DNA from: a virus | Reading direction: 5' to 3' (one strand) | DNA: 64,000 nucleotides | Virus record (IMG/VR): IMGVR_UViG_3300022680_000058 | Coordinates: 32,001-96,000 of that record | In this document: piece by piece, positions 1-64,000 of the stretch | Numbering within the stretch: the stretch's first letter is position 1 | Layout: every line of letters begins with the position of its first letter | The notes under the pieces: model-generated | Told to the model about the DNA's origin: nothing | Database searches by the model: none | What the model saw: only the letters and a program-made list of their open reading frames with translations | Made by a program: the position numbers and the translations under genes

Positions 1-304
1 GGACAACCCTGACGTCAGATTCCGGATTCACCTCCAAAAGCTCTGCCTTCATCTTCCTGGCATCGTCGAACTCATCAAAGTTCTGGAACTGACGACCACC
101 CTCAGTGATCTGGACCACCGAATACCCCGTGGGGTCCATATCCGGAAGAGCTCTTTGTTCAACCCCAAGTTTTTTGACCTCAATCGCCGCCAACGCAGTA
201 TCCCGCATAGTTCTATATTTTAGCCAATCCGTGAACGAGAAGCTTCCAATCGCCAGAGCAGCCACACCACCGAGCACCAAAAACATCGCTGTAATCGGGT
301 CCAT
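1..304 (-). CDS. Hypothetical membrane protein (runs off the window edge)
   Basis: Read manually: ATG at 304 after a GGTGAGGAG RBS; MDPITAMFLVLGGVAALAIGSFSFTDWLKY gives an N-terminal hydrophobic helix; frame open to position 1. Confidence 0.65.
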   Translation of the reverse strand, partial: MDPITAMFLVLGGVAALAIGSFSFTDWLKYRTMRDTALAAIEVKKLGVEQRALPDMDPTGYSVVQITEGGRQFQNFDEFDDARKMKAELLEVNPESDVRVV

Positions 305-314
305 CTTCTTCTCC

Positions 315-602
315 TCACCAGCCCATAGAGAGCCGTCTCATGTCGTCTTCTCGGTCCTCTTCTCGGCGGATCTCCCGAATCTCATCCTCGATATCGTCAT
401 CGGCATATCCGCAGAGGTATTCATCATTCGCCGCCTCTTCTGCCTCTTCGTCGAGCTCTTCGAGATACTCCGTGTACTCATCTCGACAAAGCGCCCTCCC
501 TCCTTGTCTCGCACGGGAACGAAAAGCCTTCGCCCGCCGCCTGGAATCGCCCTTTGAGAGAGACGCAACCTCGGTCCAACTTCCTGCCCCCAACGGTTTC
601 AT
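315..602 (-). CDS. Hypothetical acidic protein
   Basis: 95 aa ORF; start overlaps the upstream stop (ATGA). Confidence 0.6.
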   Translation of the reverse strand: MKPLGAGSWTEVASLSKGDSRRRAKAFRSRARQGGRALCRDEYTEYLEELDEEAEEAANDEYLCGYADDDIEDEIREIRREEDREDDMRRLSMGW

Positions 603-1114
603 GACTTACCTCCATTGACGAGCTCAGAAAACTCGTCGCTGTTGTCACTCCCTGTGATGGCTCGCCAAAGGTCGAAGGCTTCGTGAGCGTTGCAGTTCAC
701 ACTCGCATAGAGCGCTTGAGCCATACAGACCTTGGCGGTCAAGGCCGGGTCATCCTGGTCTTTCTTGACACCAGACCACTCATCAACGAGAACCTGTTGT
801 TCTTCATCAGAGAGGATGAACCAGTCCTCCTGATACTTCTCATCAGTGTTGACGAGGAGCGCCTTGTCAGCGACATTCCCCAAGAAGTCCAACACCACCG
901 ACTCCTTTGTCTCAGGAGATAGTTGATCGACGAGGAGGAGCTCCTTCTCCGGACCCCAGAGACAGACGATGTCCAGAGCACGCTGAACGCCCGTCCGAAC
1001 ACCAGCCCAATATGATTCAGGATTCCACTCAAGCTCCGAACGACTGATACGCTCCCTCTCAGCCAGAACCTCAGACCTCAAGACACTAATCTTCTTCACC
1101 AACCCACTCAGCAT
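599..1114 (-). CDS. Hypothetical protein
   Basis: Start reassigned to MLSGLVKK (1114), coupled to the stop of 1108..1296. Confidence 0.6.
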   Translation of the reverse strand: MLSGLVKKISVLRSEVLAERERISRSELEWNPESYWAGVRTGVQRALDIVCLWGPEKELLLVDQLSPETKESVVLDFLGNVADKALLVNTDEKYQEDWFILSDEEQQVLVDEWSGVKKDQDDPALTAKVCMAQALYASVNCNAHEAFDLWRAITGSDNSDEFSELVNGGKS

Positions 1115-1296
1115 GACGACCCTTCTTTCTGTCTTTTCAGCTCGAATTCGAGCATAGCTTTCACATCGACGAGCCCACTGATTCGACCCTCGTAGTAACG
1201 ACCCCACCGACTATCCGGAGAGTAGTGGCCACCGAGGCGCCTGGACTCTTCGATTGCCCCATCGATTTGCTTCAAGAGCTCATCCATGACGACCAA
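1108..1296 (-). CDS. Hypothetical protein
   Basis: 62 aa ORF tightly packed in the operon. Confidence 0.55.
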   Translation of the reverse strand: MVVMDELLKQIDGAIEESRRLGGHYSPDSRWGRYYEGRISGLVDVKAMLEFELKRQKEGSSC

Positions 1297-1299
1297 CCC

Positions 1300-1491
1300 C
1301 TAATCTTCCCATGTGGTGTAGTAGACGCTTTTCCCATCCCGAAGACGACGCTCAGCATCTTTGGCGTGGAGCAAGTCACCACCCCACGTCTCGTAAACCA
1401 CAACATCGCCAACAATCGGCGTCTTTGTCGGGAGCCCGTACCACTTGATCATGCCTTTGTTTGCTGGCCTGCGCTCATGGGTCCGTCTCAT
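1300..1491 (-). CDS. Hypothetical protein
   Basis: 3' part of ORF 1300..1626, downstream of the promoter at 1517-1545 and a GAGGGAGG RBS; start uncertain. Confidence 0.5.
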   Translation of the reverse strand: MRRTHERRPANKGMIKWYGLPTKTPIVGDVVVYETWGGDLLHAKDAERRLRDGKSVYYTTWED

Positions 1492-1516
1492 GGGGTCCCT
1501 CCCTCTCACAAACCTC

Positions 1517-1545
1517 AATCTAGTACCATGATTTGCGCTTGTCAA
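1517..1545 (-). promoter_or_regulatory. Sigma70-type promoter
   Basis: TTGACA-17bp-TAGATT on the minus strand. Confidence 0.65.
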
Positions 1546-1625
1546 CCGGACCAAAAGAAAAAAGCAAAAAACCTCACAGCGCAGATCGCCACCAGCTCTT
1601 TTGTCAAAAAAGAGTCCAGCATGCA

Positions 1626-1653
1626 TTGACAGACGTAAATCACATTATAAGAT
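1626..1653 (+). promoter_or_regulatory. Sigma70-type promoter (divergent)
   Basis: TTGACA-16bp-TAAGAT upstream of the plus-strand gene at 1678. Confidence 0.6.
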
Positions 1654-1677
1654 TGTCAGTGAAAGGGAAACGAACCA

Positions 1678-1877
1678 TGACCAACCCGAACGAAACAGTC
1701 ACCGCTCTCCTTCGTCAGGCCCGCAAGACCTCGGGCGCATCGCCTGAAGAGGCGCACACCGCCGCCCTGGCAGCCTTGAACATGGCCCGGAAGCACAAGC
1801 TTCACGGAGCCATCATCGCCCGATGTCACAACGAACTCTTCAAAGCCAACTCTCGGCGACATCAAGCCGCCGCCTAA
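1678..1877 (+). CDS. DUF2786-like small helical protein
   Basis: MTNPNETVTALLRQARKTSGASPEEAHTAALAALNMARKHKL resembles the DUF2786 pattern; has its own promoter; ends convergently at the late operon end. Confidence 0.55.
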
Positions 1878-1882
1878 CCTGC

Positions 1883-2257
1883 CTACGAATAATCCACCAA
1901 AGAAGCTTCGACGACGAAGTTTGCCTGATTGACGACGGGATACCTCACAGGTGGGGTCGCACTGGGATACTCGACTGAGATCCCGTAGTAGTAGCATCCC
2001 TTGGCGAGCACTGACTGGTCTGATGGGATTGTAATCGTCGCCTGACCGTTCTGGGCGTCCGTGATCTCAATTCCATTGTCGGGGCTGGATAGTTGAATCA
2101 GCGCATCTGAGCTCGAATCAGCCTTCACTGTGAAGTACATGACGGCGTCGACAAGAGACGCGTTGCGCCCCTCACAAGTCTTCACAGTGACCTTGATCAC
2201 CTTCGTCTGGCCACTGACGATCTTCACTGAGTTGAGTAGGTTGGGAGGTGTCGCCAT
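1883..2257 (-). CDS. BppU N-terminal-like beta-sandwich virion protein
   Basis: GQTKVIKVTV..MYFTVK..GIEITDAQNGQATITIP..YYYGISVE pattern. Confidence 0.55.
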   Translation of the reverse strand: MATPPNLLNSVKIVSGQTKVIKVTVKTCEGRNASLVDAVMYFTVKADSSSDALIQLSSPDNGIEITDAQNGQATITIPSDQSVLAKGCYYYGISVEYPSATPPVRYPVVNQANFVVEASLVDYS

Positions 2258-2269
2258 CTTCTTGCCCTC

Positions 2270-2452
2270 TCAGTCGCTCTCTACGGCTGCTTCCAGGTCA
2301 CAATGAACCACAGAGCCCTGTAAGTCTGACGGCGCCTCAAGCACCGCTACAGCGTCACAAGACATCACTTCTCCTTTGAGGTCTTCCGTAATGGTCATCA
2401 CTGCCACAGCATCACACGAAACAACAGTCGCCCACGACGGAGAACTCAACAT
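2270..2452 (-). CDS. Small protein with a 19-aa internal repeat
   Basis: VVSCDAVAV / VMSCDAVAV / VVHCDLEAA. Confidence 0.55.
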   Translation of the reverse strand: MLSSPSWATVVSCDAVAVMTITEDLKGEVMSCDAVAVLEAPSDLQGSVVHCDLEAAVESD

Positions 2453-2455
2453 GAG

Positions 2456-3103
2456 TTATCGCCTTCGGGACCCATGAGATCGCCCACGATCACCTTGCGA
2501 GGATGTCTGCTGCGAGGATTGATTCTTGAGCTGCGTAGCGATGCCTCTCATCTCTTGGAGTAGTTGCTGGCTTGTCTTGCTGTTCTCTTCCCGAGCAGTC
2601 TCAATGGCTTTGATTCTCTCGTCGTGAGCTGTGACCTTCTCGGGAATCTCATCGAGCGTTTCGAGCTGTGTCGCCGCCGCCGATGCCGCCGAGTTACTGG
2701 CGAGAGCTATCGTGATGGCTGTGCCACCAACTATCACCAACACACCGAGGACCCACCAAAGAAGCTTGCTCGTCCCCTTGGACCTCTCGTCCACTTTTGA
2801 CAGGTCAGACGATGTCTTGTTGATGCGCTCCATCTCAGTGCAATGGTCGACGCCGTGGATATCGGTGTTCAGAATGTGTGAGTCGATCTTCTGAAGAGCT
2901 TCTCTCGCTGTATCCCTGGCTTCTCTGACATCATTGGCAAGAGGAGGGATCAAGTCTTCCTTGATGCTCCTGACGTTCTCTGTGAGGCCGGTCAAGCCTT
3001 TCTCGATGTTCGTCAGCACAGTCATGGACACCGTGGTGTGCATGTCATTGAGGCGCCCCTGGTCGAGGTCAGATCCCATACTGCTTCTCCTCCTACCGCC
3101 CAT
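2456..3103 (-). CDS. Coiled-coil membrane protein (possible lysis protein)
   Basis: Single TM segment LLWWVLGVLVIVGGTAITIALA flanked by coiled coils; lysis role is inference. Confidence 0.55.
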   Translation of the reverse strand: MGGRRRSSMGSDLDQGRLNDMHTTVSMTVLTNIEKGLTGLTENVRSIKEDLIPPLANDVREARDTAREALQKIDSHILNTDIHGVDHCTEMERINKTSSDLSKVDERSKGTSKLLWWVLGVLVIVGGTAITIALASNSAASAAATQLETLDEIPEKVTAHDERIKAIETAREENSKTSQQLLQEMRGIATQLKNQSSQQTSSQGDRGRSHGSRRR

Positions 3104-3147
3104 GGCCCCTCCTGGCGAATCAAATCGCCCATTTCAGTCGATTATCT

Positions 3148-3429
3148 CTACTTCGCAGGATCAGGGCAACCCGGCTCTTCCATATCGGCAGCATCATCCA
3201 GCTTTTTCGATGCCTCCTGAGTCTCTCGGATGGCTCTCACATCAGAACCGATCTGAGCCAGCTTCGTCTCACTATCTGCAACAAGATCCTCGACCTTCTT
3301 CAGTCTTTCATCAAGGACATCGTTTTTTTTGAGCAGCTCCTTGATTGACCTTTTGAGAATCTCGACAGAGTCTTCGTCACACTCGTTGCCAACCTCTACC
3401 ACCGGACTCTGCATCAACCACTCCTGCAC
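3148..3429 (-). CDS. Hypothetical coiled-coil protein
   Basis: 93 aa ORF with heptad character. Confidence 0.5.
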   Translation of the reverse strand: MQEWLMQSPVVEVGNECDEDSVEILKRSIKELLKKNDVLDERLKKVEDLVADSETKLAQIGSDVRAIRETQEASKKLDDAADMEEPGCPDPAK

Positions 3430-3462
3430 CCCCCCCCATCAACGACCTATCAAAATGACAAA

Positions 3463-4215
3463 TCAATACTCCGTAACAACGTGCCCGCCAACAGTTACCG
3501 TCAACTCTGTCAATCCGGTCAAATTATCATTGATAAGCGCACAAAACTCATCACCAGCACTACCATCAAGCCTAACCACAGCTCCAAATTCAGTATTACT
3601 CTCGATTTTTGCTATGAATCCATAAAATCCAGACGGCGCCTTATCATCGTATTTTGTTGTGAATTTTTGCTGAGCAAAACCAATATTGTTATATACAGTA
3701 CCGAAATTCTTTGAAATACCATTCTCACCTCTGAGGACAAACCCATTCGGAAGTCTTGTTAGTCCTCCAAACAAAGCGCTGTCCATTGGAGAGTTGTCCT
3801 GAATCGATATAACTAGTGATACCAAATCAAACTTCACCCCATCAGGAGCATGAATGCAGAACTTCTCAGGAGATGCAAGCGTTCCGCTTACGTTCATGTT
3901 TACTGGTCCTGCTTCTACAATAGTATTTGTCAAAGAATAATCGGCATCAGATTTCGGGACAATATTTACAGTTCCAGCCCCAATTGACTTTATGATGAAT
4001 TGTGAGTGTCGCCCACCACCAAGAAGGTTTATTGACTCATTTGCAGCCATACCAGTTGTGGATGACACATTTATAACATCGTCACCCTTTGATACATTTG
4101 CTGAAAGAGTGGTTATTGCATCAGGTCTGTACATGTACAGATTTACGAGTTCTCCTGTATAATCCTGAATGTATACGTCTTGAGACCTGAAGTTTACTGG
4201 GTAATACACACCCAT
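3463..4215 (-). CDS. Putative virion accessory beta-rich protein (MGVYYP family)
   Basis: TTLSANVSKGDDVINVSSTTGM structural motif; N-terminus shared with its two neighbours; AT-rich. Confidence 0.6.
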   Translation of the reverse strand: MGVYYPVNFRSQDVYIQDYTGELVNLYMYRPDAITTLSANVSKGDDVINVSSTTGMAANESINLLGGGRHSQFIIKSIGAGTVNIVPKSDADYSLTNTIVEAGPVNMNVSGTLASPEKFCIHAPDGVKFDLVSLVISIQDNSPMDSALFGGLTRLPNGFVLRGENGISKNFGTVYNNIGFAQQKFTTKYDDKAPSGFYGFIAKIESNTEFGAVVRLDGSAGDEFCALINDNLTGLTELTVTVGGHVVTEY

Positions 4216-4235
4216 CTCACCACCCCTTTACCTTA

Positions 4236-4730
4236 CTACTCATCTATCTGAGTAGGATCAATGCTTCTTCTTCCCTCAACAAGAAGATCTATCCATGATG
4301 ATGACGAAGAGTAAGTACACTTCACACGAGCCCATATCTTCAAATCACCTTTTATCAAAGGAGACCCAGAGGCTATCTGTCCAGTGCCCCCATACTTTGT
4401 GGAAGCAAACCTTGGTCCACTAGACACAATACGAGTAGCATTTGCAAACGTTGTTGAGCCCGCCCACGCCTCAACCAAATATGTTTCATCTGCCCTTTGC
4501 ATCTCTATGACAAGCAACCGATCAAGAATGACATAGCAACAAGGTCCAAGATTTCCATTGTATACTTGGACTTCAGAGCCGAATGAGCCGTCTGCTGAAG
4601 AAGTCAAACGGAACGGGTCAAGATTCCCATCCTCAAAGTAACCATCACCACCCATCCCATAGACGATTGGTTGTGTAAAAAGCTTTTCAGCTATTATGTT
4701 TGAAGATACCTGTGGGAAGTAAACACTCAT
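4236..4730 (-). CDS. Putative virion accessory protein (MSVYFP)
   Basis: 164 aa beta-rich ORF in the AT-rich cassette. Confidence 0.55.
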   Translation of the reverse strand: MSVYFPQVSSNIIAEKLFTQPIVYGMGGDGYFEDGNLDPFRLTSSADGSFGSEVQVYNGNLGPCCYVILDRLLVIEMQRADETYLVEAWAGSTTFANATRIVSSGPRFASTKYGGTGQIASGSPLIKGDLKIWARVKCTYSSSSSWIDLLVEGRRSIDPTQIDE

Positions 4731-4732
4731 GA

Positions 4733-5539
4733 TTATGCATCCACTAGCCAGATGTCAAACGCCCCAGTAACTATCGAATTGTCCCCGCTTACCTCATCCG
4801 CTCTTATGAGTATATCAGCAGGTCCATTCACCTTGTTGTACGGTTCAAACCTATGACGGCCAACACCACCTTCAGAGGATAGCTGAATAGAATCCCTGAT
4901 TGGGAGATTCGTCTTGCTCTGACCACTCTCTGACACTCGAAGAGTAGCAGTAAGAGATCTATCTTGCGTTCCAGAACCAAGAGACACAGAAACAATCCAA
5001 TAAGTAATAAGCGCAATCTTGTTTCTCGGAACAGAATACACAGCCATCATAGTTTGATTGTCAGCCGGTTGAACAATCGCTTTCACAGCAGAAGGTGTTT
5101 GAGGAACTCCAGCAACAACCGCAACATCCTCATACACATAAACAGTCCCATTGAGAGTATCGCCTTTGTTTCTCACCCTAAATACTCTCAACCACTCCAA
5201 TGGAGATGTTATGAGTGTTTTTGTCTGACCGCTCAGTACCTGTGTCACAGTCTGTATATCGTTGTTCTCATCGAGTCCCTGAATCTCCATATCTTGAACA
5301 TCACCATTATCAGAGCTTGATATATACAAGTCTCCAGATGACGTCATGAATGGATACAACGCGTTTGCGTTCGCATTGTTCCCACCGGACCATACATCTT
5401 CTGGGACGGTGGCCACATCAACGTCTGTATTCCTTCCAAACTTGTTGACAGCTACCACACCGTCAACAAGCCCCATGGATGCTCCTATCGGCGCTGGAAC
5501 AGAAAGCACAGACGCCTTATCTGGATAGTAAACACCCAT
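4733..5539 (-). CDS. Putative virion accessory protein (MGVYYP family)
   Basis: VNKFGRNTDVD..EDVWSGG..IQGLDEN..LRVFRV..NQTMMAVYSVP, a pattern I recognise from uncharacterised phage structural proteins. Confidence 0.6.
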   Translation of the reverse strand: MGVYYPDKASVLSVPAPIGASMGLVDGVVAVNKFGRNTDVDVATVPEDVWSGGNNANANALYPFMTSSGDLYISSSDNGDVQDMEIQGLDENNDIQTVTQVLSGQTKTLITSPLEWLRVFRVRNKGDTLNGTVYVYEDVAVVAGVPQTPSAVKAIVQPADNQTMMAVYSVPRNKIALITYWIVSVSLGSGTQDRSLTATLRVSESGQSKTNLPIRDSIQLSSEGGVGRHRFEPYNKVNGPADILIRADEVSGDNSIVTGAFDIWLVDA

Positions 5540-5542
5540 GAT

Positions 5543-5962
5543 TCACACCTTGTGCTTGTAAGGTTGTGCTGAAACTCTCGCCTGCATTTCTGTGGCGGCA
5601 GCCGTCGACAGGATCTCTATGTACTCATCGGCACACAAAACGATCTTGTCAGTGTTCGTCCACCTGTTCTCAGACGCAACAATTGAATCAAAGAGATAGT
5701 ACGAAAGAGACCCAGCAGACGTATTCCTGATGGCAACACTTTTTGTCGCAACACCATTGAAATTTACAACAATCTTCTCAACGACCCACAAGAGCTGGTT
5801 TGTGAACCCAAACTGAGCAATACCAAACCGGCCACCAACAGTGTCGATTGGATACGACCTGAGGCCAATATCTTCATCGTCGACCGGGTCTATTGCTGGG
5901 ACGGCACCATTCCAGTCATTGGTAGCCGTGATTCTCTGCTCGACAGTCGTTATGATAGCCAT
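5543..5962 (-). CDS. Hypothetical virion protein
   Basis: 139 aa beta-rich ORF in the late operon. Confidence 0.55.
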   Translation of the reverse strand: MAIITTVEQRITATNDWNGAVPAIDPVDDEDIGLRSYPIDTVGGRFGIAQFGFTNQLLWVVEKIVVNFNGVATKSVAIRNTSAGSLSYYLFDSIVASENRWTNTDKIVLCADEYIEILSTAAATEMQARVSAQPYKHKV

Positions 5963-5974
5963 CTCTACCCTACC

Positions 5975-6610
5975 TCAAAACCCTCTGACTCCAGCCGCAG
6001 AAAGGGACGCAGCCGTCAAAGAGAATGTTCTAGCCAACACTGGGGACAACGTAGCGACCGTCATCTCCACGACATCTTCAGGTTGTACTTCAAGCTCCTG
6101 AATCGAAACGTCGCTTGAATTGGCGTCGAAGTCACCACCAGCCTTGTATCTCGTTGGGAGACACGCTTGTAGAAACCACGCACGAGCCGGAAGCCTCGTC
6201 ACCAAACTTGTGATCGCCAGTTCATCTGGAAGGCTCCCAGAAGTGTCGCCATCCAGTGCAGCCGCCAACGGTCTGAACCCCATGAAATGGACCAGGACAA
6301 TGTTTCTCCTCAGGGGTTGCTTCCCCTTCACGGCATTGTTCATCCAGATCCAAAAATCGCTGTCATAGAACCGAGACCCACGAGAAAGGACAACAGGCGC
6401 CACATCCGCCGACTTCACTGCCCTCTTCTTATACTCCCAATTCCCCGGTTGGACCTCTCTGAGCTCCAAAGACACCTCTGGAGCACTGCATGCCGAGAAT
6501 CCAAGGGCAGGATCAAAAATCGAGAACAATGGATTTCCAGAGAAGCCGCTGGCATCGAATGCCCAGAACGGATAGAGCTGGAGCATGTCGAGGTATCTGA
6601 GCCGTGGCAA
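5975..6610 (-). CDS. Tail tube-like protein 2 (T4 gp19 / Afp5-like)
   Basis: GFSACSAPEVSLE..VVLSRG..FWIWM..AWFLQACLPTRYKAGGDFDANSSDVSIQELEV. Confidence 0.8.
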   Translation of the reverse strand: MPRLRYLDMLQLYPFWAFDASGFSGNPLFSIFDPALGFSACSAPEVSLELREVQPGNWEYKKRAVKSADVAPVVLSRGSRFYDSDFWIWMNNAVKGKQPLRRNIVLVHFMGFRPLAAALDGDTSGSLPDELAITSLVTRLPARAWFLQACLPTRYKAGGDFDANSSDVSIQELEVQPEDVVEMTVATLSPVLARTFSLTAASLSAAGVRGF

Positions 6611-6690
6611 TGATTGACCCTCCTCGACAATCTTACATCACGACAGCCATCCAGGCCAAGCCGTGACTCTGAGCCGTGGGAAAAGTTACT

Positions 6691-7275
6691 TTAGGCAGCG
6701 GGCCTTTCGACGTCAACTCGCTCCAGAGAGACGTCGAGCTCAGCGATAGAGATGTCACTCGTGGTGGCATCGAGGTCGCCTGCGAGCTTGACCCTGGCCG
6801 GAGAACACTCTCGACACTTGTAGATTTTCGACACGATTCCGTCGCCCGTCACATCGATGTTCGCCCCCTTCGAGGTATCCTGAACGCTTTCCAGGGCGGG
6901 ACGCTGAACATGGAAAATGTTCATGTCACACCGGTACTCGTTCCCCTCGATGGCGGCGAGAACCCAGTTGAAGAACGCGGTGTCGTTCCGAGCGACACCT
7001 CTCTGAAGAGTGATGTCTGCGATCGTTGGAACGCCTGGGAACTTCATCGTGTAGACACGAATGCCTTCACGGTACTCTGCCTGCTCGACGGTGATTTCAG
7101 GAATCGTCACAGAGCTGAACCCTGCCTCGGAACCCTCACCAATCACATATCCCGCCTCAGTCCCATCCGGCTGAAGGATATCAGTGGCACCTGCGCCCGG
7201 AATCGTCGGCGCGTTGACCGACCTGACGTGATACCGGAAATTGTGAAGCGGATCTGACGCTGCTGCTCGTGGCAT
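6691..7275 (-). CDS. Tail tube protein (T4 gp19 / Afp1-like)
   Basis: DPLHNFRYHV..AGFSSVTIPEITVEQAEYREG..KFPGVPTIADITLQRG..DLDATTSDISIAELDV. Confidence 0.9.
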   Translation of the reverse strand: MPRAAASDPLHNFRYHVRSVNAPTIPGAGATDILQPDGTEAGYVIGEGSEAGFSSVTIPEITVEQAEYREGIRVYTMKFPGVPTIADITLQRGVARNDTAFFNWVLAAIEGNEYRCDMNIFHVQRPALESVQDTSKGANIDVTGDGIVSKIYKCRECSPARVKLAGDLDATTSDISIAELDVSLERVDVERPAA

Positions 7276-7298
7276 GCCTCTCCCTCTACCCTCGCCCC

Positions 7299-7850
7299 CT
7301 AGTAATCGGGGGTCAACACAACGCTACGACCAATCAGATCGCCGAGCGTCGAACTCCTACCCTGGCCACTCTCGACGGGAGACGGAAGCATCTGAATACG
7401 CCTCACGAACTCGGCGAGTGTCATGGGCTGCTCTGCCATCTCCTCCGCAATGAGGTTGTAGAGAGACGGCCACTTCTCCACCAATTCCAGAACGTAACCA
7501 GCGATGTCGAGGTATCTGTACCGAGAGACACTCTCTCCACCGCCAGGCTGCCTCATGCTTCGTCCGATAGGCGCCGTGGGGAGCATATCCTTGAGGTCGA
7601 CTCCCTCACGAGCCAATCGTGAAGCGTAAGCGATGCCGTAAGGCGCTGTAGCGTTCCTCTGAACCCACCGAGCCCACTCAGACTCCGTGAGATCCTGATG
7701 GCCCACAACGAAGACAGGGAGCACACCGAAGGCAGACCTCCCTGGGTAGTCCTCGTTGGTGAGCTTCGCGAGCTTCACGATCAGCCCTTCGCAGTCCGGA
7801 GGACCGGGGCGAATGGCCGATTCGAGTTGTTCTGACAAACGACGCCCCAC
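7299..7850 (-). CDS. Hypothetical protein, possible internal head protein
   Basis: N-terminus MGRRLSEQLESAI resembles the leaders of 14538 and 19644. Confidence 0.55.
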   Translation of the reverse strand: MGRRLSEQLESAIRPGPPDCEGLIVKLAKLTNEDYPGRSAFGVLPVFVVGHQDLTESEWARWVQRNATAPYGIAYASRLAREGVDLKDMLPTAPIGRSMRQPGGGESVSRYRYLDIAGYVLELVEKWPSLYNLIAEEMAEQPMTLAEFVRRIQMLPSPVESGQGRSSTLGDLIGRSVVLTPDY

Positions 7851-7879
7851 AGCTCACCTCCTCACCAAACGAAAGATGC

Positions 7880-8284
7880 TCACACCACCGTGGCCAGGTT
7901 GTCGTAGAAGTTCAACCAAGCCGCCGCCGCTGCATCGTAGTACGCCGGAACACCGGTACCAGCACCAACACCCTCGGCAGCCTTTCGTCCGTCGGAGACG
8001 AAAGCCACTCGACCGTTGAAGCCAGTCGGGAGATTGGCGAAGGTGTAGATCGGGAGCGACCCGAACACGAGTGAACCCTGGGTGGCAATCGCAGCGTCGC
8101 CAGTCCCGGAGGTCATGCTGACGGTGAGGTCACCAGCGACCACTCCGGCCTTGATAACCTCGTTCCCATCGATGTCCGCCACAGTGATACCGGACCAAGT
8201 CTTCGACTCACCGGCAGGGATGTTGATGTTCGGCCCAGGGATGAATTTCGCCTCGGCGCTCGCATTGGTGATTACCGCGTCCAT
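7880..8284 (-). CDS. Putative virion fibre or decoration protein
   Basis: Start MDAVITNASAE after an AGGAG RBS; C-terminal LPIYTFANLP..GRVAFVSDG..GVPAYYD is typical of fibre proteins. Confidence 0.55.
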   Translation of the reverse strand: MDAVITNASAEAKFIPGPNINIPAGESKTWSGITVADIDGNEVIKAGVVAGDLTVSMTSGTGDAAIATQGSLVFGSLPIYTFANLPTGFNGRVAFVSDGRKAAEGVGAGTGVPAYYDAAAAAWLNFYDNLATVV

Positions 8285-8304
8285 ATCTGCCCTCGCTCCT
8301 GAAA

Positions 8305-8322
8305 TGGGCAATCAATTGCCCA
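8305..8322. repeat. Conserved palindrome, copy 1
   Basis: TGGGCAATCAATTGCCCA, intergenic, 5 bp upstream of the RBS of the 8284 gene. Confidence 0.9.
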
Positions 8323-8332
8323 CCTCGTGTTG

Positions 8333-8737
8333 TTACCCGATCTTCCCTGCCCGCCTTCCGAGATAGGCGCAGAAGGCAGCCGGGTCCTTGACTCCAGAAC
8401 AGCACGCCTCGACGTACTTCTCACAGGTGTCAAAGGCGTCGCCTTTCCCACCCTTGAAGTCGCCCTTGGCGGTGCGATACTTCTTCCCGCACTCGCTGTC
8501 GCACTTCATGGCTTCTGTGAGCGCCATGGAGAGGATCTCCGGGTCGAGACCCATCACGCCAGCCATGTCCTCAGCAACAAACTGAGACGCCTCTTGAAGG
8601 TGCCAGCAAGGAGCCTCAGGACCATCACACCCTTCGTCGTCCTCGGTGAAGAGGTTTTCGTCATCCTCTTCATGGATCTGTTCATGGGAGTCATCTCCCT
8701 GAATGATGTTCCTGAGCTCCTCTGCCAACGACTTCAT
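8333..8737 (-). CDS. Acidic-leader, Cys-rich small protein (paralogue of 16845..17171)
   Basis: CGKKYR..AFDTCEKYVEACC..KDPAAFC; several LxE sites. Confidence 0.65.
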   Translation of the reverse strand: MKSLAEELRNIIQGDDSHEQIHEEDDENLFTEDDEGCDGPEAPCWHLQEASQFVAEDMAGVMGLDPEILSMALTEAMKCDSECGKKYRTAKGDFKGGKGDAFDTCEKYVEACCSGVKDPAAFCAYLGRRAGKIG

Positions 8738-8772
8738 TTCAACACCTCAATCCGCTACCATGACACGAATGA

Positions 8773-11403
8773 CTATTCCGAAGAGCTGAAGATCTGCTCG
8801 AACCGGAACAGGAGAAATTCTCCAGGCTTGTTCACCGCGACATACACGTCACAGATGACCAGTCCATCCTCCTCGACGTTGGGAGGATTGTTGGTCTCAT
8901 CACAGATGACGGAAAACGCCTCCTGAGGCGTGTCACCCTTGAACAGCCCCTGCCCAAAGAGCGTCAACATGAAACTCTCGACGGACAGTTGAATGGTCTT
9001 CCTGAGGGACGAACCCACGTTCTCGAAAACGAACCCATGGGTACTGTTGAAGACCGAGACCTTCAGGAAGTTGAACAGCCTTCGAGCATGAATGAACCTG
9101 AAGTCCGATGGTGGATTCTCCAGAGTCCTTGCGCCCCACACACACCGCCCTGTCTGGGCAGTGTCCATGAGAGAGTTGACCTGCTTCGGGTGGAGAATAT
9201 CGAGCTCATCGAACTCCATGGTTCGTTCGAGACCGATGCTGAAATTCAGCTTGCCCTCGGTGACGCCAGCCGGAGCTCGACCCACAGATTTCGTGTTGTC
9301 CGTCCTAGCATACACACCAGCGATGTGCCCACCAGGAGGGATATTCACAGGAAGGTCCGTCACAGGGTCAGTGATCGTGATCCAAGGGTAGTACAGCGCG
9401 CCGTAACTGCTGTTCGCCCCGAGGTCATTGATCCTGTAACTCTGAGCCTGTTGAGGCGTGAGTCCCTCCGGAGTCGCCAGGATGATGAACCATTTCTCGT
9501 TCCGCTCGGCCTCTGTGAGCTGATCGAGGGACATCGTGACGTTTCCAGCCGCGTCAGGAATCGTGACGTTCTGGAGCTCGTTCGTCGGGAGCAAAGCGTA
9601 CATCCCTTCACGATCAGTGAGAAGGGTCGGGTCGGTGAGCTCGTTCCGAGTCACAGAGCCGGGAGACGCACCATCGGTACCACCGGCGGCATCCGTCTCA
9701 ACGAGACTGAGATCTGGTTGCTTGTAAAAGCTCGCCGTCGCGATCGACCCAGGAACGAGAACGGCAGGTCCGGCGCCGTGAGACGTCTCGGGCTCCTCGA
9801 TCTCCTGACCAGCGACGAGTCTGAACGCGAAGTGTCCGGTCGTGTAGTTGATGACGTTGAGATTCGACGGGGCTGTCCCATCGACGTCACCAATCAGATT
9901 CCCGTCACCGTCATCAGTGATGGTCCTCGTATTGCCACCAACATCCGTGTAGGTGATACTGACGGACCCTTGCTGAACAGGTGCCTCCAGCGGAAGCGTC
10001 CGAACACCAACCGGAATCACAGCCGACGTCAGACCACCACCACCAGCAGTGCCGTCAGTGGAGCCGTAATCGAGAGTCGGTGTCGCAACCGGGATACCGC
10101 CGTTTCCGGCAGCACACTGGACCGACCTAGCGAAACCACTCAGACGAACGGGGGCGACATCCGCATTCGACGGCTCGGTGAGCTCGATGTAGTCCGACCC
10201 GACACCGGCATTGTTGAGCACACTTCCAACGTACCGAGCATCAGAAGTGTCAGTGAAGCTCAAATCCTCGAAAATCTCTTCGAGGCTGCCGTCAACGGTC
10301 ACCAAGACATCAAACCGAGAGTACGACGCAGTGCTCCTGGTGAAGTAGTCATCGTCCCCACGGATGTCGACGTCCACACCGTTGCCCCAGGTACCTCCAG
10401 AGATGACCGAGTAGTCCCAGATCACCTGCGAATAGCAGACTTCGATCGGGCACTTGTTGTACGGAGCAGGAGACCCAGCATTGATGATGAAACTCGCCTG
10501 CCCTGTCGTGTAGTCGATGGTGTCCGACACGCCCGTGAGGACAGTGTCAGTAGACGCCAATGTTCCGGCGCCGTCATCAAAGATGGTGACCAAGTCTCCA
10601 GCCGGGGTGAAGTCCGCCGTCACCGCAGCCGCTGCATCGGGAACACTCGCCGTCGTTGTCTCGAAAGACAAGTTGAAGACGCCTGTCGTGTAATCGATGT
10701 ACCCACGAGCGATGTTGCTCGTATCGTAGAGAATACCGATTCCCTCTTGAGCTGGAGCCGGGGCATGAACCGCGTCATCACCATAGGTCACAGCGCCAGC
10801 GCTGACCAGCGTATTGATCGTCACTGACCCAGGAACGATCTTCGCGTCGTTCGCAACGACAATCCGGCTGATCATTGCATCGTTCGACGCCGCAGAAACA
10901 CCAGCCACACCATCAGGGACGGGAACAGGAGTCAGGGCCTGAGCCACAACCGGAGTCCCTGCTTCATAGTAGGTGATAGAGACACCACCAGGAGCAGGTG
11001 TGACTTGTTGGATCGGGAGTCCAGAAATGGCTGTGAGAGGAGTACCACCCGAAGAAAAGTCCTGCGTGGTACCATCACCCACACCAATCTGCTCCTCACA
11101 GACTGGATTCGTGAGCTCTCCGACAGCAGTCGCCGCGTCGGACGGGATCACACGAACGACATACGCTCGACGACCGCCATTCGCGAAAAACGCATAGACG
11201 TGTGTTGGAACCTGGCTCAGTGCGGTGAACGTCCCGAACTCTTCCGAGAAAGAGGTGTAGTTCGTCTTGAGCGTGGCTACGTTTGTCGGACCCTTGGTCG
11301 TGAAGCCGACGATGCCCATGTTCGACGTGGAAACGCCTTGAATCGGGGTCAACCCACTCGCGCGTTCCTCGACATACACGCCGGGATGGAGGTATTCTGC
11401 CAT
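8773..11403 (-). CDS. Contractile tail sheath protein with inserted beta domains
   Basis: MAEYLHPGVYVEE..FFANGGRRAYVVRV..YGALYYPWI..PPGGHIAGVYARTD..VWGARTL..KPGEFLLFRF. Confidence 0.95.
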   Translation of the reverse strand: MAEYLHPGVYVEERASGLTPIQGVSTSNMGIVGFTTKGPTNVATLKTNYTSFSEEFGTFTALSQVPTHVYAFFANGGRRAYVVRVIPSDAATAVGELTNPVCEEQIGVGDGTTQDFSSGGTPLTAISGLPIQQVTPAPGGVSITYYEAGTPVVAQALTPVPVPDGVAGVSAASNDAMISRIVVANDAKIVPGSVTINTLVSAGAVTYGDDAVHAPAPAQEGIGILYDTSNIARGYIDYTTGVFNLSFETTTASVPDAAAAVTADFTPAGDLVTIFDDGAGTLASTDTVLTGVSDTIDYTTGQASFIINAGSPAPYNKCPIEVCYSQVIWDYSVISGGTWGNGVDVDIRGDDDYFTRSTASYSRFDVLVTVDGSLEEIFEDLSFTDTSDARYVGSVLNNAGVGSDYIELTEPSNADVAPVRLSGFARSVQCAAGNGGIPVATPTLDYGSTDGTAGGGGLTSAVIPVGVRTLPLEAPVQQGSVSITYTDVGGNTRTITDDGDGNLIGDVDGTAPSNLNVINYTTGHFAFRLVAGQEIEEPETSHGAGPAVLVPGSIATASFYKQPDLSLVETDAAGGTDGASPGSVTRNELTDPTLLTDREGMYALLPTNELQNVTIPDAAGNVTMSLDQLTEAERNEKWFIILATPEGLTPQQAQSYRINDLGANSSYGALYYPWITITDPVTDLPVNIPPGGHIAGVYARTDNTKSVGRAPAGVTEGKLNFSIGLERTMEFDELDILHPKQVNSLMDTAQTGRCVWGARTLENPPSDFRFIHARRLFNFLKVSVFNSTHGFVFENVGSSLRKTIQLSVESFMLTLFGQGLFKGDTPQEAFSVICDETNNPPNVEEDGLVICDVYVAVNKPGEFLLFRFEQIFSSSE

Positions 11404-11434
11404 GGTATCTTATCCCCTTCCGTCGTCGTGGGCT

Positions 11435-11833
11435 TCAGCCTCGACGCGCTTTCCTTTTCCTCTTTCCCTCCTTCTCCTGCTCCTGTTGCTCCTGCTCCTG
11501 TTGCTCCTCTTCAGAATCTTGCCTGGGAACCTCGGTTTTGGCAACCTTTTCTGAGGTCACCCCATGCTTCTCGCCATCCGAAACCCGCTCTTTTTCCGGC
11601 GCTTTCCTCGGCTCACTTTTCTCGACCTCGACGTTGGAACTCTCGTCCTTCGCCGGGGCCTCCTTTTCCGGAATCTGAAAAGACTTCAGAGGAACGATCT
11701 TCTTGATCCTCTTCAGGTGCGCCAGCTCCCTCGTGAGAGGTGACTCGAAATCCTGATTCGGAACCAAGACAGTCGGACCACCAGGTAGGTCAACAGACTT
11801 CGTGACCTTTCCAACATACCTCCACCACGCCAT
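11435..11833 (-). CDS. Hypothetical protein with a charged low-complexity tail
   Basis: Immediately upstream of the sheath gene; GAGAGGT RBS. Confidence 0.65.
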   Translation of the reverse strand: MAWWRYVGKVTKSVDLPGGPTVLVPNQDFESPLTRELAHLKRIKKIVPLKSFQIPEKEAPAKDESSNVEVEKSEPRKAPEKERVSDGEKHGVTSEKVAKTEVPRQDSEEEQQEQEQQEQEKEGKRKRKARRG

Positions 11834-11850
11834 CCTACACCTCTCTCAGG

Positions 11851-12537
11851 TCAAACGAGACCTCTTGAGTTTACACTCGTGATCAAGTTTGGTGAAGTGG
11901 GGGCGACATACGGGTCGTGGAAATCGAGCTCACCCTCAACCCTGAGGGATATTGTCCAGCCCAATGTTCTGTCCGCCACATCAACAATCTCATCCAAGGT
12001 ATCCAGTGACTCCTGGAACGCATAGTACCCTCTCTCGGCGCCCACAGAGTCAATGAAATACACCTGCCCATACGGTCCGAACTTTTGGCCAACCTTCCGC
12101 AACATCAAGTCTGCCTGAGTCCTCAACCTGGCCCTTATGTGGACCTCATACATGATGTCATACGGGTCTGCCCATTGCTTGATTTCGAGAGCCGAAGGCC
12201 CCTGAACACCACCAGACGAAGTCACAGTCTTTGATGTGGCAGCCGGTGTGTAATACTCACGACCACCTGGGTTCCTTCGTTGAGGAGCATGGTTGAGCGC
12301 TGTCCTCGAAACAACAATGTTTGGAAGAAGCTCGTTCTGATACGTCGCCTCTGGCTCTTGAAAGTAGATCGGAATATACCCACCATACTCGTCCGGCCCG
12401 AGAACATTGTCAATTCTGACCGCATAGACCTGAACAGTCTCACCGTCGAACTCGTGCGGGATCAACTCTCCACCCGCTGTCCGAATCATCCCCTCGTCAA
12501 AATCACGAAGGAAGACTATTCCTGTTCTGGCACTCAT
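11851..12537 (-). CDS. Putative tail terminator / completion protein
   Basis: FDEGM..LPNIVVSR..PYDIMYEVHIRAR..QADLM..ISLRVEG, and position upstream of the sheath. Confidence 0.6.
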   Translation of the reverse strand: MSARTGIVFLRDFDEGMIRTAGGELIPHEFDGETVQVYAVRIDNVLGPDEYGGYIPIYFQEPEATYQNELLPNIVVSRTALNHAPQRRNPGGREYYTPAATSKTVTSSGGVQGPSALEIKQWADPYDIMYEVHIRARLRTQADLMLRKVGQKFGPYGQVYFIDSVGAERGYYAFQESLDTLDEIVDVADRTLGWTISLRVEGELDFHDPYVAPTSPNLITSVNSRGLV

Positions 12538-13337
12538 CCCAACCCCATTGATACGAGCTCTTGAAATCGACGGACACGCTTCGCTGACGACGCCTTCTCG
12601 AACGGAAGATCATTGGCAGTCTTGTACCCTCTGTCCGATGGCACAGCTACCCAACCCTCGAACCTCTTGAAAATATGCTTCAGATCTGTCCCGATCACCA
12701 TCCTGAGCGCCGGTCTCCAATGAGCTCTTCCTGGGTTCGGTGGAATCCCGAACTCGTACCTGAGCACCTCGAAGGCAACATCGCGAGACACCTTCCTCGA
12801 AATAGACACCTTCTGTTTCGTTCTGACAGTGACTCCAAGCGCCCTGAGCTCAGTCTCTACAGACTCAAGATTCTTCCGTCTGTCCCTCTCAATCGCTTTC
12901 GCCTCCCTCTCAGAGACGAACCTGGACACCACCTCAGCCTCCCGACGTTTTGGCTCGTATGGGATCGTGTCCATGGTCCACGGATTCTCTCGTTCGAGAA
13001 CAACAGTTGCTGGCTCGACCGCCTCACCACCGCGAATCTTCGGGATGACGTAGAGCACTGTCCGCTTCACATCCGACGCCCTTAGCTTGTGAAGCATCTT
13101 CTGTGGAGCGAATATGCCAGCGATCTCCCAATCGTTCTCTTTTGGGAGGCTCATAACTCGAAGACCGTCAGGGTATCCTTCAATCCCCTTCGGAGCTCCC
13201 TCTTTGACCCGCTCCAAAGTTTCTTTGGCGACCTCTTGTGGGAACGTCTTGATGATAGCGACCACACGTTCTGGTAGCTCGTTGACGAGCTTCAACGTTC
13301 GCTTATTCTCCTTGAGTGGCGTAACAGTGAGCTTCAT
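12534..13337 (-). CDS. Putative neck / tail-completion protein
   Basis: Basic 267 aa protein; EFG..PGRAHWRPAL resembles the HK97 gp10-like C-terminal motif. Confidence 0.45.
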   Translation of the reverse strand: MKLTVTPLKENKRTLKLVNELPERVVAIIKTFPQEVAKETLERVKEGAPKGIEGYPDGLRVMSLPKENDWEIAGIFAPQKMLHKLRASDVKRTVLYVIPKIRGGEAVEPATVVLERENPWTMDTIPYEPKRREAEVVSRFVSEREAKAIERDRRKNLESVETELRALGVTVRTKQKVSISRKVSRDVAFEVLRYEFGIPPNPGRAHWRPALRMVIGTDLKHIFKRFEGWVAVPSDRGYKTANDLPFEKASSAKRVRRFQELVSMGLG

Positions 13338-13419
13338 TGTTTCAACCCGTCATGACCCATGCGCGACAACCTGGACTCGTAGAGGCATCTCATCGACACC
13401 GCGAGAGCTGGCTGAGAGC

Positions 13420-13770
13420 CTACACTTCTGTTGGCTCCTGGATTGGTTTCTTTTCCTCACCAGGCCACCGCCAATACAAACCATGAGCTGGTTGCACTGA
13501 AACATGAACGATGCTGGTATGCCCCTTCTCGGTCTGACGACCATAGGGGTCCTGCTTCGACTTATCTCGTGCTACACGAACAGCATTGATGCACGGCATA
13601 CATCCGTTGAGCTTGACGTCTCCGTGCACGGCTAGCACCAAAGCATTTTGGTCTACGCCTTCAGGGTCCGTAAAGATGACGACATCTCCAACGTGAGGTT
13701 GTCTCCGATCCATTATCTCTTGCTCCTTCTGCGACCTTGTTGCCGCGCAGGAGTCATGACGATCACTCAT
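13420..13770 (-). CDS. Hypothetical protein
   Basis: PHVGDVVIF..ALVLAVHG..CIN..YWRWP; start may be MDRRQP. Confidence 0.6.
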   Translation of the reverse strand: MSDRHDSCAATRSQKEQEIMDRRQPHVGDVVIFTDPEGVDQNALVLAVHGDVKLNGCMPCINAVRVARDKSKQDPYGRQTEKGHTSIVHVSVQPAHGLYWRWPGEEKKPIQEPTEV

Positions 13771-14135
13771 TTCTGGCCAACCGGAACCATGGCGTGCGGA
13801 GACTTCGGGCGAAGCATCTCCACATGCTCATCGCACGCCCCGACCATCCCCCCATCCTTCGCTTCGACGAGGTTGGTCGAATCCTTCCCACACCTGAAAC
13901 ACAAAGAGGCAATTGATTGCCTGCTCAATGGACCTCTATATGATGGGAACGACATACCACTGAGAGGACCACCACACTCCCCGTCGCCCAGTGCATCCCT
14001 ACACGAAGCCGAGTTCTCGCCTGTTGGCGCCATCCTCTCACAGCACGAGCACACGAATGAGTAACCCTGCTTCATGAACCTTTCCGTCTGGATCATACTC
14101 CTACTCCCTCCTCTACAACATACTCCGACCACCAC
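13767..14135 (-). CDS. Cys-rich zinc-binding protein
   Basis: CSCC, C..CGGP, CFRC, C..H; start probably MIQTER. Confidence 0.6.
   Translation of the reverse strand: MVVGVCCRGGSRSMIQTERFMKQGYSFVCSCCERMAPTGENSASCRDALGDGECGGPLSGMSFPSYRGPLSRQSIASLCFRCGKDSTNLVEAKDGGMVGACDEHVEMLRPKSPHAMVPVGQK
13906..13923. repeat. Conserved palindrome, copy 2
   Basis: GAGGCAATTGATTGCCTG inside CDS 13767..14135. Confidence 0.85.
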
Positions 14136-14538
14136 CTGAAACCACTGGCCACTTCCCTCCCTGGTATGGGTTCGGCTTCAAAACGTTCCTGACATACAAG
14201 TCCTTCACCCGATCGAGCCGAGACTTCTCCATGTCAGGGGGTGGGACGACCCACACAAGATACTTTTCCGGGTCCACATCCACTTCGAGAGTCGTCCCCG
14301 ACGAAACGTCTCGAACCCGAACAACACCAATGGCAGGATCAACCTGAGTGATTCGACCATGCTTGATGATGTTCTTCCCCTTCTTTGACCTCACAGTGAC
14401 CAACTGCCCAGCCATCAGGTTTACCCGCTCTGCCGCCTCCTCCAGCCTCGCAGAGTTTTCCACGATGTCAGAGACCTCGGATTCCTGTAAGGCTACAATC
14501 GCCTCTCTGAGGACCGCATTGATGCGCTGAACATCCAT
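14113..14538 (-). CDS. Leader-family protein (putative internal head cargo), SH3-like body
   Basis: Leader MDVQRINAVLREAIVALQESE..LEEA. Confidence 0.7.
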   Translation of the reverse strand: MDVQRINAVLREAIVALQESEVSDIVENSARLEEAAERVNLMAGQLVTVRSKKGKNIIKHGRITQVDPAIGVVRVRDVSSGTTLEVDVDPEKYLVWVVPPPDMEKSRLDRVKDLYVRNVLKPNPYQGGKWPVVSGGGRSML

Positions 14539-15170
14539 CAGACCGGAACTCCCTCGTAGCCAATGACACCCTTGATGTCCATGACCATCTCTCCGACCTT
14601 ATCGACCTGTGATTGGGCAAATGTTCTGGCGTCACCCTTCGATGATGTGAAGAAGATTCCGCGAGACCCCCATCCGCGTCTCACTGTCTTGACATAGACA
14701 GCACTTTCCCGCTCCTTTGACACCTTGATCAGAAATCTCTTCTTTCCACCCTTGCTGGCGCCCCCACCCTGAGCTTCGAGTTCTGCCAAAGTTTCACGAC
14801 CGAGCTGTGTAATGGACCACTTCTCAATCTCGGAGCCATCATCGTCACCCTTGTAGACCTCCATCACAATGAGGCCAAGATCCTCCATCTTGTAGAGGGT
14901 TGGAGTGAACATCCCCGTGATTGCTTTCGTGCCCATCGGGGTCGTGTACCACTTCCAGTAGTACCCAGTCCCAGGGTGCCTGGTGTAGAGGGTCCCATGG
15001 TCAGCAAGGTTTCTGAGCGTCTGCACAGCCTTTGGGGCGAGCCTTGGGAGCTTCTTCCCCTTCCGCCCTTTACCCTTGCTCGACAACTGTTTTGGCGTCG
15101 GAATTTCGTATCCACCGAGCTTCGTCTCACTAATTGCCGCATGAAGTTGTGCTGAAAGTTTAGGCATCAT
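14538..15170 (-). CDS. Leader-family protein with winged-helix-like body
   Basis: MPKLSAQLHAAISE-TKLGGYEIPTP-KQLSSKGKGRKGKK; TLYKMEDLGLI..WSITQLG. Confidence 0.7.
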   Translation of the reverse strand: MMPKLSAQLHAAISETKLGGYEIPTPKQLSSKGKGRKGKKLPRLAPKAVQTLRNLADHGTLYTRHPGTGYYWKWYTTPMGTKAITGMFTPTLYKMEDLGLIVMEVYKGDDDGSEIEKWSITQLGRETLAELEAQGGGASKGGKKRFLIKVSKERESAVYVKTVRRGWGSRGIFFTSSKGDARTFAQSQVDKVGEMVMDIKGVIGYEGVPV

Positions 15171-15739
15171 CAAATCCTGTCGTGTTCCGTCTTTCGGAAC
15201 GGCACGAACTTCGACCTAAGCTTGACCTCGATCTTGAACTGAACGAAGGTTGATGTCGTGAAGACATTTCCATCCCTGGTAGCCTTCACTACATCCCACT
15301 GACTGAACTGAGACGAGTTTCCGAATGGAACCTCTGACCAAAATTCGATAATGTCGCCCTTCTTCGGATACGGGGCGCTCCTGTCCTCGAACTCTTTTCT
15401 TGAAATCCAGATGACAGCCTCAGACTCCGTTCTCGCACCCTGCTCACTTGCTTCCACAGTGACATTGTCCGACTGTGGATAGTCAATCGCCGCATAGAGC
15501 TCGAAAGGCCCGTTGTACGACCAATCCTTCCCCTCATGAGAGGGCTCTCCATAAACAGGATCTCGATTCTTAGCTCTACGAAGCTGATAGAGCTTCACAG
15601 GCTCTCCAGCGAGCCTGGCAGGCTCTGTAGCAACGGAGTCCCACAACGCTTGTTCCGTGCCACAATCATCACAATCGCTGCCCGGAAAGATGCGTCTCGT
15701 GGGCTCGCAGTCGTCGCTACAGAACCCCATCACCACCAC
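15170..15739 (-). CDS. Neck protein, T4 gp14-like
   Basis: GEPVKLY..DPVYGE..VIWISRKEFE..PKKGDIIEF. Confidence 0.7.
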   Translation of the reverse strand: MVVMGFCSDDCEPTRRIFPGSDCDDCGTEQALWDSVATEPARLAGEPVKLYQLRRAKNRDPVYGEPSHEGKDWSYNGPFELYAAIDYPQSDNVTVEASEQGARTESEAVIWISRKEFEDRSAPYPKKGDIIEFWSEVPFGNSSQFSQWDVVKATRDGNVFTTSTFVQFKIEVKLRSKFVPFRKTEHDRI

Positions 15740-16314
15740 CCCTGATATTTCGCCGGTGGCCTCTTCTGAGCATGTCCAGTAACAGACCTGGCGATATTTC
15801 CAAGCTTCTTGGCATAGTTCGTGATTTTGCTGGCGAGCGTCTTGATCCCTCCCTCATCATCAATCGAGACATTCTTCCCGATCGTCATGAGCTCTGGGTA
15901 CTCATCAACCCACTGGTCCACAACCATCTGAGCATCTTTCTTCCGGTCAAAGAATGTCCCCTCATACCCGCCAAAAGCCATGCTCATCCCAGTTGTGGCA
16001 TGAGAAATAACCCACGAAGTTCCTTTATGGCTCTTGTGAACAGCCCAGACACCTTTGACATACGCCTTGATTGGCTGCTTCGTGTGCCCCTCATCATGGA
16101 ACATGTTCGGGACACGGATCTTGATGGTTTTCCCCGACCATCCAGTCGGCCCTTTCTTCCCCTTCTTCGGCGACTTCATCCCAAAAGTCCCTGGAGCACG
16201 AACATCATAGCTCGTTACACCAGAGGCTATTGCCTCAGCCATTACGGCGATCTCATCTTCTTGAAATGTTGAAATCGCCGTCACGAGAACAGTGTTGACC
16301 GTGTGAACATCCAT
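15730..16314 (-). CDS. Leader-family protein (putative internal head cargo)
   Basis: MDVHTVNTVLVTAISTFQEDE..MAE-AIASGVTSYDVRAP. Confidence 0.7.
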   Translation of the reverse strand: MDVHTVNTVLVTAISTFQEDEIAVMAEAIASGVTSYDVRAPGTFGMKSPKKGKKGPTGWSGKTIKIRVPNMFHDEGHTKQPIKAYVKGVWAVHKSHKGTSWVISHATTGMSMAFGGYEGTFFDRKKDAQMVVDQWVDEYPELMTIGKNVSIDDEGGIKTLASKITNYAKKLGNIARSVTGHAQKRPPAKYQGWW

Positions 16315-16841
16315 CACATATCTGCCTTGAACGCAAGGTGCGCTTTCAGAGCTTCGAGGATGTCCTTGTAGACGTCTTTCACGGTTCTGCCCGACGTGAT
16401 GATCGATGCCTTACCATGGTTGAGAACGCCGCCGACATCAACAGAGCTCGGGTTGATGAACATGTCAATGTTCTTCTGCCAGCCGACCTTCTTCTCATCG
16501 AAATCGACGAAGACCTGTCGTCTGTCCTTCTTCTTCCCGGTTCCCTTGTAGCCCTGGTAGACCCTCTTGGTTCCTGGGAGGTCTTTCTTGAGCTTCTTGA
16601 GCTGCTTCAAGAGCGCCGTAGAAAACTTGACCCTCTCTTCGAGAGTCCCCCCGCCAGTGATCCCCGCTGGAGAGAACTTCGATGGAGGAGGAGGAGTATA
16701 CTGCTGTCCACGAGGGGACGGAACTCTGTACACCCCGGTGACACCATGAGCCATCGCCGCCTCGTGGAGGTCGTCAACCTCACACTCCTGGAAGAAAACA
16801 ATGGCTTCGACCAGTGTCGTATTGACCGCCTGAATGTCCAC
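16314..16841 (-). CDS. Leader-family protein (putative internal head cargo)
   Basis: MDIQAVNTTLVEAIVFFQECE..LHE-AAMAHGVTGVYRVPSP. Confidence 0.7.
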   Translation of the reverse strand: MDIQAVNTTLVEAIVFFQECEVDDLHEAAMAHGVTGVYRVPSPRGQQYTPPPPSKFSPAGITGGGTLEERVKFSTALLKQLKKLKKDLPGTKRVYQGYKGTGKKKDRRQVFVDFDEKKVGWQKNIDMFINPSSVDVGGVLNHGKASIITSGRTVKDVYKDILEALKAHLAFKADM

Positions 16842-16844
16842 AGC

Positions 16845-17171
16845 TCACCCCTTTTTCTTGGTCCGGTTCTTCATGATGCTGACGCAAACGCCTTCCGGCT
16901 CTTTCGCCTTGGAACACCGTCGGAAAGCATCAACACAGTCTGAGAAGCTATTGAAGTCCTTCCCTTGCTTGTCTCGGTACTTCCGCATGCAGTCAGGTTC
17001 GCTCTTGATGGGACCTGTGGGCCGCTTCCGCTCCTTGCCCTTCTTCCCCCTCTTGGCAAGCGCCGCCGGTGTTGGAGGCGTGTATGCCGCCTCGGAGATC
17101 CCATCGATGTCCGCTTCCTGAAAACCGATGATTGCTTGAAGGAGAACCGAATTGACCTGCCCGATATCCAT
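16845..17171 (-). CDS. Leader-family protein with Cys-rich body
   Basis: MDIGQVNSVLLQAIIGFQEAD..ISE-AAYTPPTP; CMRKYR..FSDCV..C..EPEGVC. Confidence 0.7.
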   Translation of the reverse strand: MDIGQVNSVLLQAIIGFQEADIDGISEAAYTPPTPAALAKRGKKGKERKRPTGPIKSEPDCMRKYRDKQGKDFNSFSDCVDAFRRCSKAKEPEGVCVSIMKNRTKKKG

Positions 17172-17174
17172 GAC

Positions 17175-17768
17175 CTACCTCGCTTCACCAACACCAACGG
17201 ACTCAAAGGCAGGATCGCCCTCCATTTTGTCCGCATGGGGATAATACCTCATGGTGTAAAGCCAGCCCTTCAATGGGGCAAGCCCACCAGTTCCATAATA
17301 CTCTGTCGTGAACCTGCCCTTGAACGCCTTGCCGCCGATCTTTGTCCTGAGTGTTTTTGCGACATCTTTTGCAATCTTTGGAACATCTTTCGACTTGCCA
17401 TCGTCAGCGTCCATGAAGATAGAAACCTGGAATTGCGGTCCAAGCTTCTTCGAGACGTCCTGACCAAAAGTGTGGCCTGTAGCACGGATCGAAATCTTGG
17501 GGTACTTCTGCTTGAACTTTTTGTCCAATTCAGAGGCTATCGCGATGATTCTCGATCCGTAGATTCTCTCGAAGTGTTTAGCAAGGTGCATCTTGCTATA
17601 CCGCTTGAACTCCTCAGGACTCGGCACATGGAATCCAGACCCGTACTTCTCTCCGGTAGCGCTCGTTCTGTACGGCTTCCCGACGATGTACACTGACTCT
17701 TCGAGCTCACTCTCTTGGAAGCCGATGATCGCCTGAAGAAGAACCGAGTTGACTTGCCTGATATCCAC
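17175..17768 (-). CDS. Leader-family protein (putative internal head cargo)
   Basis: GTG start at 17768: MDIRQVNSVLLQAIIGFQESELEE-S..GFHVPSP. Confidence 0.7.
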   Translation of the reverse strand: MDIRQVNSVLLQAIIGFQESELEESVYIVGKPYRTSATGEKYGSGFHVPSPEEFKRYSKMHLAKHFERIYGSRIIAIASELDKKFKQKYPKISIRATGHTFGQDVSKKLGPQFQVSIFMDADDGKSKDVPKIAKDVAKTLRTKIGGKAFKGRFTTEYYGTGGLAPLKGWLYTMRYYPHADKMEGDPAFESVGVGEAR

Positions 17769-17772
17769 GCCC

Positions 17773-19227
17773 TCACCCCTTGCCCAACAATTCAACAATA
17801 TCATGCACAGGGACCCAGCCGGGAGATGTTTTCAGAAGAGGGAGACTCTTGAGCGCCTCTTCTGCTTCGACCTGCTCCGGATCTGACCCAAGTTTCTTGA
17901 GCTCACGAACGACCTCGAATCGCTCTCCATCCTGAGTCACTGTGTGAGCGGACCTCTCGTCAGTGAACTTTCCGTCTTTCCCGTGGTAGGTCTTCGACTC
18001 GCCGAACACCTGTTTCCTAGCCTTGACGAGCTTGATCTTCCTCTGGAACTTCCCCTGAACGTCGTCACCCTCGAAACCAACCTTGTTGAGGTAGATTTCT
18101 GTCGCACGAATCCACTCCCGCTGTCGGTGGGCTTCTTCGTCCCGATCATCCACAGAATGCATGAGAGCGAGACCAGCCATGGCCACCCCGTACCAGAATG
18201 GACTCGATGACCTTAGATGACGAAACGCCGTGTCGTCGTCGATGTCACTCCACGTCCAACCAGTACCACCCTGGTAAGACGTCTTTGCCCTTGTCGTTCG
18301 ACGAACCTTCGCCTTGGCAAAAGCGATATCGAGGAGCTTATCAGCGAGACGCCTCGCAGGATGCCTTGTCATCATCCTCGGGACGAAACGTTTCAACATC
18401 TCAGGATTCGCACGAGATGACATCCTCATGAAGTTCTTCTCGTTCGAAACAGCCTCTCGGTCCTCGGGCACGTCAACCCTCTTGGCCCAATTGACACCCT
18501 TCATGTACTGAGACGTGTCACGCCTGAGGTTTGGCAACGGGACATCAACATCAACCCCAGCGAGCTCAACCCCCATGGTCTTTCTTGGACCCGAGGCCTT
18601 GTCCTTCTTCCCCATCACATCCTTCTCTGGGTTGATGTCCTCTGGGTTCAGGTACTTGCTCCTGAGCTCACGAGCTGTTCTCTGTACGTAGTCCTCACGT
18701 TCGCTCTTCGGCAACGCCCCCTTGAGCGCCGATCCAGCCATCGCCACGCCATACCAGAACGGATCAGTCTTGAGGAGGTCACCAGGAACTACCCCATGGA
18801 ACTGATACCCGCCCCGAGTTGTCCCTACGCGCCTCATCTTATCGGCGACCAGATCCACTGGGTGAGTGATGTTCGCCACGACAGTCCCCTGGTCGAGCAA
18901 GACAGCGATAGACTTCCTGTCCATCTTCTTCGCCCCCTCCAGGCTCTTCGTGATGGACCTGAGCTTCGGGTCCTCGAACTCGGGCAGATCCTTCGTCATG
19001 TTTTTGTTCGCCCAGTTGACACCCTTAACAAACTGAGACTGGCGTCCAGGGGATGTGTTCGGGACCTTGACGTCAGCCGTGACGCCCCCATAACTGATGA
19101 TCGGCTTCTGCCGATAGAGAGGCGTCGGGTCCTTCTCCACTTTCGGCGGCGCCGGAACATCAAAAGACGTCACTCCCTTGGCGACTGCTTCATCAACGCG
19201 GCTGAAAAGATTGCCCCACCTACTCAT
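17773..19227 (-). CDS. Leader-family protein with two copies of an unrecognised domain
   Basis: Start MSRWGNLFSRVDE-AVAKGVTSFDVPAP after a GAGGT RBS; KGVNWA..HP..ADK..PFWYGVAMAG occurs twice. Confidence 0.75.
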   Translation of the reverse strand: MSRWGNLFSRVDEAVAKGVTSFDVPAPPKVEKDPTPLYRQKPIISYGGVTADVKVPNTSPGRQSQFVKGVNWANKNMTKDLPEFEDPKLRSITKSLEGAKKMDRKSIAVLLDQGTVVANITHPVDLVADKMRRVGTTRGGYQFHGVVPGDLLKTDPFWYGVAMAGSALKGALPKSEREDYVQRTARELRSKYLNPEDINPEKDVMGKKDKASGPRKTMGVELAGVDVDVPLPNLRRDTSQYMKGVNWAKRVDVPEDREAVSNEKNFMRMSSRANPEMLKRFVPRMMTRHPARRLADKLLDIAFAKAKVRRTTRAKTSYQGGTGWTWSDIDDDTAFRHLRSSSPFWYGVAMAGLALMHSVDDRDEEAHRQREWIRATEIYLNKVGFEGDDVQGKFQRKIKLVKARKQVFGESKTYHGKDGKFTDERSAHTVTQDGERFEVVRELKKLGSDPEQVEAEEALKSLPLLKTSPGWVPVHDIVELLGKG

Positions 19228-19235
19228 GACCAACC

Positions 19236-19640
19236 TCACACAGTTTTCTCGATGTCCCTGAACAGATCCTTGAATCGCTTGTACTTCGCCGGGGCTTCTT
19301 TTTCCATGGCGTGCTTCATCGTCCGGCGAGCTCCCTTCTGAGTCTGCCTGATGCTCGACACCTGACCGCCCTTCTTGTAGGGGGGCTTCAGGTATCCATT
19401 GCGAGTCATCGCCCAACGACAGATGTTCCACGCCGCACGAACGCTCTTCTTCTTCCCACCATTCTTGCCATCTTTCACAGCGACGATACAGTGAGCAAGC
19501 TGAGCTGGAACCCTGTCGACCTTCGCCGCCGCCTTCGAGCCGCCTGGCTTCTGTTGCTGGCGAGGAGGTTTCCTCCTCAGACCTCCACGGGGAGCTTGGC
19601 GCCTCTCAAGAATCATCTCGACTGGTACCCACAGACTCAC
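19236..19640 (-). CDS. Basic small protein (HC..AWNIC motif), putative internal head protein
   Basis: Very K/R-rich; leader MSLWVPVEMILE. Confidence 0.65.
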   Translation of the reverse strand: MSLWVPVEMILERRQAPRGGLRRKPPRQQQKPGGSKAAAKVDRVPAQLAHCIVAVKDGKNGGKKKSVRAAWNICRWAMTRNGYLKPPYKKGGQVSSIRQTQKGARRTMKHAMEKEAPAKYKRFKDLFRDIEKTV

Positions 19641-19643
19641 AAC

Positions 19644-20228
19644 TCACCCCACACACAGATCGTTGCAGATGTTCGAGAAGTATTTCTTCTTCAAGGCTAC
19701 AACCTCTCGGTCGACGTAGTCATCCTTCTGCCTCATCGTGAGGGAGCGAATGAGCGCCTCCCCGACCATCCCGACAGCGTACCAATAAGGATCGGTTTCC
19801 AGCATCTGGTCTGGTACCGTTCCGTCGTACCTGTAACCGGCTTTCTGTGAAGCCATAGCGATCAGCTTCTTCGCCACCCGCTCAACAGGATGCCTCATCA
19901 CAGACTGATACCGACCAGACGAAAATCCGGAACGGACAGCTCCAATGTTCCGGCCAGACTGCTTCTCGATCTCACGAACAACGAACGCCAAACCCTCATC
20001 AGGAGGTGGCGGGTCCTTCAAGACAGTATCCTTCACCCACTCGACGCCGAGCCTGAACTTCTCGTTCGTCCACGCAGACCCCGCTGGCGTCTTCACAGTA
20101 GCGCTCACAGGCCCGTAAGAAACTCTGAGGGGGACTCCACCCCTGGTCACCTTCCTTTGCATTTGAGACGGCGTAGGCACCTTGTATGAGCCAGCCATCG
20201 CCTCCAGCAACCGAGCGGAGAGCTGCAT
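19644..20228 (-). CDS. Leader-family protein with one copy of the 17773 domain
   Basis: MQLSARLLE-AMAGSYKVPTP; GVEWV..RHPVERVAKK..DPYWYAVGM. Confidence 0.75.
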   Translation of the reverse strand: MQLSARLLEAMAGSYKVPTPSQMQRKVTRGGVPLRVSYGPVSATVKTPAGSAWTNEKFRLGVEWVKDTVLKDPPPPDEGLAFVVREIEKQSGRNIGAVRSGFSSGRYQSVMRHPVERVAKKLIAMASQKAGYRYDGTVPDQMLETDPYWYAVGMVGEALIRSLTMRQKDDYVDREVVALKKKYFSNICNDLCVG

Positions 20229-20231
20229 GTA

Positions 20232-21011
20232 TCACCCCACGATGAAAGGAACAGGATCGCTGAGACTGATCAGCTCCTGATCAAGTGAGAGTTTCTCGTC
20301 CTGAGCTTCGGCGAGTAGTGTCTCACCGTCCATAGATTTCGCACCACCTGCCGACGGGAATTCAGTGTACTTCCCACGGACTCGACCGAGGCGTTCTTTG
20401 AGACACGCCCTGGCGTACCTGAGGATCATGTCCCTGTCACGGAACCGAAGCTTCCTGAAATCATTCACAGGGGTCGTATCAGGCGCCACAGGGTCCTCGG
20501 TAACCAAGGTGGTGCTGGCGTATCTGGCGACCACTGTTCCAGTCGAATGGTTGACCGGATAGATGGACAGCAAGTTGTCGACTCGGCTGTACTCCCACGA
20601 TGGCTCGGAGCCGACAACCCGCTTCGCTGTCTCGGAGTGGGCGATCATCTGGTTGAGGGTGCCGTAAAACGAGCCCCCAGGGATTCCTGTGAGGCTCGCA
20701 TAGGCCACGGGGAGCATGTCCACGTCAATGAACGCGAAGGGGTTGATCGAGGCAATGACATCGAGCTGGACACCAGGGAACCAAACGGACAAAACCTCGT
20801 CACAGTCATCAGGCATCGAATAAGTGCTGATTCCAGACGAGACATTCTGAACGGCATGTCGTTTGATCCCCTTTTTCCCGATCCACCACCTCAAGGCATC
20901 ATCGAAGGAATCACTGCAATGCTCGTCAGTGACTTCGAGGACCACAACGCCACAGCCCAGCGAGCGCTTGACCCAGCCCTCAGCCTCTTCCCTGTTCATT
21001 GGGTCCGTCAT
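20232..21011 (-). CDS. Neck protein, T4 gp13-like
   Basis: WVKRSLG..VLEVTDE..DDAL..RYARACLKERLGRVRGKY..GG..MDGETLLAEAQDE..FIVG. Confidence 0.85.
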   Translation of the reverse strand: MTDPMNREEAEGWVKRSLGCGVVVLEVTDEHCSDSFDDALRWWIGKKGIKRHAVQNVSSGISTYSMPDDCDEVLSVWFPGVQLDVIASINPFAFIDVDMLPVAYASLTGIPGGSFYGTLNQMIAHSETAKRVVGSEPSWEYSRVDNLLSIYPVNHSTGTVVARYASTTLVTEDPVAPDTTPVNDFRKLRFRDRDMILRYARACLKERLGRVRGKYTEFPSAGGAKSMDGETLLAEAQDEKLSLDQELISLSDPVPFIVG

Positions 21012-21039
21012 AGATCACCTCTCCAGCAAAAATCCAGAA

Positions 21040-21057
21040 TGGGCAATTGATTGCCTA
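21040..21057. repeat. Conserved palindrome, copy 3
   Basis: TGGGCAATTGATTGCCTA, intergenic upstream of the gp13-like gene. Confidence 0.9.
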
Positions 21058-21489
21058 TCAGTCCTTTTTCTTGCTGGACCTGCGTCGCTTGGCTCCCTTC
21101 GCTGCCTTGGCGAGCTTCGAGGCGTGAGACTTGGTCCCTTCACCCTCAGCCCTCTTCTCCTCGGAGGCGACCGACGACGCCGAGTCGAGGACGGATGCGC
21201 TGGCGCCGGAAAAGCTCTCTTCCTGGGCAACCTTCTCGGCCATCTCGATGACCGAGCTCTGTGGTGCTGGTTCATCCAAAGCTTCTTTGGTCAGAGCCTC
21301 GGCGATCCGGCGAGACGTCTCCTCGGAGCGGTCCACTTCAACCGACTCCTTCACCTCAACCAAGAGACCTTCGTCGGCGAATTTCTGGTACTCGTCACCA
21401 ACAAGGATCTCGCCATCTCGAACTCGGCGACTCCCACCGTTCACGTACAAAGAGAGTCTTCCGGGGCGCGGCTTCCTGAACCTTTTCAT
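21058..21489 (-). CDS. Hypothetical protein downstream of the major capsid gene
   Basis: GAGGAG RBS; small N-terminal domain plus charged tail. Confidence 0.65.
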   Translation of the reverse strand: MKRFRKPRPGRLSLYVNGGSRRVRDGEILVGDEYQKFADEGLLVEVKESVEVDRSEETSRRIAEALTKEALDEPAPQSSVIEMAEKVAQEESFSGASASVLDSASSVASEEKRAEGEGTKSHASKLAKAAKGAKRRRSSKKKD

Positions 21490-21501
21490 GGTCTGCTCCT
21501 C

Positions 21502-21533
21502 AAAAAGAAACGGGAGACTATGAATGGCCTCCC
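21502..21533 (-). terminator. Rho-independent terminator after the major capsid gene
   Basis: GGGAGGC-8nt-GTCTCCC followed by GTTTCTTTTT. Confidence 0.7.
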
Positions 21534-21725
21534 ACCACTATCAACATAATGCACTTAAAAGGGGTGAATGATCAACCTGACCAAACGCACCTCTTCTCAC
21601 TGTGGTCATAGGTCAACCTCATGGGCTCCATCGCAGAGCTCATGATCGCATAAAAAGAGGTATGTAGTGTGTGGTTATACAGGCCTAATGATGTACGGCC
21701 TGATTACGTGTGGTGTTCCAGCGAA

Positions 21726-23219
21726 TCAGAGTCCGCCAGTGATTGCGACGCGCCCGAACCATTCGCTCCTCAAGAGCTTGGTTGCATATCGGGTCCTCAT
21801 CCCCTTCTTGTTCGTCTGATCCTCAGGATCTTGGAACGTCTGGGTCATTTGAAGGGGGACGTATGGGCTGAAGACGAAGCCCGCATCCAGATAGCTGCGA
21901 CCACGGAGGCCAAGCATGATGTTGTTCCAGGAGAAGAAGGGGTCTTGGTATCCCCACCACTTGTTGGAGAGGGGACCCATCTTGAGGATGCCCTGGTGCG
22001 AGGTCATGGGACCGTAGCTCGGGGGCACCTGGATGCCATCGAAGGGGCCTTGAACGCCAGCACCGGAGGAGATCCATCCGGGGCGATAGTCGCCATGGGT
22101 CTGGGTCTGAATGAGCTTGGCCGAGACGTCGGGACTGGTGACGTACCAGTTTGCCGGGGCTCGGAGGGTTTGCTTGTGGATCTCGAAGCTGACGGCGCTC
22201 ATCCGAGTCATGACAGCTCGGATGTGGTCGACCTCGGAGAGACCAGCAGGAACGGTGAAGTCGAAGGTATCGGTGATACCCGCCGACGCCGCATAGAGCT
22301 GGTTGATGATGTCGCGGTCGATTTCGAGAGCGACTTCCTGGGCGATGCCGCCGACGAGCTCTGTTTCGGCGTCGAGCCCGTGGAACGCTCGGAGGTCATC
22401 CTGGGCCTCAGAGCTCCAGCGAGCCTTGAGCTTGCGGGTTTGAGCCTGGATGGGCAGGAAACTGATGTCGATGTAGACATCCGGGATGTTCCGGTTGCCT
22501 TCCATGTCGTACCAGTAGGTCACCCGAACGATGTTGCCATTGGTGGTGTTGACGCCGAACTGGAAGTTCGTGATCTGGCCATTGGCATAGTTGATGGTAC
22601 CAGAGGTCGCACCAGTGAACCCACCAGATCCATTGTCGACGTGACTTTGGACGATGATGTCCGCAGTCGCGTTGTACTCCTCGACCGTCACCGAGTAGCC
22701 CAGGTCGGCGTCGAGCGGACGAACTGGGTTGTACTGAAGGATGGTCGCACCAGAACCACCAGCCGGTGACCACTCCTGAGCAGCAGTGATATCAGCGAGC
22801 TTCTCATACTCGATCTTCTCGGAGGAGTAGAGCGAGTCGAAGTTCTGGATGAGGTTCGAGCCAGCCGTGGTCCCTCCCTTGGAGCGGCCATGCTTGAACT
22901 CGAAGTAGAAGACCGCACCGACGGGAGAAGTCATCGGCTGGACCGAGACGATCTCGTTGGCGATCAGGTTGGGGAACACCCTCCGGAGAACCGGAAAGAT
23001 GTACTTCGTGTACGATCCCGCGTTGGTCGAGAGCGTGTCCTCTTCGAGCTGCCGACGCATGTCACGGAACTGGTTCTCCATGAGCATGGCCATGCACTTG
23101 CGGGTGTAGTCTTCCTGGATGCCGCCGAGGTAGCGACCCCATTTTTTGACGAGCAGAGAAGTATATCGCTGGTCGCGAATCGTCTCACTCCCTGCCTCGT
23201 TCAGATTTTGTCTACTCAT
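21726..23219 (-). CDS. Major capsid protein, T4 gp23-like
   Basis: LMENQ..FPVLRRVFPNLIANEIVSVQPMTSPVG..RKLKARWS.EAQDDLRAFHGLDAETEL..EIDRDII..PYVPL..GMRTRYA. Confidence 0.97.
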   Translation of the reverse strand: MSRQNLNEAGSETIRDQRYTSLLVKKWGRYLGGIQEDYTRKCMAMLMENQFRDMRRQLEEDTLSTNAGSYTKYIFPVLRRVFPNLIANEIVSVQPMTSPVGAVFYFEFKHGRSKGGTTAGSNLIQNFDSLYSSEKIEYEKLADITAAQEWSPAGGSGATILQYNPVRPLDADLGYSVTVEEYNATADIIVQSHVDNGSGGFTGATSGTINYANGQITNFQFGVNTTNGNIVRVTYWYDMEGNRNIPDVYIDISFLPIQAQTRKLKARWSSEAQDDLRAFHGLDAETELVGGIAQEVALEIDRDIINQLYAASAGITDTFDFTVPAGLSEVDHIRAVMTRMSAVSFEIHKQTLRAPANWYVTSPDVSAKLIQTQTHGDYRPGWISSGAGVQGPFDGIQVPPSYGPMTSHQGILKMGPLSNKWWGYQDPFFSWNNIMLGLRGRSYLDAGFVFSPYVPLQMTQTFQDPEDQTNKKGMRTRYATKLLRSEWFGRVAITGGL

Positions 23220-23254
23220 GATACGGCCTTTCTCCCTCCGTCCGTCCTGACCCC

Positions 23255-24895
23255 TCAGCGCTGGTTCTCTGGAATACCAGAGAGTTCATCGAAGGCATCA
23301 TCCGTGAGTCCGAAGCCTTCGACCAACGCGCCCGATTGGCCCTCACCGTTTTTGTCTCTCCAGGGCTCCGACGTCCCGTCCCTGAACGGGTTCTCTTCCT
23401 CTGACAGAGCCCTTCTGTTCCCCCGACTCACACGAGAACGGATTCGTTCTGCCTCGTCCTGGTCGAGAGCTCTCGTTCGTCGAGCACCAAAGGATCTGAT
23501 GACCCTTTCGGCGCCATCGATATCTGTGATCCCCTCACAGAGATCCACGACCTCTTCACCTTGCGGGTGTGCCGTCTGGACCCCTCTGAGGTACGACTCG
23601 ATCTGAATCGTCTCTGCAATCTGGATGGCCTCCTTCAGCTTCGACTTGGCGTGGTCCGCCTCCTCAGTCGCTTTCGAGAGCTTTCCCTCCAGATTTGCGA
23701 TCCTCTCACGGAGCTTGGCTTCGATGTCATCAGGTTCGTCATCCTCAGTCTTTGCCGAAGAGAGTTCGCCCTGAATAGCCTCAATCCGCTCGTCAATCTC
23801 GCTGACGTTTTTGAACGACTTCACATCTCCCACGAGCTTGACGATGGTGTCCCTTGAAGGGTCTCCACTCAACTTCCGCTCCATGTGGAGTCTGTATGTC
23901 GCCTCTTTCGCCACCTCAGCCATTTCGGCGTACTTCTTTTCCGCCGCCTCGACCTCCAACTCCTTGTCAGAGACCCTCTTTTCGAGCTCAGAAACCTTGC
24001 CCGACTGGTCATCCGCTCCATCACCTGTCGGAGTCGACGACGCGAAACTCGTGACGAGCCCAGCAATCTGCTCCAACACCTGGATGGCGCCACCGACCTC
24101 CGGGTCGTTCAGTAGTTCCTGTCGAACCCTCGTCTCGGCAGCCTCATCGAGCTTTTCGATCTTGCGAAGGAGTTCGTTCGAGAGCTGCTCCCTGACCTCC
24201 TCCTCGATCAGAGCACGCTCGGGAGACTCGACGTCTTCCCTGATCGGCTCCCCATCACCATCTGCCAGCGGACAGCCACAGCCCTCTCTGAGAGCCGCTG
24301 CTGCGAATTCATCCGCGAGACCTGGGTAGTCACGCTTGAAGGACTCCAAGGTGAAGTCTCCGTCACCTGGGACCTTCTCGATCTCTTCCTGGAAGACCTT
24401 GGGGTATGCAGTCTTTGTCGCTGGGTCTGCCACGAAGTCAAAAGTGTCCAGTCTGAAATCTTCCTGAACCTCCATAATCCCATTCGGGAGCGCCTTCGTG
24501 GAACCGAAACCTCGGCTACTGACACCGACCTTGGCCCCCGCCTCGGCCAGGGTCTTCATGATGCGACCCATAGGAGTGTCGAGGAGCTCAGCCTCCCCAA
24601 TGACTGAGTTCCCCTCAACACGAAGATTCGTGAGCAAGTGACTGACACGTTGAAGCTTGGTTCTTCCGTCAGCCGGATGATCGAGCTCTCCGAACGCCCT
24701 GCGATCTCTCATCGCCTCAGACAGTCGCCCGATCTCACGCCGCCAAAGATGCTCTCTGTAGAGACGCTTGTTCTCGGTTGGCTTATCAGACCTGGCGAAT
24801 TCGCCCTTCATGACGAGCTTGTGAGGCTTTGATGAGTCTGCCGACTCCTGCAAAGCACACGAAAACGTCATGGTGTCGATGAGCAGCTCAGCCAT
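23255..24895 (-). CDS. Prohead protease (T4 gp21-like) fused to a scaffold-like coiled coil
   Basis: NKRLY..AFGELDHP..VSH..GVSSRGFGS..FDFVADP, followed by an acidic coiled-coil region rich in LxE sites. Confidence 0.92.
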   Translation of the reverse strand: MAELLIDTMTFSCALQESADSSKPHKLVMKGEFARSDKPTENKRLYREHLWRREIGRLSEAMRDRRAFGELDHPADGRTKLQRVSHLLTNLRVEGNSVIGEAELLDTPMGRIMKTLAEAGAKVGVSSRGFGSTKALPNGIMEVQEDFRLDTFDFVADPATKTAYPKVFQEEIEKVPGDGDFTLESFKRDYPGLADEFAAAALREGCGCPLADGDGEPIREDVESPERALIEEEVREQLSNELLRKIEKLDEAAETRVRQELLNDPEVGGAIQVLEQIAGLVTSFASSTPTGDGADDQSGKVSELEKRVSDKELEVEAAEKKYAEMAEVAKEATYRLHMERKLSGDPSRDTIVKLVGDVKSFKNVSEIDERIEAIQGELSSAKTEDDEPDDIEAKLRERIANLEGKLSKATEEADHAKSKLKEAIQIAETIQIESYLRGVQTAHPQGEEVVDLCEGITDIDGAERVIRSFGARRTRALDQDEAERIRSRVSRGNRRALSEEENPFRDGTSEPWRDKNGEGQSGALVEGFGLTDDAFDELSGIPENQR

Positions 24896-24903
24896 TTCAA
24901 CTC

Positions 24904-25122
24904 CTACCGGGACCTGATTTCTCCAGAACGATACTGGCTCCTAGCCAGTAGGTCACCGAGACGCTTCTTGGGTCTTTTCCGCTTCGGGACAATTTTCTTC
25001 TTCCCCTTAGCCTCGAACCCAATCCTGTCTCTGACCGTCCCTCCAAGTCCAAGGATGTCCCGTCGGCGACTCCGATGTTTCAGCTTGTTGGCTTCCAAGA
25101 GCCACCGAACGGGAATCCACAC
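24904..25122 (-). CDS. Small basic protein, putative internal head protein
   Basis: Leader MWIPVRWLLE followed by a K/R-rich body. Confidence 0.55.
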   Translation of the reverse strand: MWIPVRWLLEANKLKHRSRRRDILGLGGTVRDRIGFEAKGKKKIVPKRKRPKKRLGDLLARSQYRSGEIRSR

Positions 25123-25130
25123 CTCACGCC

Positions 25131-26171
25131 CTACTCGCCGTCGTCGTCGAAGAAATTGATCCCGGAGAAGTCTTCGTCATCTCCGTCGTCGATATCCTCG
25201 TCCTCATCGATCTGGGTGTCGTCGTCGATGTCCTCATCCTCATCGAGGAATTCATCATCTTCGTCGTCATCCACATCTTCGAGAAGACCGTTCTCGATAC
25301 CCATCCCGATCGACTCGTGAAGACTGGGTTGCCCCAAATCCTCGTGAGCCGCCATGGCCTTGCTGACACCTTCGAGGAGCCCATTGAGCTTCTCTTCGAT
25401 GGACTCGCTGAGCTCCCCACCGTTGGCTTCGATCTCCTCGGAGATGGTGGCGCCGGTGTCGCTCATCGTGTAGAGCATGTCGGCGATGCTCTGATCACCG
25501 ATGGCCTCGAAACACTCGCCAAGGAGGTGAGCCAGATACCCGGCATTGAGAGCAGCATCCTCATACTCACTCACATCGCCCGTGTTGGTGCTGGTGCTCT
25601 CCAAATCTTCCTTGAGCTGAGACAGCCGATCGCTCGCCTGGATGTTGACACTCTCCTGACGGACGATGAAACCCTTCTTGGTCTTGCCCTTCCGCATCTT
25701 GCGGCGCTTGGCGATCTTGCTCTTGAACCGCTTGCGGTAGAGTCGAGAGGCAGCCTTGAGAGCTCCCCTCTTCTTTCGACGCGCAGCCTTCTCCTTCCGG
25801 AGTTGCTGCTTCGACACCTTGACCATCTTCCCGGAGGCGTCCATCCGATAGCCCTTCTTGCGACGCTTCAGGGCTTCGTCCATGGTCTCGGGCTCTCCGT
25901 CGATGTCCTCGTCATCGTCGTCCACTTCCTCGTAGACGTCGCTGGGAGCGGAGTCGGAGCCGACCTCTTGATAGATGTCACCACACCCACAATCCTCTTG
26001 GAGCGGGTCTTCTCGAACACCCTCGCCGCCGAGAGGAGCGGTGGACCACTCTTCCACGAGCTTGCAGTTGCGGTCCATGTCACCGATGATTTTGTTCGGG
26101 TCGAGACCGAGGCTCTCGATGTCCTCTTCCAACGGTCGGACTGTTCTGTCTTCGCCGTACATTACCTTCAA
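25131..26171 (-). CDS. Putative prohead core protein (acidic, with a basic patch)
   Basis: Lies between portal and protease, as T4 gp67/gp68 do; many LxE/IxE sites; KAARRKKRG..KRRKMRK patch. Confidence 0.65.
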   Translation of the reverse strand: MKVMYGEDRTVRPLEEDIESLGLDPNKIIGDMDRNCKLVEEWSTAPLGGEGVREDPLQEDCGCGDIYQEVGSDSAPSDVYEEVDDDDEDIDGEPETMDEALKRRKKGYRMDASGKMVKVSKQQLRKEKAARRKKRGALKAASRLYRKRFKSKIAKRRKMRKGKTKKGFIVRQESVNIQASDRLSQLKEDLESTSTNTGDVSEYEDAALNAGYLAHLLGECFEAIGDQSIADMLYTMSDTGATISEEIEANGGELSESIEEKLNGLLEGVSKAMAAHEDLGQPSLHESIGMGIENGLLEDVDDDEDDEFLDEDEDIDDDTQIDEDEDIDDGDDEDFSGINFFDDDGE

Positions 26172-26180
26172 CCTCCCTGC

Positions 26181-27128
26181 CTACGCTTGAGGTGTTGAAC
26201 TCAAAAAATGGCTGACGAATTTCTCAGAAAACGCCGCCGCCAGATTCATCTCTCTCAACCTCGAAGCCACACCATCATGAACCCGTCCAAGGCTCATGAC
26301 ATCCCCGCCGTCAGCGACAGCAATCGCACTCTCGACGATTCCAATGGTATCTTCCAGATTCTCGCTGAACTCATGGACGAACTCACCAAAGTCTTCGCCA
26401 AGCAACCCTTCCTCACCGGAAGTCATGTTCTCGTCAAACCCAGACCGCATGACTGATTCTACATCGACATGCATTCGCCTGAGCTCTGAAAGGACGTCAT
26501 CGAGTGAAACCTGGATAGAGTCCCTGATTCGTTGGTCCGAACGGTCCACAGCGGACTCGAAAAGATCGTTGAACTTCGGCTTCGGGAGAGCCCTGTTGGC
26601 GTCCGAACCAACGAACTTTGCCATCGACTCTTCATTCTCCCGAACCGCCTCGATCCAGTCGTGGTCATCACCCATCGCGATCAAGTCATCCTCGACACCC
26701 TCAGCGGTGAACTTCACGCCAGACCTTGCCATCGTGTAAAGAGACTCGATACGGGCGTCCGCCTCATCATCGTTCCCATCCAGGATAGCATCCACGACGA
26801 GGAGTGACTCTACCTTCGCATCGCCACTCAACTCAGAAGCTTCTTTGACCGGGACCTGCACCTGTTCGACAGTCCCGAGCTCCAAGTCACCCGTCTCCTC
26901 ATTCCGAGAAAGCTCGACCTTGAAAAACTCTCCACTCTCGTTGACCACGATCGCGTGCTCAGAGAATGTCCCGATGACACGAATCTCGTCGTCACTGTCG
27001 CCGCCGAAAAGGTCAAGGTTGGAAGACACAGCCTCGTCAACCTCGTTCCTCACAACCTCGAAACTCCCATCGAGGAGTTTCGCCAGTGCTTCGCCGTCAA
27101 CCAATCTCTGTGTAGCCATGTTTCCCAA
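26181..27128 (-). CDS. Putative prohead core / head assembly protein
   Basis: Acidic 315 aa ORF downstream of the portal gene. Confidence 0.55.
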   Translation of the reverse strand: MGNMATQRLVDGEALAKLLDGSFEVVRNEVDEAVSSNLDLFGGDSDDEIRVIGTFSEHAIVVNESGEFFKVELSRNEETGDLELGTVEQVQVPVKEASELSGDAKVESLLVVDAILDGNDDEADARIESLYTMARSGVKFTAEGVEDDLIAMGDDHDWIEAVRENEESMAKFVGSDANRALPKPKFNDLFESAVDRSDQRIRDSIQVSLDDVLSELRRMHVDVESVMRSGFDENMTSGEEGLLGEDFGEFVHEFSENLEDTIGIVESAIAVADGGDVMSLGRVHDGVASRLREMNLAAAFSEKFVSHFLSSTPQA

Positions 27129-27192
27129 GCTCTAATTTGAAAGCCTACGTGTAGGGTCTATCGTGTGTCAAGCCTCGTTATTGAACAGAATA

Positions 27193-28983
27193 TCACACAG
27201 CGCCCTGGTCGCGCATCATAGACCTCAATTCATGCATCATTGGGGCAACCTCCATAAACCTCTTCCTGAATCCGGCTTGTTCTTTGAGCACCTTGTCGAG
27301 CTTGTCCTTCCACCGATATTCATCACGTCTGGAGCCATGGTCGAAGTTACGCCGCCAGTCATTCCTCGGAACAGCCTTGATCAACTTCGACAACCTCATC
27401 TCCATCTGCTGCATTTCTGTGAGTTCAGGACTCCCGGCTGAGAGCTCGTCATCGGACAATGACTGAAGAAGCTTTTGCGCCTGAGCATCAATGGCAGCGT
27501 TCGCCAGTGTCTCCTGTCGCTTCTCATCCATGACCTGAAGTGCCTCATCCTCTGAGAACCTAAACAGATGTACGAGAAGCCACTTCGCGCTGACAAACTC
27601 ACCCATACGGGACGCAAGGTCCGCCACAGTGTTCATGACCTCCATCCTGGCGAGTTCCAGAATAGACGATGGGACCGCCATCTTGACCTGGTAGTCGGCC
27701 CTCTCCGGGTCCTTGTTCGTCGCGATGAGATGCACCCGACAAACCTTCCGGTAGCCTCCCCTGATGACCCTCTGAATCCTCATAACAGAGCGAGCAAACC
27801 GAATGTCCTGTGTCGAGAGCTGCCCCTGAACAGCCTCGCCACCATACCCCATATAAATTTGTGGGATCTTGAGAGCAGCTACCAGCTTGTCCCTGTGGTA
27901 GTTGAGGCTCTCAATCTCGGTGTAGTCCGGCCCCTGAATGACATCAATCTCTGTCGTTCTCTTCCCGTCACGAACCCCAATGAAAAAATCTTCGTCATGG
28001 GCCAACGGGTTGTTTCTCATGTCGAGCTGGCCAGAGGAGTTCACAAACTTCTTTCTGGCAAACTGATTCTTCACTCGGTTGACATGAGCTAACCCACGCT
28101 CAGCATCGAGCCCGCCGATATCAACGTAGAATGCGTATCGAGCCGGGGCACGTTCGAGCTTGTAAATCAGGAGCGCATCCTCCAAAAGAGAGAGCCTTTT
28201 CCACACCCACCGTGCAGGGTCAATGACAGCAGAACCATACACACTGTTTGGATGCTTCCCCCTCAACCTCCAATGAACGACCTCCCAATCCTCGAAAACA
28301 GTGATGCCCTGGGAGCTCGTTCTACCGTCACTCAAGAAACTTTTCTGAAGAGCAGGAGATGGACCTCCGCTCCTCTCGGCAGCCAGGGCGTAAAAATCCT
28401 CCATTGTGAGGTTGAAACCCCCACTCATGTCCTGGACGAACCCGAGCAGCAGTCCACGCCTGCTCTCCACGCGGCGCATCGTTGGAGGTGGAAGATAGTT
28501 GATCCCAACAACACCCTCATCCGCAACCAATATCTCACCGAAGCTATCGCCGTACTTACAGAGAGTCCTCGACGCCGCCCAAATGTCATCCTCGATTCCG
28601 AGGTTTTTGTGGAGCATGTCGTTGAGGTCTTCGGCAACGGCCTTGTCTTTCGACTCGACCCAGATCGCCTCTTCACGATCAAGATTCGGTGTACAGGTGT
28701 CGTCTGCATAGAGATCCAGCGCCACCTGAATCTCAGGGTACTGATCCATCTCTTCGTAATCGGTCTGAGCCGCCTGAAGTTGCTGGTCTACCCTGAGGGT
28801 CTCTGCGAGTTCATTGTATCCATAATTGCTTGCCTGAGTGAACGGAAGCCCCGCCTTCTCTACAGATGGGATGCCGCCCCTTCTAAGGTCTTGTGCTGAC
28901 TGTTCTGACGACCGAGCAAAGAAACTTCTGACAGCCTGGCCTGCACTTTTGACGAACCCCTCGAAGAGCTTTTTCTCTGCCAC
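27193..28983 (-). CDS. Portal protein, T4 gp20-like
   Basis: YEEMDQYPEI..ALDLYADD..YGSAVIDPAR..LLEDALLIYKLERAPARYAFYVDIG..EDFFI..ALKIP. Confidence 0.95.
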   Translation of the reverse strand: MAEKKLFEGFVKSAGQAVRSFFARSSEQSAQDLRRGGIPSVEKAGLPFTQASNYGYNELAETLRVDQQLQAAQTDYEEMDQYPEIQVALDLYADDTCTPNLDREEAIWVESKDKAVAEDLNDMLHKNLGIEDDIWAASRTLCKYGDSFGEILVADEGVVGINYLPPPTMRRVESRRGLLLGFVQDMSGGFNLTMEDFYALAAERSGGPSPALQKSFLSDGRTSSQGITVFEDWEVVHWRLRGKHPNSVYGSAVIDPARWVWKRLSLLEDALLIYKLERAPARYAFYVDIGGLDAERGLAHVNRVKNQFARKKFVNSSGQLDMRNNPLAHDEDFFIGVRDGKRTTEIDVIQGPDYTEIESLNYHRDKLVAALKIPQIYMGYGGEAVQGQLSTQDIRFARSVMRIQRVIRGGYRKVCRVHLIATNKDPERADYQVKMAVPSSILELARMEVMNTVADLASRMGEFVSAKWLLVHLFRFSEDEALQVMDEKRQETLANAAIDAQAQKLLQSLSDDELSAGSPELTEMQQMEMRLSKLIKAVPRNDWRRNFDHGSRRDEYRWKDKLDKVLKEQAGFRKRFMEVAPMMHELRSMMRDQGAV

Positions 28984-28994
28984 GACTCCACCAC

Positions 28995-31900
28995 CTAACT
29001 TCTGAGAAACGGCAACGATCCGCCTGGGGCCTTCTTCTGGGGTCCGCTCTTCTTGCGGTCTCCATGGTCATCCTTCTTCACGAGAATCATACCGCCAGTC
29101 ACCCAGGAATCATCCTCTTTGTTCATATCGGGCGACTCTCTGGAACTCGACACCATGTCCACAGGGCGCCCAGGAGCCTTCTTACTCAGAGAATACACGA
29201 CACCAGCGATCGAGTCAGCCACGTCCTTTGACCCTGGTGTCCCATCCGGGTTTCGCTTTGGGTGGTCAATCTTGACCTTCCCGCCCCGCTTCGGAACTCG
29301 CTGTAGATATCTGAACTCTTGCAAGGCGATAGGGTTCGGCGCCATCCGGAAACGACCTTCATAGATGGCTGCCTTCAATGTGTCGTATGGCTCGGTTGTC
29401 CTGTCAATCGAAACGACTTCAGCCTCGATCCCATGCTTGTTGAATTGCTGGATCGTATCAGCACTCTGGAACTGGTCGAGAGAGCTGTAGGAAACCATGA
29501 ATCCATGACCCATAAATTGATAAACGATCCCACGCAGATCAGCCAACATGATCTCGTCACCTGGCGGTGGGATAACACGAAGGACAAGATCTGCTTCCAT
29601 GCGAGGGGCCAGCTCGTTGTACTCCTCGCCGTAAGCATCCTTCCGAACAACCTCTGTCCATCCAGCAATATGACCTATCGTGAGTCCCGCAGAGTCCCCC
29701 GTAAGCGCCGGGTCGATGTGGACGTATCGAACCTCCCCAGGATGCCTCTTCGGGCGCCACGCTTCCTCGTGGACCCCACCAGGGAGCCGTCGCACGAACG
29801 GGTTACAAATCCGGTTCCATTCAATCTTCAACGGAGACCCAGCGACCCACTCAACCACAGGCCCATCACCCTCAAGACCGGCCACTGGGTTCTGTAGTGT
29901 CTCATCCTGACAGTTGTAGACCATCTCAGTTCGGCTCATGTACTGAGATATGACGTCAGTAGCCACACCAGCAACGTCTCTCAAGGCACTATCGATATCC
30001 GCCTCAAATTCACCTCGATAATCCTCTGGAACATCGACGATTTGAAGCCCGAGCTCTCGATACCGTGCCTCATCTTCCTCGTCTCCAGGGCCAAGGATTC
30101 GAGAAGAAATCCGCTCATTACCAACAACAACCTTGAAAAACTTCCCGCTGAATCGCTCCTTGGGGTGGACCTCCCAGGTTGCATACTCCCGGATAAACGT
30201 CATGGGGTCTTCAGATTCTTTAGCCTGGTCAATCCTCTTCTCGATGAACGCGTTGGGGCGCTCCTTCGATGACGCCACAATCAGCACACCTGGGAGCCGA
30301 CCAACCCTCTGGAACCTGGACTTCATTCGCCGAATGATCGACTTGTAGATTTTCTCTCCGACATCGATGAGCACCTCTCGCCCAAGGCGATCAACCTCCT
30401 TGGCCTCACCCATAAAGCTCGACTCATCGATAAACCCAGAGAACACATTGAGGCCGATGATTGCAGACGAACCAGTCGAGCCAGCCACGACCTGAATATT
30501 GTTCGGGAACCTGATTTCGAGCTGCGACGGCGCCTCTTTGGATGGAAAGTGCTCCTGAAAGTATCTTGAGTGACGAATCTTTCCGATCAACTCGTTGATA
30601 ACGACACGCTTGGCCACCTTCTCCGTGACACTCAACATCGCCACGTAGATATTAGACCCAAGGTCAATCCCATACGCCCGTTGAGGATTCCTGAGGCATG
30701 ACATCTGATAAATGGCGTAAGCCATCGCAGTTGTTGAGAAAAAGCTATTGTGAACCACGACGCCATTGACAACAGCGTTACCTGTCGCCGGAACACTCAA
30801 GTCGTAAACATCACGAACACCCCTTGGCTCAACCGACTCAACCCGCTCCCACACGATGTCATCGCTCATGTCAGCGAATCTCCGGAACCTCCCGTGATAC
30901 CCGACCGAATCACACAACCGAACAAACTTTTGACGCCCCATATAGGAGCCCTTACACAACCCAGCAAGCTTGGCCCACTTCTTCTTGTTGTGCAGTCCAG
31001 TCTCTCTTCGGATCTCTTTCAGCTCTTTTGTCGTAATCGGGACAACATCCCAATTCGAGTTCGGCTTCACACTCCTCGCCTGCTTCAGGAGCCGATCACA
31101 CGCCGCCTCTTTCCCCGGTATCTGTCCAACCCTCTCCATGAACAAAATCTGGTTCGGCGCGTCAGCTATCTGAAGCCTCCAGGCATCGAGGTCACCATCC
31201 TGGTTCTTTTTGCGCTTGTAGCTCTTCCGAGCCACCACACCAAAGCGACGGAGGAGATACTGGATGTCATCGATCAACCCCTCAGACGCAAGGCAGATCT
31301 CAATCTTTCGAGGACTCCCCGTGTAGACGTCCCCATCGGTGAACAGCCAACGAAGAAAGAGAGAGAGCTGCTCATCCGACAAACCAAAATACGTATCCGG
31401 TACCCTTTTTACTTTCGACAGGCATCTGATACCAAGAGTGTCAGTCCACTCTGTCAATCCCCTAAGGCTGATCGTAGGCTTCCCATCTGTGGTCGGGCTC
31501 GCCCCATCAAACCCAGGAATCGATCCAGCATGCTTGACGACTTCTGCTCTAAGATTCGGGTCACCTTTGGTGTACGTCGTCCGCGCCCCTGTCATGCTTC
31601 CGTCAGCGATGAGAGCCGCCGAGACGACCACTTCATCGTCTGAGATTTCGAGCTCTCTCTGAGGGGCTGGGACGCGACGAGCTACAGCTACCAAATCACC
31701 CTCTTCAAGAGCAGAGACATGACGATACCCATCCGGGCACAACACCGGGTGATCAAGGCTCGCATCGAGGTGCTGACCTGAGACCAGCTTCATCCTGGCA
31801 CATTCTTTTCGACCAGACTTCCATACCCGATTCGACCTCTCATGGGCAATTGATTGCCCACCAAATGACGGAACTGATGGTGTCTTCCCAACAGCTTGAC

Positions 31901-32300
31901 CAATCGTCATCCTTGTGCCAGAATCTGAATCTACGAAAAAACTCAATGATTCTAGGCACTTCCCCCACCCAATGCTGCCTCCGAGCAATGCCTCTTGGTA
32001 CTGTCCCTCAAAGAGTTCCACCATATCGTCTTTGAGCTGTGGCCAGAGGGACGCACCAGTCTCACCGAGGAAATATGGATCTGTCAGGAACTCTCTGATA
32101 CTGACCGGAGCTACACGATACTCGATGTCGGCGATGGACCTGTAACCCTTCGTCTCGCCAACAGCCAGCTTGTTGTAGATTTCAAGGACAGCTTCTCGCT
32201 CCTCTGGTGGGAGCCTTTCAATATCAGCAAGGAGGAGATCTTCCTCTTCTTCGTCAGTCCTGGTGGATCTGACCCTGCCATTCACATCAAGGATAGGCAC
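28995..32300 (-). CDS. terL: Terminase large subunit (intein-containing)
   Basis: Walker A GSIGWGK|S split by the intein; Walker B FIDE; nuclease motifs YVHIDPA and SKDVADS; adjacent to the portal gene. Confidence 0.92.
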   Translation of the reverse strand: MPILDVNGRVRSTRTDEEEEDLLLADIERLPPEEREAVLEIYNKLAVGETKGYRSIADIEYRVAPVSIREFLTDPYFLGETGASLWPQLKDDMVELFEGQYQEALLGGSIGWGKCLESLSFFVDSDSGTRMTIGQAVGKTPSVPSFGGQSIAHERSNRVWKSGRKECARMKLVSGQHLDASLDHPVLCPDGYRHVSALEEGDLVAVARRVPAPQRELEISDDEVVVSAALIADGSMTGARTTYTKGDPNLRAEVVKHAGSIPGFDGASPTTDGKPTISLRGLTEWTDTLGIRCLSKVKRVPDTYFGLSDEQLSLFLRWLFTDGDVYTGSPRKIEICLASEGLIDDIQYLLRRFGVVARKSYKRKKNQDGDLDAWRLQIADAPNQILFMERVGQIPGKEAACDRLLKQARSVKPNSNWDVVPITTKELKEIRRETGLHNKKKWAKLAGLCKGSYMGRQKFVRLCDSVGYHGRFRRFADMSDDIVWERVESVEPRGVRDVYDLSVPATGNAVVNGVVVHNSFFSTTAMAYAIYQMSCLRNPQRAYGIDLGSNIYVAMLSVTEKVAKRVVINELIGKIRHSRYFQEHFPSKEAPSQLEIRFPNNIQVVAGSTGSSAIIGLNVFSGFIDESSFMGEAKEVDRLGREVLIDVGEKIYKSIIRRMKSRFQRVGRLPGVLIVASSKERPNAFIEKRIDQAKESEDPMTFIREYATWEVHPKERFSGKFFKVVVGNERISSRILGPGDEEDEARYRELGLQIVDVPEDYRGEFEADIDSALRDVAGVATDVISQYMSRTEMVYNCQDETLQNPVAGLEGDGPVVEWVAGSPLKIEWNRICNPFVRRLPGGVHEEAWRPKRHPGEVRYVHIDPALTGDSAGLTIGHIAGWTEVVRKDAYGEEYNELAPRMEADLVLRVIPPPGDEIMLADLRGIVYQFMGHGFMVSYSSLDQFQSADTIQQFNKHGIEAEVVSIDRTTEPYDTLKAAIYEGRFRMAPNPIALQEFRYLQRVPKRGGKVKIDHPKRNPDGTPGSKDVADSIAGVVYSLSKKAPGRPVDMVSSSRESPDMNKEDDSWVTGGMILVKKDDHGDRKKSGPQKKAPGGSLPFLRS
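30747..31958 (-). mobile_element. Intein with LAGLIDADG endonuclease in TerL (404 aa)
   Basis: N-terminus CLESLS, block B ASLDHP, ALIADG and WLFTDG, block F VYDLSV, C-terminus VVHN|S. Confidence 0.93.
31843..31860. repeat. Conserved palindrome, copy 4
   Basis: TGGGCAATTGATTGCCCA inside the TerL intein coding sequence. Confidence 0.9.
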
Positions 32301-32305
32301 AAGTG

Positions 32306-33043
32306 CTACTCGTCGCCCGCCGCCTTCTGTGGGGCTTCTAGCTCGGCTTTTTCAGCACGCCTCTTGATCCTCTCGACGATAGACACGACTCGTCGCCGAG
32401 CGTCTGGCTTCTTCAAGACCTCAGCCGTCTTCTCACTGTACTCCCCGACGTCGATCTTACCTTCACCCTGGCCAGCTCCTCCGAGGGCCTTGATCGCCTC
32501 TCGTTCCTCTTTGCCATGCATCTCGACAAGCCTCGCCGCAGAAAGGATATTCCTGTCCGTGATGTCAAACGGGACGCCGAGCTCATTCTCTTTCCCGATG
32601 ATCAGGTCTATCCTGTCCCGTTGAGCAAGATAGAGGCACTCCAACTCAATCATACGGTCCATGGTTTTTCGCTGCTTCCCATAGACACTCTTAGCGATCG
32701 TCCCTGGCCTTCGACCTTTCGACGGCACTATCGCCGCCAACCTGTCGTCGAGAATCACCTCGCCATTGACAGGCTCGACAACCTTCTTCCGCCTCTCGGT
32801 TATCACCTTCGTGAGAGCTTCGACAGTCACATCAGTAAGGCACTCAAGGATGTCCTGGATGAACCTCGCCACGTCTCTGGACGAGACCCCCTCCTGGAGC
32901 ATGTCATCGATATCTTCGATATTGCTGAGCTCTCCAAGCCTCATCGCTATCGAGACACGGTCTGATTTACTGAAGGTTGGCTTTTCCGTCTTTGTCGTCA
33001 TCGTTCCATTAGACATTATTGACAAAGCCGGACTGTACGTCAA
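32306..33043 (-). CDS. Putative terminase small subunit
   Basis: Helical protein directly upstream of terL with an HTH-like GVSSRDVARFIQ segment; positional inference. Confidence 0.5.
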   Translation of the reverse strand: MTYSPALSIMSNGTMTTKTEKPTFSKSDRVSIAMRLGELSNIEDIDDMLQEGVSSRDVARFIQDILECLTDVTVEALTKVITERRKKVVEPVNGEVILDDRLAAIVPSKGRRPGTIAKSVYGKQRKTMDRMIELECLYLAQRDRIDLIIGKENELGVPFDITDRNILSAARLVEMHGKEEREAIKALGGAGQGEGKIDVGEYSEKTAEVLKKPDARRRVVSIVERIKRRAEKAELEAPQKAAGDE

Positions 33044-33058
33044 GAAGAGTAGGCCTGC

Positions 33059-33247
33059 TCAATACCACCCACGTCTGATGGACATCATGGAGCTCTCCAC
33101 CACCGCATCAACCACATCATCAACGCCTTCTTCGTCAACGCCCCCTAGGTCATCAAAGATTCTTTGCTCAACGAGGTCTCTGACACAGGCGATCAAGTCG
33201 GCCTTGTGCTCAGGATACTTCGTGAGCCATTCGTCAAAAACTCTCAC
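33059..33247 (-). CDS. Hypothetical protein
   Basis: 62 aa ORF in the operon. Confidence 0.5.
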   Translation of the reverse strand: MRVFDEWLTKYPEHKADLIACVRDLVEQRIFDDLGGVDEEGVDDVVDAVVESSMMSIRRGWY

Positions 33248-33265
33248 TCATCCCTGAACCGCCTC

Positions 33266-33493
33266 CTACTCAAATTCCTTGTACTCCTCCAAAAGAAGCT
33301 TGGCGTCCCTGTGACACCGGTTTCCGACCGACACCAAAATGTCGACCGAAAGAGCCACGTAATGGTCATCTGGCCCGGAAAATTTCACACCATTGACAGG
33401 GTCAACCCTAGTCTCGATCAGCTCAAGAGCTCTCTGTTCTGACTTGTCTCTGATTTTCAACAACAATTCAGCACGATCTTTGTCCGAAAGCAT
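33266..33493 (-). CDS. Hypothetical protein
   Basis: MLSDKDR start coupled to the upstream stop, GGAGG RBS. Confidence 0.55.
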   Translation of the reverse strand: MLSDKDRAELLLKIRDKSEQRALELIETRVDPVNGVKFSGPDDHYVALSVDILVSVGNRCHRDAKLLLEEYKEFE

Positions 33494-33993
33494 CACTGAC
33501 CTCCCATCCTTCTGTTCCTCTTCGCAACAGCACACCGCTTCCTCAGCTTGCCGAGCTCTTCAAGCTCGATGTTCAAGGAGCGCAGCTTCCCCAGATACCT
33601 CGCCTCCTCCTGCTCCCTAAGAGCATCCACATTATCGAGCCGATGCTTGATGAGCTCCTCGGCATCAAACACGTCGAAAAATCTCCCCAAGAGAGACCTG
33701 AGGGTCTCTCCCTCGACATCATCTGACGAGAGTGGCCTGTGTCCACGGACCAAGATATCCCCGTTGGGAGAATCCAACCTGAACCTTGACAGGTCCACAA
33801 TCGGAACGAGAAACGTTTCACACCTCGGGTCCTCGATTCTGGCTGTCAGGAAATACCGGTCGCCGAGGTCTTTCCTGATCATCACGACTCGGCATTTGAA
33901 ATACTCCCGAGATATAATCTGATTGACCATCCAGCCGCTCCTCTCGACGACTTCCCTGATCTCTTTGTGGGTCATGCTCTTTCTTTTAGACAT
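33493..33993 (-). CDS. Hypothetical protein, tandem paralogue A
   Basis: Aligns by eye with 33995..34444. Confidence 0.65.
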   Translation of the reverse strand: MSKRKSMTHKEIREVVERSGWMVNQIISREYFKCRVVMIRKDLGDRYFLTARIEDPRCETFLVPIVDLSRFRLDSPNGDILVRGHRPLSSDDVEGETLRSLLGRFFDVFDAEELIKHRLDNVDALREQEEARYLGKLRSLNIELEELGKLRKRCAVAKRNRRMGGQ

Positions 33994-33994
33994 G

Positions 33995-34444
33995 TCAGCC
34001 CTCTTGCTCCCCCAGCTTGTTGAGGGCCTTGACCTCGGAATTGAGCTTCTGGATGGACTTGGCGTGCCGGTCTTCCTCTTCCAAGATCAGCTCGTCCACC
34101 TTCTTCTTCCCAATCTTGGCGAGCACAGAGACATCGAACTCACCGAAAAACATCTCCAACACGGGACGAAGGGGAACCCTCGCGATGTCGGCGTGAGTGA
34201 GAACCTTGTGATCCCACACCAAAAGATCACTGCCGGTGCTGTCTTCCCGCCGCCGCAACAGGTCCACTGTCGAGCCAACAGCATCCTTATATCGACCATC
34301 CTCAACCCTGGCCTCCAAACGGAACCTGTTGCCGAGGTCTTTGCTCATGTACACGACATCGATGATAGGGTTTCCATGCGAAACGACCTTTTCGAGTTCC
34401 CACCCATGCTCTTTGACGAACTTCTTGATCTCCTCGTATGTCAT
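33995..34444 (-). CDS. Hypothetical protein, tandem paralogue B
   Basis: Start MTYEEIKK after an AGGAG RBS; GW..KDLG.RF.L.AR.ED shared with paralogue A. Confidence 0.65.
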   Translation of the reverse strand: MTYEEIKKFVKEHGWELEKVVSHGNPIIDVVYMSKDLGNRFRLEARVEDGRYKDAVGSTVDLLRRREDSTGSDLLVWDHKVLTHADIARVPLRPVLEMFFGEFDVSVLAKIGKKKVDELILEEEDRHAKSIQKLNSEVKALNKLGEQEG

Positions 34445-34466
34445 CCTGCTCTCCTTCTCCCGCGTG

Positions 34467-34673
34467 TCAGACTTCGTCCTCGTACAAGTCGAACACCATC
34501 TCTCTAGCTTCCATCTCTGAACGGTTGATACCGCCAGGGATCGGTGTTGTCTTGAGCTCCTGCAACTCCTCCACGGCTTCACGAGCGACAATGGCAGCTC
34601 GTACTGCACTACGACCCCACGCGATTGCCGCACCATACGCCGCCGCCCAGACCGCCTTCTCTTCTCGTGTCAT
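34467..34673 (-). CDS. Hypothetical protein
   Basis: MTREEKAVWAAAYG after a GGAGAAGGA RBS. Confidence 0.55.
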   Translation of the reverse strand: MTREEKAVWAAAYGAAIAWGRSAVRAAIVAREAVEELQELKTTPIPGGINRSEMEAREMVFDLYEDEV

Positions 34674-34863
34674 GGTTTCCTTCTCCTCAATCCGCCGCCC
34701 GAAGTGGCTCACCCGCCGGACCACTGAAGTGCCTAGCGACCGCCTCAGTCTTCCGCCACACAGCCGAAGCCCTATGGGCATATTTCGACCAGTAGCAGTC
34801 GACTATCTGAACCGCCCAGTCGTTACGGGCGAGGCTATCGCCTTCGAGTTCTTCCCGTTCCGC

Positions 34864-35955
34864 CTAGAGCCACTCCCTCGCATGATTCGCTGCCCCACGG
34901 GGCACCGGAACACCAAACAACTCTGAAAGCTCCTTGATGAGATCTCTTCGCTTCGCAATAGGGAGCCACGAGTCGATTTCTTCGACCACATTGTCAGTGT
35001 AGTCCCCGACGCCATCCACACCCTCGCTCCATGCTGCCTCACAGGCTTCCTCAGCCACGTTATCGAACGTGATGACATATTCACGAGGGCCGTTCTTTCC
35101 ATTCCTGACAGCCGCCCCAGCGATGGCAACCGAGTCACAGAAAATCTGGGTATTGGGGCTCACCGACTCGATGGCGCGGAGTGTCAACGAGAACTTCGAC
35201 CCGCGACTCTTGGGACCAATACCAAGGAGGTGAACCCGAGCAGGCTTGACCTCGGCACAGAAGTCTCTGATGTCCTGAACGCTGGTAGCATCCTTCTGCA
35301 TTGGGAAGGCACAAACGAAGTCGTCAAACCCGAGGAATTCCACCGCATAGCAGTGGAACTCGACGAGCGGGATTTGACCCTTCTGGTGGGGAACAATGAT
35401 GTTTGCCCCGAACTCTCGACAGCGACGGACTCTCTCGGCGTAGGCTTCGAGCCTGTCTAAGGTCTCCCACTGGTGAGCAACCTTGTCCGGCGCAACGATG
35501 AAAAGCTGACCACCGAGCCGCTTTGCCAACCGCTCGTAAAGGTCGAGAATCTGGCGCCAGTCCTCATCGAAGATTGGAGCCACCGTGTAGGGACCGTTCT
35601 CGTCGAAGTCGACCTCCGAGTATGCCCCCGAGTCAACGAAGACCCGCCGACCAGTCCCAGCGAGCTCATAGAGCGCCTCTTCACAAGACCGAATGGCGCC
35701 CTCTTTCGTCGACAAGAGTTCACCAGCAGTGACGCCCACGTCGATCCCAGCCTGGTGGAATCCTCTGACGTCCCCGACTCGCGACGAACCCGAAGCGAAA
35801 TAGACGTAAGGGTTGGTGACTTCCAGTGGTATAAGCGCCATGTCCGACCTCGTTTCCTCGACCATATGCAATGTAGACATATGGTTTGCGTTTGTCAACT
35901 GGCCGAACAGAGAAAGTTGCTCTTTTCTTTTTGAGATCGTCATGGCTCCAACCAA
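34864..35955 (-). CDS. TGT / DpdA-like transglycosylase-fold protein (possibly truncated by an internal TAG)
   Basis: VFVDSGAYS, IVAPD, IVPHQ, VHLLG, FCDS appear in TGT-fold order. Confidence 0.65.
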   Translation of the reverse strand: MVGAMTISKRKEQLSLFGQLTNANHMSTLHMVEETRSDMALIPLEVTNPYVYFASGSSRVGDVRGFHQAGIDVGVTAGELLSTKEGAIRSCEEALYELAGTGRRVFVDSGAYSEVDFDENGPYTVAPIFDEDWRQILDLYERLAKRLGGQLFIVAPDKVAHQWETLDRLEAYAERVRRCREFGANIIVPHQKGQIPLVEFHCYAVEFLGFDDFVCAFPMQKDATSVQDIRDFCAEVKPARVHLLGIGPKSRGSKFSLTLRAIESVSPNTQIFCDSVAIAGAAVRNGKNGPREYVITFDNVAEEACEAAWSEGVDGVGDYTDNVVEEIDSWLPIAKRRDLIKELSELFGVPVPRGAANHAREWL

Positions 35956-36022
35956 AGAAACTTTGGTAACTTTTTGCTTTTTTGAAACCAGAATGATTTC
36001 AATGTGTTATCAATTTGAAGTT

Positions 36023-36322
36023 TCAAGTCTCCCGCTTAAGGGATCTAGAAATTTCCGAGTGCTCTTCTTCGGTCGGTGCAGGGAGCTTGCTGATCGTTCG
36101 GTTGAGGAATGTGATGTCATCTTCGAGAGAGGCGATCTTGCGGTGGAGGGCTTCGAGCTCCTGGTGGAGTTCCGGCAACGTGAGCTGTCGGCGTCTCCAA
36201 TCCTTGATCAGCTCATCGAGGTCTTCGGGTATTCGGAACCTGATCGGGTCGCCCTTGGTCCGTTTCTCGAACTCCTCGACCCGATCAAGCCACATCTCTT
36301 TTCGGCGTGTTCCCATCACCAT
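36023..36322 (-). CDS. Hypothetical coiled-coil protein
   Basis: 99 aa ORF overlapping the upstream stop. Confidence 0.5.
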   Translation of the reverse strand: MVMGTRRKEMWLDRVEEFEKRTKGDPIRFRIPEDLDELIKDWRRRQLTLPELHQELEALHRKIASLEDDITFLNRTISKLPAPTEEEHSEISRSLKRET

Positions 36323-36783
36323 TCATCGCCTTCGTCATCGCCCGGCTCAATGATGGCCGCATACTTGTTTGGCTTCTCGATTATCGAAGCTTCATCGACC
36401 ATGCTGCCAAACGAACGAATGATGACAGCCGAGACACTATCTCTGATCGTGCCGCCCAACACACTCTCAGAGCTCATGATGATACAGTTCCTCAACCAAG
36501 CATCGACAAGGGACTCGTCATTCCTGTTCCCAAGGAACCGCTCCAGGTAGAGGTGGACGATGTTATATCCCACCAGCTCGACGAACCTCTCCGTGAAGGT
36601 GCACTCGAAAAACTCCGTGGATGACCTACCATCGAGATCAAGCTCCAAAACACCCTTCTCGGCGAGGGCCTTCGCCACCCTCTTGTCTTCCGGGTGGAGC
36701 TCCACACTCGAACTGAAGTCCCCCTCAGAGTCACGGATCAGCTCACAGAGCATGTTGTGTTGTGCTTTCGTAAGGTTTATCAC
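36316..36783 (-). CDS. Hypothetical protein (winged-helix-like N-terminus)
   Basis: LTKAQ..RVAKALAEKGVL. Confidence 0.55.
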   Translation of the reverse strand: MINLTKAQHNMLCELIRDSEGDFSSSVELHPEDKRVAKALAEKGVLELDLDGRSSTEFFECTFTERFVELVGYNIVHLYLERFLGNRNDESLVDAWLRNCIIMSSESVLGGTIRDSVSAVIIRSFGSMVDEASIIEKPNKYAAIIEPGDDEGDEW

Positions 36784-36786
36784 AGC

Positions 36787-37164
36787 TCACCTCTCTCTCG
36801 ACGCCATGTCGTGTCCGAAGAAAATCGAATGGTTCACAAGAGCATTTGTGAAGTCAGAGAGCTTCAGCTTGCGCGCCATCCTTTTCTCGAAACATTTGGC
36901 GTGCAGGATCTCCTTCTTCCCAGCGAACTCATTCCACAGCTCATCGTTGACGTGGAAAAGCCAATCGATCACCTCCCCGCAGTCATCACACTCAGCCACG
37001 CCAGGGGCGTACTTGAACATGTTGCTCTCGTCCTCAGGCATGATCTCGAATCTGATGGAGAACTTCTCCACCCCAAGCTTGTGGGCGATGACCACCACGA
37101 AGAAGAGAAAGTCAACAATCTTCTGGTTCTTCGGTGTCCACCTGATCTGCTTTACGTACTTCAT
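36787..37164 (-). CDS. Hypothetical protein with CxxC..HxxC
   Basis: CDDC..FHVNDELW..LHAKCFEKRM..DF. Confidence 0.6.
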   Translation of the reverse strand: MKYVKQIRWTPKNQKIVDFLFFVVVIAHKLGVEKFSIRFEIMPEDESNMFKYAPGVAECDDCGEVIDWLFHVNDELWNEFAGKKEILHAKCFEKRMARKLKLSDFTNALVNHSIFFGHDMASRER

Positions 37165-37225
37165 CCTGCTCCAACTCCTCGTTGAAGAACCTGTTCACGG
37201 CATCCATGAGCCCGATCAGGCATGC

Positions 37226-37981
37226 TCACACTTCAATCCCGGTGTAGTCATCCTGAGAGATGAACTGCTGCTCGATGGATGCTAGAACGCCGCCCACCGC
37301 ATCCCACACGACACCATGTGGAGCTCCATAGAGACCCCTGAACTCTCCATCCAAGGCGCCAGGACAGAGAGCCGCCTTGATGCGAGACTCACCAGCCGCT
37401 GCCACAAGCCGCTGCTGGTTCTGAGCGAGACCCCGAACACTCCAGGGCAGGACGTGATCGATCTCGCCGTCGAGAGCTCTCAAAAACTGGGGACTCTGGT
37501 AGGGCGTCATCGACACATGACCCTCGACGTCGAACCCAGCATCACACATGGTCCAGAAGGCATTGACGACCCACTCTCCCACGTCACCCGGAGACCCCGT
37601 ATAGCAGTGGATCGGGGCAATCAGATCGAACTCCACCTTGGGCATGGAGACTGACGCCGTCCCCACGACAGCACCGTTCTCTGTTGTGGGTCTATCGACC
37701 TGTGTCGTCCCGTGGAGGTGCCCCATGGCGAGCACAGTCCAGTTCCCCGTGTGTGTCGCAGAGATACAGGTGTGCCGCTCCCAGCACCCCGCCCGAGCCG
37801 CCTGTCGATACCCATTCTTGAGCTTCACCGAGATACCCTCGACGTTGATGTCCGCCTCCTTGCCGAGGATCGGCTTGCTCAGCAAAGCACAGCGAGGTTG
37901 CCAGTCATCTTCACCCTCGAAAAGCTGATTCCAGATGATCTCGTTGGCACTCTCTTCCGGAACTCGTTGCTGTCTCTCCAT
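37226..37981 (-). CDS. Hypothetical protein
   Basis: Start MERQQRV after GAGGAG; the frame continues past its TGA. Confidence 0.6.
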   Translation of the reverse strand: MERQQRVPEESANEIIWNQLFEGEDDWQPRCALLSKPILGKEADINVEGISVKLKNGYRQAARAGCWERHTCISATHTGNWTVLAMGHLHGTTQVDRPTTENGAVVGTASVSMPKVEFDLIAPIHCYTGSPGDVGEWVVNAFWTMCDAGFDVEGHVSMTPYQSPQFLRALDGEIDHVLPWSVRGLAQNQQRLVAAAGESRIKAALCPGALDGEFRGLYGAPHGVVWDAVGGVLASIEQQFISQDDYTGIEV

Positions 37982-38193
37982 CTCCTCAACCCTCCTTCTC
38001 GCTCTCGTTGATATCGAATGACGTCTTGGCAAAGATTTCGTGGGCATCCGTGTCAGAGCAACCCCCCCAAGTAGCACCTAAAAACTCTTCGATAACATGT
38101 TTTGTGAGCAAACTGATGCTGTTGAGAACTCCACCCACAAGCATCTCCTTCGCCTTTATTCTCACACAGGATAAGTCTGTCAGTAATGAAAGT

Positions 38194-38216
38194 AAAGATC
38201 TCAAGTTGAGATCTTT
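38194..38216. repeat. Perfect inverted repeat (11 bp arms)
   Basis: AAAGATCTCAA-G-TTGAGATCTTT in an AT-rich intergenic region. Confidence 0.85.
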
Positions 38217-38231
38217 GATAGGTGGGAAAAG

Positions 38232-39935
38232 CTACTTGACAAGTCCGTGTTGCTTGAGGGCTCGGACGAACATGTTCCAGTCCTTCGTCCCGCCGATGGC
38301 ATCCATGATCTCAGCCTTGGTTGCCCCGGCTGCTGCCGCCGCGTCGGTCGCCTTCTTGATGGTCTTCAAGTCATCCTTGCTGACGTCGAGCTTCCAGATG
38401 ACATCGAGAGCTTTCTTGTAGCTCTTCTTGCCCTCGGTGAGCTCCTCACCGTAACTCTCATCGCTCTCGACCAAACCGGCCTTTTTGAGGGCTCGAACGA
38501 ACGTGTTCCAGTCCTTCGTCCCGCCGATGGCATCCATGATCTCAGCCTTGGTTGCACCAGCCGCTGCCGCTGCATCCGTAGCCTTCTTGATGGTCTTCAG
38601 ATCATCTTTGCCAACTTCGAGCTTCCAGATGACATCGAGAGCTTTCTTGTAGCTCTTCTTGCCCTCGGTGAGCTCCATGAGCGGGTCTCCCCCGGCTCGC
38701 TCCTCGTCTTCGTTCATCTTCTTGTGGTATTTCGAGGCGCGAGACATCGCCGAGCGATACTCTTTGGCGGTGAGCCCTGGGGCCTTCTCGACAGAGGGGG
38801 TCATCATCTTCCCCTCGTTGGTTCCGACGTGAACCGTCACACCGCGCCCGCCGACGTCGACCACATAGATATGATCCCGATATCGTCCAGTCTTCTGATC
38901 GGTCCGAACAAAGGTGACGCCCTTCCCCTTGGCCTCACCGAGCATATCCATCTCTCTGAAGATCTGAACCGTGGCATTCCACCTGTCAGCACCTCCGACA
39001 GCTCCGATGACGTCATCACGACTGTTACCAGCCCTGAGCGCCGCATCGATGGATTCCTTCAGCTCGCCGGGGTCGTTCCCCTGGAACATCGCCCTGTTGA
39101 CTCTCTCCAGTGTTGGATTCACGTTTCCCTCCTGAATGGCAGCCCTTCCAGCGCTCGTGATCTTCCACCTGTCGGCGCCTGGGGCGGTCCTCACGACGAG
39201 ACCGGCCTGCTCCATGACTGCCAGTTCTCGACGAACAACATTCTTGCTGACGCCAGAGCTTTCCGCAATGGACGTCGCCATCAAAGTTTCTTTGACACCC
39301 TTAGCGAACACCGACAAGATCGTGCCGATGTTTGTTGCCTCGGCTCCTCGCTCGTCCTGCTCGTGCATCCGAGGAGACGCCATGTCCGAGATGCTCTCAG
39401 CCTCCCGTTTGGCATCGAACATGAGATTCGCCATCTTGGCCAGGTAGCCCTTGTCTGGACCAGGAAGAGCATCACGAGACATTCTCTGGTAGTTGACTCC
39501 AGCAGAATTGAACCCGATGGCGATGGAAGCCATGAGCGAGGCGAACTCTTTTTGGTTCCTCGGCGCCACGACCCGAGGATGTGACGTGGCATCCATCGGG
39601 ACGTGTTTTTGCAGCATTTTCACGAGTTTTTGTGTTGGTCTCCTGACCATTGAGTCCGGAGAAGAGGCATTGAGAGCGACGGTGAGAGCATTGTAGACGT
39701 CAGCAAAGACCGACCTGGGCTCCGTTCCGGTAAAACTCCAGGACTCAGAAAGTTTATGTATGGGTGTTCTCTCATCGTTCTCTGCTGCATCCAGCCAGAA
39801 CGCGAGCGAGTTGAGTCTATCCTCCGGGGTAACTCCTTCGAGAGCGTACCTACCGTTGGCTTTACCCAGCTCCATCCTGAGCAGGTCTTCTATGATGGGG
39901 AACTCTTGTTCTTCTTGGTGTTGATGTTGTGCCAT
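38232..39935 (-). CDS. Modular polyprotein-like protein with a winged helix and tandem repeats
   Basis: Start MAQHQH; modules separated by LSE/MHE/IQE/LGE/MNE/LTE/LVE sites. Confidence 0.7.
   Translation of the reverse strand: MAQHQHQEEQEFPIIEDLLRMELGKANGRYALEGVTPEDRLNSLAFWLDAAENDERTPIHKLSESWSFTGTEPRSVFADVYNALTVALNASSPDSMVRRPTQKLVKMLQKHVPMDATSHPRVVAPRNQKEFASLMASIAIGFNSAGVNYQRMSRDALPGPDKGYLAKMANLMFDAKREAESISDMASPRMHEQDERGAEATNIGTILSVFAKGVKETLMATSIAESSGVSKNVVRRELAVMEQAGLVVRTAPGADRWKITSAGRAAIQEGNVNPTLERVNRAMFQGNDPGELKESIDAALRAGNSRDDVIGAVGGADRWNATVQIFREMDMLGEAKGKGVTFVRTDQKTGRYRDHIYVVDVGGRGVTVHVGTNEGKMMTPSVEKAPGLTAKEYRSAMSRASKYHKKMNEDEERAGGDPLMELTEGKKSYKKALDVIWKLEVGKDDLKTIKKATDAAAAAGATKAEIMDAIGGTKDWNTFVRALKKAGLVESDESYGEELTEGKKSYKKALDVIWKLDVSKDDLKTIKKATDAAAAAGATKAEIMDAIGGTKDWNMFVRALKQHGLVK
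38255..38676 (-). repeat. Tandem duplication, period 231 bp
   Basis: ccctcggtgagctcc at 38431 and 38662; encodes LTEGKKSYKKALDVIWKL..GGTKDWN twice. Confidence 0.9.
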
Positions 39936-40017
39936 TGGGTTGTATCCTTTTCGCCCCCGATTTTTGGTTACAGGGTGAAGCCGTAGGATACATTCTACAC
40001 TATGGGCACCAGAGTTG

Positions 40018-40221
40018 TTAACGCAGTCTGCTGTGTGTCGCCCCGAGGATTCTCCGGAAGTCGTCACCAATGGCTTGGAAGTCACACCTCAAAGCTTCTT
40101 TTGTGGTGGTCCCACACAGAGAGACACGACTTCGCCGCCGCCGCCGCCGCCTTTTTGGCGTGAACTCAAACCCCTGACAAAAAACACTCAGGAACCCTCT
40201 CCAGAAGGCTTTCATGGTCAC
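40018..40221 (-). CDS. Small protein with a poly-Arg tract
   Basis: MKAFWRGFLSVF..KRRRRRRRS; (GCC)6 run on the plus strand. Confidence 0.5.
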   Translation of the reverse strand: MTMKAFWRGFLSVFCQGFEFTPKRRRRRRRSRVSLCGTTTKEALRCDFQAIGDDFRRILGATHSRLR

Positions 40222-40439
40222 TCCCAGTTCACGAGGTCTTCATCTTCGAGTTCGATAAGCATCCCGTGTCGTACAGGACATGGTGGGGCAGGTTTCACGC
40301 CCAGGATACAGTAGGGGTCCTCGCCCGTGTCCTCTTCCTCGTCACGAGGGGCACTACACCACCAGCCATCGTGCCAGAACGAGAACGGACAGCTCTCCGC
40401 ATCCTTGACCTTGATGTCTTTCTTCAGGTCTCCCATCAC
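40218..40439 (-). CDS. Small Cys-rich protein
   Basis: CPF..WC..YC..CP. Confidence 0.55.
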   Translation of the reverse strand: MMGDLKKDIKVKDAESCPFSFWHDGWWCSAPRDEEEDTGEDPYCILGVKPAPPCPVRHGMLIELEDEDLVNWE

Positions 40440-40451
40440 ACCAAGCCTGTC

Positions 40452-40694
40452 TCACGTCGAGGCGATAGCTTCCAGCTTTGACGACGCGACGGATAGATCC
40501 GCCCGCATCTGTTGAGGAGAAATCGACCTGATTTCGCTCACAGAGAGTTGTGGTGGTATCCCATCCGGGAACTCGTCAGTCTCCAGCCCCTGGCTATTGA
40601 CTGTTCTCGGCCTCTTGAGCTCATCGATGAGCCGCTCCAGGATCTCGATAGTCTGCTCCATTTCTTCGATGGCGAGCTCCCTGCTGATCAACAT
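40452..40694 (-). CDS. Hypothetical protein
   Basis: 80 aa coupled ORF. Confidence 0.5.
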   Translation of the reverse strand: MLISRELAIEEMEQTIEILERLIDELKRPRTVNSQGLETDEFPDGIPPQLSVSEIRSISPQQMRADLSVASSKLEAIAST

Positions 40695-41038
40695 CCGTCG
40701 CCCCCTTCCTCTGGGATTGACCCCAGGTAGCTCATGGAGTAGTTGGCACCCTGCTTCACAACCCCGAATCGCCCGTTGACGCGCCCCTTTTTCAGAGTGG
40801 TCGCCTCGACCATCTTGAGGAACTCAGAGACCTTCATCGGGTATCTGCCACCACTGAGCTCATCCACCAAATAGACGGTTACTGCCGAGCGCCCCCGAGA
40901 AAATCCCTCTACTCTCACGTTGAGGTCGAAAGTCGAGTCCGCTGGCAACGTGTCATGAGGAACGTAAATCCCCTCTCCAGCGTACTCCATAACGGAGCCA
41001 TTTTTACGAACCGGAATCTTCCACGCCTTCTTTGGCAT
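40688..41038 (-). CDS. Hypothetical phage protein
   Basis: GFSRGRSA..YPM..GRFGVVKQGANY. Confidence 0.6.
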   Translation of the reverse strand: MPKKAWKIPVRKNGSVMEYAGEGIYVPHDTLPADSTFDLNVRVEGFSRGRSAVTVYLVDELSGGRYPMKVSEFLKMVEATTLKKGRVNGRFGVVKQGANYSMSYLGSIPEEGGDGC

Positions 41039-43252
41039 CTACTCCTCCTTCGCAGCCAACTCGTCGATGAGCTCCTGTCCATACTCGATCTTGTCGGTCC
41101 TCTTGTCGATCGCCACAACACTCAGCCCTGTCAACCTCTCAAACTGGGCCAACCACTCACCGACCACCACCGACTTCATCCGGTCATGGAACGAACAGTA
41201 ATGGAGACAGATCAGACTCAGAGCATGCCCCTGACTGTGAGTCTCGCCGTCAAACTGAGCGAACTCCAAGGCCTCATCAACGGTCTTCGCCGAGTCCTTG
41301 TGAACCTGGAAGATATATCGACGCCAGTCCGCCTTTTCGGCCTTTTTCTTCTCGACCTCCTTCACAATGTCATCCGTGGGATCGGCACCGATCGTCTCCT
41401 CGTCATCAGGGTCAACCATCGCCTCTTCGAGGGGCTCCCCCTCTTTCAGCGGCTTGACCTTCGCAGGCTTCCCTGTCTTCAAGTGGCTCGTGTCACCCTT
41501 CCCTGGCTGGTCATCATCGTCCTTGTCATCCTTGGACGGCTTGGTGTCCCCAGCCCCATCCTTCTCGAAGGGCGGACCCTCGTTGTTGAACGCCTGATCC
41601 TTCTCCTTCTGCCGCTTCTCGCGAGCCTTCTTTGCCCTGGCTTCTTCGGCCTTTTTCTTGGCCACTCTGGCGGCGGTAGCGAGGTCTTGGGTGTTCATGT
41701 CCTTGGCAAGTTTGAACCACTTGTCCATGTTCCGCTTGTCGATCACCTCGACCAGCTCTTTGCTCTTGGTGTTGTACGAAATCACAGGACAGCAGAACCG
41801 TCCTGTCTCCGTTTCGAGGTGAACCAGAGGACCGTTGACATTAGCGAGCTCAATGGACCTCACAGGCACTGCGAAACCTTCTGAAATCACGGCGTAATGA
41901 TTGCTTGAGCGAATCATCTCTCGACCCCACGAGCCAAGAATCTCTTCCGCATCAAACTTACTGACGGTCACTATCCAAACGTCGTGATGAGGCTCATCTC
42001 TCTTTTGATGGTGGACACCGGCAAGCACCCCAAGACGAGTCAACAATGTCCGAATCTGGTACGCCAACCCTTGCGAGGTCGTGAGAACGATGTGTGTCCC
42101 CTTTTCAGACCTACTCCCGTCACCACCACAAAGACCACGAACAAAGGCCCTGACCTTTTCCTTGGGGAGACTATAGAACTCAGTCGGAATCCTCTTATGG
42201 TAAGCACCCTTGCCGAACCAATCATCAAACTGGACATCAACCCCATCGCCAGAAACCGTCACGCGGAAGCTCCCGGTGTGTTTTCCACCATTCTTCCTGA
42301 TCGAGTATTCATGGCCATGGAAAACGACCTCTGCCAACTCGGCAATGTGGTCCCTCTCCTCCTCAGCATCCTTTCCAAGACTGATCCTGAGCTGCCCACC
42401 ATAGGTGAACCCCTCTGTCACATACCAACCAGCAAACTCGAAGAACTCGTCATCCATACTCTCGAATTCACCAACGTCTGTTGGCTTCACAGCAGGGACC
42501 ACAAGCATGTCCCCCACGCACAGGTCCTCCGCGTTCACCCTCTCGATCTCATACTCAAAAGGCGCCTTATCCAAATGGGCTTCTCTCCTCTTCACCACCC
42601 CTTTTCTGATAACGTCAAATCCATGGCCTTCACTCGCCACCAAAGTCCCACACTTCACCACTTTGATTCTGTACCCCTCATCAAAGTTGAAGACCATGTT
42701 CTCGACGACCTTGGTCCAACCACCATTCTCGTCCATAATCACGTCACCAGGACCAACACTAAAGATCGGTTTCGATCCATTGATGGTCGTGATCGGGGTG
42801 TGCGGATCGAGGCACCAGCCGATTTCTTGAGCTCCCTGAAGGAGCTTCGGGTCTGCCCCCTGCTCAATACCGAACCACCACCAGACTCGCACAAGATACT
42901 TTGCCTTGCGGTAGTCGACCCCGAGAGCATCTTCCACATAGGTCTGGAACGAATCGTACTGTCCATCGAGATGTCGATAGAGGTTGTCCAGCTTCACCTC
43001 GTAAAGATGCCTCGCCAGCTCGAAGTAGGTCTCCTCGTACTGACGCATGAGATCAAGAATTCTCTCGTGAACTTTCATAGCTCTCGTCTGGTCAGACGAA
43101 AGCACCTCGGTTTTGAGAGCTCCCCCCTTGAGGGGTACCAGTGCCGAAGAATCGACGCTCGGGACATCGGGCTCATCCTTGGACTTCGAGCCCCTTTTCT
43201 TTGCCACTGGTGATCCGGTAGGTGGTGTTTGCCTCGCAGGTGTATCGGTCAT
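41039..43252 (-). CDS. Intein-containing protein of unknown function (DUF3102-like helical extein)
   Basis: Spliced extein reads YFELARHLYEVK..YDSFQTYVE..YRKAKYL..EIGW|TKSKEL. Confidence 0.75.
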   Translation of the reverse strand: MTDTPARQTPPTGSPVAKKRGSKSKDEPDVPSVDSSALVPLKGGALKTEVLSSDQTRAMKVHERILDLMRQYEETYFELARHLYEVKLDNLYRHLDGQYDSFQTYVEDALGVDYRKAKYLVRVWWWFGIEQGADPKLLQGAQEIGWCLDPHTPITTINGSKPIFSVGPGDVIMDENGGWTKVVENMVFNFDEGYRIKVVKCGTLVASEGHGFDVIRKGVVKRREAHLDKAPFEYEIERVNAEDLCVGDMLVVPAVKPTDVGEFESMDDEFFEFAGWYVTEGFTYGGQLRISLGKDAEEERDHIAELAEVVFHGHEYSIRKNGGKHTGSFRVTVSGDGVDVQFDDWFGKGAYHKRIPTEFYSLPKEKVRAFVRGLCGGDGSRSEKGTHIVLTTSQGLAYQIRTLLTRLGVLAGVHHQKRDEPHHDVWIVTVSKFDAEEILGSWGREMIRSSNHYAVISEGFAVPVRSIELANVNGPLVHLETETGRFCCPVISYNTKSKELVEVIDKRNMDKWFKLAKDMNTQDLATAARVAKKKAEEARAKKAREKRQKEKDQAFNNEGPPFEKDGAGDTKPSKDDKDDDDQPGKGDTSHLKTGKPAKVKPLKEGEPLEEAMVDPDDEETIGADPTDDIVKEVEKKKAEKADWRRYIFQVHKDSAKTVDEALEFAQFDGETHSQGHALSLICLHYCSFHDRMKSVVVGEWLAQFERLTGLSVVAIDKRTDKIEYGQELIDELAAKEE
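41771..42814 (-). mobile_element. Intein with LAGLIDADG endonuclease (348 aa)
   Basis: CLDPHTPI, block B ASEGHGF, FAGWYVTEG, FVRGLCGGDG, C-terminus VISYN|T. Confidence 0.88.
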
Positions 43253-43872
43253 TTCTGAAACTCCTTCTCCTTCACGGCTTCAAAGTCCCACAGATACCTC
43301 GCCACGACATAAGCATCCGCCTCATGGTCGTTCTCCAAGTCGAGGCCTAACCCCTCGGTGAGAACCTTCATGATGTCTTCTTTCGCCGCGTGTCCATAGT
43401 CAAAAAAGTGCTTTCTTCCCGTCGAAGGCGGAACAGGTACCACCAGAATATTCCTGGCCAACCAGAGGTGGACCTTCACATTGCCGCCAATCTCCCCGAT
43501 CTGATGCGCCTGATTCGCCTTCTGATAGGCGTACCCTTCCAAGGCAACATGCCGGACCTTAAAGTCCTTGGCGAGCTTCACGACGTCATTGGTGAGGTTG
43601 ATCAACCTCTCGACCTTTTGTGCCTCGGAAATGGGCGGGTCGTTCTTCTTCTTCCTGGCGAGAACGTAGTCCAGAGAGAATGTCCTTAAGAGACTCCCGT
43701 ACTCACTGAGGATGACAATTCCCGTATGCTGGAGAGACAAGTCGATCCCCATAACTTTTCCAGGCGTCCTCAAGCCCTGCACACTCGCAAGGACCGAACG
43801 TGCCGCGACCGTCATCTGGGCAGGCTGGGATTTCGAGCTCTTCTTTCGGGGCTTGGAAGACTTCCCGGACAT
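43249..43872 (-). CDS. ruvC: RuvC-like Holliday junction resolvase
   Basis: GIDLSLQHTG, ALEGY, IGEIGG, NDHEADA. Confidence 0.85.
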   Translation of the reverse strand: MSGKSSKPRKKSSKSQPAQMTVAARSVLASVQGLRTPGKVMGIDLSLQHTGIVILSEYGSLLRTFSLDYVLARKKKNDPPISEAQKVERLINLTNDVVKLAKDFKVRHVALEGYAYQKANQAHQIGEIGGNVKVHLWLARNILVVPVPPSTGRKHFFDYGHAAKEDIMKVLTEGLGLDLENDHEADAYVVARYLWDFEAVKEKEFQK

Positions 43873-44653
43873 TCCGCACCTCTTCTTTCTGCTTTCTGAC
43901 CCGATCACGATCGATCGTGAATGGATGCTCGATGATAGCCTTTTCGAGCTTCTTCTCCGTCAAGTCGACGTAGACGATCCTGGCTTTCTTCACGCCAGCC
44001 ATATCGCCGTACCAGGTCACCTGACTGACGTGGTCGTCATTCGGAGCATTCCGAATCCATCTCGCACTTCTGGTCGTCTTGATGTCCCAGATCTCCATGG
44101 TGTTTCCAGGGATGATGATCAAGCCATCAGTCAGCCCAGAGATTCTGAGGTCCAAGTTGTAAAGGAGCGGCTCTTCATAAATGAACCCACGGCGCCAGCT
44201 TGGAGTCATCCCGCAGAGCTCACACACGTCAGGCCTTACGATAGAAGATCTGACAGTGACCTTGTCCACAACGACCTCGCCGTGAGACGGAATCGGGACC
44301 TTGTCATCCTCATCAATCCCGTGGACGTGTCCGCACTCGGAGCACTTCCAGCCTCCGAGAATCCACTTCCCGTCGCCTCCCCACATGCTTTGGAGAAGAG
44401 TGTGGGCCGACGTTCCAGAGTCCATCGCCCACCGGCTATCCGGCATGAACTCATCGACGAGAGGAAGATCCATCTTCCACGCCATGGCATAGGCTCTCGG
44501 ACACATCTTCGACAGTTGGCTCGGAGAAAACCACATGTCCTGAGAAAGTCGCTTCTCTCTCCGTGTATAGAGCTGCTTCACGATGTACGGGGTCAAGAAG
44601 GCACCCTTCTCTCTGATACTCTTGACCTCCTTCAGAAGAGACCCGAGGGACAT
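43703..44653 (-). CDS. Cas4-like PD-(D/E)XK exonuclease
   Basis: SPSQL..CPRA..GTSAH..GLTDG..DIKT..QVTWY; C-terminal C..CEC. Confidence 0.8.
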   Translation of the reverse strand: MSLGSLLKEVKSIREKGAFLTPYIVKQLYTRREKRLSQDMWFSPSQLSKMCPRAYAMAWKMDLPLVDEFMPDSRWAMDSGTSAHTLLQSMWGGDGKWILGGWKCSECGHVHGIDEDDKVPIPSHGEVVVDKVTVRSSIVRPDVCELCGMTPSWRRGFIYEEPLLYNLDLRISGLTDGLIIIPGNTMEIWDIKTTRSARWIRNAPNDDHVSQVTWYGDMAGVKKARIVYVDLTEKKLEKAIIEHPFTIDRDRVRKQKEEVRNVREVFQAPKEELEIPACPDDGRGTFGPCECAGLEDAWKSYGDRLVSPAYGNCHPQ

Positions 44654-45051
44654 CAGACAAGCCTCCTAATCGCATCAGAGATACTCACCTTGGCATCCTC
44701 GACCAATCCATCGATGAACTCATCAACAGCCTCCCTACCGTGATACGCCTTGAGGTCTTCCAGTGCCTCAATCGAGAAGTTCTGAACGATGGTCAGCACC
44801 CCAGTTCCGTTCTCATCGACAGAGAGTGTCGCTCCCTTGGGAACCTTCCCGAATTCATCCCCCGCCATCAACTCCAAAACGGAGACATCTCCTCCCGTCG
44901 CCTTGCTGAGCGCCACCGCTGTCCTGAACGACGACTTCTCACCGTTCGAGATCCGGTAAACGGTTCCCTGACTCACATCGGCGTCCCTGGAAAGCTTCCC
45001 GAGACTGACATTGGTCCTCTCAGACCACCTCTTCAATGGGTTATCACTCAT
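44653..45051 (-). CDS. Cro / XRE-like HTH regulator
   Basis: SLGKLSRDADVSQGTVYRISNG..TAVALSKATGGDVSVLELM. Confidence 0.75.
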   Translation of the reverse strand: MSDNPLKRWSERTNVSLGKLSRDADVSQGTVYRISNGEKSSFRTAVALSKATGGDVSVLELMAGDEFGKVPKGATLSVDENGTGVLTIVQNFSIEALEDLKAYHGREAVDEFIDGLVEDAKVSISDAIRRLV

Positions 45052-45057
45052 CTGTCT

Positions 45058-45087
45058 TTTATAACCATTCAATTGCCACACATGCAA
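45058..45087 (-). promoter_or_regulatory. Putative promoter for the Cro-like gene (leaderless)
   Basis: TTGCAT-18bp-TATAAA, 6 nt before the ATG; the spacer holds a degenerate palindrome site (GGCAATTGAATGG). Confidence 0.45.
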
Positions 45088-45122
45088 CGTGAAATATTAC
45101 ATGTAGGCATATGTGCTGCAAA

Positions 45123-45140
45123 TGGGCAATTGATTGCCCA
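45123..45140. repeat. Conserved palindrome, copy 5
   Basis: TGGGCAATTGATTGCCCA between the two HTH genes. Confidence 0.9.
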
Positions 45141-45142
45141 CT

Positions 45143-45673
45143 TCAGTTGTAGTGGACGAACAGAGAGACAACGTCTCCAGCCATGAGCGGCCCATCATCA
45201 CAACCAAGCCGAACCCTGTCAGTCTTGTCTCCCTTGAGCTCACAAGACATGAAAACGTCCCACGGACCGGAGTAGTTGAGAACAACCTCAACCCAGTCTG
45301 CCCGATGAGCAATCGTCAAAGCATACCGAATGATGCCATCCTTCTCCGGAACAACCATCACATCAGAAAACCAATCTGACGTGGTAGGGTTTTCCGACCT
45401 CCTACTGTCCAAAACCACAAATGGAAGCACCTTGATGTTCCATCCCTCTCTTTGATTCCAAATTGTGAAGAGCTTTTCGATAACACGCCTATCATCAGGT
45501 TTCGTGTATCCACGAGACCAACGAGAAACTGTTGCCAGGCTGACACAGAGTGCCTGAGCCAAAACCCTTTGAGAGACAACACCTCGGCGACCCTTCGAGC
45601 CAGTAATGCTTTTGACCATCTCACCGAGCCCCTCATTCTTCAGAATCATCATCTCCCCTCGGGTAGTCTTCAT
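45143..45673 (-). CDS. XRE-family HTH protein
   Basis: SQRVLAQALCVSLATVSRWSRGYTKP. Confidence 0.75.
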   Translation of the reverse strand: MKTTRGEMMILKNEGLGEMVKSITGSKGRRGVVSQRVLAQALCVSLATVSRWSRGYTKPDDRRVIEKLFTIWNQREGWNIKVLPFVVLDSRRSENPTTSDWFSDVMVVPEKDGIIRYALTIAHRADWVEVVLNYSGPWDVFMSCELKGDKTDRVRLGCDDGPLMAGDVVSLFVHYN

Positions 45674-46559
45674 CGTCCTGGTGCCCGAAAAACCTGTCGT
45701 AGACGCCCTGTATCCTGGCGATGTCTGTCAGGTGCAGCATATCCACACCATCCTCGATCTTGCCCTGGTGCCCGAGCGGGCCACCCTCAGCGACGACTCT
45801 CCCGAGCTCCACAATGAAATTGTCCGTTGGTCTGATCTCGGTACATGCCGGGTCAAGATTCTTGAGGCAGTATTCCAGCATGCTCCAGAGCACACGGCAC
45901 CGATCTAGACGTTCACTGGAACACTTCTTGTTCCAGTAGAACTCGGATTGCAGCGTTGTGGCATCGTCGAGTTCTGGCGAAAACACCTCACGAAGAGTAT
46001 CGATCTCTGCCTTCAGGGTATTCGCCATGTCCCAATCAGCATTCCCGTGCTCGACCCACATTCCCCACACAGCCGTGAAGAAACTCATCGTCTTCAACGG
46101 ATACGCCCCCATCAGATGAGCAGCCTCGTTACTGAAGTTCGGGTGAGCAATCATGAGCCCCATTCCGAACCCAGCCTCTGACATCAACATCACCCGAATG
46201 TGATAAGGGATGCTATCGAAGAGATATTTCACTACCTGATGGATAGCCTCTTCATCATGATATAGCGGCGAAAACACACGAAAGAAAACGACTTTCGCAT
46301 CGCTTACAGCATCTTCCGAGGGCTCCGGAATGTCCATCAACGATGCCGCCCACGCCTTCGACTCATCATACACACTCCCCTCTACCACCCTCTGTCTCTC
46401 CACCTTGGTGTCCATCAAACGACGACTGATATTCTCTCCAATTGTCTCAGCCTCCCTATCTGTGATGTCCCACTCCGAGAGTTCAGCCTTAATCAGACCC
46501 TTCATCTCCTGCTTCTCCATCTCTATCATCCTTTCTTGGCTGGGAGCATCCCGCGCCAT
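45633..46559 (-). CDS. Hypothetical protein
   Basis: About 300 aa; start uncertain. Confidence 0.6.
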   Translation of the reverse strand: MARDAPSQERMIEMEKQEMKGLIKAELSEWDITDREAETIGENISRRLMDTKVERQRVVEGSVYDESKAWAASLMDIPEPSEDAVSDAKVVFFRVFSPLYHDEEAIHQVVKYLFDSIPYHIRVMLMSEAGFGMGLMIAHPNFSNEAAHLMGAYPLKTMSFFTAVWGMWVEHGNADWDMANTLKAEIDTLREVFSPELDDATTLQSEFYWNKKCSSERLDRCRVLWSMLEYCLKNLDPACTEIRPTDNFIVELGRVVAEGGPLGHQGKIEDGVDMLHLTDIARIQGVYDRFFGHQDDEDYPRGDDDSEE

Positions 46560-47065
46560 CTGAGTTCATTTGCGAATTTCTTCGTGATCGCCGCCGCACT
46601 GTCATCATAAAGCCTTCTGTCTTGTGCGAGGCATGGTGGGACGAAGGCAGCATTCTGGGGCGGGAAGTGTGGAGAGATTCCTTCCTCAACTTTCCGACCC
46701 TTGGCCTCTTCACGTATCCCAACGGCGATCTTCTTCATCCTGGAAAACTCATCAACCAGAAGCCTTGTGTCAAAAACTCTGAATGCGAGCGCCTGGACGG
46801 CCTCTGTAGCCACGCCATTGTTATCGATGAGATCTTTACATGCCATATCGAGGAGCGTCTCAGAGAGCGGGTGAAGCGGCCTCTTGAACCCCTTTTCCTT
46901 CATGGTCTTCATCACCTTCAGGATGAGCTTGTCGACCTTCTCCCACGACTTGTCACGAGGAGAGTCACATGGCGGGATCGGCCTCATCTTCGAGACCTTC
47001 TCGACCAAACGCTCCAACATCGGCGTGAGCTTATCACCGATATCCGACATCAACTCTCCCGACAA
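46526..47065 (-). CDS. Hypothetical protein
   Basis: 179 aa coupled ORF. Confidence 0.55.
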   Translation of the reverse strand: MSGELMSDIGDKLTPMLERLVEKVSKMRPIPPCDSPRDKSWEKVDKLILKVMKTMKEKGFKRPLHPLSETLLDMACKDLIDNNGVATEAVQALAFRVFDTRLLVDEFSRMKKIAVGIREEAKGRKVEEGISPHFPPQNAAFVPPCLAQDRRLYDDSAAAITKKFANELRWRGMLPAKKG

Positions 47066-47328
47066 TCATCAACGTGAAGCCCACCACAACAAAGGCATGG
47101 CTCCGCATGAGGCAACCCGTCCCACTCGAAAACAAGCTCGAATTTGTCCAATTCATCAAAATACGTCTGTGTCCCGTCTGAATTTCTTCTTCGGAGACGA
47201 ACAGTCGCGTTTCTAGGGATGATATCCGTCGGGTTCCCAGATCCAGACATTGCTTCAATTTCACCAGCCGCCTCTGACATAGAGAAAACCTCACACCGAC
47301 CGACCAGATTCTTTTTTCCCATCGTCAA
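47050..47328 (-). CDS. Hypothetical protein
   Basis: 92 aa ORF with a C-terminal Cys cluster. Confidence 0.5.
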   Translation of the reverse strand: MTMGKKNLVGRCEVFSMSEAAGEIEAMSGSGNPTDIIPRNATVRLRRRNSDGTQTYFDELDKFELVFEWDGLPHAEPCLCCGGLHVDDCRES

Positions 47329-47333
47329 CTCTC

Positions 47334-47543
47334 CTACACGATCCCACGCTGTTGAAACTCTTCGAGAAGAGTCACATACCCAACATCATCAAACGGATCA
47401 TCAGGCCACCCCTGGGTTGGGTCTTCACCTCGACCTCGACACTCAGCACAGGCACCCCATTCCGGAATGTAGCCATAATAGATTCGGCACCCACACGACG
47501 GACACCATCGTCGATTTGGATGAACCTTTGGAGTCGACATCAA
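47334..47543 (-). CDS. Small zinc-finger protein
   Basis: CPSC..CAEC. Confidence 0.55.
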   Translation of the reverse strand: MMSTPKVHPNRRWCPSCGCRIYYGYIPEWGACAECRGRGEDPTQGWPDDPFDDVGYVTLLEEFQQRGIV

Positions 47544-48445
47544 TCGAACTCCCCAATGTGATGGCCATGCTCAGAAAGCCAGTTCCGCTGTTCTGCTGTC
47601 AATGACCCCACCTTGGTCCAATCCGAACCCCACGCCGACGAACCAGGCTCTCCGTACACACGGACCCATCCGTTGACCTGTAAAGACTCCACAGTCGACT
47701 TCAGCACATACTGAGCGTAGGCATCGTGATCTTCCGAAGAACACCCGTAAAACGTCCCATCTGGAGAAACCCACCCAGCATCAGAATCCTCTTTGATGAG
47801 TTCTGTTCCGGACCAGTCTAGCTCGTCAAAGTCATGAGCACTCACTTCTTCCAACACTTTGATCCTGCTCTGAAGAAACTGATACCCACCATGGCGATTG
47901 ACGATCTTGTCCCCCTCTTTCCTCGCCCACCAAACAAACCCATACCTCTTGTCTTCGAGTTTCAGGAACGTTTCGATATGATTTCCGCCATAGTTCGATC
48001 GGATGCGGAATATCCTCTCGTTTTCCGGGCCAACCCACCCCAGCTCCTCCTGGACATCAAGATGTCTGTATTCGCGCCCGAGGTCACCTTCGATGTTCTT
48101 CTCGAACCCGACGTACAAACATTCTTTGGCCCCGAGTTCGAAAGCTCGACGAATGGTGTGCTCCACGAAGGTTCCGTGACACGGGCGAATGAAGATCGGG
48201 AGTTGTTGGCGCCCGAAACCCCACTCTGTGCAGTCCTTCATGATGACATGCTCGGTCTGAGGTCGAATATCGAGACTCGTGACAGCCCCATGAGGCATGC
48301 ACCGTTGGAGCTCGCCAGCACCAGCCCCACAGTCAACGATGAGCCGCCCCTTGGCAATGGTCGTCACCTTCCCCATGAAGCTCCGGTCAATCTCCATGAA
48401 GATCATCTGAGTCTTTCTCGGGTCATCATTCCCAACGATACGCAT
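47540..48445 (-). CDS. SAM-dependent methyltransferase-like domain fused to a GWVSPDG domain
   Basis: Motif I IVDCGAGAG, SLD; C-terminal GWVSPDGTFY..H..GWVRV. Confidence 0.55.
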   Translation of the reverse strand: MRIVGNDDPRKTQMIFMEIDRSFMGKVTTIAKGRLIVDCGAGAGELQRCMPHGAVTSLDIRPQTEHVIMKDCTEWGFGRQQLPIFIRPCHGTFVEHTIRRAFELGAKECLYVGFEKNIEGDLGREYRHLDVQEELGWVGPENERIFRIRSNYGGNHIETFLKLEDKRYGFVWWARKEGDKIVNRHGGYQFLQSRIKVLEEVSAHDFDELDWSGTELIKEDSDAGWVSPDGTFYGCSSEDHDAYAQYVLKSTVESLQVNGWVRVYGEPGSSAWGSDWTKVGSLTAEQRNWLSEHGHHIGEFD

Positions 48446-48448
48446 GAC

Positions 48449-48856
48449 TCACTCCTCCTCCAGTAGATAGATGAACGCGCCCCCTCTGATAACGCCCTCC
48501 CTTGCGTAGTCGTACTTGGCGCGAATCCTGGCGAGCTCCATCGAGATGTGAGCAACAGCAAGGTTGGTGTCTTCGGGCTCATGGTCGCAGATGGTGTGCG
48601 AATTCGCCCCATCGGGCTCATCTCCCTCACCACACCATCGCCATCGAACGTCGCCACTTCGCGCCTTACCATTGGCGTCAGTCATTTGACAGACCCCAAC
48701 CACCACACGCTCATAGACCCTGTCGATCTTACAGTCGTAATTGAAACGAGCCACCACGAAAACGGCCCTCTTGCTCCAGTCCTGGTGAACTCTCTCCACG
48801 CCCACGACGACAGCTTTCGGCCCGATAGCCTCATACTTCATGTTGATTCCGTTCAT
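48449..48856 (-). CDS. Hypothetical protein
   Basis: 135 aa coupled ORF. Confidence 0.55.
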   Translation of the reverse strand: MNGINMKYEAIGPKAVVVGVERVHQDWSKRAVFVVARFNYDCKIDRVYERVVVGVCQMTDANGKARSGDVRWRWCGEGDEPDGANSHTICDHEPEDTNLAVAHISMELARIRAKYDYAREGVIRGGAFIYLLEEE

Positions 48857-49254
48857 GACTCATCCCCATTCGGCTCCCACCGACATTCCAGGCCCGTCCC
48901 GATTTCCGAACAATCGGAGCAGTCATCATGACCGTTGTTTCCGTCGTCTTTCCGGCAGATATCGCAGCCATGATACCCCTCGATATCGCCACAGAAACAC
49001 TTCTTTGGAGCGCATGCCTTCGGGTCCATATAGGTCCCATCGACGACGTACCTCAGAGCCAGCAACTCAGACGCCTCAGAGATAACGTGAGCAGCATCCT
49101 GAACAGCAGAATGAGCGTGAGAGATGACCTCCTTGATATCCTCCTCTTCGTACAACTCCTTCACAGACTTCGCCTGGTCGAGCAGGCGTCTCGTTGACCT
49201 CTTCAACTCTGCCTTGATAACGTTCAATGCATCCAATTCTTTTGGCGTATCCAT
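48853..49254 (-). CDS. Hypothetical protein with a Cys-rich C-terminus
   Basis: CFC..CDIC..CSDC. Confidence 0.55.
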   Translation of the reverse strand: MDTPKELDALNVIKAELKRSTRRLLDQAKSVKELYEEEDIKEVISHAHSAVQDAAHVISEASELLALRYVVDGTYMDPKACAPKKCFCGDIEGYHGCDICRKDDGNNGHDDCSDCSEIGTGLECRWEPNGDES

Positions 49255-49262
49255 AGCTCACC

Positions 49263-49646
49263 TCACGCTGCCACAGCAGCTTGTTCCTGACTCAAGAGGT
49301 CTTCTTCAGCGTTGATGCACGACGCCCTTGACTCTGGGTCCAAATCGACGTTGGACCCGTCGTGCTTGAAGAGTTCCACAAGAGCAGCAGGCAAGCTGTA
49401 AGAGATCCTTGACTGCCAGATCCACTGATCGTTGTCATCGATCTCGACAGCGAGCCAACAAGGGCCATGGGGAAGCTTGACGAGGTATCCCACCTCTTCG
49501 AGGTAGCGATTCGTCTCGCCCGTTCTCGGGTCGTACTCGACCACTGGACGGGTGACACAGACATTACGTCCGCCCATCCAGAAGAACTGAAGAAAAGGGA
49601 AAATGGTGCGGATGACGTTGACGAAACTGGACATTGGTACCTCCAC
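49263..49646 (-). CDS. Hypothetical protein
   Basis: GGAGG RBS before MSSFV; downstream of a promoter. Confidence 0.55.
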   Translation of the reverse strand: MEVPMSSFVNVIRTIFPFLQFFWMGGRNVCVTRPVVEYDPRTGETNRYLEEVGYLVKLPHGPCWLAVEIDDNDQWIWQSRISYSLPAALVELFKHDGSNVDLDPESRASCINAEEDLLSQEQAAVAA

Positions 49647-49658
49647 CTTTCACCAATC

Positions 49659-49686
49659 ATCTTATGGCATGGTTTCAGATTGTCAA
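49659..49686 (-). promoter_or_regulatory. Sigma70-type promoter
   Basis: TTGACA-16bp-TAAGAT. Confidence 0.6.
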
Positions 49687-49725
49687 GCGGTACGCTCAGA
49701 TTTCGTCAAAGTTTCTTTGGTGGGA

Positions 49726-50187
49726 TCACAAACCCCTGCTCTCATCGCTGAGAAAGCCAGCCACTGCCTCATTGGCGACATTCTCAGCGTATGCGCTGAG
49801 CTGACTCTCTCTGTTGGTATTCATCTCCATAGACACAAGATATGACACCACACTGGCGGCTCTCCACCGTTTGTTCACCCCCTGAGAGATGGACACCTCA
49901 ATGTGGATGTCCTGGTCCGGCGAAAAGTTCACTGCTTTAGAGAGTGTTCTCCAACGCTCCCTCCACCGGTCAGCAAGCTTGTCCGCCTCGATGAGATTCC
50001 GCTGGAGGGTGTTGAGCTTGCTTCTCGCCTCACGAAGCTCTTCCAAGTACGCGACAGCTATCCACGCCCTATCAGCCTTTTCGGCACTCTCCTCGCTGGC
50101 GTGAGCGCCCCTTTCGGACGCCTTGGCCATCGACTTGAAATACTCAATCACCCCCATCAAGGTTCTCGGCGTCTTCTCCTCGATCAT
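49726..50187 (-). CDS. Hypothetical protein
   Basis: Start MIEEKTPR after AGGAG. Confidence 0.55.
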   Translation of the reverse strand: MIEEKTPRTLMGVIEYFKSMAKASERGAHASEESAEKADRAWIAVAYLEELREARSKLNTLQRNLIEADKLADRWRERWRTLSKAVNFSPDQDIHIEVSISQGVNKRWRAASVVSYLVSMEMNTNRESQLSAYAENVANEAVAGFLSDESRGL

Positions 50188-50551
50188 CTTCTTCTCCTGA
50201 CCACGGGGGCTCACCCCGCTTAATGAAATCCCACTCCTCATCCGTCGGATCTCGATACATCCCGATCGCCTCGATAGTGAACTCCTCACCGTCAACATCG
50301 AAGTATTCATTCTTGACAATGAGAAACTCACCTTCCCAGATCGAGACACCCACCGGACAATCAAAGTCCTGGTCAAGTCGAAGACCCTCAACAGTCGTTC
50401 CACGTCCGCATTGATGGATCTCGCGTGTGATGCTCTCGCCCCGATACCAGAGAACGATTCCGTCGAGCTCACCATTACCCATGGCGACCACCGCCACAGA
50501 ATCACCCTTCCTCGGGACATCAATCTTCTCGAAGAGTCGCCTCGCCATCAA
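50144..50551 (-). CDS. Hypothetical acidic protein
   Basis: GVSIWEG..RDPTDEEW. Confidence 0.55.
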   Translation of the reverse strand: MMARRLFEKIDVPRKGDSVAVVAMGNGELDGIVLWYRGESITREIHQCGRGTTVEGLRLDQDFDCPVGVSIWEGEFLIVKNEYFDVDGEEFTIEAIGMYRDPTDEEWDFIKRGEPPWSGEEDDRGEDAENLDGGD

Positions 50552-50846
50552 TCGCCTCGATCTTCCTCAAACATAGCTTGCAGATTGCTCCATCACGAGT
50601 TCTTACCATCGAGAGAAGAAATCCAGAGATCATCCTCTCCAATGGTCTCGAAACGATCACGCCTTCAGGAATCCTGGAATACTCAGCCGCCGCCTCAGGC
50701 ACCGTCACTCCACACAGTGTCGTATACCCTCCACAGTCGGACGGAGAGACAGTGTCTGCGCCCACAACACCATGAGCAGCAGACCACCCTCTCTTCGTCC
50801 TCCATGAAACGAAATCGTACCCCAGCTCCTCAGCAAACGAAGTCAA
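50520..50846 (-). CDS. Hypothetical zinc-binding protein
   Basis: AH..TLCG..CKLC. Confidence 0.5.
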   Translation of the reverse strand: MTSFAEELGYDFVSWRTKRGWSAAHGVVGADTVSPSDCGGYTTLCGVTVPEAAAEYSRIPEGVIVSRPLERMISGFLLSMVRTRDGAICKLCLRKIEAIDGEATLRED

Positions 50847-51577
50847 TGAGTGACCATCTTGACGAGCTCATCATCTGACCACTCGGCGTCGAAATTCATG
50901 TCACAGAGCGCCTCGATGATGTCCTTGAGTCTCGTTTTCTTGTCGACCGGAATCTCGAAGACACGATTCCGATAACACATATCGACATCGCCGACCTTTT
51001 TCGTGCTGACCCACGCGTGAGGGCCAACATGAATATAGAGCTTGCCGTCGATGAGATCCGCACCACGATACCGAGTGTTGAACTCATCCACCCGCTTGTT
51101 GTGGCGCTCATTCATGGCTTTTTCTGCCCAGAGAAACATCTTCTTCTCCCACCCCTCGGCGAGCAGATGCTGAGGGACCCCGATCAAGACATCGAGCCAC
51201 GCGTTGGTGACCCTACACCTCCCCTGACCACCGATCTCTCTCACCATCCACGGGTCATCGCGGTCGTTCCCTGTTCCGCCATCGAATCGAGAGATCGACC
51301 ACCAATCATCGAAGAACATCCCGCCACCAAGCTTCACAACCGAACCAACAGGCGGAAGAACTTGGTCATCCCAGCAACCCCTGATCCTCAGCCACTGGGG
51401 AACGACCTTGAGATTTCTGGTTACACTCACATGCCGCGTCCCGAGGATGGTCTCCGCACTCGCGTATCTCAACTGCTCGTACTTGTACATATCGAGCCAG
51501 AGGATGATGTTCTGAAGGATCTGAGACCGCACAATGGCCAGCTTCAGGCGCCTTTCAGCACTGCCCTTTCGCGCCAT
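50843..51577 (-). CDS. Hypothetical protein
   Basis: 244 aa ORF, coupled to neighbours. Confidence 0.6.
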   Translation of the reverse strand: MARKGSAERRLKLAIVRSQILQNIILWLDMYKYEQLRYASAETILGTRHVSVTRNLKVVPQWLRIRGCWDDQVLPPVGSVVKLGGGMFFDDWWSISRFDGGTGNDRDDPWMVREIGGQGRCRVTNAWLDVLIGVPQHLLAEGWEKKMFLWAEKAMNERHNKRVDEFNTRYRGADLIDGKLYIHVGPHAWVSTKKVGDVDMCYRNRVFEIPVDKKTRLKDIIEALCDMNFDAEWSDDELVKMVTH

Positions 51578-51580
51578 GAC

Positions 51581-51844
51581 TCACGTCCTCTTCTCGGGTT
51601 CCTGTCTCGGCCTTGCCATGGCTTCGAGGAAGTCCATGAGCTGCCCACCCTTTCCCTCTTCCCGGAGCTTCAGCGCCTTGAGAGGGACCCAGTAGTCTTT
51701 CTTGCCCTTCTTCCCCCGACGACACCTGGCTTGGTCGTCCTTGATCTCATGAATGAAACCATAGACCTGATGCATGATGAGCTGTCGACCGCGACCCCCA
51801 CGATGAACCCATCCGACCTCATCACCGACTTTGAACTCAGTCAT
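51581..51844 (-). CDS. Small SH3/KOW-like protein
   Basis: FKVGDEVGW..YGFIHEI..WVPLKAL. Confidence 0.55.
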   Translation of the reverse strand: MTEFKVGDEVGWVHRGGRGRQLIMHQVYGFIHEIKDDQARCRRGKKGKKDYWVPLKALKLREEGKGGQLMDFLEAMARPRQEPEKRT

Positions 51845-52278
51845 GACTCACCCATCGGGACCATCATGAAGAGATTGTGCGCCTCAGCCTCTAGAGCTAC
51901 CCACGCCTCCAGGTTGTTGTCACGGACAGCGCTGTACTTCTCGGGACACACACGCCCGAGCACCTTGCCCCACGGGACACTGGAGAGCTTCGACGGATCG
52001 TAGCTGAGCATCTCTTTGATGGCAGCCTCGGTGATCATGAATGCCCCATCGATCATCTGGCCCTGAAGTCTCCCACACTCGGAGAGCTCCACGACCTGTT
52101 TTCCGGTCATCCGAAGTCTTTTCGCCGCCTCCACCCAGTCATAGACTGTGGTCCAATCAGACGGCTCGAACTCGACGTCCACTCGTGTGACTCTCGTCAA
52201 CTCCTCAAAGAGAGATGTCTCTCTTCTAATGGCCGTCAGAAACTTCTCCCAATACTGATCCTCTGTCATCTCCATCAC
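51841..52278 (-). CDS. Protein with an excisionase/MerR-like HTH
   Basis: EAAKRLRMTGKQVVELSECGRLQG..FMITEAAI. Confidence 0.6.
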   Translation of the reverse strand: MMEMTEDQYWEKFLTAIRRETSLFEELTRVTRVDVEFEPSDWTTVYDWVEAAKRLRMTGKQVVELSECGRLQGQMIDGAFMITEAAIKEMLSYDPSKLSSVPWGKVLGRVCPEKYSAVRDNNLEAWVALEAEAHNLFMMVPMGES

Positions 52279-52281
52279 AGC

Positions 52282-52620
52282 TCACTCCTTCTCGTCGTCT
52301 CCAATTGGACGCCAGTTCGACATCCGAGGCCTGTTGCATGTTCGACAGTATCCGGAATAGCCCTGCTCGACCCGCTCACCCCGATCTGTCTTTATGGAAT
52401 TCCCACACTCGGAACACACCCCCTTCGGAACGATGATATCGGGCTCGATGCCAGCGAACTCGAAAAGCTTGTTGAGCTCCTCCGGGGACACCTGTGGAAG
52501 TCCCATCGAGACGAAATCCCATCTCCCATCGCCTCGATAGCATGGGTATCCATCCTGACTGTCCCAACGCATCCTCTTGAGGATCGTTCCGACGAGTTCT
52601 TTCGCCTCATCCGTTTTCAT
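52282..52620 (-). CDS. Hypothetical zinc-binding protein
   Basis: CSEC..CRTC; start MKTDEAK. Confidence 0.55.
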   Translation of the reverse strand: MKTDEAKELVGTILKRMRWDSQDGYPCYRGDGRWDFVSMGLPQVSPEELNKLFEFAGIEPDIIVPKGVCSECGNSIKTDRGERVEQGYSGYCRTCNRPRMSNWRPIGDDEKE

Positions 52621-53083
52621 CGAAATCTTCCTCCTGCCCAAGCTCATAAAGCATCTGAACAAAAACCTTCCGAGGAACCGCGATCCAGTCCTGTTCAGCA
52701 GTCTCCACCGGGCGCCCGAGCTTTCGCCACATCTTCGAGGCTAAATCATCGAGCACACTCTTTCTGAATCTGATCGCAAGAAATGGATGCTTGACGAGAT
52801 CGGCAGCCTCACTCGTGATCTTGTTGAGCCACTCAGCTTTGATGCTGAGACTCTTCCCCTCAGTGGTCTTGCACTCGCCGTGGAACGAAAACGTAGCAGC
52901 ATCAACATTTGCCACATCTCCCTTGGCGTCGTATCGGCTCCCTGAACCCTTCTGTCGCCGACCACCCAGAGTCTTGGCTGTGGACTCCTCGTGGCGTCTG
53001 GGAGCCTCGTGGTTGGTCCTACGCCTATCAGCGTCGGGTCTCGTGAACCTCGACCCGATCGAAGGCCTCTTCTCGTCCCTCAC
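52607..53083 (-). CDS. Hjc-like PD-(D/E)XK nuclease / resolvase
   Basis: HE..LGGRRQKGSG..KGDV..GECKTT. Confidence 0.75.
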   Translation of the reverse strand: MRDEKRPSIGSRFTRPDADRRRTNHEAPRRHEESTAKTLGGRRQKGSGSRYDAKGDVANVDAATFSFHGECKTTEGKSLSIKAEWLNKITSEAADLVKHPFLAIRFRKSVLDDLASKMWRKLGRPVETAEQDWIAVPRKVFVQMLYELGQEEDFDENG

Positions 53084-53421
53084 TAGATCCCACCCTTGAT
53101 GAGCTCGATCAGTGCCCCCATCTCTCTCTGCCTGTCGATGAGGTCTCCGACTCTTCTGTTGGCAACGATCAGAACCTCACGAAGCCTCAACACCTCATCC
53201 ATCAAGGCGTATTCGATCAACTCCTGGCTGTCGTATTCAACACCGAGGTAGTTTCCGATCTCCACAGCCCAAAACGGAGCTGTCCCATTGGGCCATGTTC
53301 CTTTTGCTCGCAGATGGATGACGTCGTTCACATCAATTGTGTGACGAAACTTCATCACGGGGTATCCTTTTCGATACAAGTCTCGAAGGATCTCTGTCCT
53401 GCTGGTTACCGTTTCAGTCAT
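53083..53421 (-). CDS. Hypothetical protein (leaderless)
   Basis: ATG 7 nt downstream of the -10 box, no RBS. Confidence 0.6.
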   Translation of the reverse strand: MTETVTSRTEILRDLYRKGYPVMKFRHTIDVNDVIHLRAKGTWPNGTAPFWAVEIGNYLGVEYDSQELIEYALMDEVLRLREVLIVANRRVGDLIDRQREMGALIELIKGGI

Positions 53422-53427
53422 GATGTC

Positions 53428-53455
53428 ATAATATAACCTGAATAGGCTCTGTCAA
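53428..53455 (-). promoter_or_regulatory. Sigma70-type promoter
   Basis: TTGACA-16bp-TATTAT. Confidence 0.65.
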
Positions 53456-53496
53456 TCAATCAACACACACTTTCGTCCAGGTTGTATAATCGAATC

Positions 53497-53814
53497 ATGA
53501 GAGACGTCATAGAGAAGGCCGTCAGACTATTGAGGCAGGGTCACAACAGGGAGGCGCTCAGGGCTCTTGAGAGAGCTCTGGACATCACAGAGACGGCGAC
53601 ACCCATCCCAGCCCCCATCGAGAAGGCATGCCGCCCAAGTTTCTTTGTCGAGAAAGATGGGAATGGAGGACACCTGTGTATTGACGACACAGGATGGCAC
53701 ATCGAGCCGTCAGCGCTTAAGGGTCTTCCGAGCCCTCACGATGAACGGTTTGATGAACAGGTAAAGGAGGTTCTTGACCGAGGAATCGCTACCGGTCTCA
53801 TTCGCCGCCTCTAA
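53497..53814 (+). CDS. Hypothetical protein (plus strand, leaderless)
   Basis: TATAAT at 53485-53490 and ATG at 53497. Confidence 0.6.
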   Translation: MRDVIEKAVRLLRQGHNREALRALERALDITETATPIPAPIEKACRPSFFVEKDGNGGHLCIDDTGWHIEPSALKGLPSPHDERFDEQVKEVLDRGIATGLIRRL

Positions 53815-54018
53815 CCTCCAAAGACGAGCTCTCGTCAGTATCTCAAACGAAGAGACACTGAAAGCGACGAACAAGACAAAAGTAAAGCCCGCATTGACCC
53901 ACGATGGCTCGTACAACTGATTCTGAGGGACAAGCAAAAGTGCCTGCATACACACATTAAACGCAGCCAGAAACACAAGCACCTGTAGACCAATAAACTT
54001 CAGAAATAACCACCTCAT
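53710..54018 (-). CDS. Small membrane protein (2 TM)
   Basis: Two hydrophobic segments; its 3' end overlaps the convergent plus-strand gene. Confidence 0.5.
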   Translation of the reverse strand: MRWLFLKFIGLQVLVFLAAFNVCMQALLLVPQNQLYEPSWVNAGFTFVLFVAFSVSSFEILTRARLWRLEAANETGSDSSVKNLLYLFIKPFIVRARKTLKR

Positions 54019-54266
54019 GATTCGTCCTCCCCTCTATTGTTTTGGCGCCATTGACTGCATGTCTTCCAAAAAGGGAGTGGCTCCCACCCCGTCCCTCCGT
54101 AAACACAGTCAATGTACTCCCTGTATCGGCAAGTGAAACATGTCTCGTTTCGACGCCTCCGGACGATTGCTGTGATCACGACGTACAGTATTGCCGAAAT
54201 GGACACGATAATCACCGGAGCGAACATGCACCAGATCACAATGTCTTTCATCTCCATGGCCATCAC
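54015..54266 (-). CDS. Small membrane protein with a Cys cluster
   Basis: TM helix followed by RRRR, CFTC..C..C. Confidence 0.55.
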   Translation of the reverse strand: MMAMEMKDIVIWCMFAPVIIVSISAILYVVITAIVRRRRNETCFTCRYREYIDCVYGGTGWEPLPFWKTCSQWRQNNRGEDES

Positions 54267-55555
54267 CTCGCTTGTGCGAGCTCCTTTAGAATAGCTGTTC
54301 TAACGAGTGGGGCCAGGTCAGGATCATTCGTCACAGCCATCTTGAGAGCTGCCTGACTTGCGAACCTCTCACCGGCGATCTCGTACTTCCCGCCGTCCTT
54401 CGGCTTCGCATCCTTGTGTTCTTTGACAAGATATTTCATCGCGTTTTTGAAGATGAAATCGTCCTCCATAACAGTACCGGCTGGAACGTTGTCCGTTGAT
54501 CTCATCGTTTGAGCGAATATCCCCTCAAACCCTCTTGTCGGGGCTGTCCTGTTTTTCGTGATCTTGAAATGGATCGTCTCCTTCACCGGGAAGATATTCT
54601 TCTCTTCCTTCGACCCATACGCCTCCGTGACAGCCTCGACCTTCGACGACAGGAATTTGACCTCTGCATGAATAGCAAAATCCTGCCCCTTCCCTCCAGG
54701 TTTCGTGCTCGGATCACCGAACATGACACCGATCTTCAATCTTGCTTGGTTCACCCAAATCATCGATGTCATGATGCCCTTATTCTTGTTCCGGGCACCC
54801 ATGGAGACCCATCCGCGAATCCCCTTGTTGACCAGTCTCGCCTGAAGACCTTGCTGCCACTTCTCGGCACCTTCTTCGATCTCTGTCCTTGGCGTGAAGT
54901 GAGCCAACGAATCCACGATGACGATGTCGAACATACCCGACTCCATGATGAGCTGGATGATGTCCGACGCCTCTTCACCGTTCTCTGGTCGAACATAATA
55001 GAGACGCCGATCATCAACACCAACTTCACCAGCCCAGACAGGATCATAGGCATCCTCAGGGTCGATCCACGCCGCAATGAACTCCTCGTATGAGTTTTCG
55101 TTGAGCTCATCTTTCCACTTCTCGACTCGTATTTTGTAGTCCTTGGCACTCTCCGAGAACTTCCCCTTGCTGTCCTTCTTTCGTTCCGGAAGAATGACAG
55201 GAAGAACGGTCTTCCCCTCTTTCACACAATCACAGAACGCCTCAGCATGCCACCTGGCGTCCGAATCTTCTTCGAGCTGCTCAGGTGTCGGAGGAATCAC
55301 CTCAAGGTTCTGTGCGGGTCTCAGGCACCTCCGACACAGGTTCTGATTCTTGGCAACGATTCGAGCCGCAGTCGTGGACTTACCGCCGGACTTTTCGCCC
55401 CACAGCATGATGTTCCGACCATGAGGGAACCCACCACCAAGGCCAGCATCCAGAACAATCGATCCTGTCGTGAGCCTCAGGTCTCGTGTTCTGTTCGTTC
55501 CAGCGTTGAAATTCTTTTTGATGAGCTTGCTTGCCCCGATAGCCCGATCACCCAT
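54263..55555 (-). CDS. recA: RecA recombinase with an insertion
   Basis: TGSIVLDAGLGGGFPHGR, GEKSGGKST, IDPE, VDSLA, GLQARL, NQ.RLKIGVMFGDP..PGG. Confidence 0.93.
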   Translation of the reverse strand: MGDRAIGASKLIKKNFNAGTNRTRDLRLTTGSIVLDAGLGGGFPHGRNIMLWGEKSGGKSTTAARIVAKNQNLCRRCLRPAQNLEVIPPTPEQLEEDSDARWHAEAFCDCVKEGKTVLPVILPERKKDSKGKFSESAKDYKIRVEKWKDELNENSYEEFIAAWIDPEDAYDPVWAGEVGVDDRRLYYVRPENGEEASDIIQLIMESGMFDIVIVDSLAHFTPRTEIEEGAEKWQQGLQARLVNKGIRGWVSMGARNKNKGIMTSMIWVNQARLKIGVMFGDPSTKPGGKGQDFAIHAEVKFLSSKVEAVTEAYGSKEEKNIFPVKETIHFKITKNRTAPTRGFEGIFAQTMRSTDNVPAGTVMEDDFIFKNAMKYLVKEHKDAKPKDGGKYEIAGERFASQAALKMAVTNDPDLAPLVRTAILKELAQAR

Positions 55556-55619
55556 GAACGCACCTCACCTCTCTGGCATCGTCACAGATGCCCCTCAGTG
55601 ACATTGATTGACATCAAAA

Positions 55620-55964
55620 TCAGTAGCTGGGATCTTTCTTCTTGTTCGAGGCGTACTCTCGAACTCCAGCGACCTCGTCCTCGATGCGTTTCTCGACGAA
55701 ATTCGACGCCCAATCGTCAGCCGCTTCGACATCTTCTGGGTAACACGGGACCTCGATCGAAACATCGACACGAGCGCTCTCGTAGTCACCGATGTTCAGA
55801 GTCAGACCGTATCCACGCCTAACCCTGGCAACGGGACCATCGAACACAGCGACAGCAACAACCTCATCACTGTGGACTTCTCGGCCCGTCCCCTTTCTGT
55901 ACACGTACCTATTGTCGATTCGTGCTACCGTTGCTTCTTCGTGAGGTCCATTCTCCTTCGACAT
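55620..55964 (-). CDS. Hypothetical phage protein
   Basis: GLTLNIGDYESARVDVSI; GGAGGAG RBS before MSKEN. Confidence 0.65.
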   Translation of the reverse strand: MSKENGPHEEATVARIDNRYVYRKGTGREVHSDEVVAVAVFDGPVARVRRGYGLTLNIGDYESARVDVSIEVPCYPEDVEAADDWASNFVEKRIEDEVAGVREYASNKKKDPSY

Positions 55965-55981
55965 AATCTTCTCCTCCTGAA

Positions 55982-55999
55982 CAGGCAATCAATTGCCCA
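55982..55999. repeat. Conserved palindrome, copy 6
   Basis: CAGGCAATCAATTGCCCA just upstream of the RBS of the 55964 gene. Confidence 0.9.
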
Positions 56000-56001
56000 C
56001 C

Positions 56002-56883
56002 TCATCCAGTTGAAAGAATCCCTTCATCAGGGAGTGGCTTGAATTCAGACCGTTCGAGAGCTTCTTCAATGTCACCCTCAAACCCAATGGGGACTCCGAG
56101 CTCTTTCCAGGACAACCTGATCGCCTCTTTCATCCCCTCATCGACAGGATAAAGGCGCCTCTTGTTACCCACAGCTCGCCTCACAGCCTCCATCATCTCA
56201 AACGTGTAGTACCGATACCTTCGAGTCCCCTGGACGTATGGCGTCCTTGGAATCAGTCCAGTCTGCTCCCACTGGTTCAGCGTCTGGATAGACCGATCAA
56301 CGATGAAAGAGAACGCTCCGATCGAAAACATCGCGACCTCGTTCCCATCCTTCAGCCTAAAGAATTTCGGCCTCTGGCTTCTCGGGACACGAACCATCGC
56401 GTTGGTAACATCCACGTTCACATCAGACACGCCGAGATTGTCCCAAGCATCCTTGATCTCTTTGATCATGGACTCGTCGACAGGGAACAACCTACGCTTG
56501 TCCCCGACGGCACGCTTGACGACCTCCATCATCTCACGAGTATAGAACCTGAACTTCCGCTCCCCATAGACGTATGGGGTATTCGGAATGATGCCGCTGG
56601 AGATCCAGTGATTCAACGTCTGGACAGATCGCCCCACGAACGCCGCGAAATCACCGATCGGATACAGAGTGACCTCTTCCCCATTGTCAAGAGTAAGAGT
56701 CCGGAGCTGCTGGTTCCTCGGGACACGAGCTGTTACGACATCCCGTTGCCTCTCCCGATAATTAGCAGATCTCCTCAAGACTTTGTCCCTGTACTCTGGA
56801 TCGTTGTCGTATCGCTCTTTTCGACGTTTCGCCACGTCACCCTTATTCTTTTCATACCAATTCTTGAAGTAGTCTCCAGGCAT
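56002..56883 (-). CDS. Tandem MerR-type HTH DNA-binding protein
   Basis: YPIGDFAAFVGRSVQTLNHW and FSIGAFSFIVDRSIQTLNQW in a duplicated module; GGAGGAGG RBS before MPGDY. Confidence 0.75.
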   Translation of the reverse strand: MPGDYFKNWYEKNKGDVAKRRKERYDNDPEYRDKVLRRSANYRERQRDVVTARVPRNQQLRTLTLDNGEEVTLYPIGDFAAFVGRSVQTLNHWISSGIIPNTPYVYGERKFRFYTREMMEVVKRAVGDKRRLFPVDESMIKEIKDAWDNLGVSDVNVDVTNAMVRVPRSQRPKFFRLKDGNEVAMFSIGAFSFIVDRSIQTLNQWEQTGLIPRTPYVQGTRRYRYYTFEMMEAVRRAVGNKRRLYPVDEGMKEAIRLSWKELGVPIGFEGDIEEALERSEFKPLPDEGILSTG

Positions 56884-56928
56884 ACCTCCTCCTAAACAAT
56901 ACAAATATCAGACCATCACATGGGATTG

Positions 56929-57237
56929 TCAAGGGTTAGAGCGTTTTGGAGGCGATTCTATGCCCCCACGAGCGAACTCTTTTCCAGGGACGTATGAAAC
57001 ATCCCTTGGGCAATGCTTCTCAAACACAGTGAACATCTCATCAACCGCCTTAACAATCTCTCCAGTCGCCACCTCGCCAGCTCTAGCAACCTCTTCCATC
57101 CTCCTCGTCAGAACACGCCTGATGTCGAGCCTGAGAATCATATCCTCGTACTTGTTACCCTTTCGAGACCTTGAACTCATTGCTCCAATAGTACCTTTCT
57201 CGCCACGCCACTCTTCGAGAAGAGATCGGGACGCCAA
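56929..57237 (-). CDS. Hypothetical protein
   Basis: Probable start MSSRSRK; overlaps the helicase 3' end. Confidence 0.45.
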   Translation of the reverse strand: MASRSLLEEWRGEKGTIGAMSSRSRKGNKYEDMILRLDIRRVLTRRMEEVARAGEVATGEIVKAVDEMFTVFEKHCPRDVSYVPGKEFARGGIESPPKRSNP

Positions 57238-59038
57238 TGTCTACGATGTCAAAAATAATCGGGACACCCTTGCCCTTACACTTCCCAGCTTTCCATGGAC
57301 AATAGTGCTCACACTTCCCAGGGTCTTTTGGATCTGGCAAGCAATGGCGCCGACCTCTACCAACAGACTGTTCAACATCAGATGTCGGGGTGGCGAATCC
57401 AACCACATCGATCGGAGGGATATCGGTTCCCTCACTCACCATCTGGAATGACGCAAAAACAACCCTCGCCCGCTCTGCCTCATAAAGCTCCTCATCAGTA
57501 AGAGCTCGCTTCTTTTCCTCAGACTTCTGTTTGATCTTAAAGTACGACGCCAGCTTGTAGAGAGCATCGTTCGAGAGATCTTCAAGGATGATTCTCCTAA
57601 AACCATCCTCGCTGTGATTGAACTTGTCATTCTCGCACTCAAGAAACTTTTGCGGGAATCCCTCCAGGATCTCCGCTGGCAACGACACCTCATGGACCTT
57701 CTCTTTGGGGTGGTCACCCTCTTCATCAATCGGGAGATATCCGGCCTCATCCACAGCGAGACGATGATAGATAGACCCTGAATTCCCTTTCCGACGGCTC
57801 AAGCTCTTGTAGATAGCGTCAATGGCCATCTCCCTGCCGCCATCTTCCATAGGCCAATCACCCTTCCTGAGGCGTGCTGTCTTCACACCGGTAAACCACT
57901 CCCCCACATAGAATCCAGTCGTGATACCAGCCGATGACAAGTCCTTGTCATTCCTCACAGCCGCCATCAGGTCCGATTCCAGGCTCCTCAGGTGTTCGAG
58001 CCGCTCTGATAGAATCAAAATCTTCCGTCCAGATGATGCCTTCAGAGCCTTCTTCGTCTCCTCGATGATCTTCCAGTTCCGAGCCGTCAGCTTCGACAGC
58101 ATCGTGATCGACACAGCGTCATTCATGTCTCTCATGAGTGGTGGAGGCGCCGATACAGGCTTCGGAACCATGACCATCCGAATATACGGTTTCGGCATCT
58201 CTGTGAGCGCCTTGACAATGATCTTGCCAATATGCCACCAGAACACACGATCAGCTCCATCTTTCCGTCTCGGAGTCGCCGTCAACCCAAGACGAATCGC
58301 CGCCGCAAACATCTCTGGAGCCACAGACCACGATGGAGCACCCACGCGGTGACACTCATCTAGAACCAAAACTCCAGGTCTCTCATATAGCGCCCTCGGG
58401 TATCTGTTCCCATCTTCGAGAGCCAAGGACTCCACCATCGCGACAATAATGTCCTTGTCCTCGAAATCACACACCGGACCTCGAACCTGCCCGATCTTGG
58501 CGCCTGGGAAGAACTTCTTCGCCCGAGAAATCCACTGTTTGAAGAGGAGCTCTTTGTGGACCAAAATGATCGCTGGCATCGCCATTCTGTGTATGAACGC
58601 AAGGCCAGTCACAGTCTTTCCAAACCCAGTCCCAGCTTGGAAGATACCCCCAAGAGAAAGTCCCAAATCCCTGTTGGAGTGGCCCTCCAGGCTCATAATC
58701 GGGCTGTAGTGCTCGACGAGTTTGTCAACGATCTCCCCCTGCTCCTTGTATGGACCCTCGTGACGGATAGTTGATTCATACTCTCTCTTCTCACCAAACG
58801 TGAGGTCCCACTCGTACTCGTAGTCCCCTTTCGCCGTCTGGAACCAGAAATCTCTCGGAACTCCGAATTCTATCTCTGTCTCTGACCACGCCTTGATCGG
58901 GGTTGGCTTCACGTCGTCATCACCGAAATTCCCCATCTTCTTCGGGACAATGAGAAGCTTCTCACGAAGATGCTCGAAGACTCTCGGGTCCATCTCAGCC
59001 TTCGGAAGCCACACGAGCCCATCAACTCTGATCTTCAT
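57155..59038 (-). CDS. Superfamily 2 DNA helicase (UvsW/A18-like)
   Basis: GTGFGKT, LDECH, GLTATP, SEGTDIP, EQSVGRGRR. Confidence 0.9.
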   Translation of the reverse strand: MKIRVDGLVWLPKAEMDPRVFEHLREKLLIVPKKMGNFGDDDVKPTPIKAWSETEIEFGVPRDFWFQTAKGDYEYEWDLTFGEKREYESTIRHEGPYKEQGEIVDKLVEHYSPIMSLEGHSNRDLGLSLGGIFQAGTGFGKTVTGLAFIHRMAMPAIILVHKELLFKQWISRAKKFFPGAKIGQVRGPVCDFEDKDIIVAMVESLALEDGNRYPRALYERPGVLVLDECHRVGAPSWSVAPEMFAAAIRLGLTATPRRKDGADRVFWWHIGKIIVKALTEMPKPYIRMVMVPKPVSAPPPLMRDMNDAVSITMLSKLTARNWKIIEETKKALKASSGRKILILSERLEHLRSLESDLMAAVRNDKDLSSAGITTGFYVGEWFTGVKTARLRKGDWPMEDGGREMAIDAIYKSLSRRKGNSGSIYHRLAVDEAGYLPIDEEGDHPKEKVHEVSLPAEILEGFPQKFLECENDKFNHSEDGFRRIILEDLSNDALYKLASYFKIKQKSEEKKRALTDEELYEAERARVVFASFQMVSEGTDIPPIDVVGFATPTSDVEQSVGRGRRHCLPDPKDPGKCEHYCPWKAGKCKGKGVPIIFDIVDIGVPISSRRVAWRERYYWSNEFKVSKG

Positions 59039-59763
59039 TCAGAACCCCACAACAAGTCAGTAGCTCCAAGGAAAGGCCCATACTTTCCACGCCCAATCAA
59101 TGATTTTGGCATGAGAGATATCGTTCCAACATTTGCATGTGCAACAGGAACAATAAATCGACCCTTTATCTTGTCATCTTCAACACACAATAGATCATAA
59201 AAGTCACAATCTTTCCCATACTTTATGCTTCCAAACTGATACCATCCAGTTTTGTTCAATATCGACGACTTCACATCAACTCTTTTCCCATTTACCAACA
59301 AATCAAACGGAGCCTTTGTTGACTGCTCTTCAACATTCATACCTAAAGCACGAAAAAATACAGATTCACTCCTCTCCCATTTCTGACCCCTGTGTGTCTC
59401 AGAGCCCTTCTGTCCAAGCGAAAGTCTCTTGGCCCAACACCGAAAACCACCTCTTTTCGAGATCACACACGCCAAATCATTTCTACCAGCATTTCGCAGC
59501 TCCCCTACGGAAGGCATTCTTCCGAACTCCTCACAAAAAGGTTGGAGTTCGGAAGTAATACGCTCCTCAGTCCATGGAGCACCGCCCCCCTTTGTCTCCA
59601 ACCCAAGTTTCTTTGCCCAAGCATAAAAACCTCCGGTATTCGACACAGCAAACCCAAGACCACTTAGCCCAGCAGCCTTTAGCTCGTCGTTTGACGGGAG
59701 CCTTCCATCAGACGAAAGTTTTAGAAGAGCGTCACCAATTGCTTCATCTGTCCATTTTTTCAT
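59035..59763 (-). mobile_element. Free-standing homing-type endonuclease (repeated helical domains plus PD-(D/E)XK)
   Basis: WT.E.I..GR.PS..EL..GGF..WAK.L twice, then FDLLVNGKRVDVKSS; AT-rich; sits between SSB and helicase. Confidence 0.65.
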
Positions 59764-59808
59764 TCACCAAACGTACATGATGAAGCAATCAGTGTCCAAT
59801 AGAAATCT

Positions 59809-60621
59809 CTAATACGGAATGTCCTCATCGAGCGCATTGTCATCGGAGCTGTTGTCTTCCTGGCCAGAACCGCTCCCACCGCTCGAAGAGCTCGAAGGAC
59901 CACCGAGGAGAGTGAGGAGGTCCGCATTGCTTCGAGGCTTGATGATTTCCTCGAAGTTGTAGGGCTCGATCGGGTTGTACTTCAGGAATTTCTCCAGGGT
60001 CATGTGCTTCTTCTCGTCGTCGATCCGCTCGTTGACCCTCTTGATGTGATCCGGGAGTTGAGCCTTGACCCATGCGACCACGGCGTCTGGCTCGATGACC
60101 TCCACGACCGTGATGTCGTCACCCACACGCTCCGTCTGCTTCCCTGAGCGGTAGCAGTCGATGACGAGCCCGCGAAGGTGCCCATGCTGCTCCTTCAGTC
60201 TCTTGAGCTTCTTGAGGGTCCCCGGTCTGTCCTTCCCACCGAGTTTCGGCTCGAAGATCTTCCGACTGAAGCACCAGAGCCTGCCGTCCTTCCCCTCATT
60301 CGGCGTGAGCGTGATGATGGTGTGGAGCCCGACGAAATATGGCCGCTTGTCCGGGAATCTGTCACAGACGGCACACACGTTCTCCATGCGATTGTTCCGC
60401 TTGCACGGCTCGTAATTGTCCCACGAACCGTTGGCCTGGAACTTGTGCTCCCAGAACATCATAGGGTCGTCATCGAGAATGATGACACGCTCGGTCTGGT
60501 CGACGTTGACCCAGAACCTGGACGGCCCCTTTGAAGGGACATCATCGTAGGCGTGATCCGTCGCTTCGTACCCAGTTTTGAACCAGCTCACTGTCTTCAC
60601 CTCCGTACTCAATGAGTACAC
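59809..60621 (-). CDS. Single-stranded DNA-binding protein (gp32-like)
   Basis: RF..EH..C..CAVC zinc motif; Ser/Gly linker and acidic tail DEDIPY; start uncertain. Confidence 0.75.
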   Translation of the reverse strand: MYSLSTEVKTVSWFKTGYEATDHAYDDVPSKGPSRFWVNVDQTERVIILDDDPMMFWEHKFQANGSWDNYEPCKRNNRMENVCAVCDRFPDKRPYFVGLHTIITLTPNEGKDGRLWCFSRKIFEPKLGGKDRPGTLKKLKRLKEQHGHLRGLVIDCYRSGKQTERVGDDITVVEVIEPDAVVAWVKAQLPDHIKRVNERIDDEKKHMTLEKFLKYNPIEPYNFEEIIKPRSNADLLTLLGGPSSSSSGGSGSGQEDNSSDDNALDEDIPY

Positions 60622-60655
60622 TTTCCAGTGCTTTCTCGCACCCTGTTATCCGACA

Positions 60656-60683
60656 ATATTAACACATAGTAGGCAACTGTCAA
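60656..60683 (-). promoter_or_regulatory. Sigma70-type promoter for SSB
   Basis: TTGACA-16bp-TAATAT. Confidence 0.6.
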
Positions 60684-61876
60684 GCTGCAACATCAAAAGG
60701 TGGCGGACCCAAGAGGTCCAACAAACCATCGGCCCCCATCCCCCCAGGATCTTTACCTTCTTTCGGTATCCTTGCCATCACTGGGATACGCCATGCGATC
60801 TTTGCCCTGATCTCCTCAGCCATCTTTCGACCAGCAGCATCACCATCCGGCACGACAAGTACCTTGTTGTAGTAAGCGATCAACTTCTCGATCTGGCTGT
60901 CACCAGGTGCGGACCCGAGCAGAGCAACCACAGGGCGATACCCGAACTGCCAAAGAATCAAAGCGTCCAGGTGTCCCTCTACGACATACACGAGAGAATC
61001 ACCATCCTGAACACGATTCTCCCCGAACAGGTGAAGGTTTCGCTTGAACCCGTCGTTGTGAAGATACTTTGGCGTTGACGGCTTCTTACAGCCCGCACAA
61101 CGCTCTTCATCACCGGTAGGCTCTCCACACCTGGAACACGCCAGCACGCCGTCAGGCTCCAGATGACGACACTCCACACACCGATTCTCTCTGGTTGTCT
61201 TGGATGACCCACACCACTGGCAGGCGTAGCGACGTCCAGACACCGCCACAAGGCGTCCAGAGCGGTCCCTCATCGGGATCAGAAGTCTCCTCATCCTTTT
61301 GTCGTGGCCGAGCTCCCACGCCTTGCACGTCTCGATTGTGAGCCCACGATCCAAAGCATACCTCGGGATGCTCCCAATAAATGGCTCATAGTGAGACCAT
61401 GGGATCGACAGGACTTCCTCGGCCTCCCGAATGGCTTCTTTATTGTGCCAGGCAATATCCTCGTCTGTCCCCCCCGCATCTTTGATCTGTCGCTCGATCT
61501 TCTTCTTCTCAATCTCTTCGTGGGTGATCTTCAGGACACGCTTTCTGGCCTGATGGATGGTCGCATCCACCCCTTTTGGAACCTGCTCAGACTCGCCATC
61601 GAGATACTCAATGAACGGAAACAGGTCCGCCCCTGTCTTCGACATGTAGAGGAGGACAAGGTCTCGAAGAGGGCCGCTCTCGTGACATGTCCGGCATGCA
61701 TAGATCGGGTCTCCGCTCCCCCCCTCAAGAATGACCATCGATGGTCGGCTGTCTCGACCCTTCGCATGTGTCCATTGAGCGAGAAGGCAGTTACACCTGA
61801 CCTTCATGTTATCCTTGGTCGACACCTCCCGAGCCCCAAGAGCTCGCACGATCGACTCCACCTTGTAGACATTCAT
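60680..61876 (-). CDS. dnaG: DNA primase (DnaG / TOPRIM)
   Basis: C..H..D..PS..CRTC zinc domain; RGL; PKY; VVEGHLDA; PDGDAAG; KDPG. Confidence 0.88.
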   Translation of the reverse strand: MNVYKVESIVRALGAREVSTKDNMKVRCNCLLAQWTHAKGRDSRPSMVILEGGSGDPIYACRTCHESGPLRDLVLLYMSKTGADLFPFIEYLDGESEQVPKGVDATIHQARKRVLKITHEEIEKKKIERQIKDAGGTDEDIAWHNKEAIREAEEVLSIPWSHYEPFIGSIPRYALDRGLTIETCKAWELGHDKRMRRLLIPMRDRSGRLVAVSGRRYACQWCGSSKTTRENRCVECRHLEPDGVLACSRCGEPTGDEERCAGCKKPSTPKYLHNDGFKRNLHLFGENRVQDGDSLVYVVEGHLDALILWQFGYRPVVALLGSAPGDSQIEKLIAYYNKVLVVPDGDAAGRKMAEEIRAKIAWRIPVMARIPKEGKDPGGMGADGLLDLLGPPPFDVAA

Positions 61877-62136
61877 TTCGATCGCCAGAAAGGATGAGGA
61901 CCCACAGTGTAATATGGATTGCTGAATTGACGATGTACCCTGTGTTCTTTTTCGAGCTGTCGAAGGGCCTTTTTGACAAAGTAAAGTGTTGGCCTCCCCC
62001 ATGTCTTCGGACGGCTCAGCCTCTCCACGATCATCTGTGGATAGTTGACCCCATGAGAGACGCTCTCGAACACTTCTTCCTTGAATGTCTTGAAAAGCTC
62101 TTCATCGCCGAGAGGGCTATCAGTCTTGAACCCCAT
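61873..62136 (-). CDS. Small winged-helix-like protein
   Basis: Start MGFKTD after GGAGG; VKKALRQLEKEHRVHR. Confidence 0.5.
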   Translation of the reverse strand: MGFKTDSPLGDEELFKTFKEEVFESVSHGVNYPQMIVERLSRPKTWGRPTLYFVKKALRQLEKEHRVHRQFSNPYYTVGPHPFWRSK

Positions 62137-62302
62137 CGAACAAACCTCCCTGCCTTGGCGCCGATTTGAGCTTCCGCCTGAGCTCAACGTTCTCTTTTTT
62201 GAGGCGCTTGATCTCGCAGTCCTTACAGAACCCCTTCGGACCAACGATATCTACCTCCCAAACGAGCGCCCCACAATCCTGGCAATTCCTGGTATCCATC
62301 AA
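62120..62302 (-). CDS. Small zinc-finger protein
   Basis: CQDC..CKDC plus coiled coil. Confidence 0.55.
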   Translation of the reverse strand: MMDTRNCQDCGALVWEVDIVGPKGFCKDCEIKRLKKENVELRRKLKSAPRQGGLFDGVQD

Positions 62303-62634
62303 CAGAAGTACTGGCCAAGAGAGTTTTTGTGGTTCTCCACCCCCTGGATGATTTCCAGGAACTCTGCGCCGGTGAAGACCTCGCCGTACTCACTCTCGAT
62401 AATATTGACCCCAAAGAACGCCTCACAGAGCAACTCGACGTTCGACCGGTGGATTGCCCAAGCAAACATCTTCGAGCTTCTCAGACCAACATGACATTGA
62501 GGCGCATCATCATGCCTCATGGTCCGAACCGCTGGGCACCCATGTGACACCTCGACGAAAGCCTCTTCCCAGCTATCGACCGAAATGTTCGTTTTCTGGC
62601 AAATGTGACGAATGAGGTAGAAATTCTTGCTCAT
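62299..62634 (-). CDS. Hypothetical protein (leaderless)
   Basis: HVGLRS..FAW..IESEYGE..EFL; ATG 7 nt after the -10 box. Confidence 0.6.
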   Translation of the reverse strand: MSKNFYLIRHICQKTNISVDSWEEAFVEVSHGCPAVRTMRHDDAPQCHVGLRSSKMFAWAIHRSNVELLCEAFFGVNIIESEYGEVFTGAEFLEIIQGVENHKNSLGQYFC

Positions 62635-62640
62635 GGATGG

Positions 62641-62669
62641 ATAGTAATCATACGGTTACGCTCTGTCAA
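62641..62669 (-). promoter_or_regulatory. Sigma70-type promoter
   Basis: TTGACA-17bp-TACTAT. Confidence 0.7.
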
Positions 62670-62673
62670 CGAG

Positions 62674-63150
62674 CTATCCCGTCATCACCCCATCTGCCCT
62701 GAGCTGACTCTCCTCGACGTCCCACCACGGGGTAAAGTCTTCGAGGATCGCGTCGATCTGGTCCATAGAGAAGACACGGACATTCAATGGCTTGTGGTAT
62801 TCAGGGACCTTGAATCTGTGCTCATCGCCGAGCCTCGAACCAAGCCGCCTGTTGTACAGGACATCATCACCGAGTTTCACGGGAATTCGTGGGAAGTATC
62901 GACGCTTCTCTCCTTCCCTGACGAATGGCCGACCACCGCCGATGGCCACTACGCGACCATACCTACAATCATTCAGCCTGTAGCGACCGAACTGAGTGTC
63001 TTCTTTGGCGCCAACCATCATCTCATTCCCGAGGATGATTCCACCTTCTGTCCGGTCAGGCTGTCCATATTCGACCACATAGACGAACGCATTCATCGGT
63101 GTGATCGGAAATCCTTCAACCTTCTGACTCTCTATCAACTCTTCTCTCAC
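62674..63150 (-). CDS. groES: GroES-like co-chaperonin
   Basis: PMNAFVYV..TEGGIIL..GRVVAIGGG..VKLGDDVLY..IDAIL. Confidence 0.8.
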   Translation of the reverse strand: MREELIESQKVEGFPITPMNAFVYVVEYGQPDRTEGGIILGNEMMVGAKEDTQFGRYRLNDCRYGRVVAIGGGRPFVREGEKRRYFPRIPVKLGDDVLYNRRLGSRLGDEHRFKVPEYHKPLNVRVFSMDQIDAILEDFTPWWDVEESQLRADGVMTG

Positions 63151-63731
63151 TCTCCTTCTCCTTCCTCGAAAAGTGGAATCGTCTTTTTGTCATCTGTTCC
63201 ACGGGCATCATCGACAAGCTCTCGCCAATCGACATCAACCCCACACGCTCGACACTTCAAAACAGGAATGTGGTTATCTCCAGCCCCCATCTCTCCCCGG
63301 AACTTGTCGAGTTCATCCGCATGACCACACTCTCTGCACGTTATGGTCGTGACATATGTCCTGAGGAGAGCCCATGCCATCTCGCCGAGGTAGTCATCAA
63401 GGCCTCGGATCTTTCCTGCGAACACCCCAGCATCAGGGGATGGAACACGAGCCCCTGTAGGATGCTCTGCGTTTTGTCGCTGCACGAGCTCTTCGAGGTC
63501 CATGCTCACAGAAACATTCGGGATCTCGCCCGATAGATGGTCTATCAACTCATTACCATCCATACCTTCAGCAATTTCTTTGACAGCATCACGAGACGAC
63601 GCCATCACAGTCCAAGACACAGTGAACGTCCACTGAACCTCAAAAGACCTCTGTGGATCGACCTTTTCATCCCTCAGGAACTCGATCGCTTCCCTCTTGA
63701 ACCTCTTCCTATCCTCTTCCGAGACCGTCAT
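63147..63731 (-). CDS. Hypothetical protein with a C-terminal zinc ribbon
   Basis: CREC..CRAC. Confidence 0.6.
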   Translation of the reverse strand: MTVSEEDRKRFKREAIEFLRDEKVDPQRSFEVQWTFTVSWTVMASSRDAVKEIAEGMDGNELIDHLSGEIPNVSVSMDLEELVQRQNAEHPTGARVPSPDAGVFAGKIRGLDDYLGEMAWALLRTYVTTITCRECGHADELDKFRGEMGAGDNHIPVLKCRACGVDVDWRELVDDARGTDDKKTIPLFEEGEGE

Positions 63732-63758
63732 CTCCCGTACCTCCTGTTGGCCCCTGAA

Positions 63759-63998
63759 TTACGCTGAAAGGTCCGCCCTGGCGTTCTCCGCATCCGCCAG
63801 AATATCAGCCTCCTCCTCCGTCAGCGCCTCCCTTGATGCTTCCCTGACCTCAGATCGAATCTCCCTCGCCTTATCAAAGATGTCTACATGGGTTTTCCCT
63901 TTGAACGGACCCTTGTATTTCATATCGAGAGACACCTTCAGAACAAACGTCGCGAACAAGCATATGATCTCATTGGCCACATACGAGACAACACTGAT
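63759..63998 (-). CDS. Hypothetical protein (5' truncated)
   Basis: Frame stays open to the window edge. Confidence 0.5.
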   Translation of the reverse strand: MSVVSYVANEIICLFATFVLKVSLDMKYKGPFKGKTHVDIFDKAREIRSEVREASREALTEEEADILADAENARADLSA

Positions 63999-64000
63999 GA

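What the first reader, a model, noticed from the sequence alone, without database searches (positions are those of the whole stretch)
8305..55999. Six copies of a 14-18 bp palindrome spread across the window
Seen: the core GGCAATCAATTGCC (either orientation; best copies TGGGCAAT-CA/TG-ATTGCCCA) occurs at 8305, 13906, 21040, 31843, 45123 and 55982. Spacings are about 5.6, 7.1, 10.8, 13.3 and 10.9 kb. The asymmetric 2-bp centre is also invariant. Four copies are intergenic just upstream of gene starts and two are inside coding sequence; they occur in both early and late regions. Six exact 14-mers are not expected by chance in 64 kb. Inference: either a genome-wide operator, or a chromosome-organising site analogous to parS/matS or to mycobacteriophage stoperators.
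Basis: partly seen in the sequence, partly recalled or inferred. Interest (0 to 1): 0.8.

Follow-up and report, generated by a model that had tools for sequence, protein, structure and literature searches.

The report
Evenly spaced palindrome tag in phages
This large uncultured T4-like phage carries an exact 14-18 base palindrome about every 13 kb, mostly at gene ends, and nearly the same word is spread in the same way through distant phages, including cultured Stenotrophomonas, Rhodobacter and Vibrio phages, so it looks like an undescribed recognition site for a conserved phage protein.

Summary
GGCAATCAATTGCC occurs 6 times in the window and 11 times in the 148-kb record, with no one-mismatch copies. 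Most copies extend to TGGGCAAT-CA-ATTGCCCA.

- **Placement:** seven of 11 copies sit at gene junctions, with a stop codon 2-15 nt before and an RBS 5-10 nt after. Spacing is more even than random (P about 0.005).
- **Family:** the word belongs to a family, GCA-R-T-YR-A-Y-TGC, with one version per genome.
  - A T4-like relative has GGCAGTCGACTGCC x20.
  - An unrelated-capsid phage has TGGCAATCAATTGCCA x41.
  - Cultured phages carry it too: DLP_5 and Summit (about 28 each), RcZahn (18) and SIO-2 (12).
- **Shared genes:** at least four of these (this phage, its relative, the 41-copy phage and DLP_5) share a replication-recombination module and TerL.
- **Ruled out:** a host-wide word, parS, an intrinsic terminator and a sigma-70 promoter.
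- **DNA level favoured:** the RNA hairpin is weak, and half of the RcZahn copies break it. One copy lies between divergent promoters.

Best reading (about 40%): dispersed operators or roadblocks for a conserved phage-encoded DNA-binding protein, stoperator-like. I did not identify that protein. Another window of this scan noted the same word in this genome.

The parts
8305..8322 (.). Copy 1. TGGGCAATCAATTGCCCA, intergenic. The upstream stop is 15 nt before the core. AGGAG and an ATG follow downstream on the minus (coding) strand.
13908..13921 (.). Copy 2. The 14-mer core only, inside a 122-aa Cys-rich ORF (13767-14135, minus strand).
21040..21057 (.). Copy 3, intergenic. A TGA TAG stop ends immediately before the core. 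The RBS and ATG of the head-tail adaptor-like gene (20232-21011) lie 30 nt downstream.
31843..31860 (.). Copy 4, about 30 codons into the LAGLIDADG intein that splits the P-loop of the large terminase (28995-32300, minus strand).
45123..45140 (.). Copy 5, intergenic between two Cro/CI-type HTH genes. It lies 4 nt after the stop of 45143-45673 and about 45 nt upstream of a sigma-70-like promoter for 44653-45087.
45064..45077 (.). Half-site-like GGCAATTGAATGG, lying in the spacer of that promoter (TTGCAT..TTATAA). Three mismatches to the word; its status is uncertain.
55982..55999 (.). Copy 6, intergenic. It lies 6 nt after the stop of the MerR-like gene. AGGAGG and the ATG of the 122-aa gene (55620-55988) follow immediately.
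56002..56904 (-). Tandem-duplicated MerR-like winged-HTH protein. It is the only DNA-binding-type protein found in every word-bearing genome compared (this phage, G003, G001, DLP_5). It is a weak candidate reader.
52607..62002 (-). Window part of the replication-recombination module shared with the other word-bearing phages. It holds the primase, a phrog_17226 protein, an SF2 helicase, the wHTH protein, a phrog_25619 protein, RecA/UvsX and a resolvase.

Best explanation
The palindrome is a cis-acting DNA word, read as duplex DNA by a conserved phage-encoded sequence-specific protein, probably a dimer with half-site GCA(A/G)T.

Selection keeps one exact version per genome. It places copies at regular intervals, preferentially in the short spacers right after stop codons. 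Where no spacer is available, the word is written into poorly conserved parts of genes.

The most likely job is genome-wide control of transcription along an almost wholly one-directional genome:
- Bound protein acts as a roadblock or insulator at gene ends.
- In the siphovirus relatives it also acts as an operator 8-20 nt upstream of the -35 box of some early promoters.
- This resembles mycobacteriophage stoperators, the dispersed C1 operators of P1, and KorB sites on RK2.

**Shown:**
- the copies, their exactness and their placement;
- the even spacing;
- the family of variants;
- absence from host-type genomes.

**Inferred:**
- that a protein binds the word;
- that the protein is phage-encoded;
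- what binding does.
For: **Exactness and counts.**
- 11 exact copies and no one-mismatch copies in 148 kb.

**Placement at or near gene boundaries.**
- 7 of 11 copies against 18% of positions, P=0.001.
- The same enrichment holds in G003 (P=0.001), G001 (P=8e-7) and DLP_5 (P=0.009).

**Even spacing.**
- The coefficient of variation (CV) of gaps between copies is 0.43, 0.52, 0.66 and 0.49.
- P=0.004-0.006, 0.001, 0.003 and <5e-5.

**One version per genome across phages that share a module.**
- G003 has GGCAGTCGACTGCC x20.
- G008 has cGCAATCGATTGCg x6.
- G001 has x41, DLP_5 x28 and Summit about 27 at syntenic places.
- RcZahn has x18 and SIO-2 x12.
- The shared module is shown.

**Orthologous intragenic copy.**
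- It sits in the same reading frame in this phage and in G003, each in its own version (GQSIA against RQSTA).

**Phages of alpha- and gamma-proteobacteria keep the same core.**
- This argues for a phage-encoded reader, not a host one.

**DNA level, not RNA.**
- The G001 copy at 54050 lies between divergent sigma-70 promoters, upstream of both.
- Nine of the 18 RcZahn copies have unequal arms that break the hairpin.
- The RNA hairpin is worth only -3.3 to -9.1 kcal/mol.
- G001 has ordinary terminators next to several copies.

**Promoter-linked copies.**
- 3 of 18 early promoters in G001.
- 3 in RcZahn.

**Orientation.**
- Pooled bias with transcription is 61:30, P=0.0015; in RcZahn it is 12:0.

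**Life style of relatives.**
- DLP_5 and DLP3 are temperate, and DLP_5 exists as a phagemid (PMC5834331, PMC7326821).
Against: - **No reader identified.** The only DNA-binding-type protein shared by all word-bearing genomes is a MerR-like wHTH.
  - Its recognition helix is almost the same in this phage and G003, which have different words.
  - It differs between this phage and G001 or DLP_5, which share the same core.
  - Homologues also occur in contigs without an iterated word: G004, G005, G009 and G010. These are 42-78% complete.
- **Roadblocks do not obviously need even spacing.**
- **In this phage no copy adjoins a TTGACAG-type sigma-70 promoter**. Copy 5 lies about 45 nt upstream of a weaker TTGCAT..TTATAA promoter.
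- **This phage and G003 look like T4-like lytic phages**, where an immunity-type silencer is unexpected. They do carry ParB, a Rep_1-like gene and, in G003, parS.
- **The asymmetric CA centre** is odd for a symmetric dimer.
Confidence: 0.4

Rival explanations
1. A 'self' tag for DNA transactions, not for transcription. The conserved replication-recombination-packaging machinery would read the word. That machinery comprises the SF2 helicase, Cas4-like nuclease, RecA/UvsX, resolvase and TerL. The word would act like a phage-private Chi, a primosome or replication-restart site, or a packaging entry site. Every stretch of phage DNA therefore needs a copy within a few kb.
For: - Spacing is even in four genomes.
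- In DLP_5, 18 of 28 copies are written through unrelated genes.
- The word is about 150 times denser in the phage than in genomes of the bacterial order sampled to represent DLP_5's host.
- Word-bearing phages share only this module plus TerL.
- Orientation is biased along one-directional genomes, as with Chi.
- A palindrome works from either side.
Against: - Known Chi sites are 5-8 nt single-strand words, not 12-18 bp palindromes.
- The strong preference for gene ends, and the fixed position upstream of some promoters, are not expected for such a tag.
- Contigs with the same module can lack the word (G004, G005, G009, G010, BHU-17).
Confidence: 0.25
2. An RNA element. The transcript folds into a 5-7 bp hairpin with a UCAA, UUGA or UCGA loop between cistrons. 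A phage RNA-binding protein or nuclease reads it. Its job would be to set mRNA ends or to tune translation of the next gene.
For: - In this phage and G003, many copies sit 2-15 nt after a stop codon and 2-10 nt before the next Shine-Dalgarno sequence.
- T4 is known for conserved intercistronic hairpins, and T4-type PeSL stem-loops attenuate transcription (PMC2839356).
- Flank changes between phages keep pairing: G:C in this phage, T:A in G001.
Against: - Hairpins are weak, at -3.3 to -9.1 kcal/mol.
- Both orientations occur, giving different loops, yet the centre stays invariant.
- Nine of 18 RcZahn copies have an A-C mismatch or a G-U wobble in the stem.
- One G001 copy lies upstream of both divergent promoters.
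- Many copies are deep inside genes.
Confidence: 0.12
3. Binding sites for a conserved host factor that these phages hijack, for example a LacI/PurR-type regulator. The core GCAAT-CG-ATTGC resembles the PurR box GCAAA-CG-TTTGC (that box is recalled from memory, not tested).
For: - The palindrome has operator size, and some phages have a CG centre.
- No LacI-type HTH is encoded by the phages.
- This phage and G001 share most of their avoided restriction sites, which suggests similar hosts.
Against: - The same core occurs in phages of Rhodobacter, Stenotrophomonas and Vibrio.
- In 301 genomes of one gammaproteobacterial order (Lysobacterales/Xanthomonadales-type) the 12-mer occurs only 0-7 times per genome.
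- The scan of species genomes gave 120 single, scattered hits and no enriched genome.
- Versions differ between close relatives (this phage against G003).
Confidence: 0.08
4. There is no reader. The copies would be relics of recombination cassettes, as with PeSLs. Gene conversion between copies would homogenise them, and they would persist because they promote modular exchange.
For: - Copies within a genome are identical, while positions turn over between relatives.
- In G001 and RcZahn some copies form composite 'word plus early promoter' cassettes.
- Copies lie in or beside mobile genes: the intein in this phage and an HNH gene in G001.
Against: - A 12-18 bp identity is very short for homologous exchange.
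- Even spacing argues for selection on the word itself. So do copies written into conserved genes, a copy kept in the same frame in two divergent genomes, and conservation of the core across very distant phages.
Confidence: 0.1

Closest known systems
Stoperators of cluster A mycobacteriophages (L5 repressor gp71). From my own knowledge, not tested here.
   Same: Tens of near-identical 13-14 bp sites are spread over the whole phage genome. Most lie in short intergenic spaces, and there is an orientation bias relative to transcription. Some sites are at promoters; most are far from any promoter.
   Different: - Stoperators are asymmetric; this word is a (pseudo)palindrome.
- No gp71-like repressor was identified here.
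- This word is conserved across very distant phages and hosts, and it is evenly spaced.
- This phage looks T4-like.
PeSL cassettes of T4-type phages (PMC2839356, PMC4122927)
   Same: Both are conserved intergenic stem-loop-forming motifs between a stop codon and the next gene in T4-superfamily genomes. In G001 and RcZahn some copies are joined to early sigma-70 promoters.
   Different: - PeSL stems are loosely conserved (GGGG..CCCC and similar). They are always tied to a promoter and are concentrated in hyperplastic regions.
- This word is exact and mostly promoter-free in this phage. It is evenly spread over core and late genes and also lies inside genes.
KorB O_B sites on plasmid RK2, Noc-binding sites and parS (ParB family). 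From my own knowledge.
   Same: Palindromes of 13-16 bp occur as a dozen or more dispersed copies, read by one dimeric protein that can act at a distance.
   Different: - G003 has canonical parS as a separate set.
- No ParB N-terminal domain was found in the G001 record.
- The sequence is unrelated to parS.
Dispersed C1 operators of phage P1. From my own knowledge.
   Same: One repressor has many operators scattered over a roughly 94-kb plasmid-prophage genome. DLP_5 is also a plasmid prophage.
   Different: P1 operators are asymmetric 17-mers placed at promoters. Most copies here are not at promoters.
Genome-wide iterated words (HIP1 of cyanobacteria, uptake sequences, Chi)
   Same: An over-represented exact word, evenly spread, inside and between genes.
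   Different: Those words are properties of the bacterial genome. This word is confined to the phages: 0-7 copies per bacterial genome against 1 per 2.5-13 kb in the phages.

Membership tests
parS / ParB centromere | The site resembles the 16-bp parS consensus TGTTNCACGTGAAACA. | tested here: not met
   The sequences are unrelated. This phage has no CACGTG at all and no parS-like site within 3 mismatches.
parS / ParB centromere | A ParB-family protein co-occurs with the sites and is their only candidate partner. | tested here: not met
   G003 carries five canonical parS sites in addition to 20 copies of its own word. No ParB_N domain was found in the complete G001 record, which has 41 copies.
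Stoperator-type dispersed repressor sites | Many near-identical sites are spread over the genome, mostly in short intergenic spaces. | tested here: met
   There are 11, 20, 41 and 28 copies. Boundary or intergenic enrichment gives P=0.001 to 8e-7.
Stoperator-type dispersed repressor sites | Sites are oriented with the direction of transcription. | tested here: inconclusive
   The sense-strand centre is CA:TG = 8:3 in this phage, 19:8 in DLP_5, 22:19 in G001 and 12:0 in RcZahn. Pooled P=0.0015. The G003 and G008 words are perfect palindromes.
Stoperator-type dispersed repressor sites | Sites are bound by the phage immunity repressor and block elongation. | not testable with these tools
   This needs binding and transcription assays. 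No repressor common to all the phages was found.
PeSL (promoter-early stem-loop) cassette | The stem-loop is coupled to a sigma-70-like early promoter. | tested here: not met
   None of this phage's TTGACAG promoters adjoins a copy. Only 3 of 18 promoters in G001 and 3 sites in RcZahn are composite.
Intrinsic terminator | A GC-rich hairpin is followed directly by a U-tract. | tested here: not met
   No T-run abuts the stem. Hairpin energy is -3.3 to -9.1 kcal/mol. G001 has separate canonical terminators beside several copies.
Host-wide iterated palindrome (HIP1-like, uptake sequence, REP) | The word is abundant in the host chromosome. | tested here: not met
   The scan of species genomes gave 120 single, scattered hits with no second copy in 870 kb of flanks. 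In 301 genomes of one gammaproteobacterial order the 12-mer occurs 0-7 times per genome.
Sigma-54 promoter | A TGGCAC-N5-TTGC element with GG-N10-GC spacing. | tested here: not met
   By direct reading, the core has GG-N9-GC. Only this phage's extra G restores N10, and DLP_5 and RcZahn lack the GG.

The most novel reading that the evidence does not exclude
One ancient cis-element and reader system could be shared by a wide supergroup of tailed phages. These range from T4-like myoviruses to siphoviruses of Vibrio, Stenotrophomonas and Rhodobacter, and several of them share the same replication-recombination module. The 12-bp word GCAAT-YR-ATTGC would be a phage-private 'self' mark, kept at regular intervals. 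A still unnamed module protein would read it to tell phage DNA from host DNA, or to silence the whole genome.
Probability: 0.3. Interest if true: 0.85.

Novelty: new variant of a known kind. Interest (0 to 1): 0.68.

Why it matters
Dispersed exact binding sites are known for a few model phages and plasmids: L5 stoperators, P1 C1 operators and KorB sites. Here, nearly the same word is kept, evenly spaced, in phages with different capsids and hosts, including cultured ones.

I found no paper that describes it. Full-text searches for the sequence found nothing relevant. The DLP3 paper has no mention of a palindrome or a repeated DNA motif, and the sequence search matched neither the DLP3 nor the DLP5 paper.

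If a conserved reader exists, it would define a new genome-wide control or self-marking layer in a large phage group. It could be tested at once in DLP_5, Summit, RcZahn or SIO-2. It would also give a simple sequence marker for recognising members of this group in metagenomes.

Tried and rejected
**Host-wide word.**
- A scan of species genomes with KGGCAATCAATTGCCM gave only scattered single hits.
- The 12-mer occurs 0-7 times per genome in 301 genomes of one gammaproteobacterial order.

**Candidate readers.**
- ParB/parS: rejected.
- LacI-type reader encoded by the phage: none found.
- Rep_1-like HUH protein: a copy lies inside its gene in this phage, G003 and G005, but the gene is absent from G001.
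- MerR-like wHTH: shared by all, but its recognition helix does not follow the word. Homologues exist in contigs without the word.
- A profile search for further proteins shared with G001 found only the replication module and TerL.

**Other functions.**
- Sigma-70 promoter link in this phage: none. No T4 late-promoter box TATAAATA is present.
- Restriction-site explanation: CAATTG is not avoided or otherwise unusual.

**Searches that gave nothing or little.**
- The megablast search of cultured phages found no close relative, and the capsid-protein search found none above 33% identity.
- A closer metagenomic relative (L347, 20.8 kb) had no copy, and its full record could not be searched.
- Literature search for the sequence found only unrelated primer matches.
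- G003's word occurs in multiple copies in no other IMG/VR record.
Full report
**1. The observation**

The exact 14-mer GGCAATCAATTGCC occurs six times in the window, at 8307, 13908, 21042, 31845, 45125 and 55984. None were found in 100 shuffles. Within two mismatches there is nothing but the same sites read on the other strand.

The window is bases 32001-96000 of a 147,979-bp IMG/VR virus record. The whole record has 11 exact copies and no one-mismatch copy. Most copies extend to the 18-bp palindrome TGGGCAAT-CA-ATTGCCCA.

**2. The genome**

- The record encodes a gp23-type capsid protein, a T4-type portal, a prohead protease and a sheath-like protein. Its large terminase has its P-loop split by a LAGLIDADG intein (reading).
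- GC skew is negative throughout, and my ORF caller placed 182 of 199 genes on the minus strand.
- It is only distantly related to any cultured phage: capsid identity is at most 33%.
- It also carries a ParB protein next to a tmRNA gene. It has a ParB_N-MT-A70 methyltransferase fusion and a Rep_1-like gene.

**3. Placement**

On the coding strand, seven of the 11 copies lie at gene junctions.
- Most of these have a stop codon 2-15 nt before the core or inside it.
- In five copies, four at junctions plus the intragenic copy at 29316, a Shine-Dalgarno sequence and a start codon follow within 14-30 nt.
- The four intragenic copies lie in poorly conserved stretches: a linker, a Cys-rich small protein, the terminase intein and the Rep-like protein.

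Seven of 11 lie in the 18% of positions that are intergenic or within 30 nt of a gene end (P=0.001). Spacing is more even than random (CV 0.43, P=0.004-0.006).

**4. The word is one member of a family**

| Genome | What it is | Version of the word | Copies |
|---|---|---|---|
| G000 (this phage) | T4-like, 148 kb | TGGGCAAT-CA-ATTGCCCA | 11 |
| G003 | complete 191.6-kb syntenic relative, portal 59% identical | GGCAGTCGACTGCC | 20 exact, 4 one-mismatch |
| G008 | 27.8-kb fragment of another relative | cGCAATCGATTGCg | 6 |
| G001 | complete 102.7-kb phage; this phage's capsid protein finds no match in it | TGGCAATCAATTGCCA | 41, plus variants |
| DLP_5 | cultured Stenotrophomonas phage | cTGCAAT-CA-ATTGCA | 28 |
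| Summit | cultured Stenotrophomonas phage | same as DLP_5, at syntenic places | about 27 |
| RcZahn | cultured Rhodobacter phage | GCARTYRAYTGC | 18 |
| SIO-2 | cultured Vibrio phage | GCAAT-YR-AKTGC | 12 |

- G003 uses the same 'stop - word - RBS - start' arrangement as this phage.
- G001 shares with this phage and G003 only a syntenic replication-recombination module and TerL. The module holds DnaB, a primase, a phrog_17226 protein, an SF2 helicase, a MerR-like wHTH, RecA/UvsX and a Cas4-like nuclease. This phage and G001 also share a phrog_25619 protein and a resolvase, neither of which I detected in G003.
- The nearest cultured relatives of that module are Stenotrophomonas phages, and DLP_5 shows the same gene order.
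- In DLP_5, 18 of the 28 copies lie inside annotated genes, and spacing is very even (CV 0.49, P<5e-5).
- Rhizobium phage RHph_TM16, Pseudomonas phage BHU-17 and the partial contigs G004, G005, G009 and G010 have no iterated set.
- Enrichment at boundaries and even spacing recur in G003, G001 and DLP_5.
- An orthologous gene of this phage and G003 holds the word at the same place and in the same frame. Each has its own version (GQSIA against RQSTA).

**5. What it is not**

- **Not a host-wide word.** In 301 genomes of one gammaproteobacterial order the 12-mer core occurs 0-7 times per genome.
- **Not parS.** G003 has five canonical parS sites as a separate set, and the search found no ParB N-terminal domain in G001.
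- **Not an intrinsic terminator.** No U-tract abuts the stem, the hairpin is worth only -3.3 to -9.1 kcal/mol, and G001 has ordinary terminators next to several copies.
- **Not tied to this phage's TTGACAG-type sigma-70 promoters**.
- **No LacI-type protein** is encoded by the phages.

**6. DNA or RNA**

Several facts favour recognition of duplex DNA.
- In G001 the copy at 54050 lies between two divergent, well-formed sigma-70 promoters, upstream of both.
- In RcZahn nine of the 18 copies pair a GCAAT arm with a GCAGT arm. This spoils a hairpin but fits a half-site GCA(A/G)T.
- Both orientations occur, yet the centre stays invariant.

In G001 three of 18 early promoters, and in RcZahn three early-region sites, carry the word at a fixed distance upstream of the -35 box. 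That position is operator-like.

The asymmetric centre is biased towards CA on the sense strand: 61:30 pooled (P=0.0015) and 12:0 in RcZahn. An RNA role is therefore not excluded, but it is the weaker reading.

**7.

The same core is kept in phages of alpha- and gamma-proteobacteria, so a conserved phage protein is more likely than a host factor.

The only DNA-binding-type protein found in every genome I compared (this phage, G003, G001, DLP_5) is the MerR-like wHTH. In this phage it is tandem-duplicated (window 56002-56904).

Its recognition helix is nearly the same in this phage and G003, which have different words. It differs from that of G001 and DLP_5, which share this phage's core.

**8. 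Verdict**

My best reading is a dispersed, stoperator-like operator or roadblock site for a conserved phage protein (about 0.4).

The rivals are:
- a Chi-like or packaging-type self tag read by the shared module (0.25);
- an RNA hairpin (0.12);
- recombination cassettes without a reader (0.10);
- a hijacked host factor (0.08).

The papers I could search do not describe the word. PeSL cassettes are the nearest thing in the T4 literature. Another window of this scan had already noted the same palindrome in this genome.

Noticed in passing
whole record G000; also G001, G003, G004, G005 and DLP_5: Many 6-bp palindromes are purged outright. In this phage CTCGAG occurs 0 times against 118 expected, and GGATCC, CTGCAG, CAGCTG, CACGTG, CCCGGG, CCGCGG, GCCGGC and GGGCCC are all absent. 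This phage and G001 share most of their avoided sites; G003 has a different set.
   Followed up: partly
window 28995-32300 (minus) and 41039-43252 (minus): The large terminase carries an intein with a LAGLIDADG domain, inserted in the P-loop after GWGK. A second LAGLIDADG domain sits in a 737-aa protein whose homologues in G003 and G001 are only 322 and 275 aa.
   Followed up: partly
window 56002-56904 (minus): The MerR-like winged-HTH protein contains two tandem copies of its DNA-binding domain. G003, G001 and DLP_5 have only one.
   Followed up: partly
G000 102626-103840 (L133:6626-7840, minus): A fusion of a ParB N-terminal domain with an MT-A70 adenine methyltransferase. It is conserved in G003. 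Its target sequence is unknown.
   Followed up: no
G000 130828-132135 (L134:14828-16135, minus): A Rep_1-like (HUH rolling-circle type) protein, just under Pfam's cut-off and conserved in G003 and G005. All three genes contain a GGCA..TGCC palindrome, and G003's also contains a canonical parS.
   Followed up: partly
G003 (IMGVR_UViG_3300002052_000001) 50277, 83875, 126798, 140581, 165445: Five canonical or near-canonical parS sites (TGTTTCACGTGAAACA) are spread over a T4-like genome. This phage has none, and it lacks CACGTG altogether, so its ParB must read another site.
   Followed up: partly
G000 ends, 1-99 and 147881-147979: A perfect 99-bp inverted terminal repeat on a record that CheckV rates 77% complete. 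It may be an assembly artefact or a real end structure.
   Followed up: no
G000, e.g. window 13227, 39294, 49719; genome 122430, 132640: A second recurrent word, CAAAGAAACTTTG, has 8-9 exact copies, almost all in the sense orientation. Several copies encode K-E-T-L.
   Followed up: partly
DLP_5 MG189906.1 (whole record): DLP_5 has no site for 11 of the 15 enzymes used in the DLP3 RFLP test (PMC7326821). The reported resistance to digestion may therefore reflect missing sites more than DNA modification. SmaI (57 sites) and ClaI (21) remain to be explained.
   Followed up: partly
G001 95420-95953: An HNH/NUMOD4-like homing endonuclease gene has one copy of the word near its start and one near its end. 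Together with the intein copy in this phage, this shows mobile genes also carry the word.
   Followed up: no
G001 38957, 39802, 41862: Three CG-centred copies are explained by a repeated protein motif (F/Y-G-N-R-L-P..F-E-V) in a tail protein. They should not be counted as sites.
   Followed up: yes
G000 110479-110844 (L133:14479-14844, minus): A phage tmRNA gene (tag ANTDSYPEMSLAA) lies directly downstream of parB. A copy of the word lies 64 nt after its 3' end.
   Followed up: partly

Follow-up and report, generated by a model that had tools for sequence, protein, structure and literature searches.

A common N-terminal leader on unrelated proteins of an uncultured phage: a candidate swappable, protease-removed head-targeting tag

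We analyzed a 64,000-nucleotide stretch (the window) of the 147,979-bp genome of an uncultured phage, an IMG/VR record known from sequence alone. Between the adaptor and sheath genes, and not beside the scaffold genes, the window carries the following array (slashes mark cleavage-type sites).

14113..14538, minus strand: candidate cargo gene A, 141 aa; long leader at residues 1–27 (IVE at 25–27), second site RLEE/A at 31–35
14538..15173, minus strand: candidate cargo gene B, ~208 aa; short-type leader KLSAQLHAAISE, followed by GGYEIPTP and a patch rich in Lys
15170..15739, minus strand: gene C, 189 aa, untagged and conserved, within the array; orthologs 45–75% identical in relatives
15730..16314, minus strand: candidate cargo gene D, 194 aa; long leader (MAE/A), GVTSYDVRAP, Lys patch, compact α/β body
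16314..16841, minus strand: candidate cargo gene E, 175 aa, GTG start; long leader (LHE/A), then YRVPSP
16845..17171, minus strand: candidate cargo gene F, 108 aa; long leader (ISE/A), YTPPTP, Lys patch, Cys-rich body
17175..17768, minus strand: candidate cargo gene G, 197 aa, GTG start; long leader, LEE/S with LEE at residues 22–24
17773..19227, minus strand: candidate cargo gene H, ~484 aa; leader MSRWGNLFSRVDE/A, GVTSFDVPAP, two copies of the J domain
19236..19640, minus strand: gene I, basic core protein of 134 aa; third leader type xLWVPVEMILE/R
19644..20228, minus strand: candidate cargo gene J, 194 aa; short leader MQLSARLLE/A, then MAGSYKVPTP

Gene G starts at the GTG and not at the ATG at 17804, and the true start of gene H lies at about 19227; the C-terminal module of H ends in GWVPVHDIVE. 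The body of A ranks as a core gene in the clade, I is conserved in L001, L007 and L023, and F has an ortholog with the same leader (L004:9730-10062, 42% identical). The body of F, which is Cys-rich, is conserved. Leader genes adjoin the Gp23 and gp13 genes in relatives.

A preliminary description of this DNA had proposed that five genes open with a common leader and that two of these leaders are nearly identical. A six-frame search of the window and the whole genome for the strict motif D[VI]xx[VI]NxxLxxAIxx[FL]QE bore this out, returning exactly five matches, all on the minus strand and at the N-termini of A, D, E, F and G; the leaders of F and G have QVNSVLLQAIIGFQE in common. The leader-HMM scan of the genome that the same description had suggested added 4 or 5 further copies, raising the total from 5 to 9–10. 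Most of the additional copies lie outside the window in a second array of six genes with ParB genes on its flanks, and one leader gene is on the other strand. Tagged genes also occur far from the head module, including in the replication region.

The leader is a discrete module of 27 residues with the consensus M-[DN]-I-[EQ]-[RK]-[VI]-N-x-[VT]-L-x-[KR]-A-I-x-x-[LF]-Q-x-x-E-[ILV]-[ED]-x-[LM]-x-E, with Ala as the usual next residue. Nucleotide identity from leader to leader is 51–68%, and different codons encode about half of those residues that agree, which argues that the peptide is under selection. Because the synonymous sites are scrambled, we rejected the idea that the common leader stems from recent duplication or gene conversion, and for the same reason a conserved RNA element. 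A Sec or Tat signal peptide was rejected because the N-terminus is acidic (MD..., net charge −4 to −7) and has no basic n-region. Amphipathicity is modest, the hydrophobic moment exceeding that of shuffles with frequencies of 0.06–0.47.

In 8/9 genome copies, [LIM]-x-E is fixed at residues 25–27 (P ~1e-14, background 1.34%): it reads IVE in A, MAE in D, LHE in E and ISE in F, while gene G carries LEE at residues 22–24, off this register. At the level of the motif, the leader end fits [L/I]-x-E, the cleavage motif of gp21. The earlier claim that the leaders end in [LIM]-x-E is therefore upheld as to the presence of a site and amended as to its register, the correct sites being residues 25–27 (22–24 in G). 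For gene A the claim was mistaken: the LEE-A given as its leader end is the second site, at residues 32–34, and the leader ends with IVE.

A profile of the leader, searched against 1.84 billion proteins, recovered 134 clusters. The leader begins at residue 1 in 123 of the 133 clusters that could be registered; across these 133, N7, L10, A13, I14, Q18 and E21 are near-invariant, [LIM]xE occupies residues 25–27 in 100, and Ala stands at P1' in 54. About one quarter of the database members are without L-x-E at residues 25–27, including an acidic-bodied subgroup (13 clusters) that may be scaffold-like rather than cargo. The bodies of the 134 clusters fall into ~44 BLAST groups. No real Pfam domain was found in the bodies of any of these clusters, the tagged proteins gave no matches to Pfam or PHROGs, and searches with the array DNA and with protein D found no match among 50,697 phage records, the set covering cultured phages. 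Within the genome, BLASTP between bodies matches only over the N-terminal 27–50 residues, in agreement with the earlier statement that the bodies are unrelated. This is the arrangement of a T4-type system, in which a short N-terminal leader is common to proteins with unrelated mature parts.

Leader and body also differ in character. The mean charge of the leader is −3.4, whereas basic mature parts are predicted (median pI 9.9; 84% above 8.5), and the motif [YF]-x-[VI]-P-[ST]-P with a Lys-rich stretch recurs after the leader site. An AlphaFold2 (AF2) model of protein D comprises a helix at residues 3–30, disorder at 31–59 and a domain at 60–180 with pLDDT > 90; as modeled, it shows a leader helix set apart by a disordered linker from an independently folded body. 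The fold of this body had no usable match in the PDB by Foldseek (best E 0.13) or in a wide VIA-align search (best Z 4.0).

The shorter leaders that the preliminary description had seen on B, H and J are real, and those of B and J fit a recurrent 10-residue class, M[RKQ]LSxxLxEA. The leader of H, MSRWGNLFSRVDE, ends in VDE and falls outside this pattern. A third leader, W[VI]P[VI]xx[LI][LI]E, is found on two protamine-like core proteins. Two further leader genes lie between the sheath and tube genes.

7299..7850, minus strand: gene between sheath and tube; short-type leader RRLSEQLESA
8333..8737, minus strand: gene between sheath and tube; leader MKSLAEELRNII, Cys-rich part like that of the F family (39% identical to L004:9730-10062 over 46 aa, E 5e-4)

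Gene A carries the long leader here and a 10-residue MxLSxxLxEA leader in eight relatives, with the same junction; against the L001 ortholog, the alignment begins at residue 28. The comparison shows that the long leader has taken the place of a different one on an orthologous core gene exactly at the module border, which demonstrates tag swapping. The phage possesses at least two interchangeable tags, the long one and the 9–10-residue MxLSxxLxE/A.

The head genes of the window lie beside the array.

20232..21011, minus strand: gp13-type head-tail adaptor, 259 aa; PHROG Ad2 at 9e-9
21726..23219, minus strand: Gp23-type major capsid protein; Pfam Gp23 at 1e-60
23255..24895, minus strand: prohead protease of the S77 (gp21) type carrying a fused, scaffold-like coiled-coil extension of 370 aa
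24904..25122, minus strand: basic core protein, 72 aa; third leader VWIPVRWLLE/A
25131..26171, minus strand: candidate core or scaffold protein, acidic/basic, 346 aa; 14 [LIM]xE against 7.2 expected

Of the head assignments in the preliminary description, those of the protease and gp13 were corroborated. Its gp21-type protease matches Pfam Peptidase_S77 (2e-16), PHROG 207 (9e-49) and 5JBL (4e-8) and has the catalytic His and Ser: ELDHP and VSSRG align to NAP and VASRG of the 5JBL chain, and 15 relatives all keep H73 and S126/S127. With both catalytic residues in place, the protease looks active. Over the genome, the S77 profile picks out this protease alone at E ≤ 1, which speaks against a second, inactive S77-like protease. 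The gp13 label of 20232..21011 is supported, besides PHROG Ad2, by PDB gp13 (E 2e-3 over the C-terminal 65 residues) and by Pfam gp13 recorded on a 74%-identical ortholog. Sites of the [LIM]xE type are abundant in the capsid propeptide and the scaffold-like proteins and about two-fold enriched in the C-terminal part of the protease. As expected of a T4-type head, the capsid protein is predicted to have an N-terminal propeptide: four of its five [LIM]xE sites fall within residues 1–60, and L58-x-E60 is invariant.

The tag is modular, has its site at a fixed position, sits on unrelated bodies and has been exchanged, and the same genome encodes the protease and a Gp23-type capsid protein. We consider it probable (about 75%) that the long leader is a capsid-targeting propeptide cut off by the head protease, as in the capsid-targeting sequence (CTS)/internal-protein system of T4. 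The preliminary description had proposed such a swappable, protease-removed head-targeting tag, and all of its predictions at the sequence level held. Weighing against this reading are the position of the array away from the scaffold genes, the modest amphipathicity of the leader, the quarter of database members that have no L-x-E at residues 25–27, and the length of the leader, nearly three times that of the T4 CTS, to which it has no detectable similarity. Under this reading, the acidic leader helix would dock the nascent protein on the assembling prohead core or inner shell. After shell closure, the S77 protease would cut behind Glu27, with loss of the leader, and other L-x-E sites would probably be cut as well. 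The mature protein would stay with the packaged DNA. Such proteins are usually very basic and often open with [YF]-x-[VI]-P-[ST]-P and a Lys-rich stretch, and some would probably exit with the DNA at infection.

Other readings of the same genes assign the leader a different role. The tagged proteins could be transient parts of the prohead core, with the leader driving co-assembly before degradation and expulsion, and no delivery. The subgroup of 13 clusters with highly acidic, low-complexity, scaffold-like bodies would suit this, as would the status of gene A as a conserved core gene, and the T4 core proteins gp22, gp67 and gp68 are likewise gp21 substrates (PMC9026906). Most mature parts, however, are basic (median pI 9.9); predicted compact folded domains without internal L-x-E clusters resemble the DNA-retained internal proteins of T4; the bodies are very diverse and lineage-specific, which is unusual in scaffolds; and two tagged proteins have HExxH enzyme-like domains. 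We therefore regard a scaffold role as unlikely.

Slightly less probable still is a leader that stays in place as an uncleaved attachment or oligomerisation helix, one that holds accessory proteins at the neck or collar or builds an inner body. Its hydrophobic residues have an a/d-like spacing that would suit a coiled coil, and the array in the window is located between the gp13-type adaptor and sheath genes, but tagged genes are also found in the replication region. A permanent helix would moreover leave unexplained the fixed-position L-x-E-Ala-type site kept in 100/133 clusters, the replacement of the long leader on the same body by one of 10 residues, too short for an anchor, and the disordered linker modeled after the helix. 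The common N-terminus might finally be merely the best-conserved part of a diverged family of tandem-duplicated paralogs, without any addressing role. The genes do stand in tandem, and some bodies are paralogous (H and J; L004:10066 and L004:10523). Homology nevertheless ends sharply at residue 27–50, the bodies form 44 groups, the leader on one and the same body differs between phages, and the helix is modeled as structurally apart from the body; we consider this explanation very improbable.

Among known systems, the head-internal proteins of phiKZ and SPN3US also lose N-terminal propeptides to a gp21-related protease that cuts after Glu, their ejection proteins being processed by gp175/gp245 (PMC10052503, PMC5694885). 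Paralog families occur among these ejection proteins too, but the SPN3US propeptides are mostly 111–254 residues long with no single common short tag, and a preference for Val at P4 and Ser at P1' is reported (PMC10052503). In phage P1, ~30 N-terminal residues of DarB suffice for head targeting, comparable to the leader here, yet the Dar proteins have neither a consensus nor an S77 cleavage motif, and their loading proceeds in steps and requires other Dar proteins (PMC9024508).

The closest parallel is T4, where the internal proteins IPI, IPII, IPIII and Alt carry a CTS processed by gp21; the addressing principle itself is this established one (PMC9026906, PMC3012670). Both systems have an N-terminal propeptide common to otherwise unrelated, mostly basic proteins, ending at an [LI]-x-E site for an S77 protease, together with a Gp23-type capsid. 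Cargo sets vary between relatives in both, and some cargo genes lie far from the head genes, as T4 alt does. The leader here has 27 residues in contrast to 10–19 in T4 (PMC9026906), and no kinship in sequence with the T4 CTS, as known by description, is evident. The present system further differs in its six near-invariant leader positions across 133 clusters, at least two interchangeable leader classes in one genome, a cargo set of at least 15 candidate genes where T4 has 4, recurrence of the [YF]xVP[ST]P and Lys motif after the site, and a protease fused to a scaffold-like extension. The cargo-loading peptide of encapsulins offers a more distant analogy: short and conserved, it directs unrelated cargo into an HK97-fold shell, but it is C-terminal and is not removed by a protease, and the shell involves neither DNA nor delivery.

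To our knowledge, T4 is the only phage with a worked-out common, transferable capsid-targeting peptide on diverse internal proteins, and its tag is a basis for T4 protein-delivery vectors. The leader described here is a candidate for an independent, much larger tag family in an uncultured myovirus clade (134 clusters with bodies in ~44 groups, all devoid of known domains), and it comes with direct comparative evidence for tag exchange on the same body. If head targeting is its function, it would provide a simple sequence rule to find packaged, possibly injected phage proteins in metagenomes, proteins among which anti-defence and host-takeover factors are to be expected. One could then compare how two or three types of tag work within the same head, and a second candidate tag would be available for loading foreign proteins into phage heads.

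More speculatively, the leaders may form a combinatorial addressing code, a proposal that we hold to be possible but doubtful. Long and short leaders would dock at different prohead sites or times; the exposed [YF]xVP[ST]P and Lys-rich motif would act as a second signal for DNA anchoring and retention or ejection order; and leader swaps would alter copy number or location. Were this correct, the array would be a natural programmable protein-delivery system for dozens of effector families, including zincin-like enzymes.

The untagged gene C had no match to PF11649, Pfam, PHROGs or PDB in profile searches, and its AF2 model is poor (pLDDT 46.8). One language-model (Atlas) lead bears on the question of a gp14 (rank 25, score 0.91), and gene C is possibly a neck or head-completion protein, a gp14-like candidate.

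The leader-tagged array, as read from its sequence, agrees point by point with the principle of the T4 internal-protein system. T4 internal proteins carry propeptides of 10–19 residues that target them to the core and are removed by gp21; they are basic proteins of ~300 copies apiece that co-purify with gp22 and vary among relatives (PMC9026906, PMC3012670). On this agreement, we read the array as head cargo that would be addressed by cleavable tags, with a probability of about three in four.

The strict motif of the 27-residue long leader, D[VI]xx[VI]NxxLxxAIxx[FL]QE, occurred exactly five times in six-frame searches of both the window and the whole genome, each time opening a gene on the minus strand (14113, 15730, 16314, 16845 and 17175) behind a GGAG/GAGG-type ribosome-binding site; gene 17175 starts with GTG at 17768. 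Likeness among the five proteins stops after 27–50 residues (BLASTP), which bears out the preliminary description of five genes with a common leader and unrelated bodies. The leader copies use different codons at about half of their identical residues, indicating that the peptide itself is the conserved entity. Recent duplication and gene conversion as sources of the common leader, and an RNA element as the cause of its conservation, are excluded by these codon differences together with a DNA identity of only 51–68%. Scanning the genome with a profile built from the five window leaders recovered four further copies, all outside the window, and one diverged copy on a 650-aa protein. In register, residues 25–27 read IVE, MAE, LHE, ISE, LQE, MAE, LTE and LAE; the sole shifted copy is gene 17175 (LEE at 22–24). 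As [LIM]xE has a background frequency in the genome of 1.34% per position, this fixed placement has P ~1e-14. The AlphaFold2 model of the 15730 protein (14 relatives in the alignment) comprises a helix (3–30), a disordered stretch (31–59) and a compact independent domain (60–180, pLDDT >90), for which a fold search gave no clear match.

The genome is a single IMG/VR virus record of 147,979 bp with inverted terminal repeats (completeness estimate 77%), of which the window spans bases 32,001–96,000. Genes within the window lie on the minus strand, and the structural module is ordered as follows.

Structural module, in order (window coordinates)
27193–28983, minus strand: portal
26181–27128, minus strand: acidic protein
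25131–26171, minus strand: acidic protein, 346 aa
24904, between the 346-aa protein gene and the protease, minus strand: basic protein, 72 aa
23255–24895, minus strand: S77 protease fused to a 370-aa coiled-coil extension
21726–23219, minus strand: Gp23-type capsid protein
20232–21011, minus strand: gp13-type adaptor
Between adaptor and sheath, minus strand: leader-tagged array
8773–11403, minus strand: sheath
After the sheath, minus strand: two tube genes

The phage, whose capsid protein shares at most 32% identity with that of any deposited phage, represents an uncultured lineage of myoviruses; its head chemistry is of the T4 type. In an alignment to T4 gp21 (5JBL), the catalytic positions of the protease are occupied by His and Ser, each invariant in 15 relatives, confirming the gp21-type enzyme previously assigned at 23255. 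Four of the five [LIM]xE sites in the capsid protein fall within its first 60 residues (L58-x-E60 is invariant), and the protease extension and the 346-aa protein hold 14 sites each, against 7.8 and 7.2 expected from composition; judged by sequence, a scaffold that is digested would show such a pattern. The extension is Glu-rich, with a conserved C-terminal tail (GL..EFD.L[AS]G), and together with the protease looks like a gp21–gp22 fusion; coverage of 80% of its length is reached by no cultured phage record. The capsid protein of relatives begins MEARxMxx-E|AG, a short-leader-like site at the extreme N-terminus, and the annotated start of the protein in this genome, MSRQNLNE|AGS, shares this site.

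A leader profile of 21 sequences and 47 positions, searched against 1.84 billion representative proteins (E ≤ 1e-3), gave 135 matches, or 134 real clusters (42 to 650 aa) after removal of one repeat artefact. Among the 133 clusters placed in register, the leader starts exactly at residue 1 in 123; N7 is invariant, and L10, A13, I14, Q18 and E21 are 92–98% conserved. Residues 25–27 are [LIMFV]xE in 100, with Ala next in 54, and 72 have a [YF]x[VI]P[ST]P-like motif close behind the cleavage-type site, often repeated and then followed by Lys-rich sequence. Leaders have a mean charge of −3.4. The predicted mature parts have a median pI of 9.9; 84% of them exceed pI 8.5, compared with 32% of this genome's crude gene calls. 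One subgroup has acidic bodies and may be scaffold instead of cargo. Bodies of at least 50 residues number 117 and fall into 44 BLAST groups, and a Pfam search of the 134 clusters found a real domain in none. One database protein (P0012, 393 aa) has a single leader followed by a Cys-rich body of the 16845 type and two bodies of the 15730 type, and is thereby a multi-cargo fusion.

Other leader classes coexist with the long one. A short leader of 9–10 residues, M[RKQ]LSxxLxE|A, heads 14538, 19644, 7299 and four genes outside the window, and probably also 8333; two more at genome 2,399–4,781 (minus strand), outside the window, begin with leaders of the short type, MRRLAEELMSLIE on a protein of 321 aa and MRLSQRLDEA on one of 302 aa. 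A third, W[VI]P[VI]xx[LI][LI]E, heads 19236 and 24904, a pair of protamine-like proteins kept across relatives. Gene 14113 is, by its body, a core gene: it adjoins the ortholog of the gp14 candidate 15170 in eight relatives, where its leader is short in 8/8 (MNLSAQLYEA, VKLSEQLHEA, MRLSTQLMEA and others); only the studied genome has the 27-residue leader on it. Homology opens at residue 28, immediately after the long leader, and the closest ortholog aligns from its own residue 12, immediately after the short one. The long-leader cargo at genome position 119,508 has a body matching a short-leader gene in a relative (L001:6055–6450). At the array position, the relatives nearest in capsid protein (79% identity; L001, L003) hold short-leader genes only, and the 77% relative (L004, L019) holds seven long-leader genes. 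Compared with T4, the tag itself, its size and its strict conservation are new, as are the several coexisting tag classes and the documented exchange of one for another, the motif [YF]x[VI]P[ST]P behind the predicted cleavage, and the size of a cargo pool lacking known domains.

Six tagged genes form a second array at genome 104,097–110,336 (L024:4097–10336, minus strand), which is flanked by a ParB/MT-A70 fusion on one side and a ParB gene on the other and is syntenic in a relative (L029), adjoining replication genes. A further tagged gene, that at 119,508, is on the plus strand. With these loci, tagged genes are not limited to the head module, and some, like T4 alt, lie outside it. The second array includes two HExxH proteins (478 and 650 aa), weakly homologous around that motif. 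The 478-aa cargo (L024:8879–10315, minus strand) has its HExxH domain at residues 280–478, and by language-model features (0.95) this domain is nearest to clusters annotated as lethal-factor-related metalloendopeptidase (PF07737), an assignment backed by no HMM match; a lethal-factor-type metallopeptidase fold is a lead only, and this cargo has only four homologs in 5.8 billion proteins. By analogy, it is plausible that some array cargo is injected and acts in host takeover or anti-defence, to which the two zincin-like bodies lend some support.

In relatives (L001:3767–4408; L020:4592–6298), the C-terminal module of the 17773–19227 protein (TYHGKDGKFT...GWVPVHDIVE) recurs as N-terminal module in proteins of a different build, with the GW[IV]P motif internal and another body behind. 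This arrangement points to domain shuffling, or to processing at the motif as in a polyprotein. After gene 14113, a Cys-rich 122-aa gene with CxxC pairs (13767–14135), without leader or family match, is conserved in all relatives. Upstream of the portal, an ORF of 1101 aa (28995–32300) with weak PHROG matches (7e-10) to terminase large subunit and helicase-like families may encode an unusually large or fused terminase.

Follow-up and report, generated by a model that had tools for sequence, protein, structure and literature searches.

Putative cargo genes and head genes of the window

The window analysed here is a stretch of 64,000 nucleotides (positions 32,001 to 96,000 of the IMG/VR record IMGVR_UViG_3300022680_000058). 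It belongs to a 148 kb phage genome with 201 predicted proteins and an acidic proteome, from a lineage of uncultured myoviruses with a T4-type head. As in other T4-type systems, a gp21-like S77 protease, a gp20-type portal and a gp23-type capsid protein are all encoded, and these genes adjoin an array of genes for putative cargo proteins (Table 1). The protease, which is presumed to be the enzyme that cuts at h-x-E, carries a C-terminal extension of 370 residues that is acidic in composition. The two very acidic proteins encoded beside it (D/E versus K/R of 93 versus 45 and 71 versus 26, respectively) belong to no family found in Pfam or PHROG. Both may serve as scaffold or core proteins, and inside the prohead they could pair electrostatically with the basic cargo.

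Table 1. Features of the cargo array and head module in window coordinates, and motif copies elsewhere in genome coordinates.
Feature	Position	Strand	Motif copy or basis
141-aa leader-bearing protein without motif	14113..14538	-	orthologues in relatives have a short instead of a long leader
211-aa cargo gene	14538..15173	-	YEIPTP at 15093-15110
195-aa cargo gene	15730..16317	-	variant YDVRAP at 16192-16209
175-aa cargo gene	16314..16841	-	YRVPSP at 16713-16730
108-aa cargo gene	16845..17171	-	variant YTPPTP at 17067-17084
197-aa cargo gene, GTG start	17175..17768	-	FHVPSP at 17616-17633
484-aa cargo gene, start at Met69 of 552-aa ORF	17773..19227	-	FDVPAP at 19147-19164
134-aa basic protein without motif	19236..19640	-	third leader type, M-x-x-W-V-P-V..I-L-E
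194-aa cargo gene	19644..20228	-	YKVPTP at 20169-20186
Major capsid protein, T4 gp23 family	21726..23219	-	Pfam Gp23, E 1e-60
Head maturation protease, S77, T4 gp21-like	23255..24895	-	Pfam Peptidase_S77, E 2e-16; phrog_207, E 9e-49
Very acidic proteins of 346 and 315 aa, located between the portal and protease genes	25131..27128	-	composition
Portal protein, T4 gp20 family	27193..28983	-	Pfam Portal_T4, E 9e-57
Six more motif copies outside the window	genome 29899-30708, 104097-104540, 105864-106988, 106925-108877, 108879-110336, 119481-120149		

Long leaders are found on the 195-aa protein (MD[IV]xxVN type, ending M-A-E↓A, where the arrow marks the predicted cut, with an SPKK/GKKG run after YDVRAP), the 175-aa protein (L-H-E↓A, with a degenerate second copy, YTPPPP, at 16683-16700), the 108-aa protein (I-S-E↓A) and the 197-aa protein, in which 22 residues separate L-E-E from FHVPSP. 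In the 108-aa protein YTPPTP is followed by a K/R run and then by a small Cys-rich domain, which is kept in relatives (alignment A6). Short leaders are carried by the 211-aa protein (..L-S-x-x-L..I-S-E, with a K/G/R run after the motif and a mature net charge of +13), by the 484-aa protein (W-type, with a V-D-E↓A end) and by its 194-aa paralogue (L-L-E↓A end). The 484-aa protein most likely starts at Met69 of its 552-aa open reading frame, and the true start of a 209-aa frame is most likely the GTG that yields the 197-aa gene; a GGTGAG-like ribosome site precedes each of the corrected starts. An orthologue of the 484-aa protein with 37% identity (P0121) retains E-A-V-A-x-G..S-[FY]-D-V.

The 13 motif proteins of the genome and their neighbours gave nothing significant in PHROGs and Pfam, and no family was found in either for the 211-aa protein. 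The body of the 195-aa protein is a recurrent 'GVWAVH' domain, whose protein atlas matches are viral hypothetical proteins only, and a search of 5.8 billion proteins for homologues of the 194-aa protein returned only itself. An HExxH metalloprotease signature is present in two of the approximately 13 motif proteins. Leaders also occur on neighbouring proteins that lack the motif. The 141-aa protein has a body 44% identical to that of its orthologues with the leader class switched, and in one relative (L004) the leader type of the 134-aa protein is followed by the motif.

Distribution and conservation of the motif

The first-pass annotation had described a [YF]-x-[VI]-P-x-P motif shortly behind the predicted cleavage site of seven proteins, in several cases with a basic run after it. 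All seven peptides are present as written, on the minus strand and at gene N-termini, and so are the quoted basic runs; the coordinates that had been given for the motifs are in fact the low ends of the genes. Five of the seven fit the pattern strictly, and YDVRAP and YTPPTP are each one residue off. These substitutions are also found in relatives, where the last Pro alone is invariant. In all seven proteins the motif lies 0-22 residues behind an [L/I/M/V]-x-E site, which agrees with the cleavage motif of the S77 protease that the phage itself encodes.

The enrichment suggested by these copies extends to the whole proteome. When the first 100 residues of the 201 predicted proteins were scanned for a loose core, [YF]-x-[VI]-[PLR]-[STA]-P, 12 copies were observed, whereas shuffling each protein gave an expectation of 0.25 (and never more than 3 in 1000 shuffles), and 12/12 lie behind an h-x-E at a distance of 27 residues or fewer. 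A chance origin of the motif is ruled out by these shuffles and, likewise, by a reversed-pattern DNA control (8 coding-strand matches versus 2-3). The observation thus holds and exceeds its first description, with six extra copies in the genome and recurrence in relatives. The conserved positions are an aromatic residue (0), V (+2), P (+3), P (+5) and a hydrophobic residue (+8). Position +4 among 70 strict copies is S in 32, T in 19, A in 8, P in 3 and G in 2, and it is I, M, Y or W in some variant copies. These residue counts discount a proline-directed phosphorylation site, as there is no invariant Ser/Thr before Pro.

Relatives with a capsid protein 63-79% identical also carry the motif. 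When 1.84 billion representatives were searched with a profile, 116 matched, 109 of them at the N-terminus, and the motif was found in approximately 80 of the 109 leader-bearing clusters (70 strict, approximately 10 one-residue variants), a share that is inflated because the search profile itself contained the motif. Two tandem copies, spaced 9-25 residues apart, occur in 14 of the 109 clusters. A motif-centred profile (A7) returned almost nothing beyond its own training sequences, so the reach of the motif is measured within the long-leader set, and leader plus motif had no tblastn match at E values up to 10 among 50,697 records of cultured phages. Motif-less leader proteins account for approximately 29 of the 109 clusters and for at least 9 proteins in this genome, and the motif is absent from a complete 191-kb relative. 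The motif is therefore optional, and it is not needed for loading or retention generally. The proposal had been left to stand or fall by conservation in orthologues and by rarity outside virion proteins; it stands on both counts, as orthologues keep the motif and non-leader proteins lack it.

The motif is under purifying selection. Third-codon identity at identical residues is 28%, which is about random, and the motif Ser is encoded by both AGT and TCN codons. As such, with the synonymous sites inside it randomised, the motif must be kept by selection on the peptide, and the random synonymous positions also rule out recent duplication or gene conversion. In an orthologue family with 25-43% identity, 12/15 invariant columns fall within the first 43 residues, which comprise the leader and the motif. 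These data bear on the idea that the motif is a functionless passenger, a linker that duplication and recombination have spread along with the leader cassette. Such a linker would agree with the movement of leader, motif and basic linker as a unit and with the clear swapping of leaders among genes. However, residues have been kept while synonymous sites were saturated, the cassette is better conserved than the body in orthologues, and the motif follows leaders of different kinds and occurs even where there is no leader; this idea was already disfavoured and we consider the chance of it to be very slight.

Leaders, charge and internal junctions

The motif follows leaders of at least three types (long, short and W-type), and the earlier suggestion that it is selected independently of the leader is therefore well founded. 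Leaders are exchanged between orthologues and, as in T4-type systems, N-terminal leaders ending in [L/I/M/V]-x-E stand on bodies without a common family. Their net charge is -2 to -7, and the leader Glu is invariant in alignment A2. The predicted mature parts are basic, as the T4 internal proteins are, with a net charge of +8 to +23 in 12 of 13. The Lys-rich patch that had been proposed behind the motif stands only in part: the basic runs exist, but basicity spans the whole mature protein (19% K+R) and there is no discrete patch. Right behind the motif K+R reaches 24%, compared to 17.6% in motif-less leader proteins (p = 0.012), a moderate excess. An SPKK or AT-hook peptide was rejected as the conserved element because the basic residues after the motif vary in position.

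Capsid targeting could depend on a bipartite signal, with the motif as its second part. The motif would then help the precursor to attach to the scaffold or core before it is cut, and would be without function afterwards. In favour of this, the motif adjoins the leader, and the very acidic core proteins are a possible binding partner for the basic run. Against it, internal motif copies occur in polyproteins that already have an N-terminal leader, many leader proteins have no motif, and a 10-residue leader alone is enough for capsid targeting in T4, according to the cited part of PMC9026906. We judge such a signal quite unlikely.

Three metagenomic polyproteins (P0004, P0005 and P0070) repeat L-x-E↓A, the motif and the basic run at internal domain junctions, and so each predicted mature fragment has its own motif. 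These repeats support the earlier view that the motif is exposed near the mature N-terminus. In an AlphaFold2 model of P0004 the junction lies in a 60-residue segment of pLDDT <50 between two confident domains, and in a model of P0053 the motif is non-helical, of low confidence and unpacked against the body. The models suggest that the cassette is a flexible, unpacked segment. An internal motif copy in another protein (P0039) has no Glu before it.

A motif placed in this way could serve as a prime-side recognition element (exosite) of the S77 protease, marking true cuts among accidental h-x-E sequences. It is always just behind h-x-E, polyprotein internal junctions included, and the distance from Glu to the aromatic residue is constant inside each subtype. 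An extra determinant would also be useful to an enzyme of this kind, as T4 gp21 has strikingly few known determinants in the cited sections of PMC9026906. However, the distance is 0, 2, 5 or 8-9 residues across subtypes, and up to 27, which leaves no single binding register. Second copies in tandem stand 9-25 residues further on, the internal copy of P0039 follows no Glu, motif-less leaders retain the conserved Glu, and h-x-E sites are numerous in the acidic core proteins, where no motif follows them. On balance, we regard an exosite as unlikely.

Similarly, the motif could act in the host after ejection, as a shared handle by which the proteins pass the tail or envelope, as a common host-factor site or in control of N-terminus stability. 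It stays on the mature protein, and in two subtypes the cut is predicted to expose Phe or Arg/Lys as the first residue; these are destabilising residues at the N-terminus in bacteria. The unrelated cargo bodies would, however, be expected to have different targets, and the motif bears no likeness to a known host-factor-binding motif. A role in the host therefore seems improbable to us.

Proposed docking model and comparison with known systems

The motif is independent of leader type and cargo body and stands behind predicted cut sites, including internal ones. We tentatively favour the reading that it forms part of a portable cassette of approximately 20 residues that acts as a docking or retention signal on the mature cargo, and we give this reading a little less than an even chance. 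The cassette may be written as [L/I/M]-x-E↓A-x-A-x-G-x-T/G-x-Ar-x-V-P-[S/T/A]-P-x-x-hydrophobic, followed by a Lys/Arg-rich linker, and it would mark the start of the mature part in capsid-internal (packaged) proteins. The acidic leader, of at least three interchangeable types, would resemble the T4 capsid targeting sequence in delivering the precursor to the core of the prohead, and the gp21-like S77 protease would cleave after the leader Glu. The product would be a basic protein with a new flexible N-terminus that opens with the motif. Once the leader is removed, the motif may act as a short linear docking motif that holds or positions the trimmed cargo on a head component common to all of these proteins; the inner shell surface, the portal and what is left of the core are examples. 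For the basic stretch, the very acidic core proteins would be the first partner and packaged DNA a later one. In this scheme the cut after Glu, packaging and docking are inferred, and so are binding to DNA and the partner's identity. One point against docking is that the motif always lies near a leader or cut site, a restriction that need not apply to a docking motif standing on its own.

A bolder version, which is possible but which we rather doubt, is that the cassette is a dedicated second address code. Ar-x-V-P-x-P would then dock each mature cargo or polyprotein fragment on the capsid interior or portal and the basic arm would lie on DNA, together setting copy number, position and ejection order, and the code would be portable to any protein. 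The retention, arrangement and release of internal phage proteins after leader removal are poorly understood, even in T4. A short, transferable peptide that is retained on the mature protein offers a handle that can be mutated, fused to reporters or used as bait for the partner. Should it prove to be a docking code, sequence alone could reveal which proteins the lineage packages, and a second, post-cleavage module would become available for loading foreign proteins into phage capsids. If the motif instead guides the protease, it would explain site choice by an enzyme with a three-residue specificity.

Compared to T4, the phage has the same gp20/gp21/gp23 head gene set, and acidic N-terminal leaders with an [L/I/M]-x-E end precede small, basic and mutually unrelated proteins, some of which are encoded away from the head genes. 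In T4 the capsid targeting sequence of IPI, IPII, IPIII and Alt is removed by gp21, which cleaves after L/I-x-E, as described in the cited parts of PMC9026906 and PMC3012670. The leaders found here differ in being longer (up to 27 residues) and of several types. No conserved motif is described behind the T4 cut, whereas here a motif of approximately 20 residues and a basic linker follow it, and the cassette can be duplicated and used at internal junctions. Searches of the literature on packaged phage proteins yielded no described post-cleavage motif. Phages phiKZ, 201phi2-1 and SPN3US share a gp21-like protease, cleavage after Glu and many packaged proteins with N-terminal propeptides, each with several cut sites. 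Their cut motif is S/A/G-x-E, however, and no common post-cleavage motif is reported in the cited portions of these papers (PMC9026906, PMC10052503, PMC5694885).

The stretch behind the motif resembles SPKK/AT-hook peptides in being rich in K, R, G and P, with a few literal S-P-K-K copies. Unlike the cassette, those peptides lack the conserved aromatic, Val and hydrophobic positions, and most cassette copies have no SPKK or R-G-R-P core. The cassette, as proposed, is similar in concept to the cargo-loading peptides of encapsulins, which are short, flexible and conserved on unrelated cargo and dock on the inner face of an HK97-fold shell. The encapsulin peptides have another consensus, rich in small and aliphatic residues, are usually C-terminal and act without proteolysis. 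In phage P1, the internal proteins DarA-Hdf are fixed to the inner capsid surface and touch DNA (PMC12810830). These are folded proteins that make their contact at penton-hexon junctions, with no short common motif, but they provide a precedent for packaged, capsid-docked and DNA-contacting proteins that exit on ejection (PMC12810830).

The motif and its genomic setting

Each of the seven motif peptides reported by the first-pass annotation occurs at the N-terminus of a gene on the minus strand. The positions attached to them are gene ends rather than motif positions, and two of the seven depart by one residue from the strict pattern [YF]-x-[VI]-P-x-P that the other five fit. A simple gene call across the whole genome adds six further copies outside the window (see table). 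With a looser core, [YF]-x-[VI]-[PLR]-[STA]-P, the N-terminal 100 residues of 201 proteins contain 12 occurrences, where shuffling predicts 0.25 (never more than 3 in 1000 shuffles), and all 12 lie at most 27 residues behind an h-x-E tripeptide, the predicted cut site. Away from such N-termini the strict pattern has only two, chance-like matches, so the enrichment check proposed by the annotation did not find the motif equally frequent in non-virion proteins.

The virus record is 147,979 bp long, of which the window takes in 32001-96000, and nearly all genes lie on the minus strand. The array of motif genes sits between the adaptor of a T4-type head module and the tail sheath, an order that recurs around one metagenomic relative. 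The capsid protein is only about 28% identical to that of the closest cultured phages. We found no cultured relative, proteome or structure for the lineage, and no recognisable family for the cargo bodies in PHROGs or Pfam or, for the GVWAVH body, in a protein atlas. A 1101-aa protein adjoining the portal combines an intein splicing domain with a LAGLIDADG endonuclease domain and is probably an intein-containing large terminase. Around the metagenomic protein P0018, the capsid gene's place is occupied by several short ORFs together with a gene for an HNH endonuclease, which points to a mobile element having split the capsid gene.

Coordinates of the features discussed (window coordinates unless marked; L-numbers are DNA of relatives, except L025, a stretch of this phage's own genome)
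Feature	Coordinates	Strand	Remarks
Array of motif genes	14538-20228	-	
141-aa leader protein	14113-14538	-	no motif
484-aa cargo	17773-19227	-	FDVPAP
W-[IV]-P-[VL]..[IV]-x-E element	17773-17830, 19600-19640, 25090-25122	-	
Adaptor	20232-21011		T4-type head module
Capsid protein, gp23 family	21726-23219		T4-type head module
Capsid N-arm segment, residues 64-76	23000-23030	-	invariant
Maturation protease, S77 gp21-like	23255-24895		T4-type head module; long acidic extension
Portal, gp20 family	27193-28983		T4-type head module
1101-aa protein	28995-32300	-	
Extra motif copy	outside window		adjoins tape-measure gene
Extra motif copies (four)	genome 104-110 kb		second cluster
650-aa motif cargo	L025:3425-5377 = genome 106925-108877	-	HExxH then acidic E-E-x-F
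485-aa motif cargo	L025:5379-6836 = genome 108879-110336	-	HExxH then acidic E-E-x-F
Extra motif copy	genome 119 kb	+	two tandem 20-residue repeats of motif unit
HicA toxin domain, 86 aa	L001:2076-2336	+	Pfam E 2e-15
Other post-leader peptide	L014:14188-14871; L015:15047-15706		relatives without motif

Conservation and modularity of the cassette

In IMG/VR, 23 contigs encode a capsid protein 63-79% identical to this one. One relative, L004 (also L005 and L019), carries eight leader genes downstream of the capsid gene, with the motif in at least six. More distant relatives encode an orthologue of the 484-aa protein that is 37% identical overall and keeps the cassette of cut site, motif and basic linker. 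In one family of eight orthologues at 25-43% identity, 12 of 15 invariant columns fall within the first 43 residues (leader plus motif), and the motif is therefore conserved in orthologues. Searching 1.84 billion representative proteins with a profile built from the long leader and the motif yielded 116 matches, 109 of them N-terminal; the strict motif occurs in 70 of these 109 and a one-residue variant in about 10, shares that are biased upward because the profile itself contained the motif. Two copies lie 9-25 residues apart in 14 of the 109. Residue counts define an aromatic (0), any residue, Val (+2), Pro (+3), Ser/Thr/Ala (+4), Pro (+5), two free positions, Met/Val/Leu/Phe (+8) and Gly/Ala/His (+9), followed by a Lys/Arg-rich stretch; upstream, E-A-x-A-x-G-x-T-S is common to many copies. 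So far, the cassette is restricted to a single uncultured lineage, which comprises about a hundred protein clusters.

Where the 13 paralogous copies share a residue, their third-codon positions match in 28% of comparisons, close to random, and the motif serines use both AGT and TCN codons. The conserved unit is the peptide and not the DNA, and a relic of duplication is ruled out by the same two observations.

As the annotation had proposed, the motif crosses leader classes, standing behind long (M-D-I-x-x-V-N..), short (..L-S-x-x-L-x-E-A) and W-containing leaders. Leaders are also exchangeable: for the 141-aa protein, the long leader of this phage is replaced by a short one in a relative, with 44% identity between the two bodies. 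The motif is not obligatory. It is missing from at least nine leader proteins in this genome and from about 29 of the 109 metagenomic ones. A complete 191.6-kb relative also lacks it, the DNA pattern occurring there at control level only and never in coding context. The 141-aa protein is conserved in every relative, even where the motif is lacking, and resembles a small beta-barrel (weak VEG-like match, E 0.014); it is a candidate conserved internal head component. In relatives without the motif (L014 and L015), another conserved peptide, [S/T]-P-x-Y-R-x-G-Y-[E/D]-R-I-F-G-K-K, follows the short leader and precedes a long basic run; this may be an alternative post-leader signal. The W-[IV]-P-[VL]..[IV]-x-E element is the N-terminal leader of the 134-aa and 72-aa basic proteins and recurs as the very C-terminal end of the 484-aa protein. 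In relative L001 it lies where two genes, separate in this phage, are fused. The element could be either a C-terminal propeptide or a third class of leader.

Some cargo activities can be proposed from sequence. The HicA domain of L001 is preceded by a 16-residue stretch opening with a short M-R-L-S-type leader and is a candidate capsid-packaged RNase toxin. The 650- and 485-aa cargo proteins, in which Pfam recognises no family, carry what looks like a zinc metalloprotease signature; the former has an internal short-leader-like segment without the motif (residues 485-500) and the latter a leader-like C-terminal end, L-S-D-Q-L..R-E-A.

Position at the predicted cut site and possible roles

It is established for T4 that gp21 cleaves after L/I-x-E and that a 10-residue leader is enough for loading (PMC9026906). 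Here, the Glu in front of the motif is invariant in the alignment. The most telling result on where the motif acts comes from three metagenomic polyproteins (P0004, P0005 and P0070), in which L-x-E followed by A, the motif and a basic run appear again at an internal junction, after the first leader and domain and ahead of the next domain. A fragment of an already addressed precursor has no use for a second address; a motif copy of its own would be needed only if the motif acts for the mature fragment or for the cleavage. The AlphaFold2 model of P0004 places the junction between two confidently predicted domains, within 60 residues whose pLDDT is below 50. The model of P0053 predicts the cassette to be a flexible appendage: its leader is modelled as two helices of low confidence, the motif itself is not helical, and a short helix starts at the motif's last Pro, with the confident body beginning 15 residues later.

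With its conserved aromatic, Val, two Pro and downstream hydrophobic residue, its tolerant middle position and its tandem copies, the motif resembles a short linear motif for protein binding. The tolerant middle position argues against a phospho-site, and the conserved residues argue against a DNA-binding peptide. The main rival, a prime-side recognition element for the protease, would account for the constant closeness to the cut site, but the Glu-to-motif distance varies (0, 2, 5, 8-9 and more), tandem copies fit poorly and one internal copy has no preceding Glu, and we consider it unlikely. Alternatively, the motif may belong to a bipartite loading signal, act after ejection or be a passive linker. 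The capsid protein also has, just behind its own L-E-E site, a segment N-A-G-x-Y-T-K-Y-I-F-P faintly like the cassette's A-G-S-Y-K-V-P-T-P, which could be coincidence or a hint of cargo mimicking the capsid N-arm.

Leaders are acidic, and the net charge of the mature parts is +8 to +23 in 12 of 13 cases, although the proteome as a whole is acidic. The proteins encoded between the portal and capsid genes are extremely acidic. This charge pattern fits the T4 picture. From the motif pattern and these charges we tentatively favour, at somewhat less than even odds, a post-cleavage docking or retention signal plus a basic arm. The motif would dock or retain the trimmed cargo after leader cleavage, and the arm would pair first with the acidic core and later with DNA. 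In the literature read on packaged phage proteins we found no account of a conserved motif that is kept downstream of the cut site. The leader system is a member of the T4-type capsid-targeting kind, to which this lineage appears to add such a motif.
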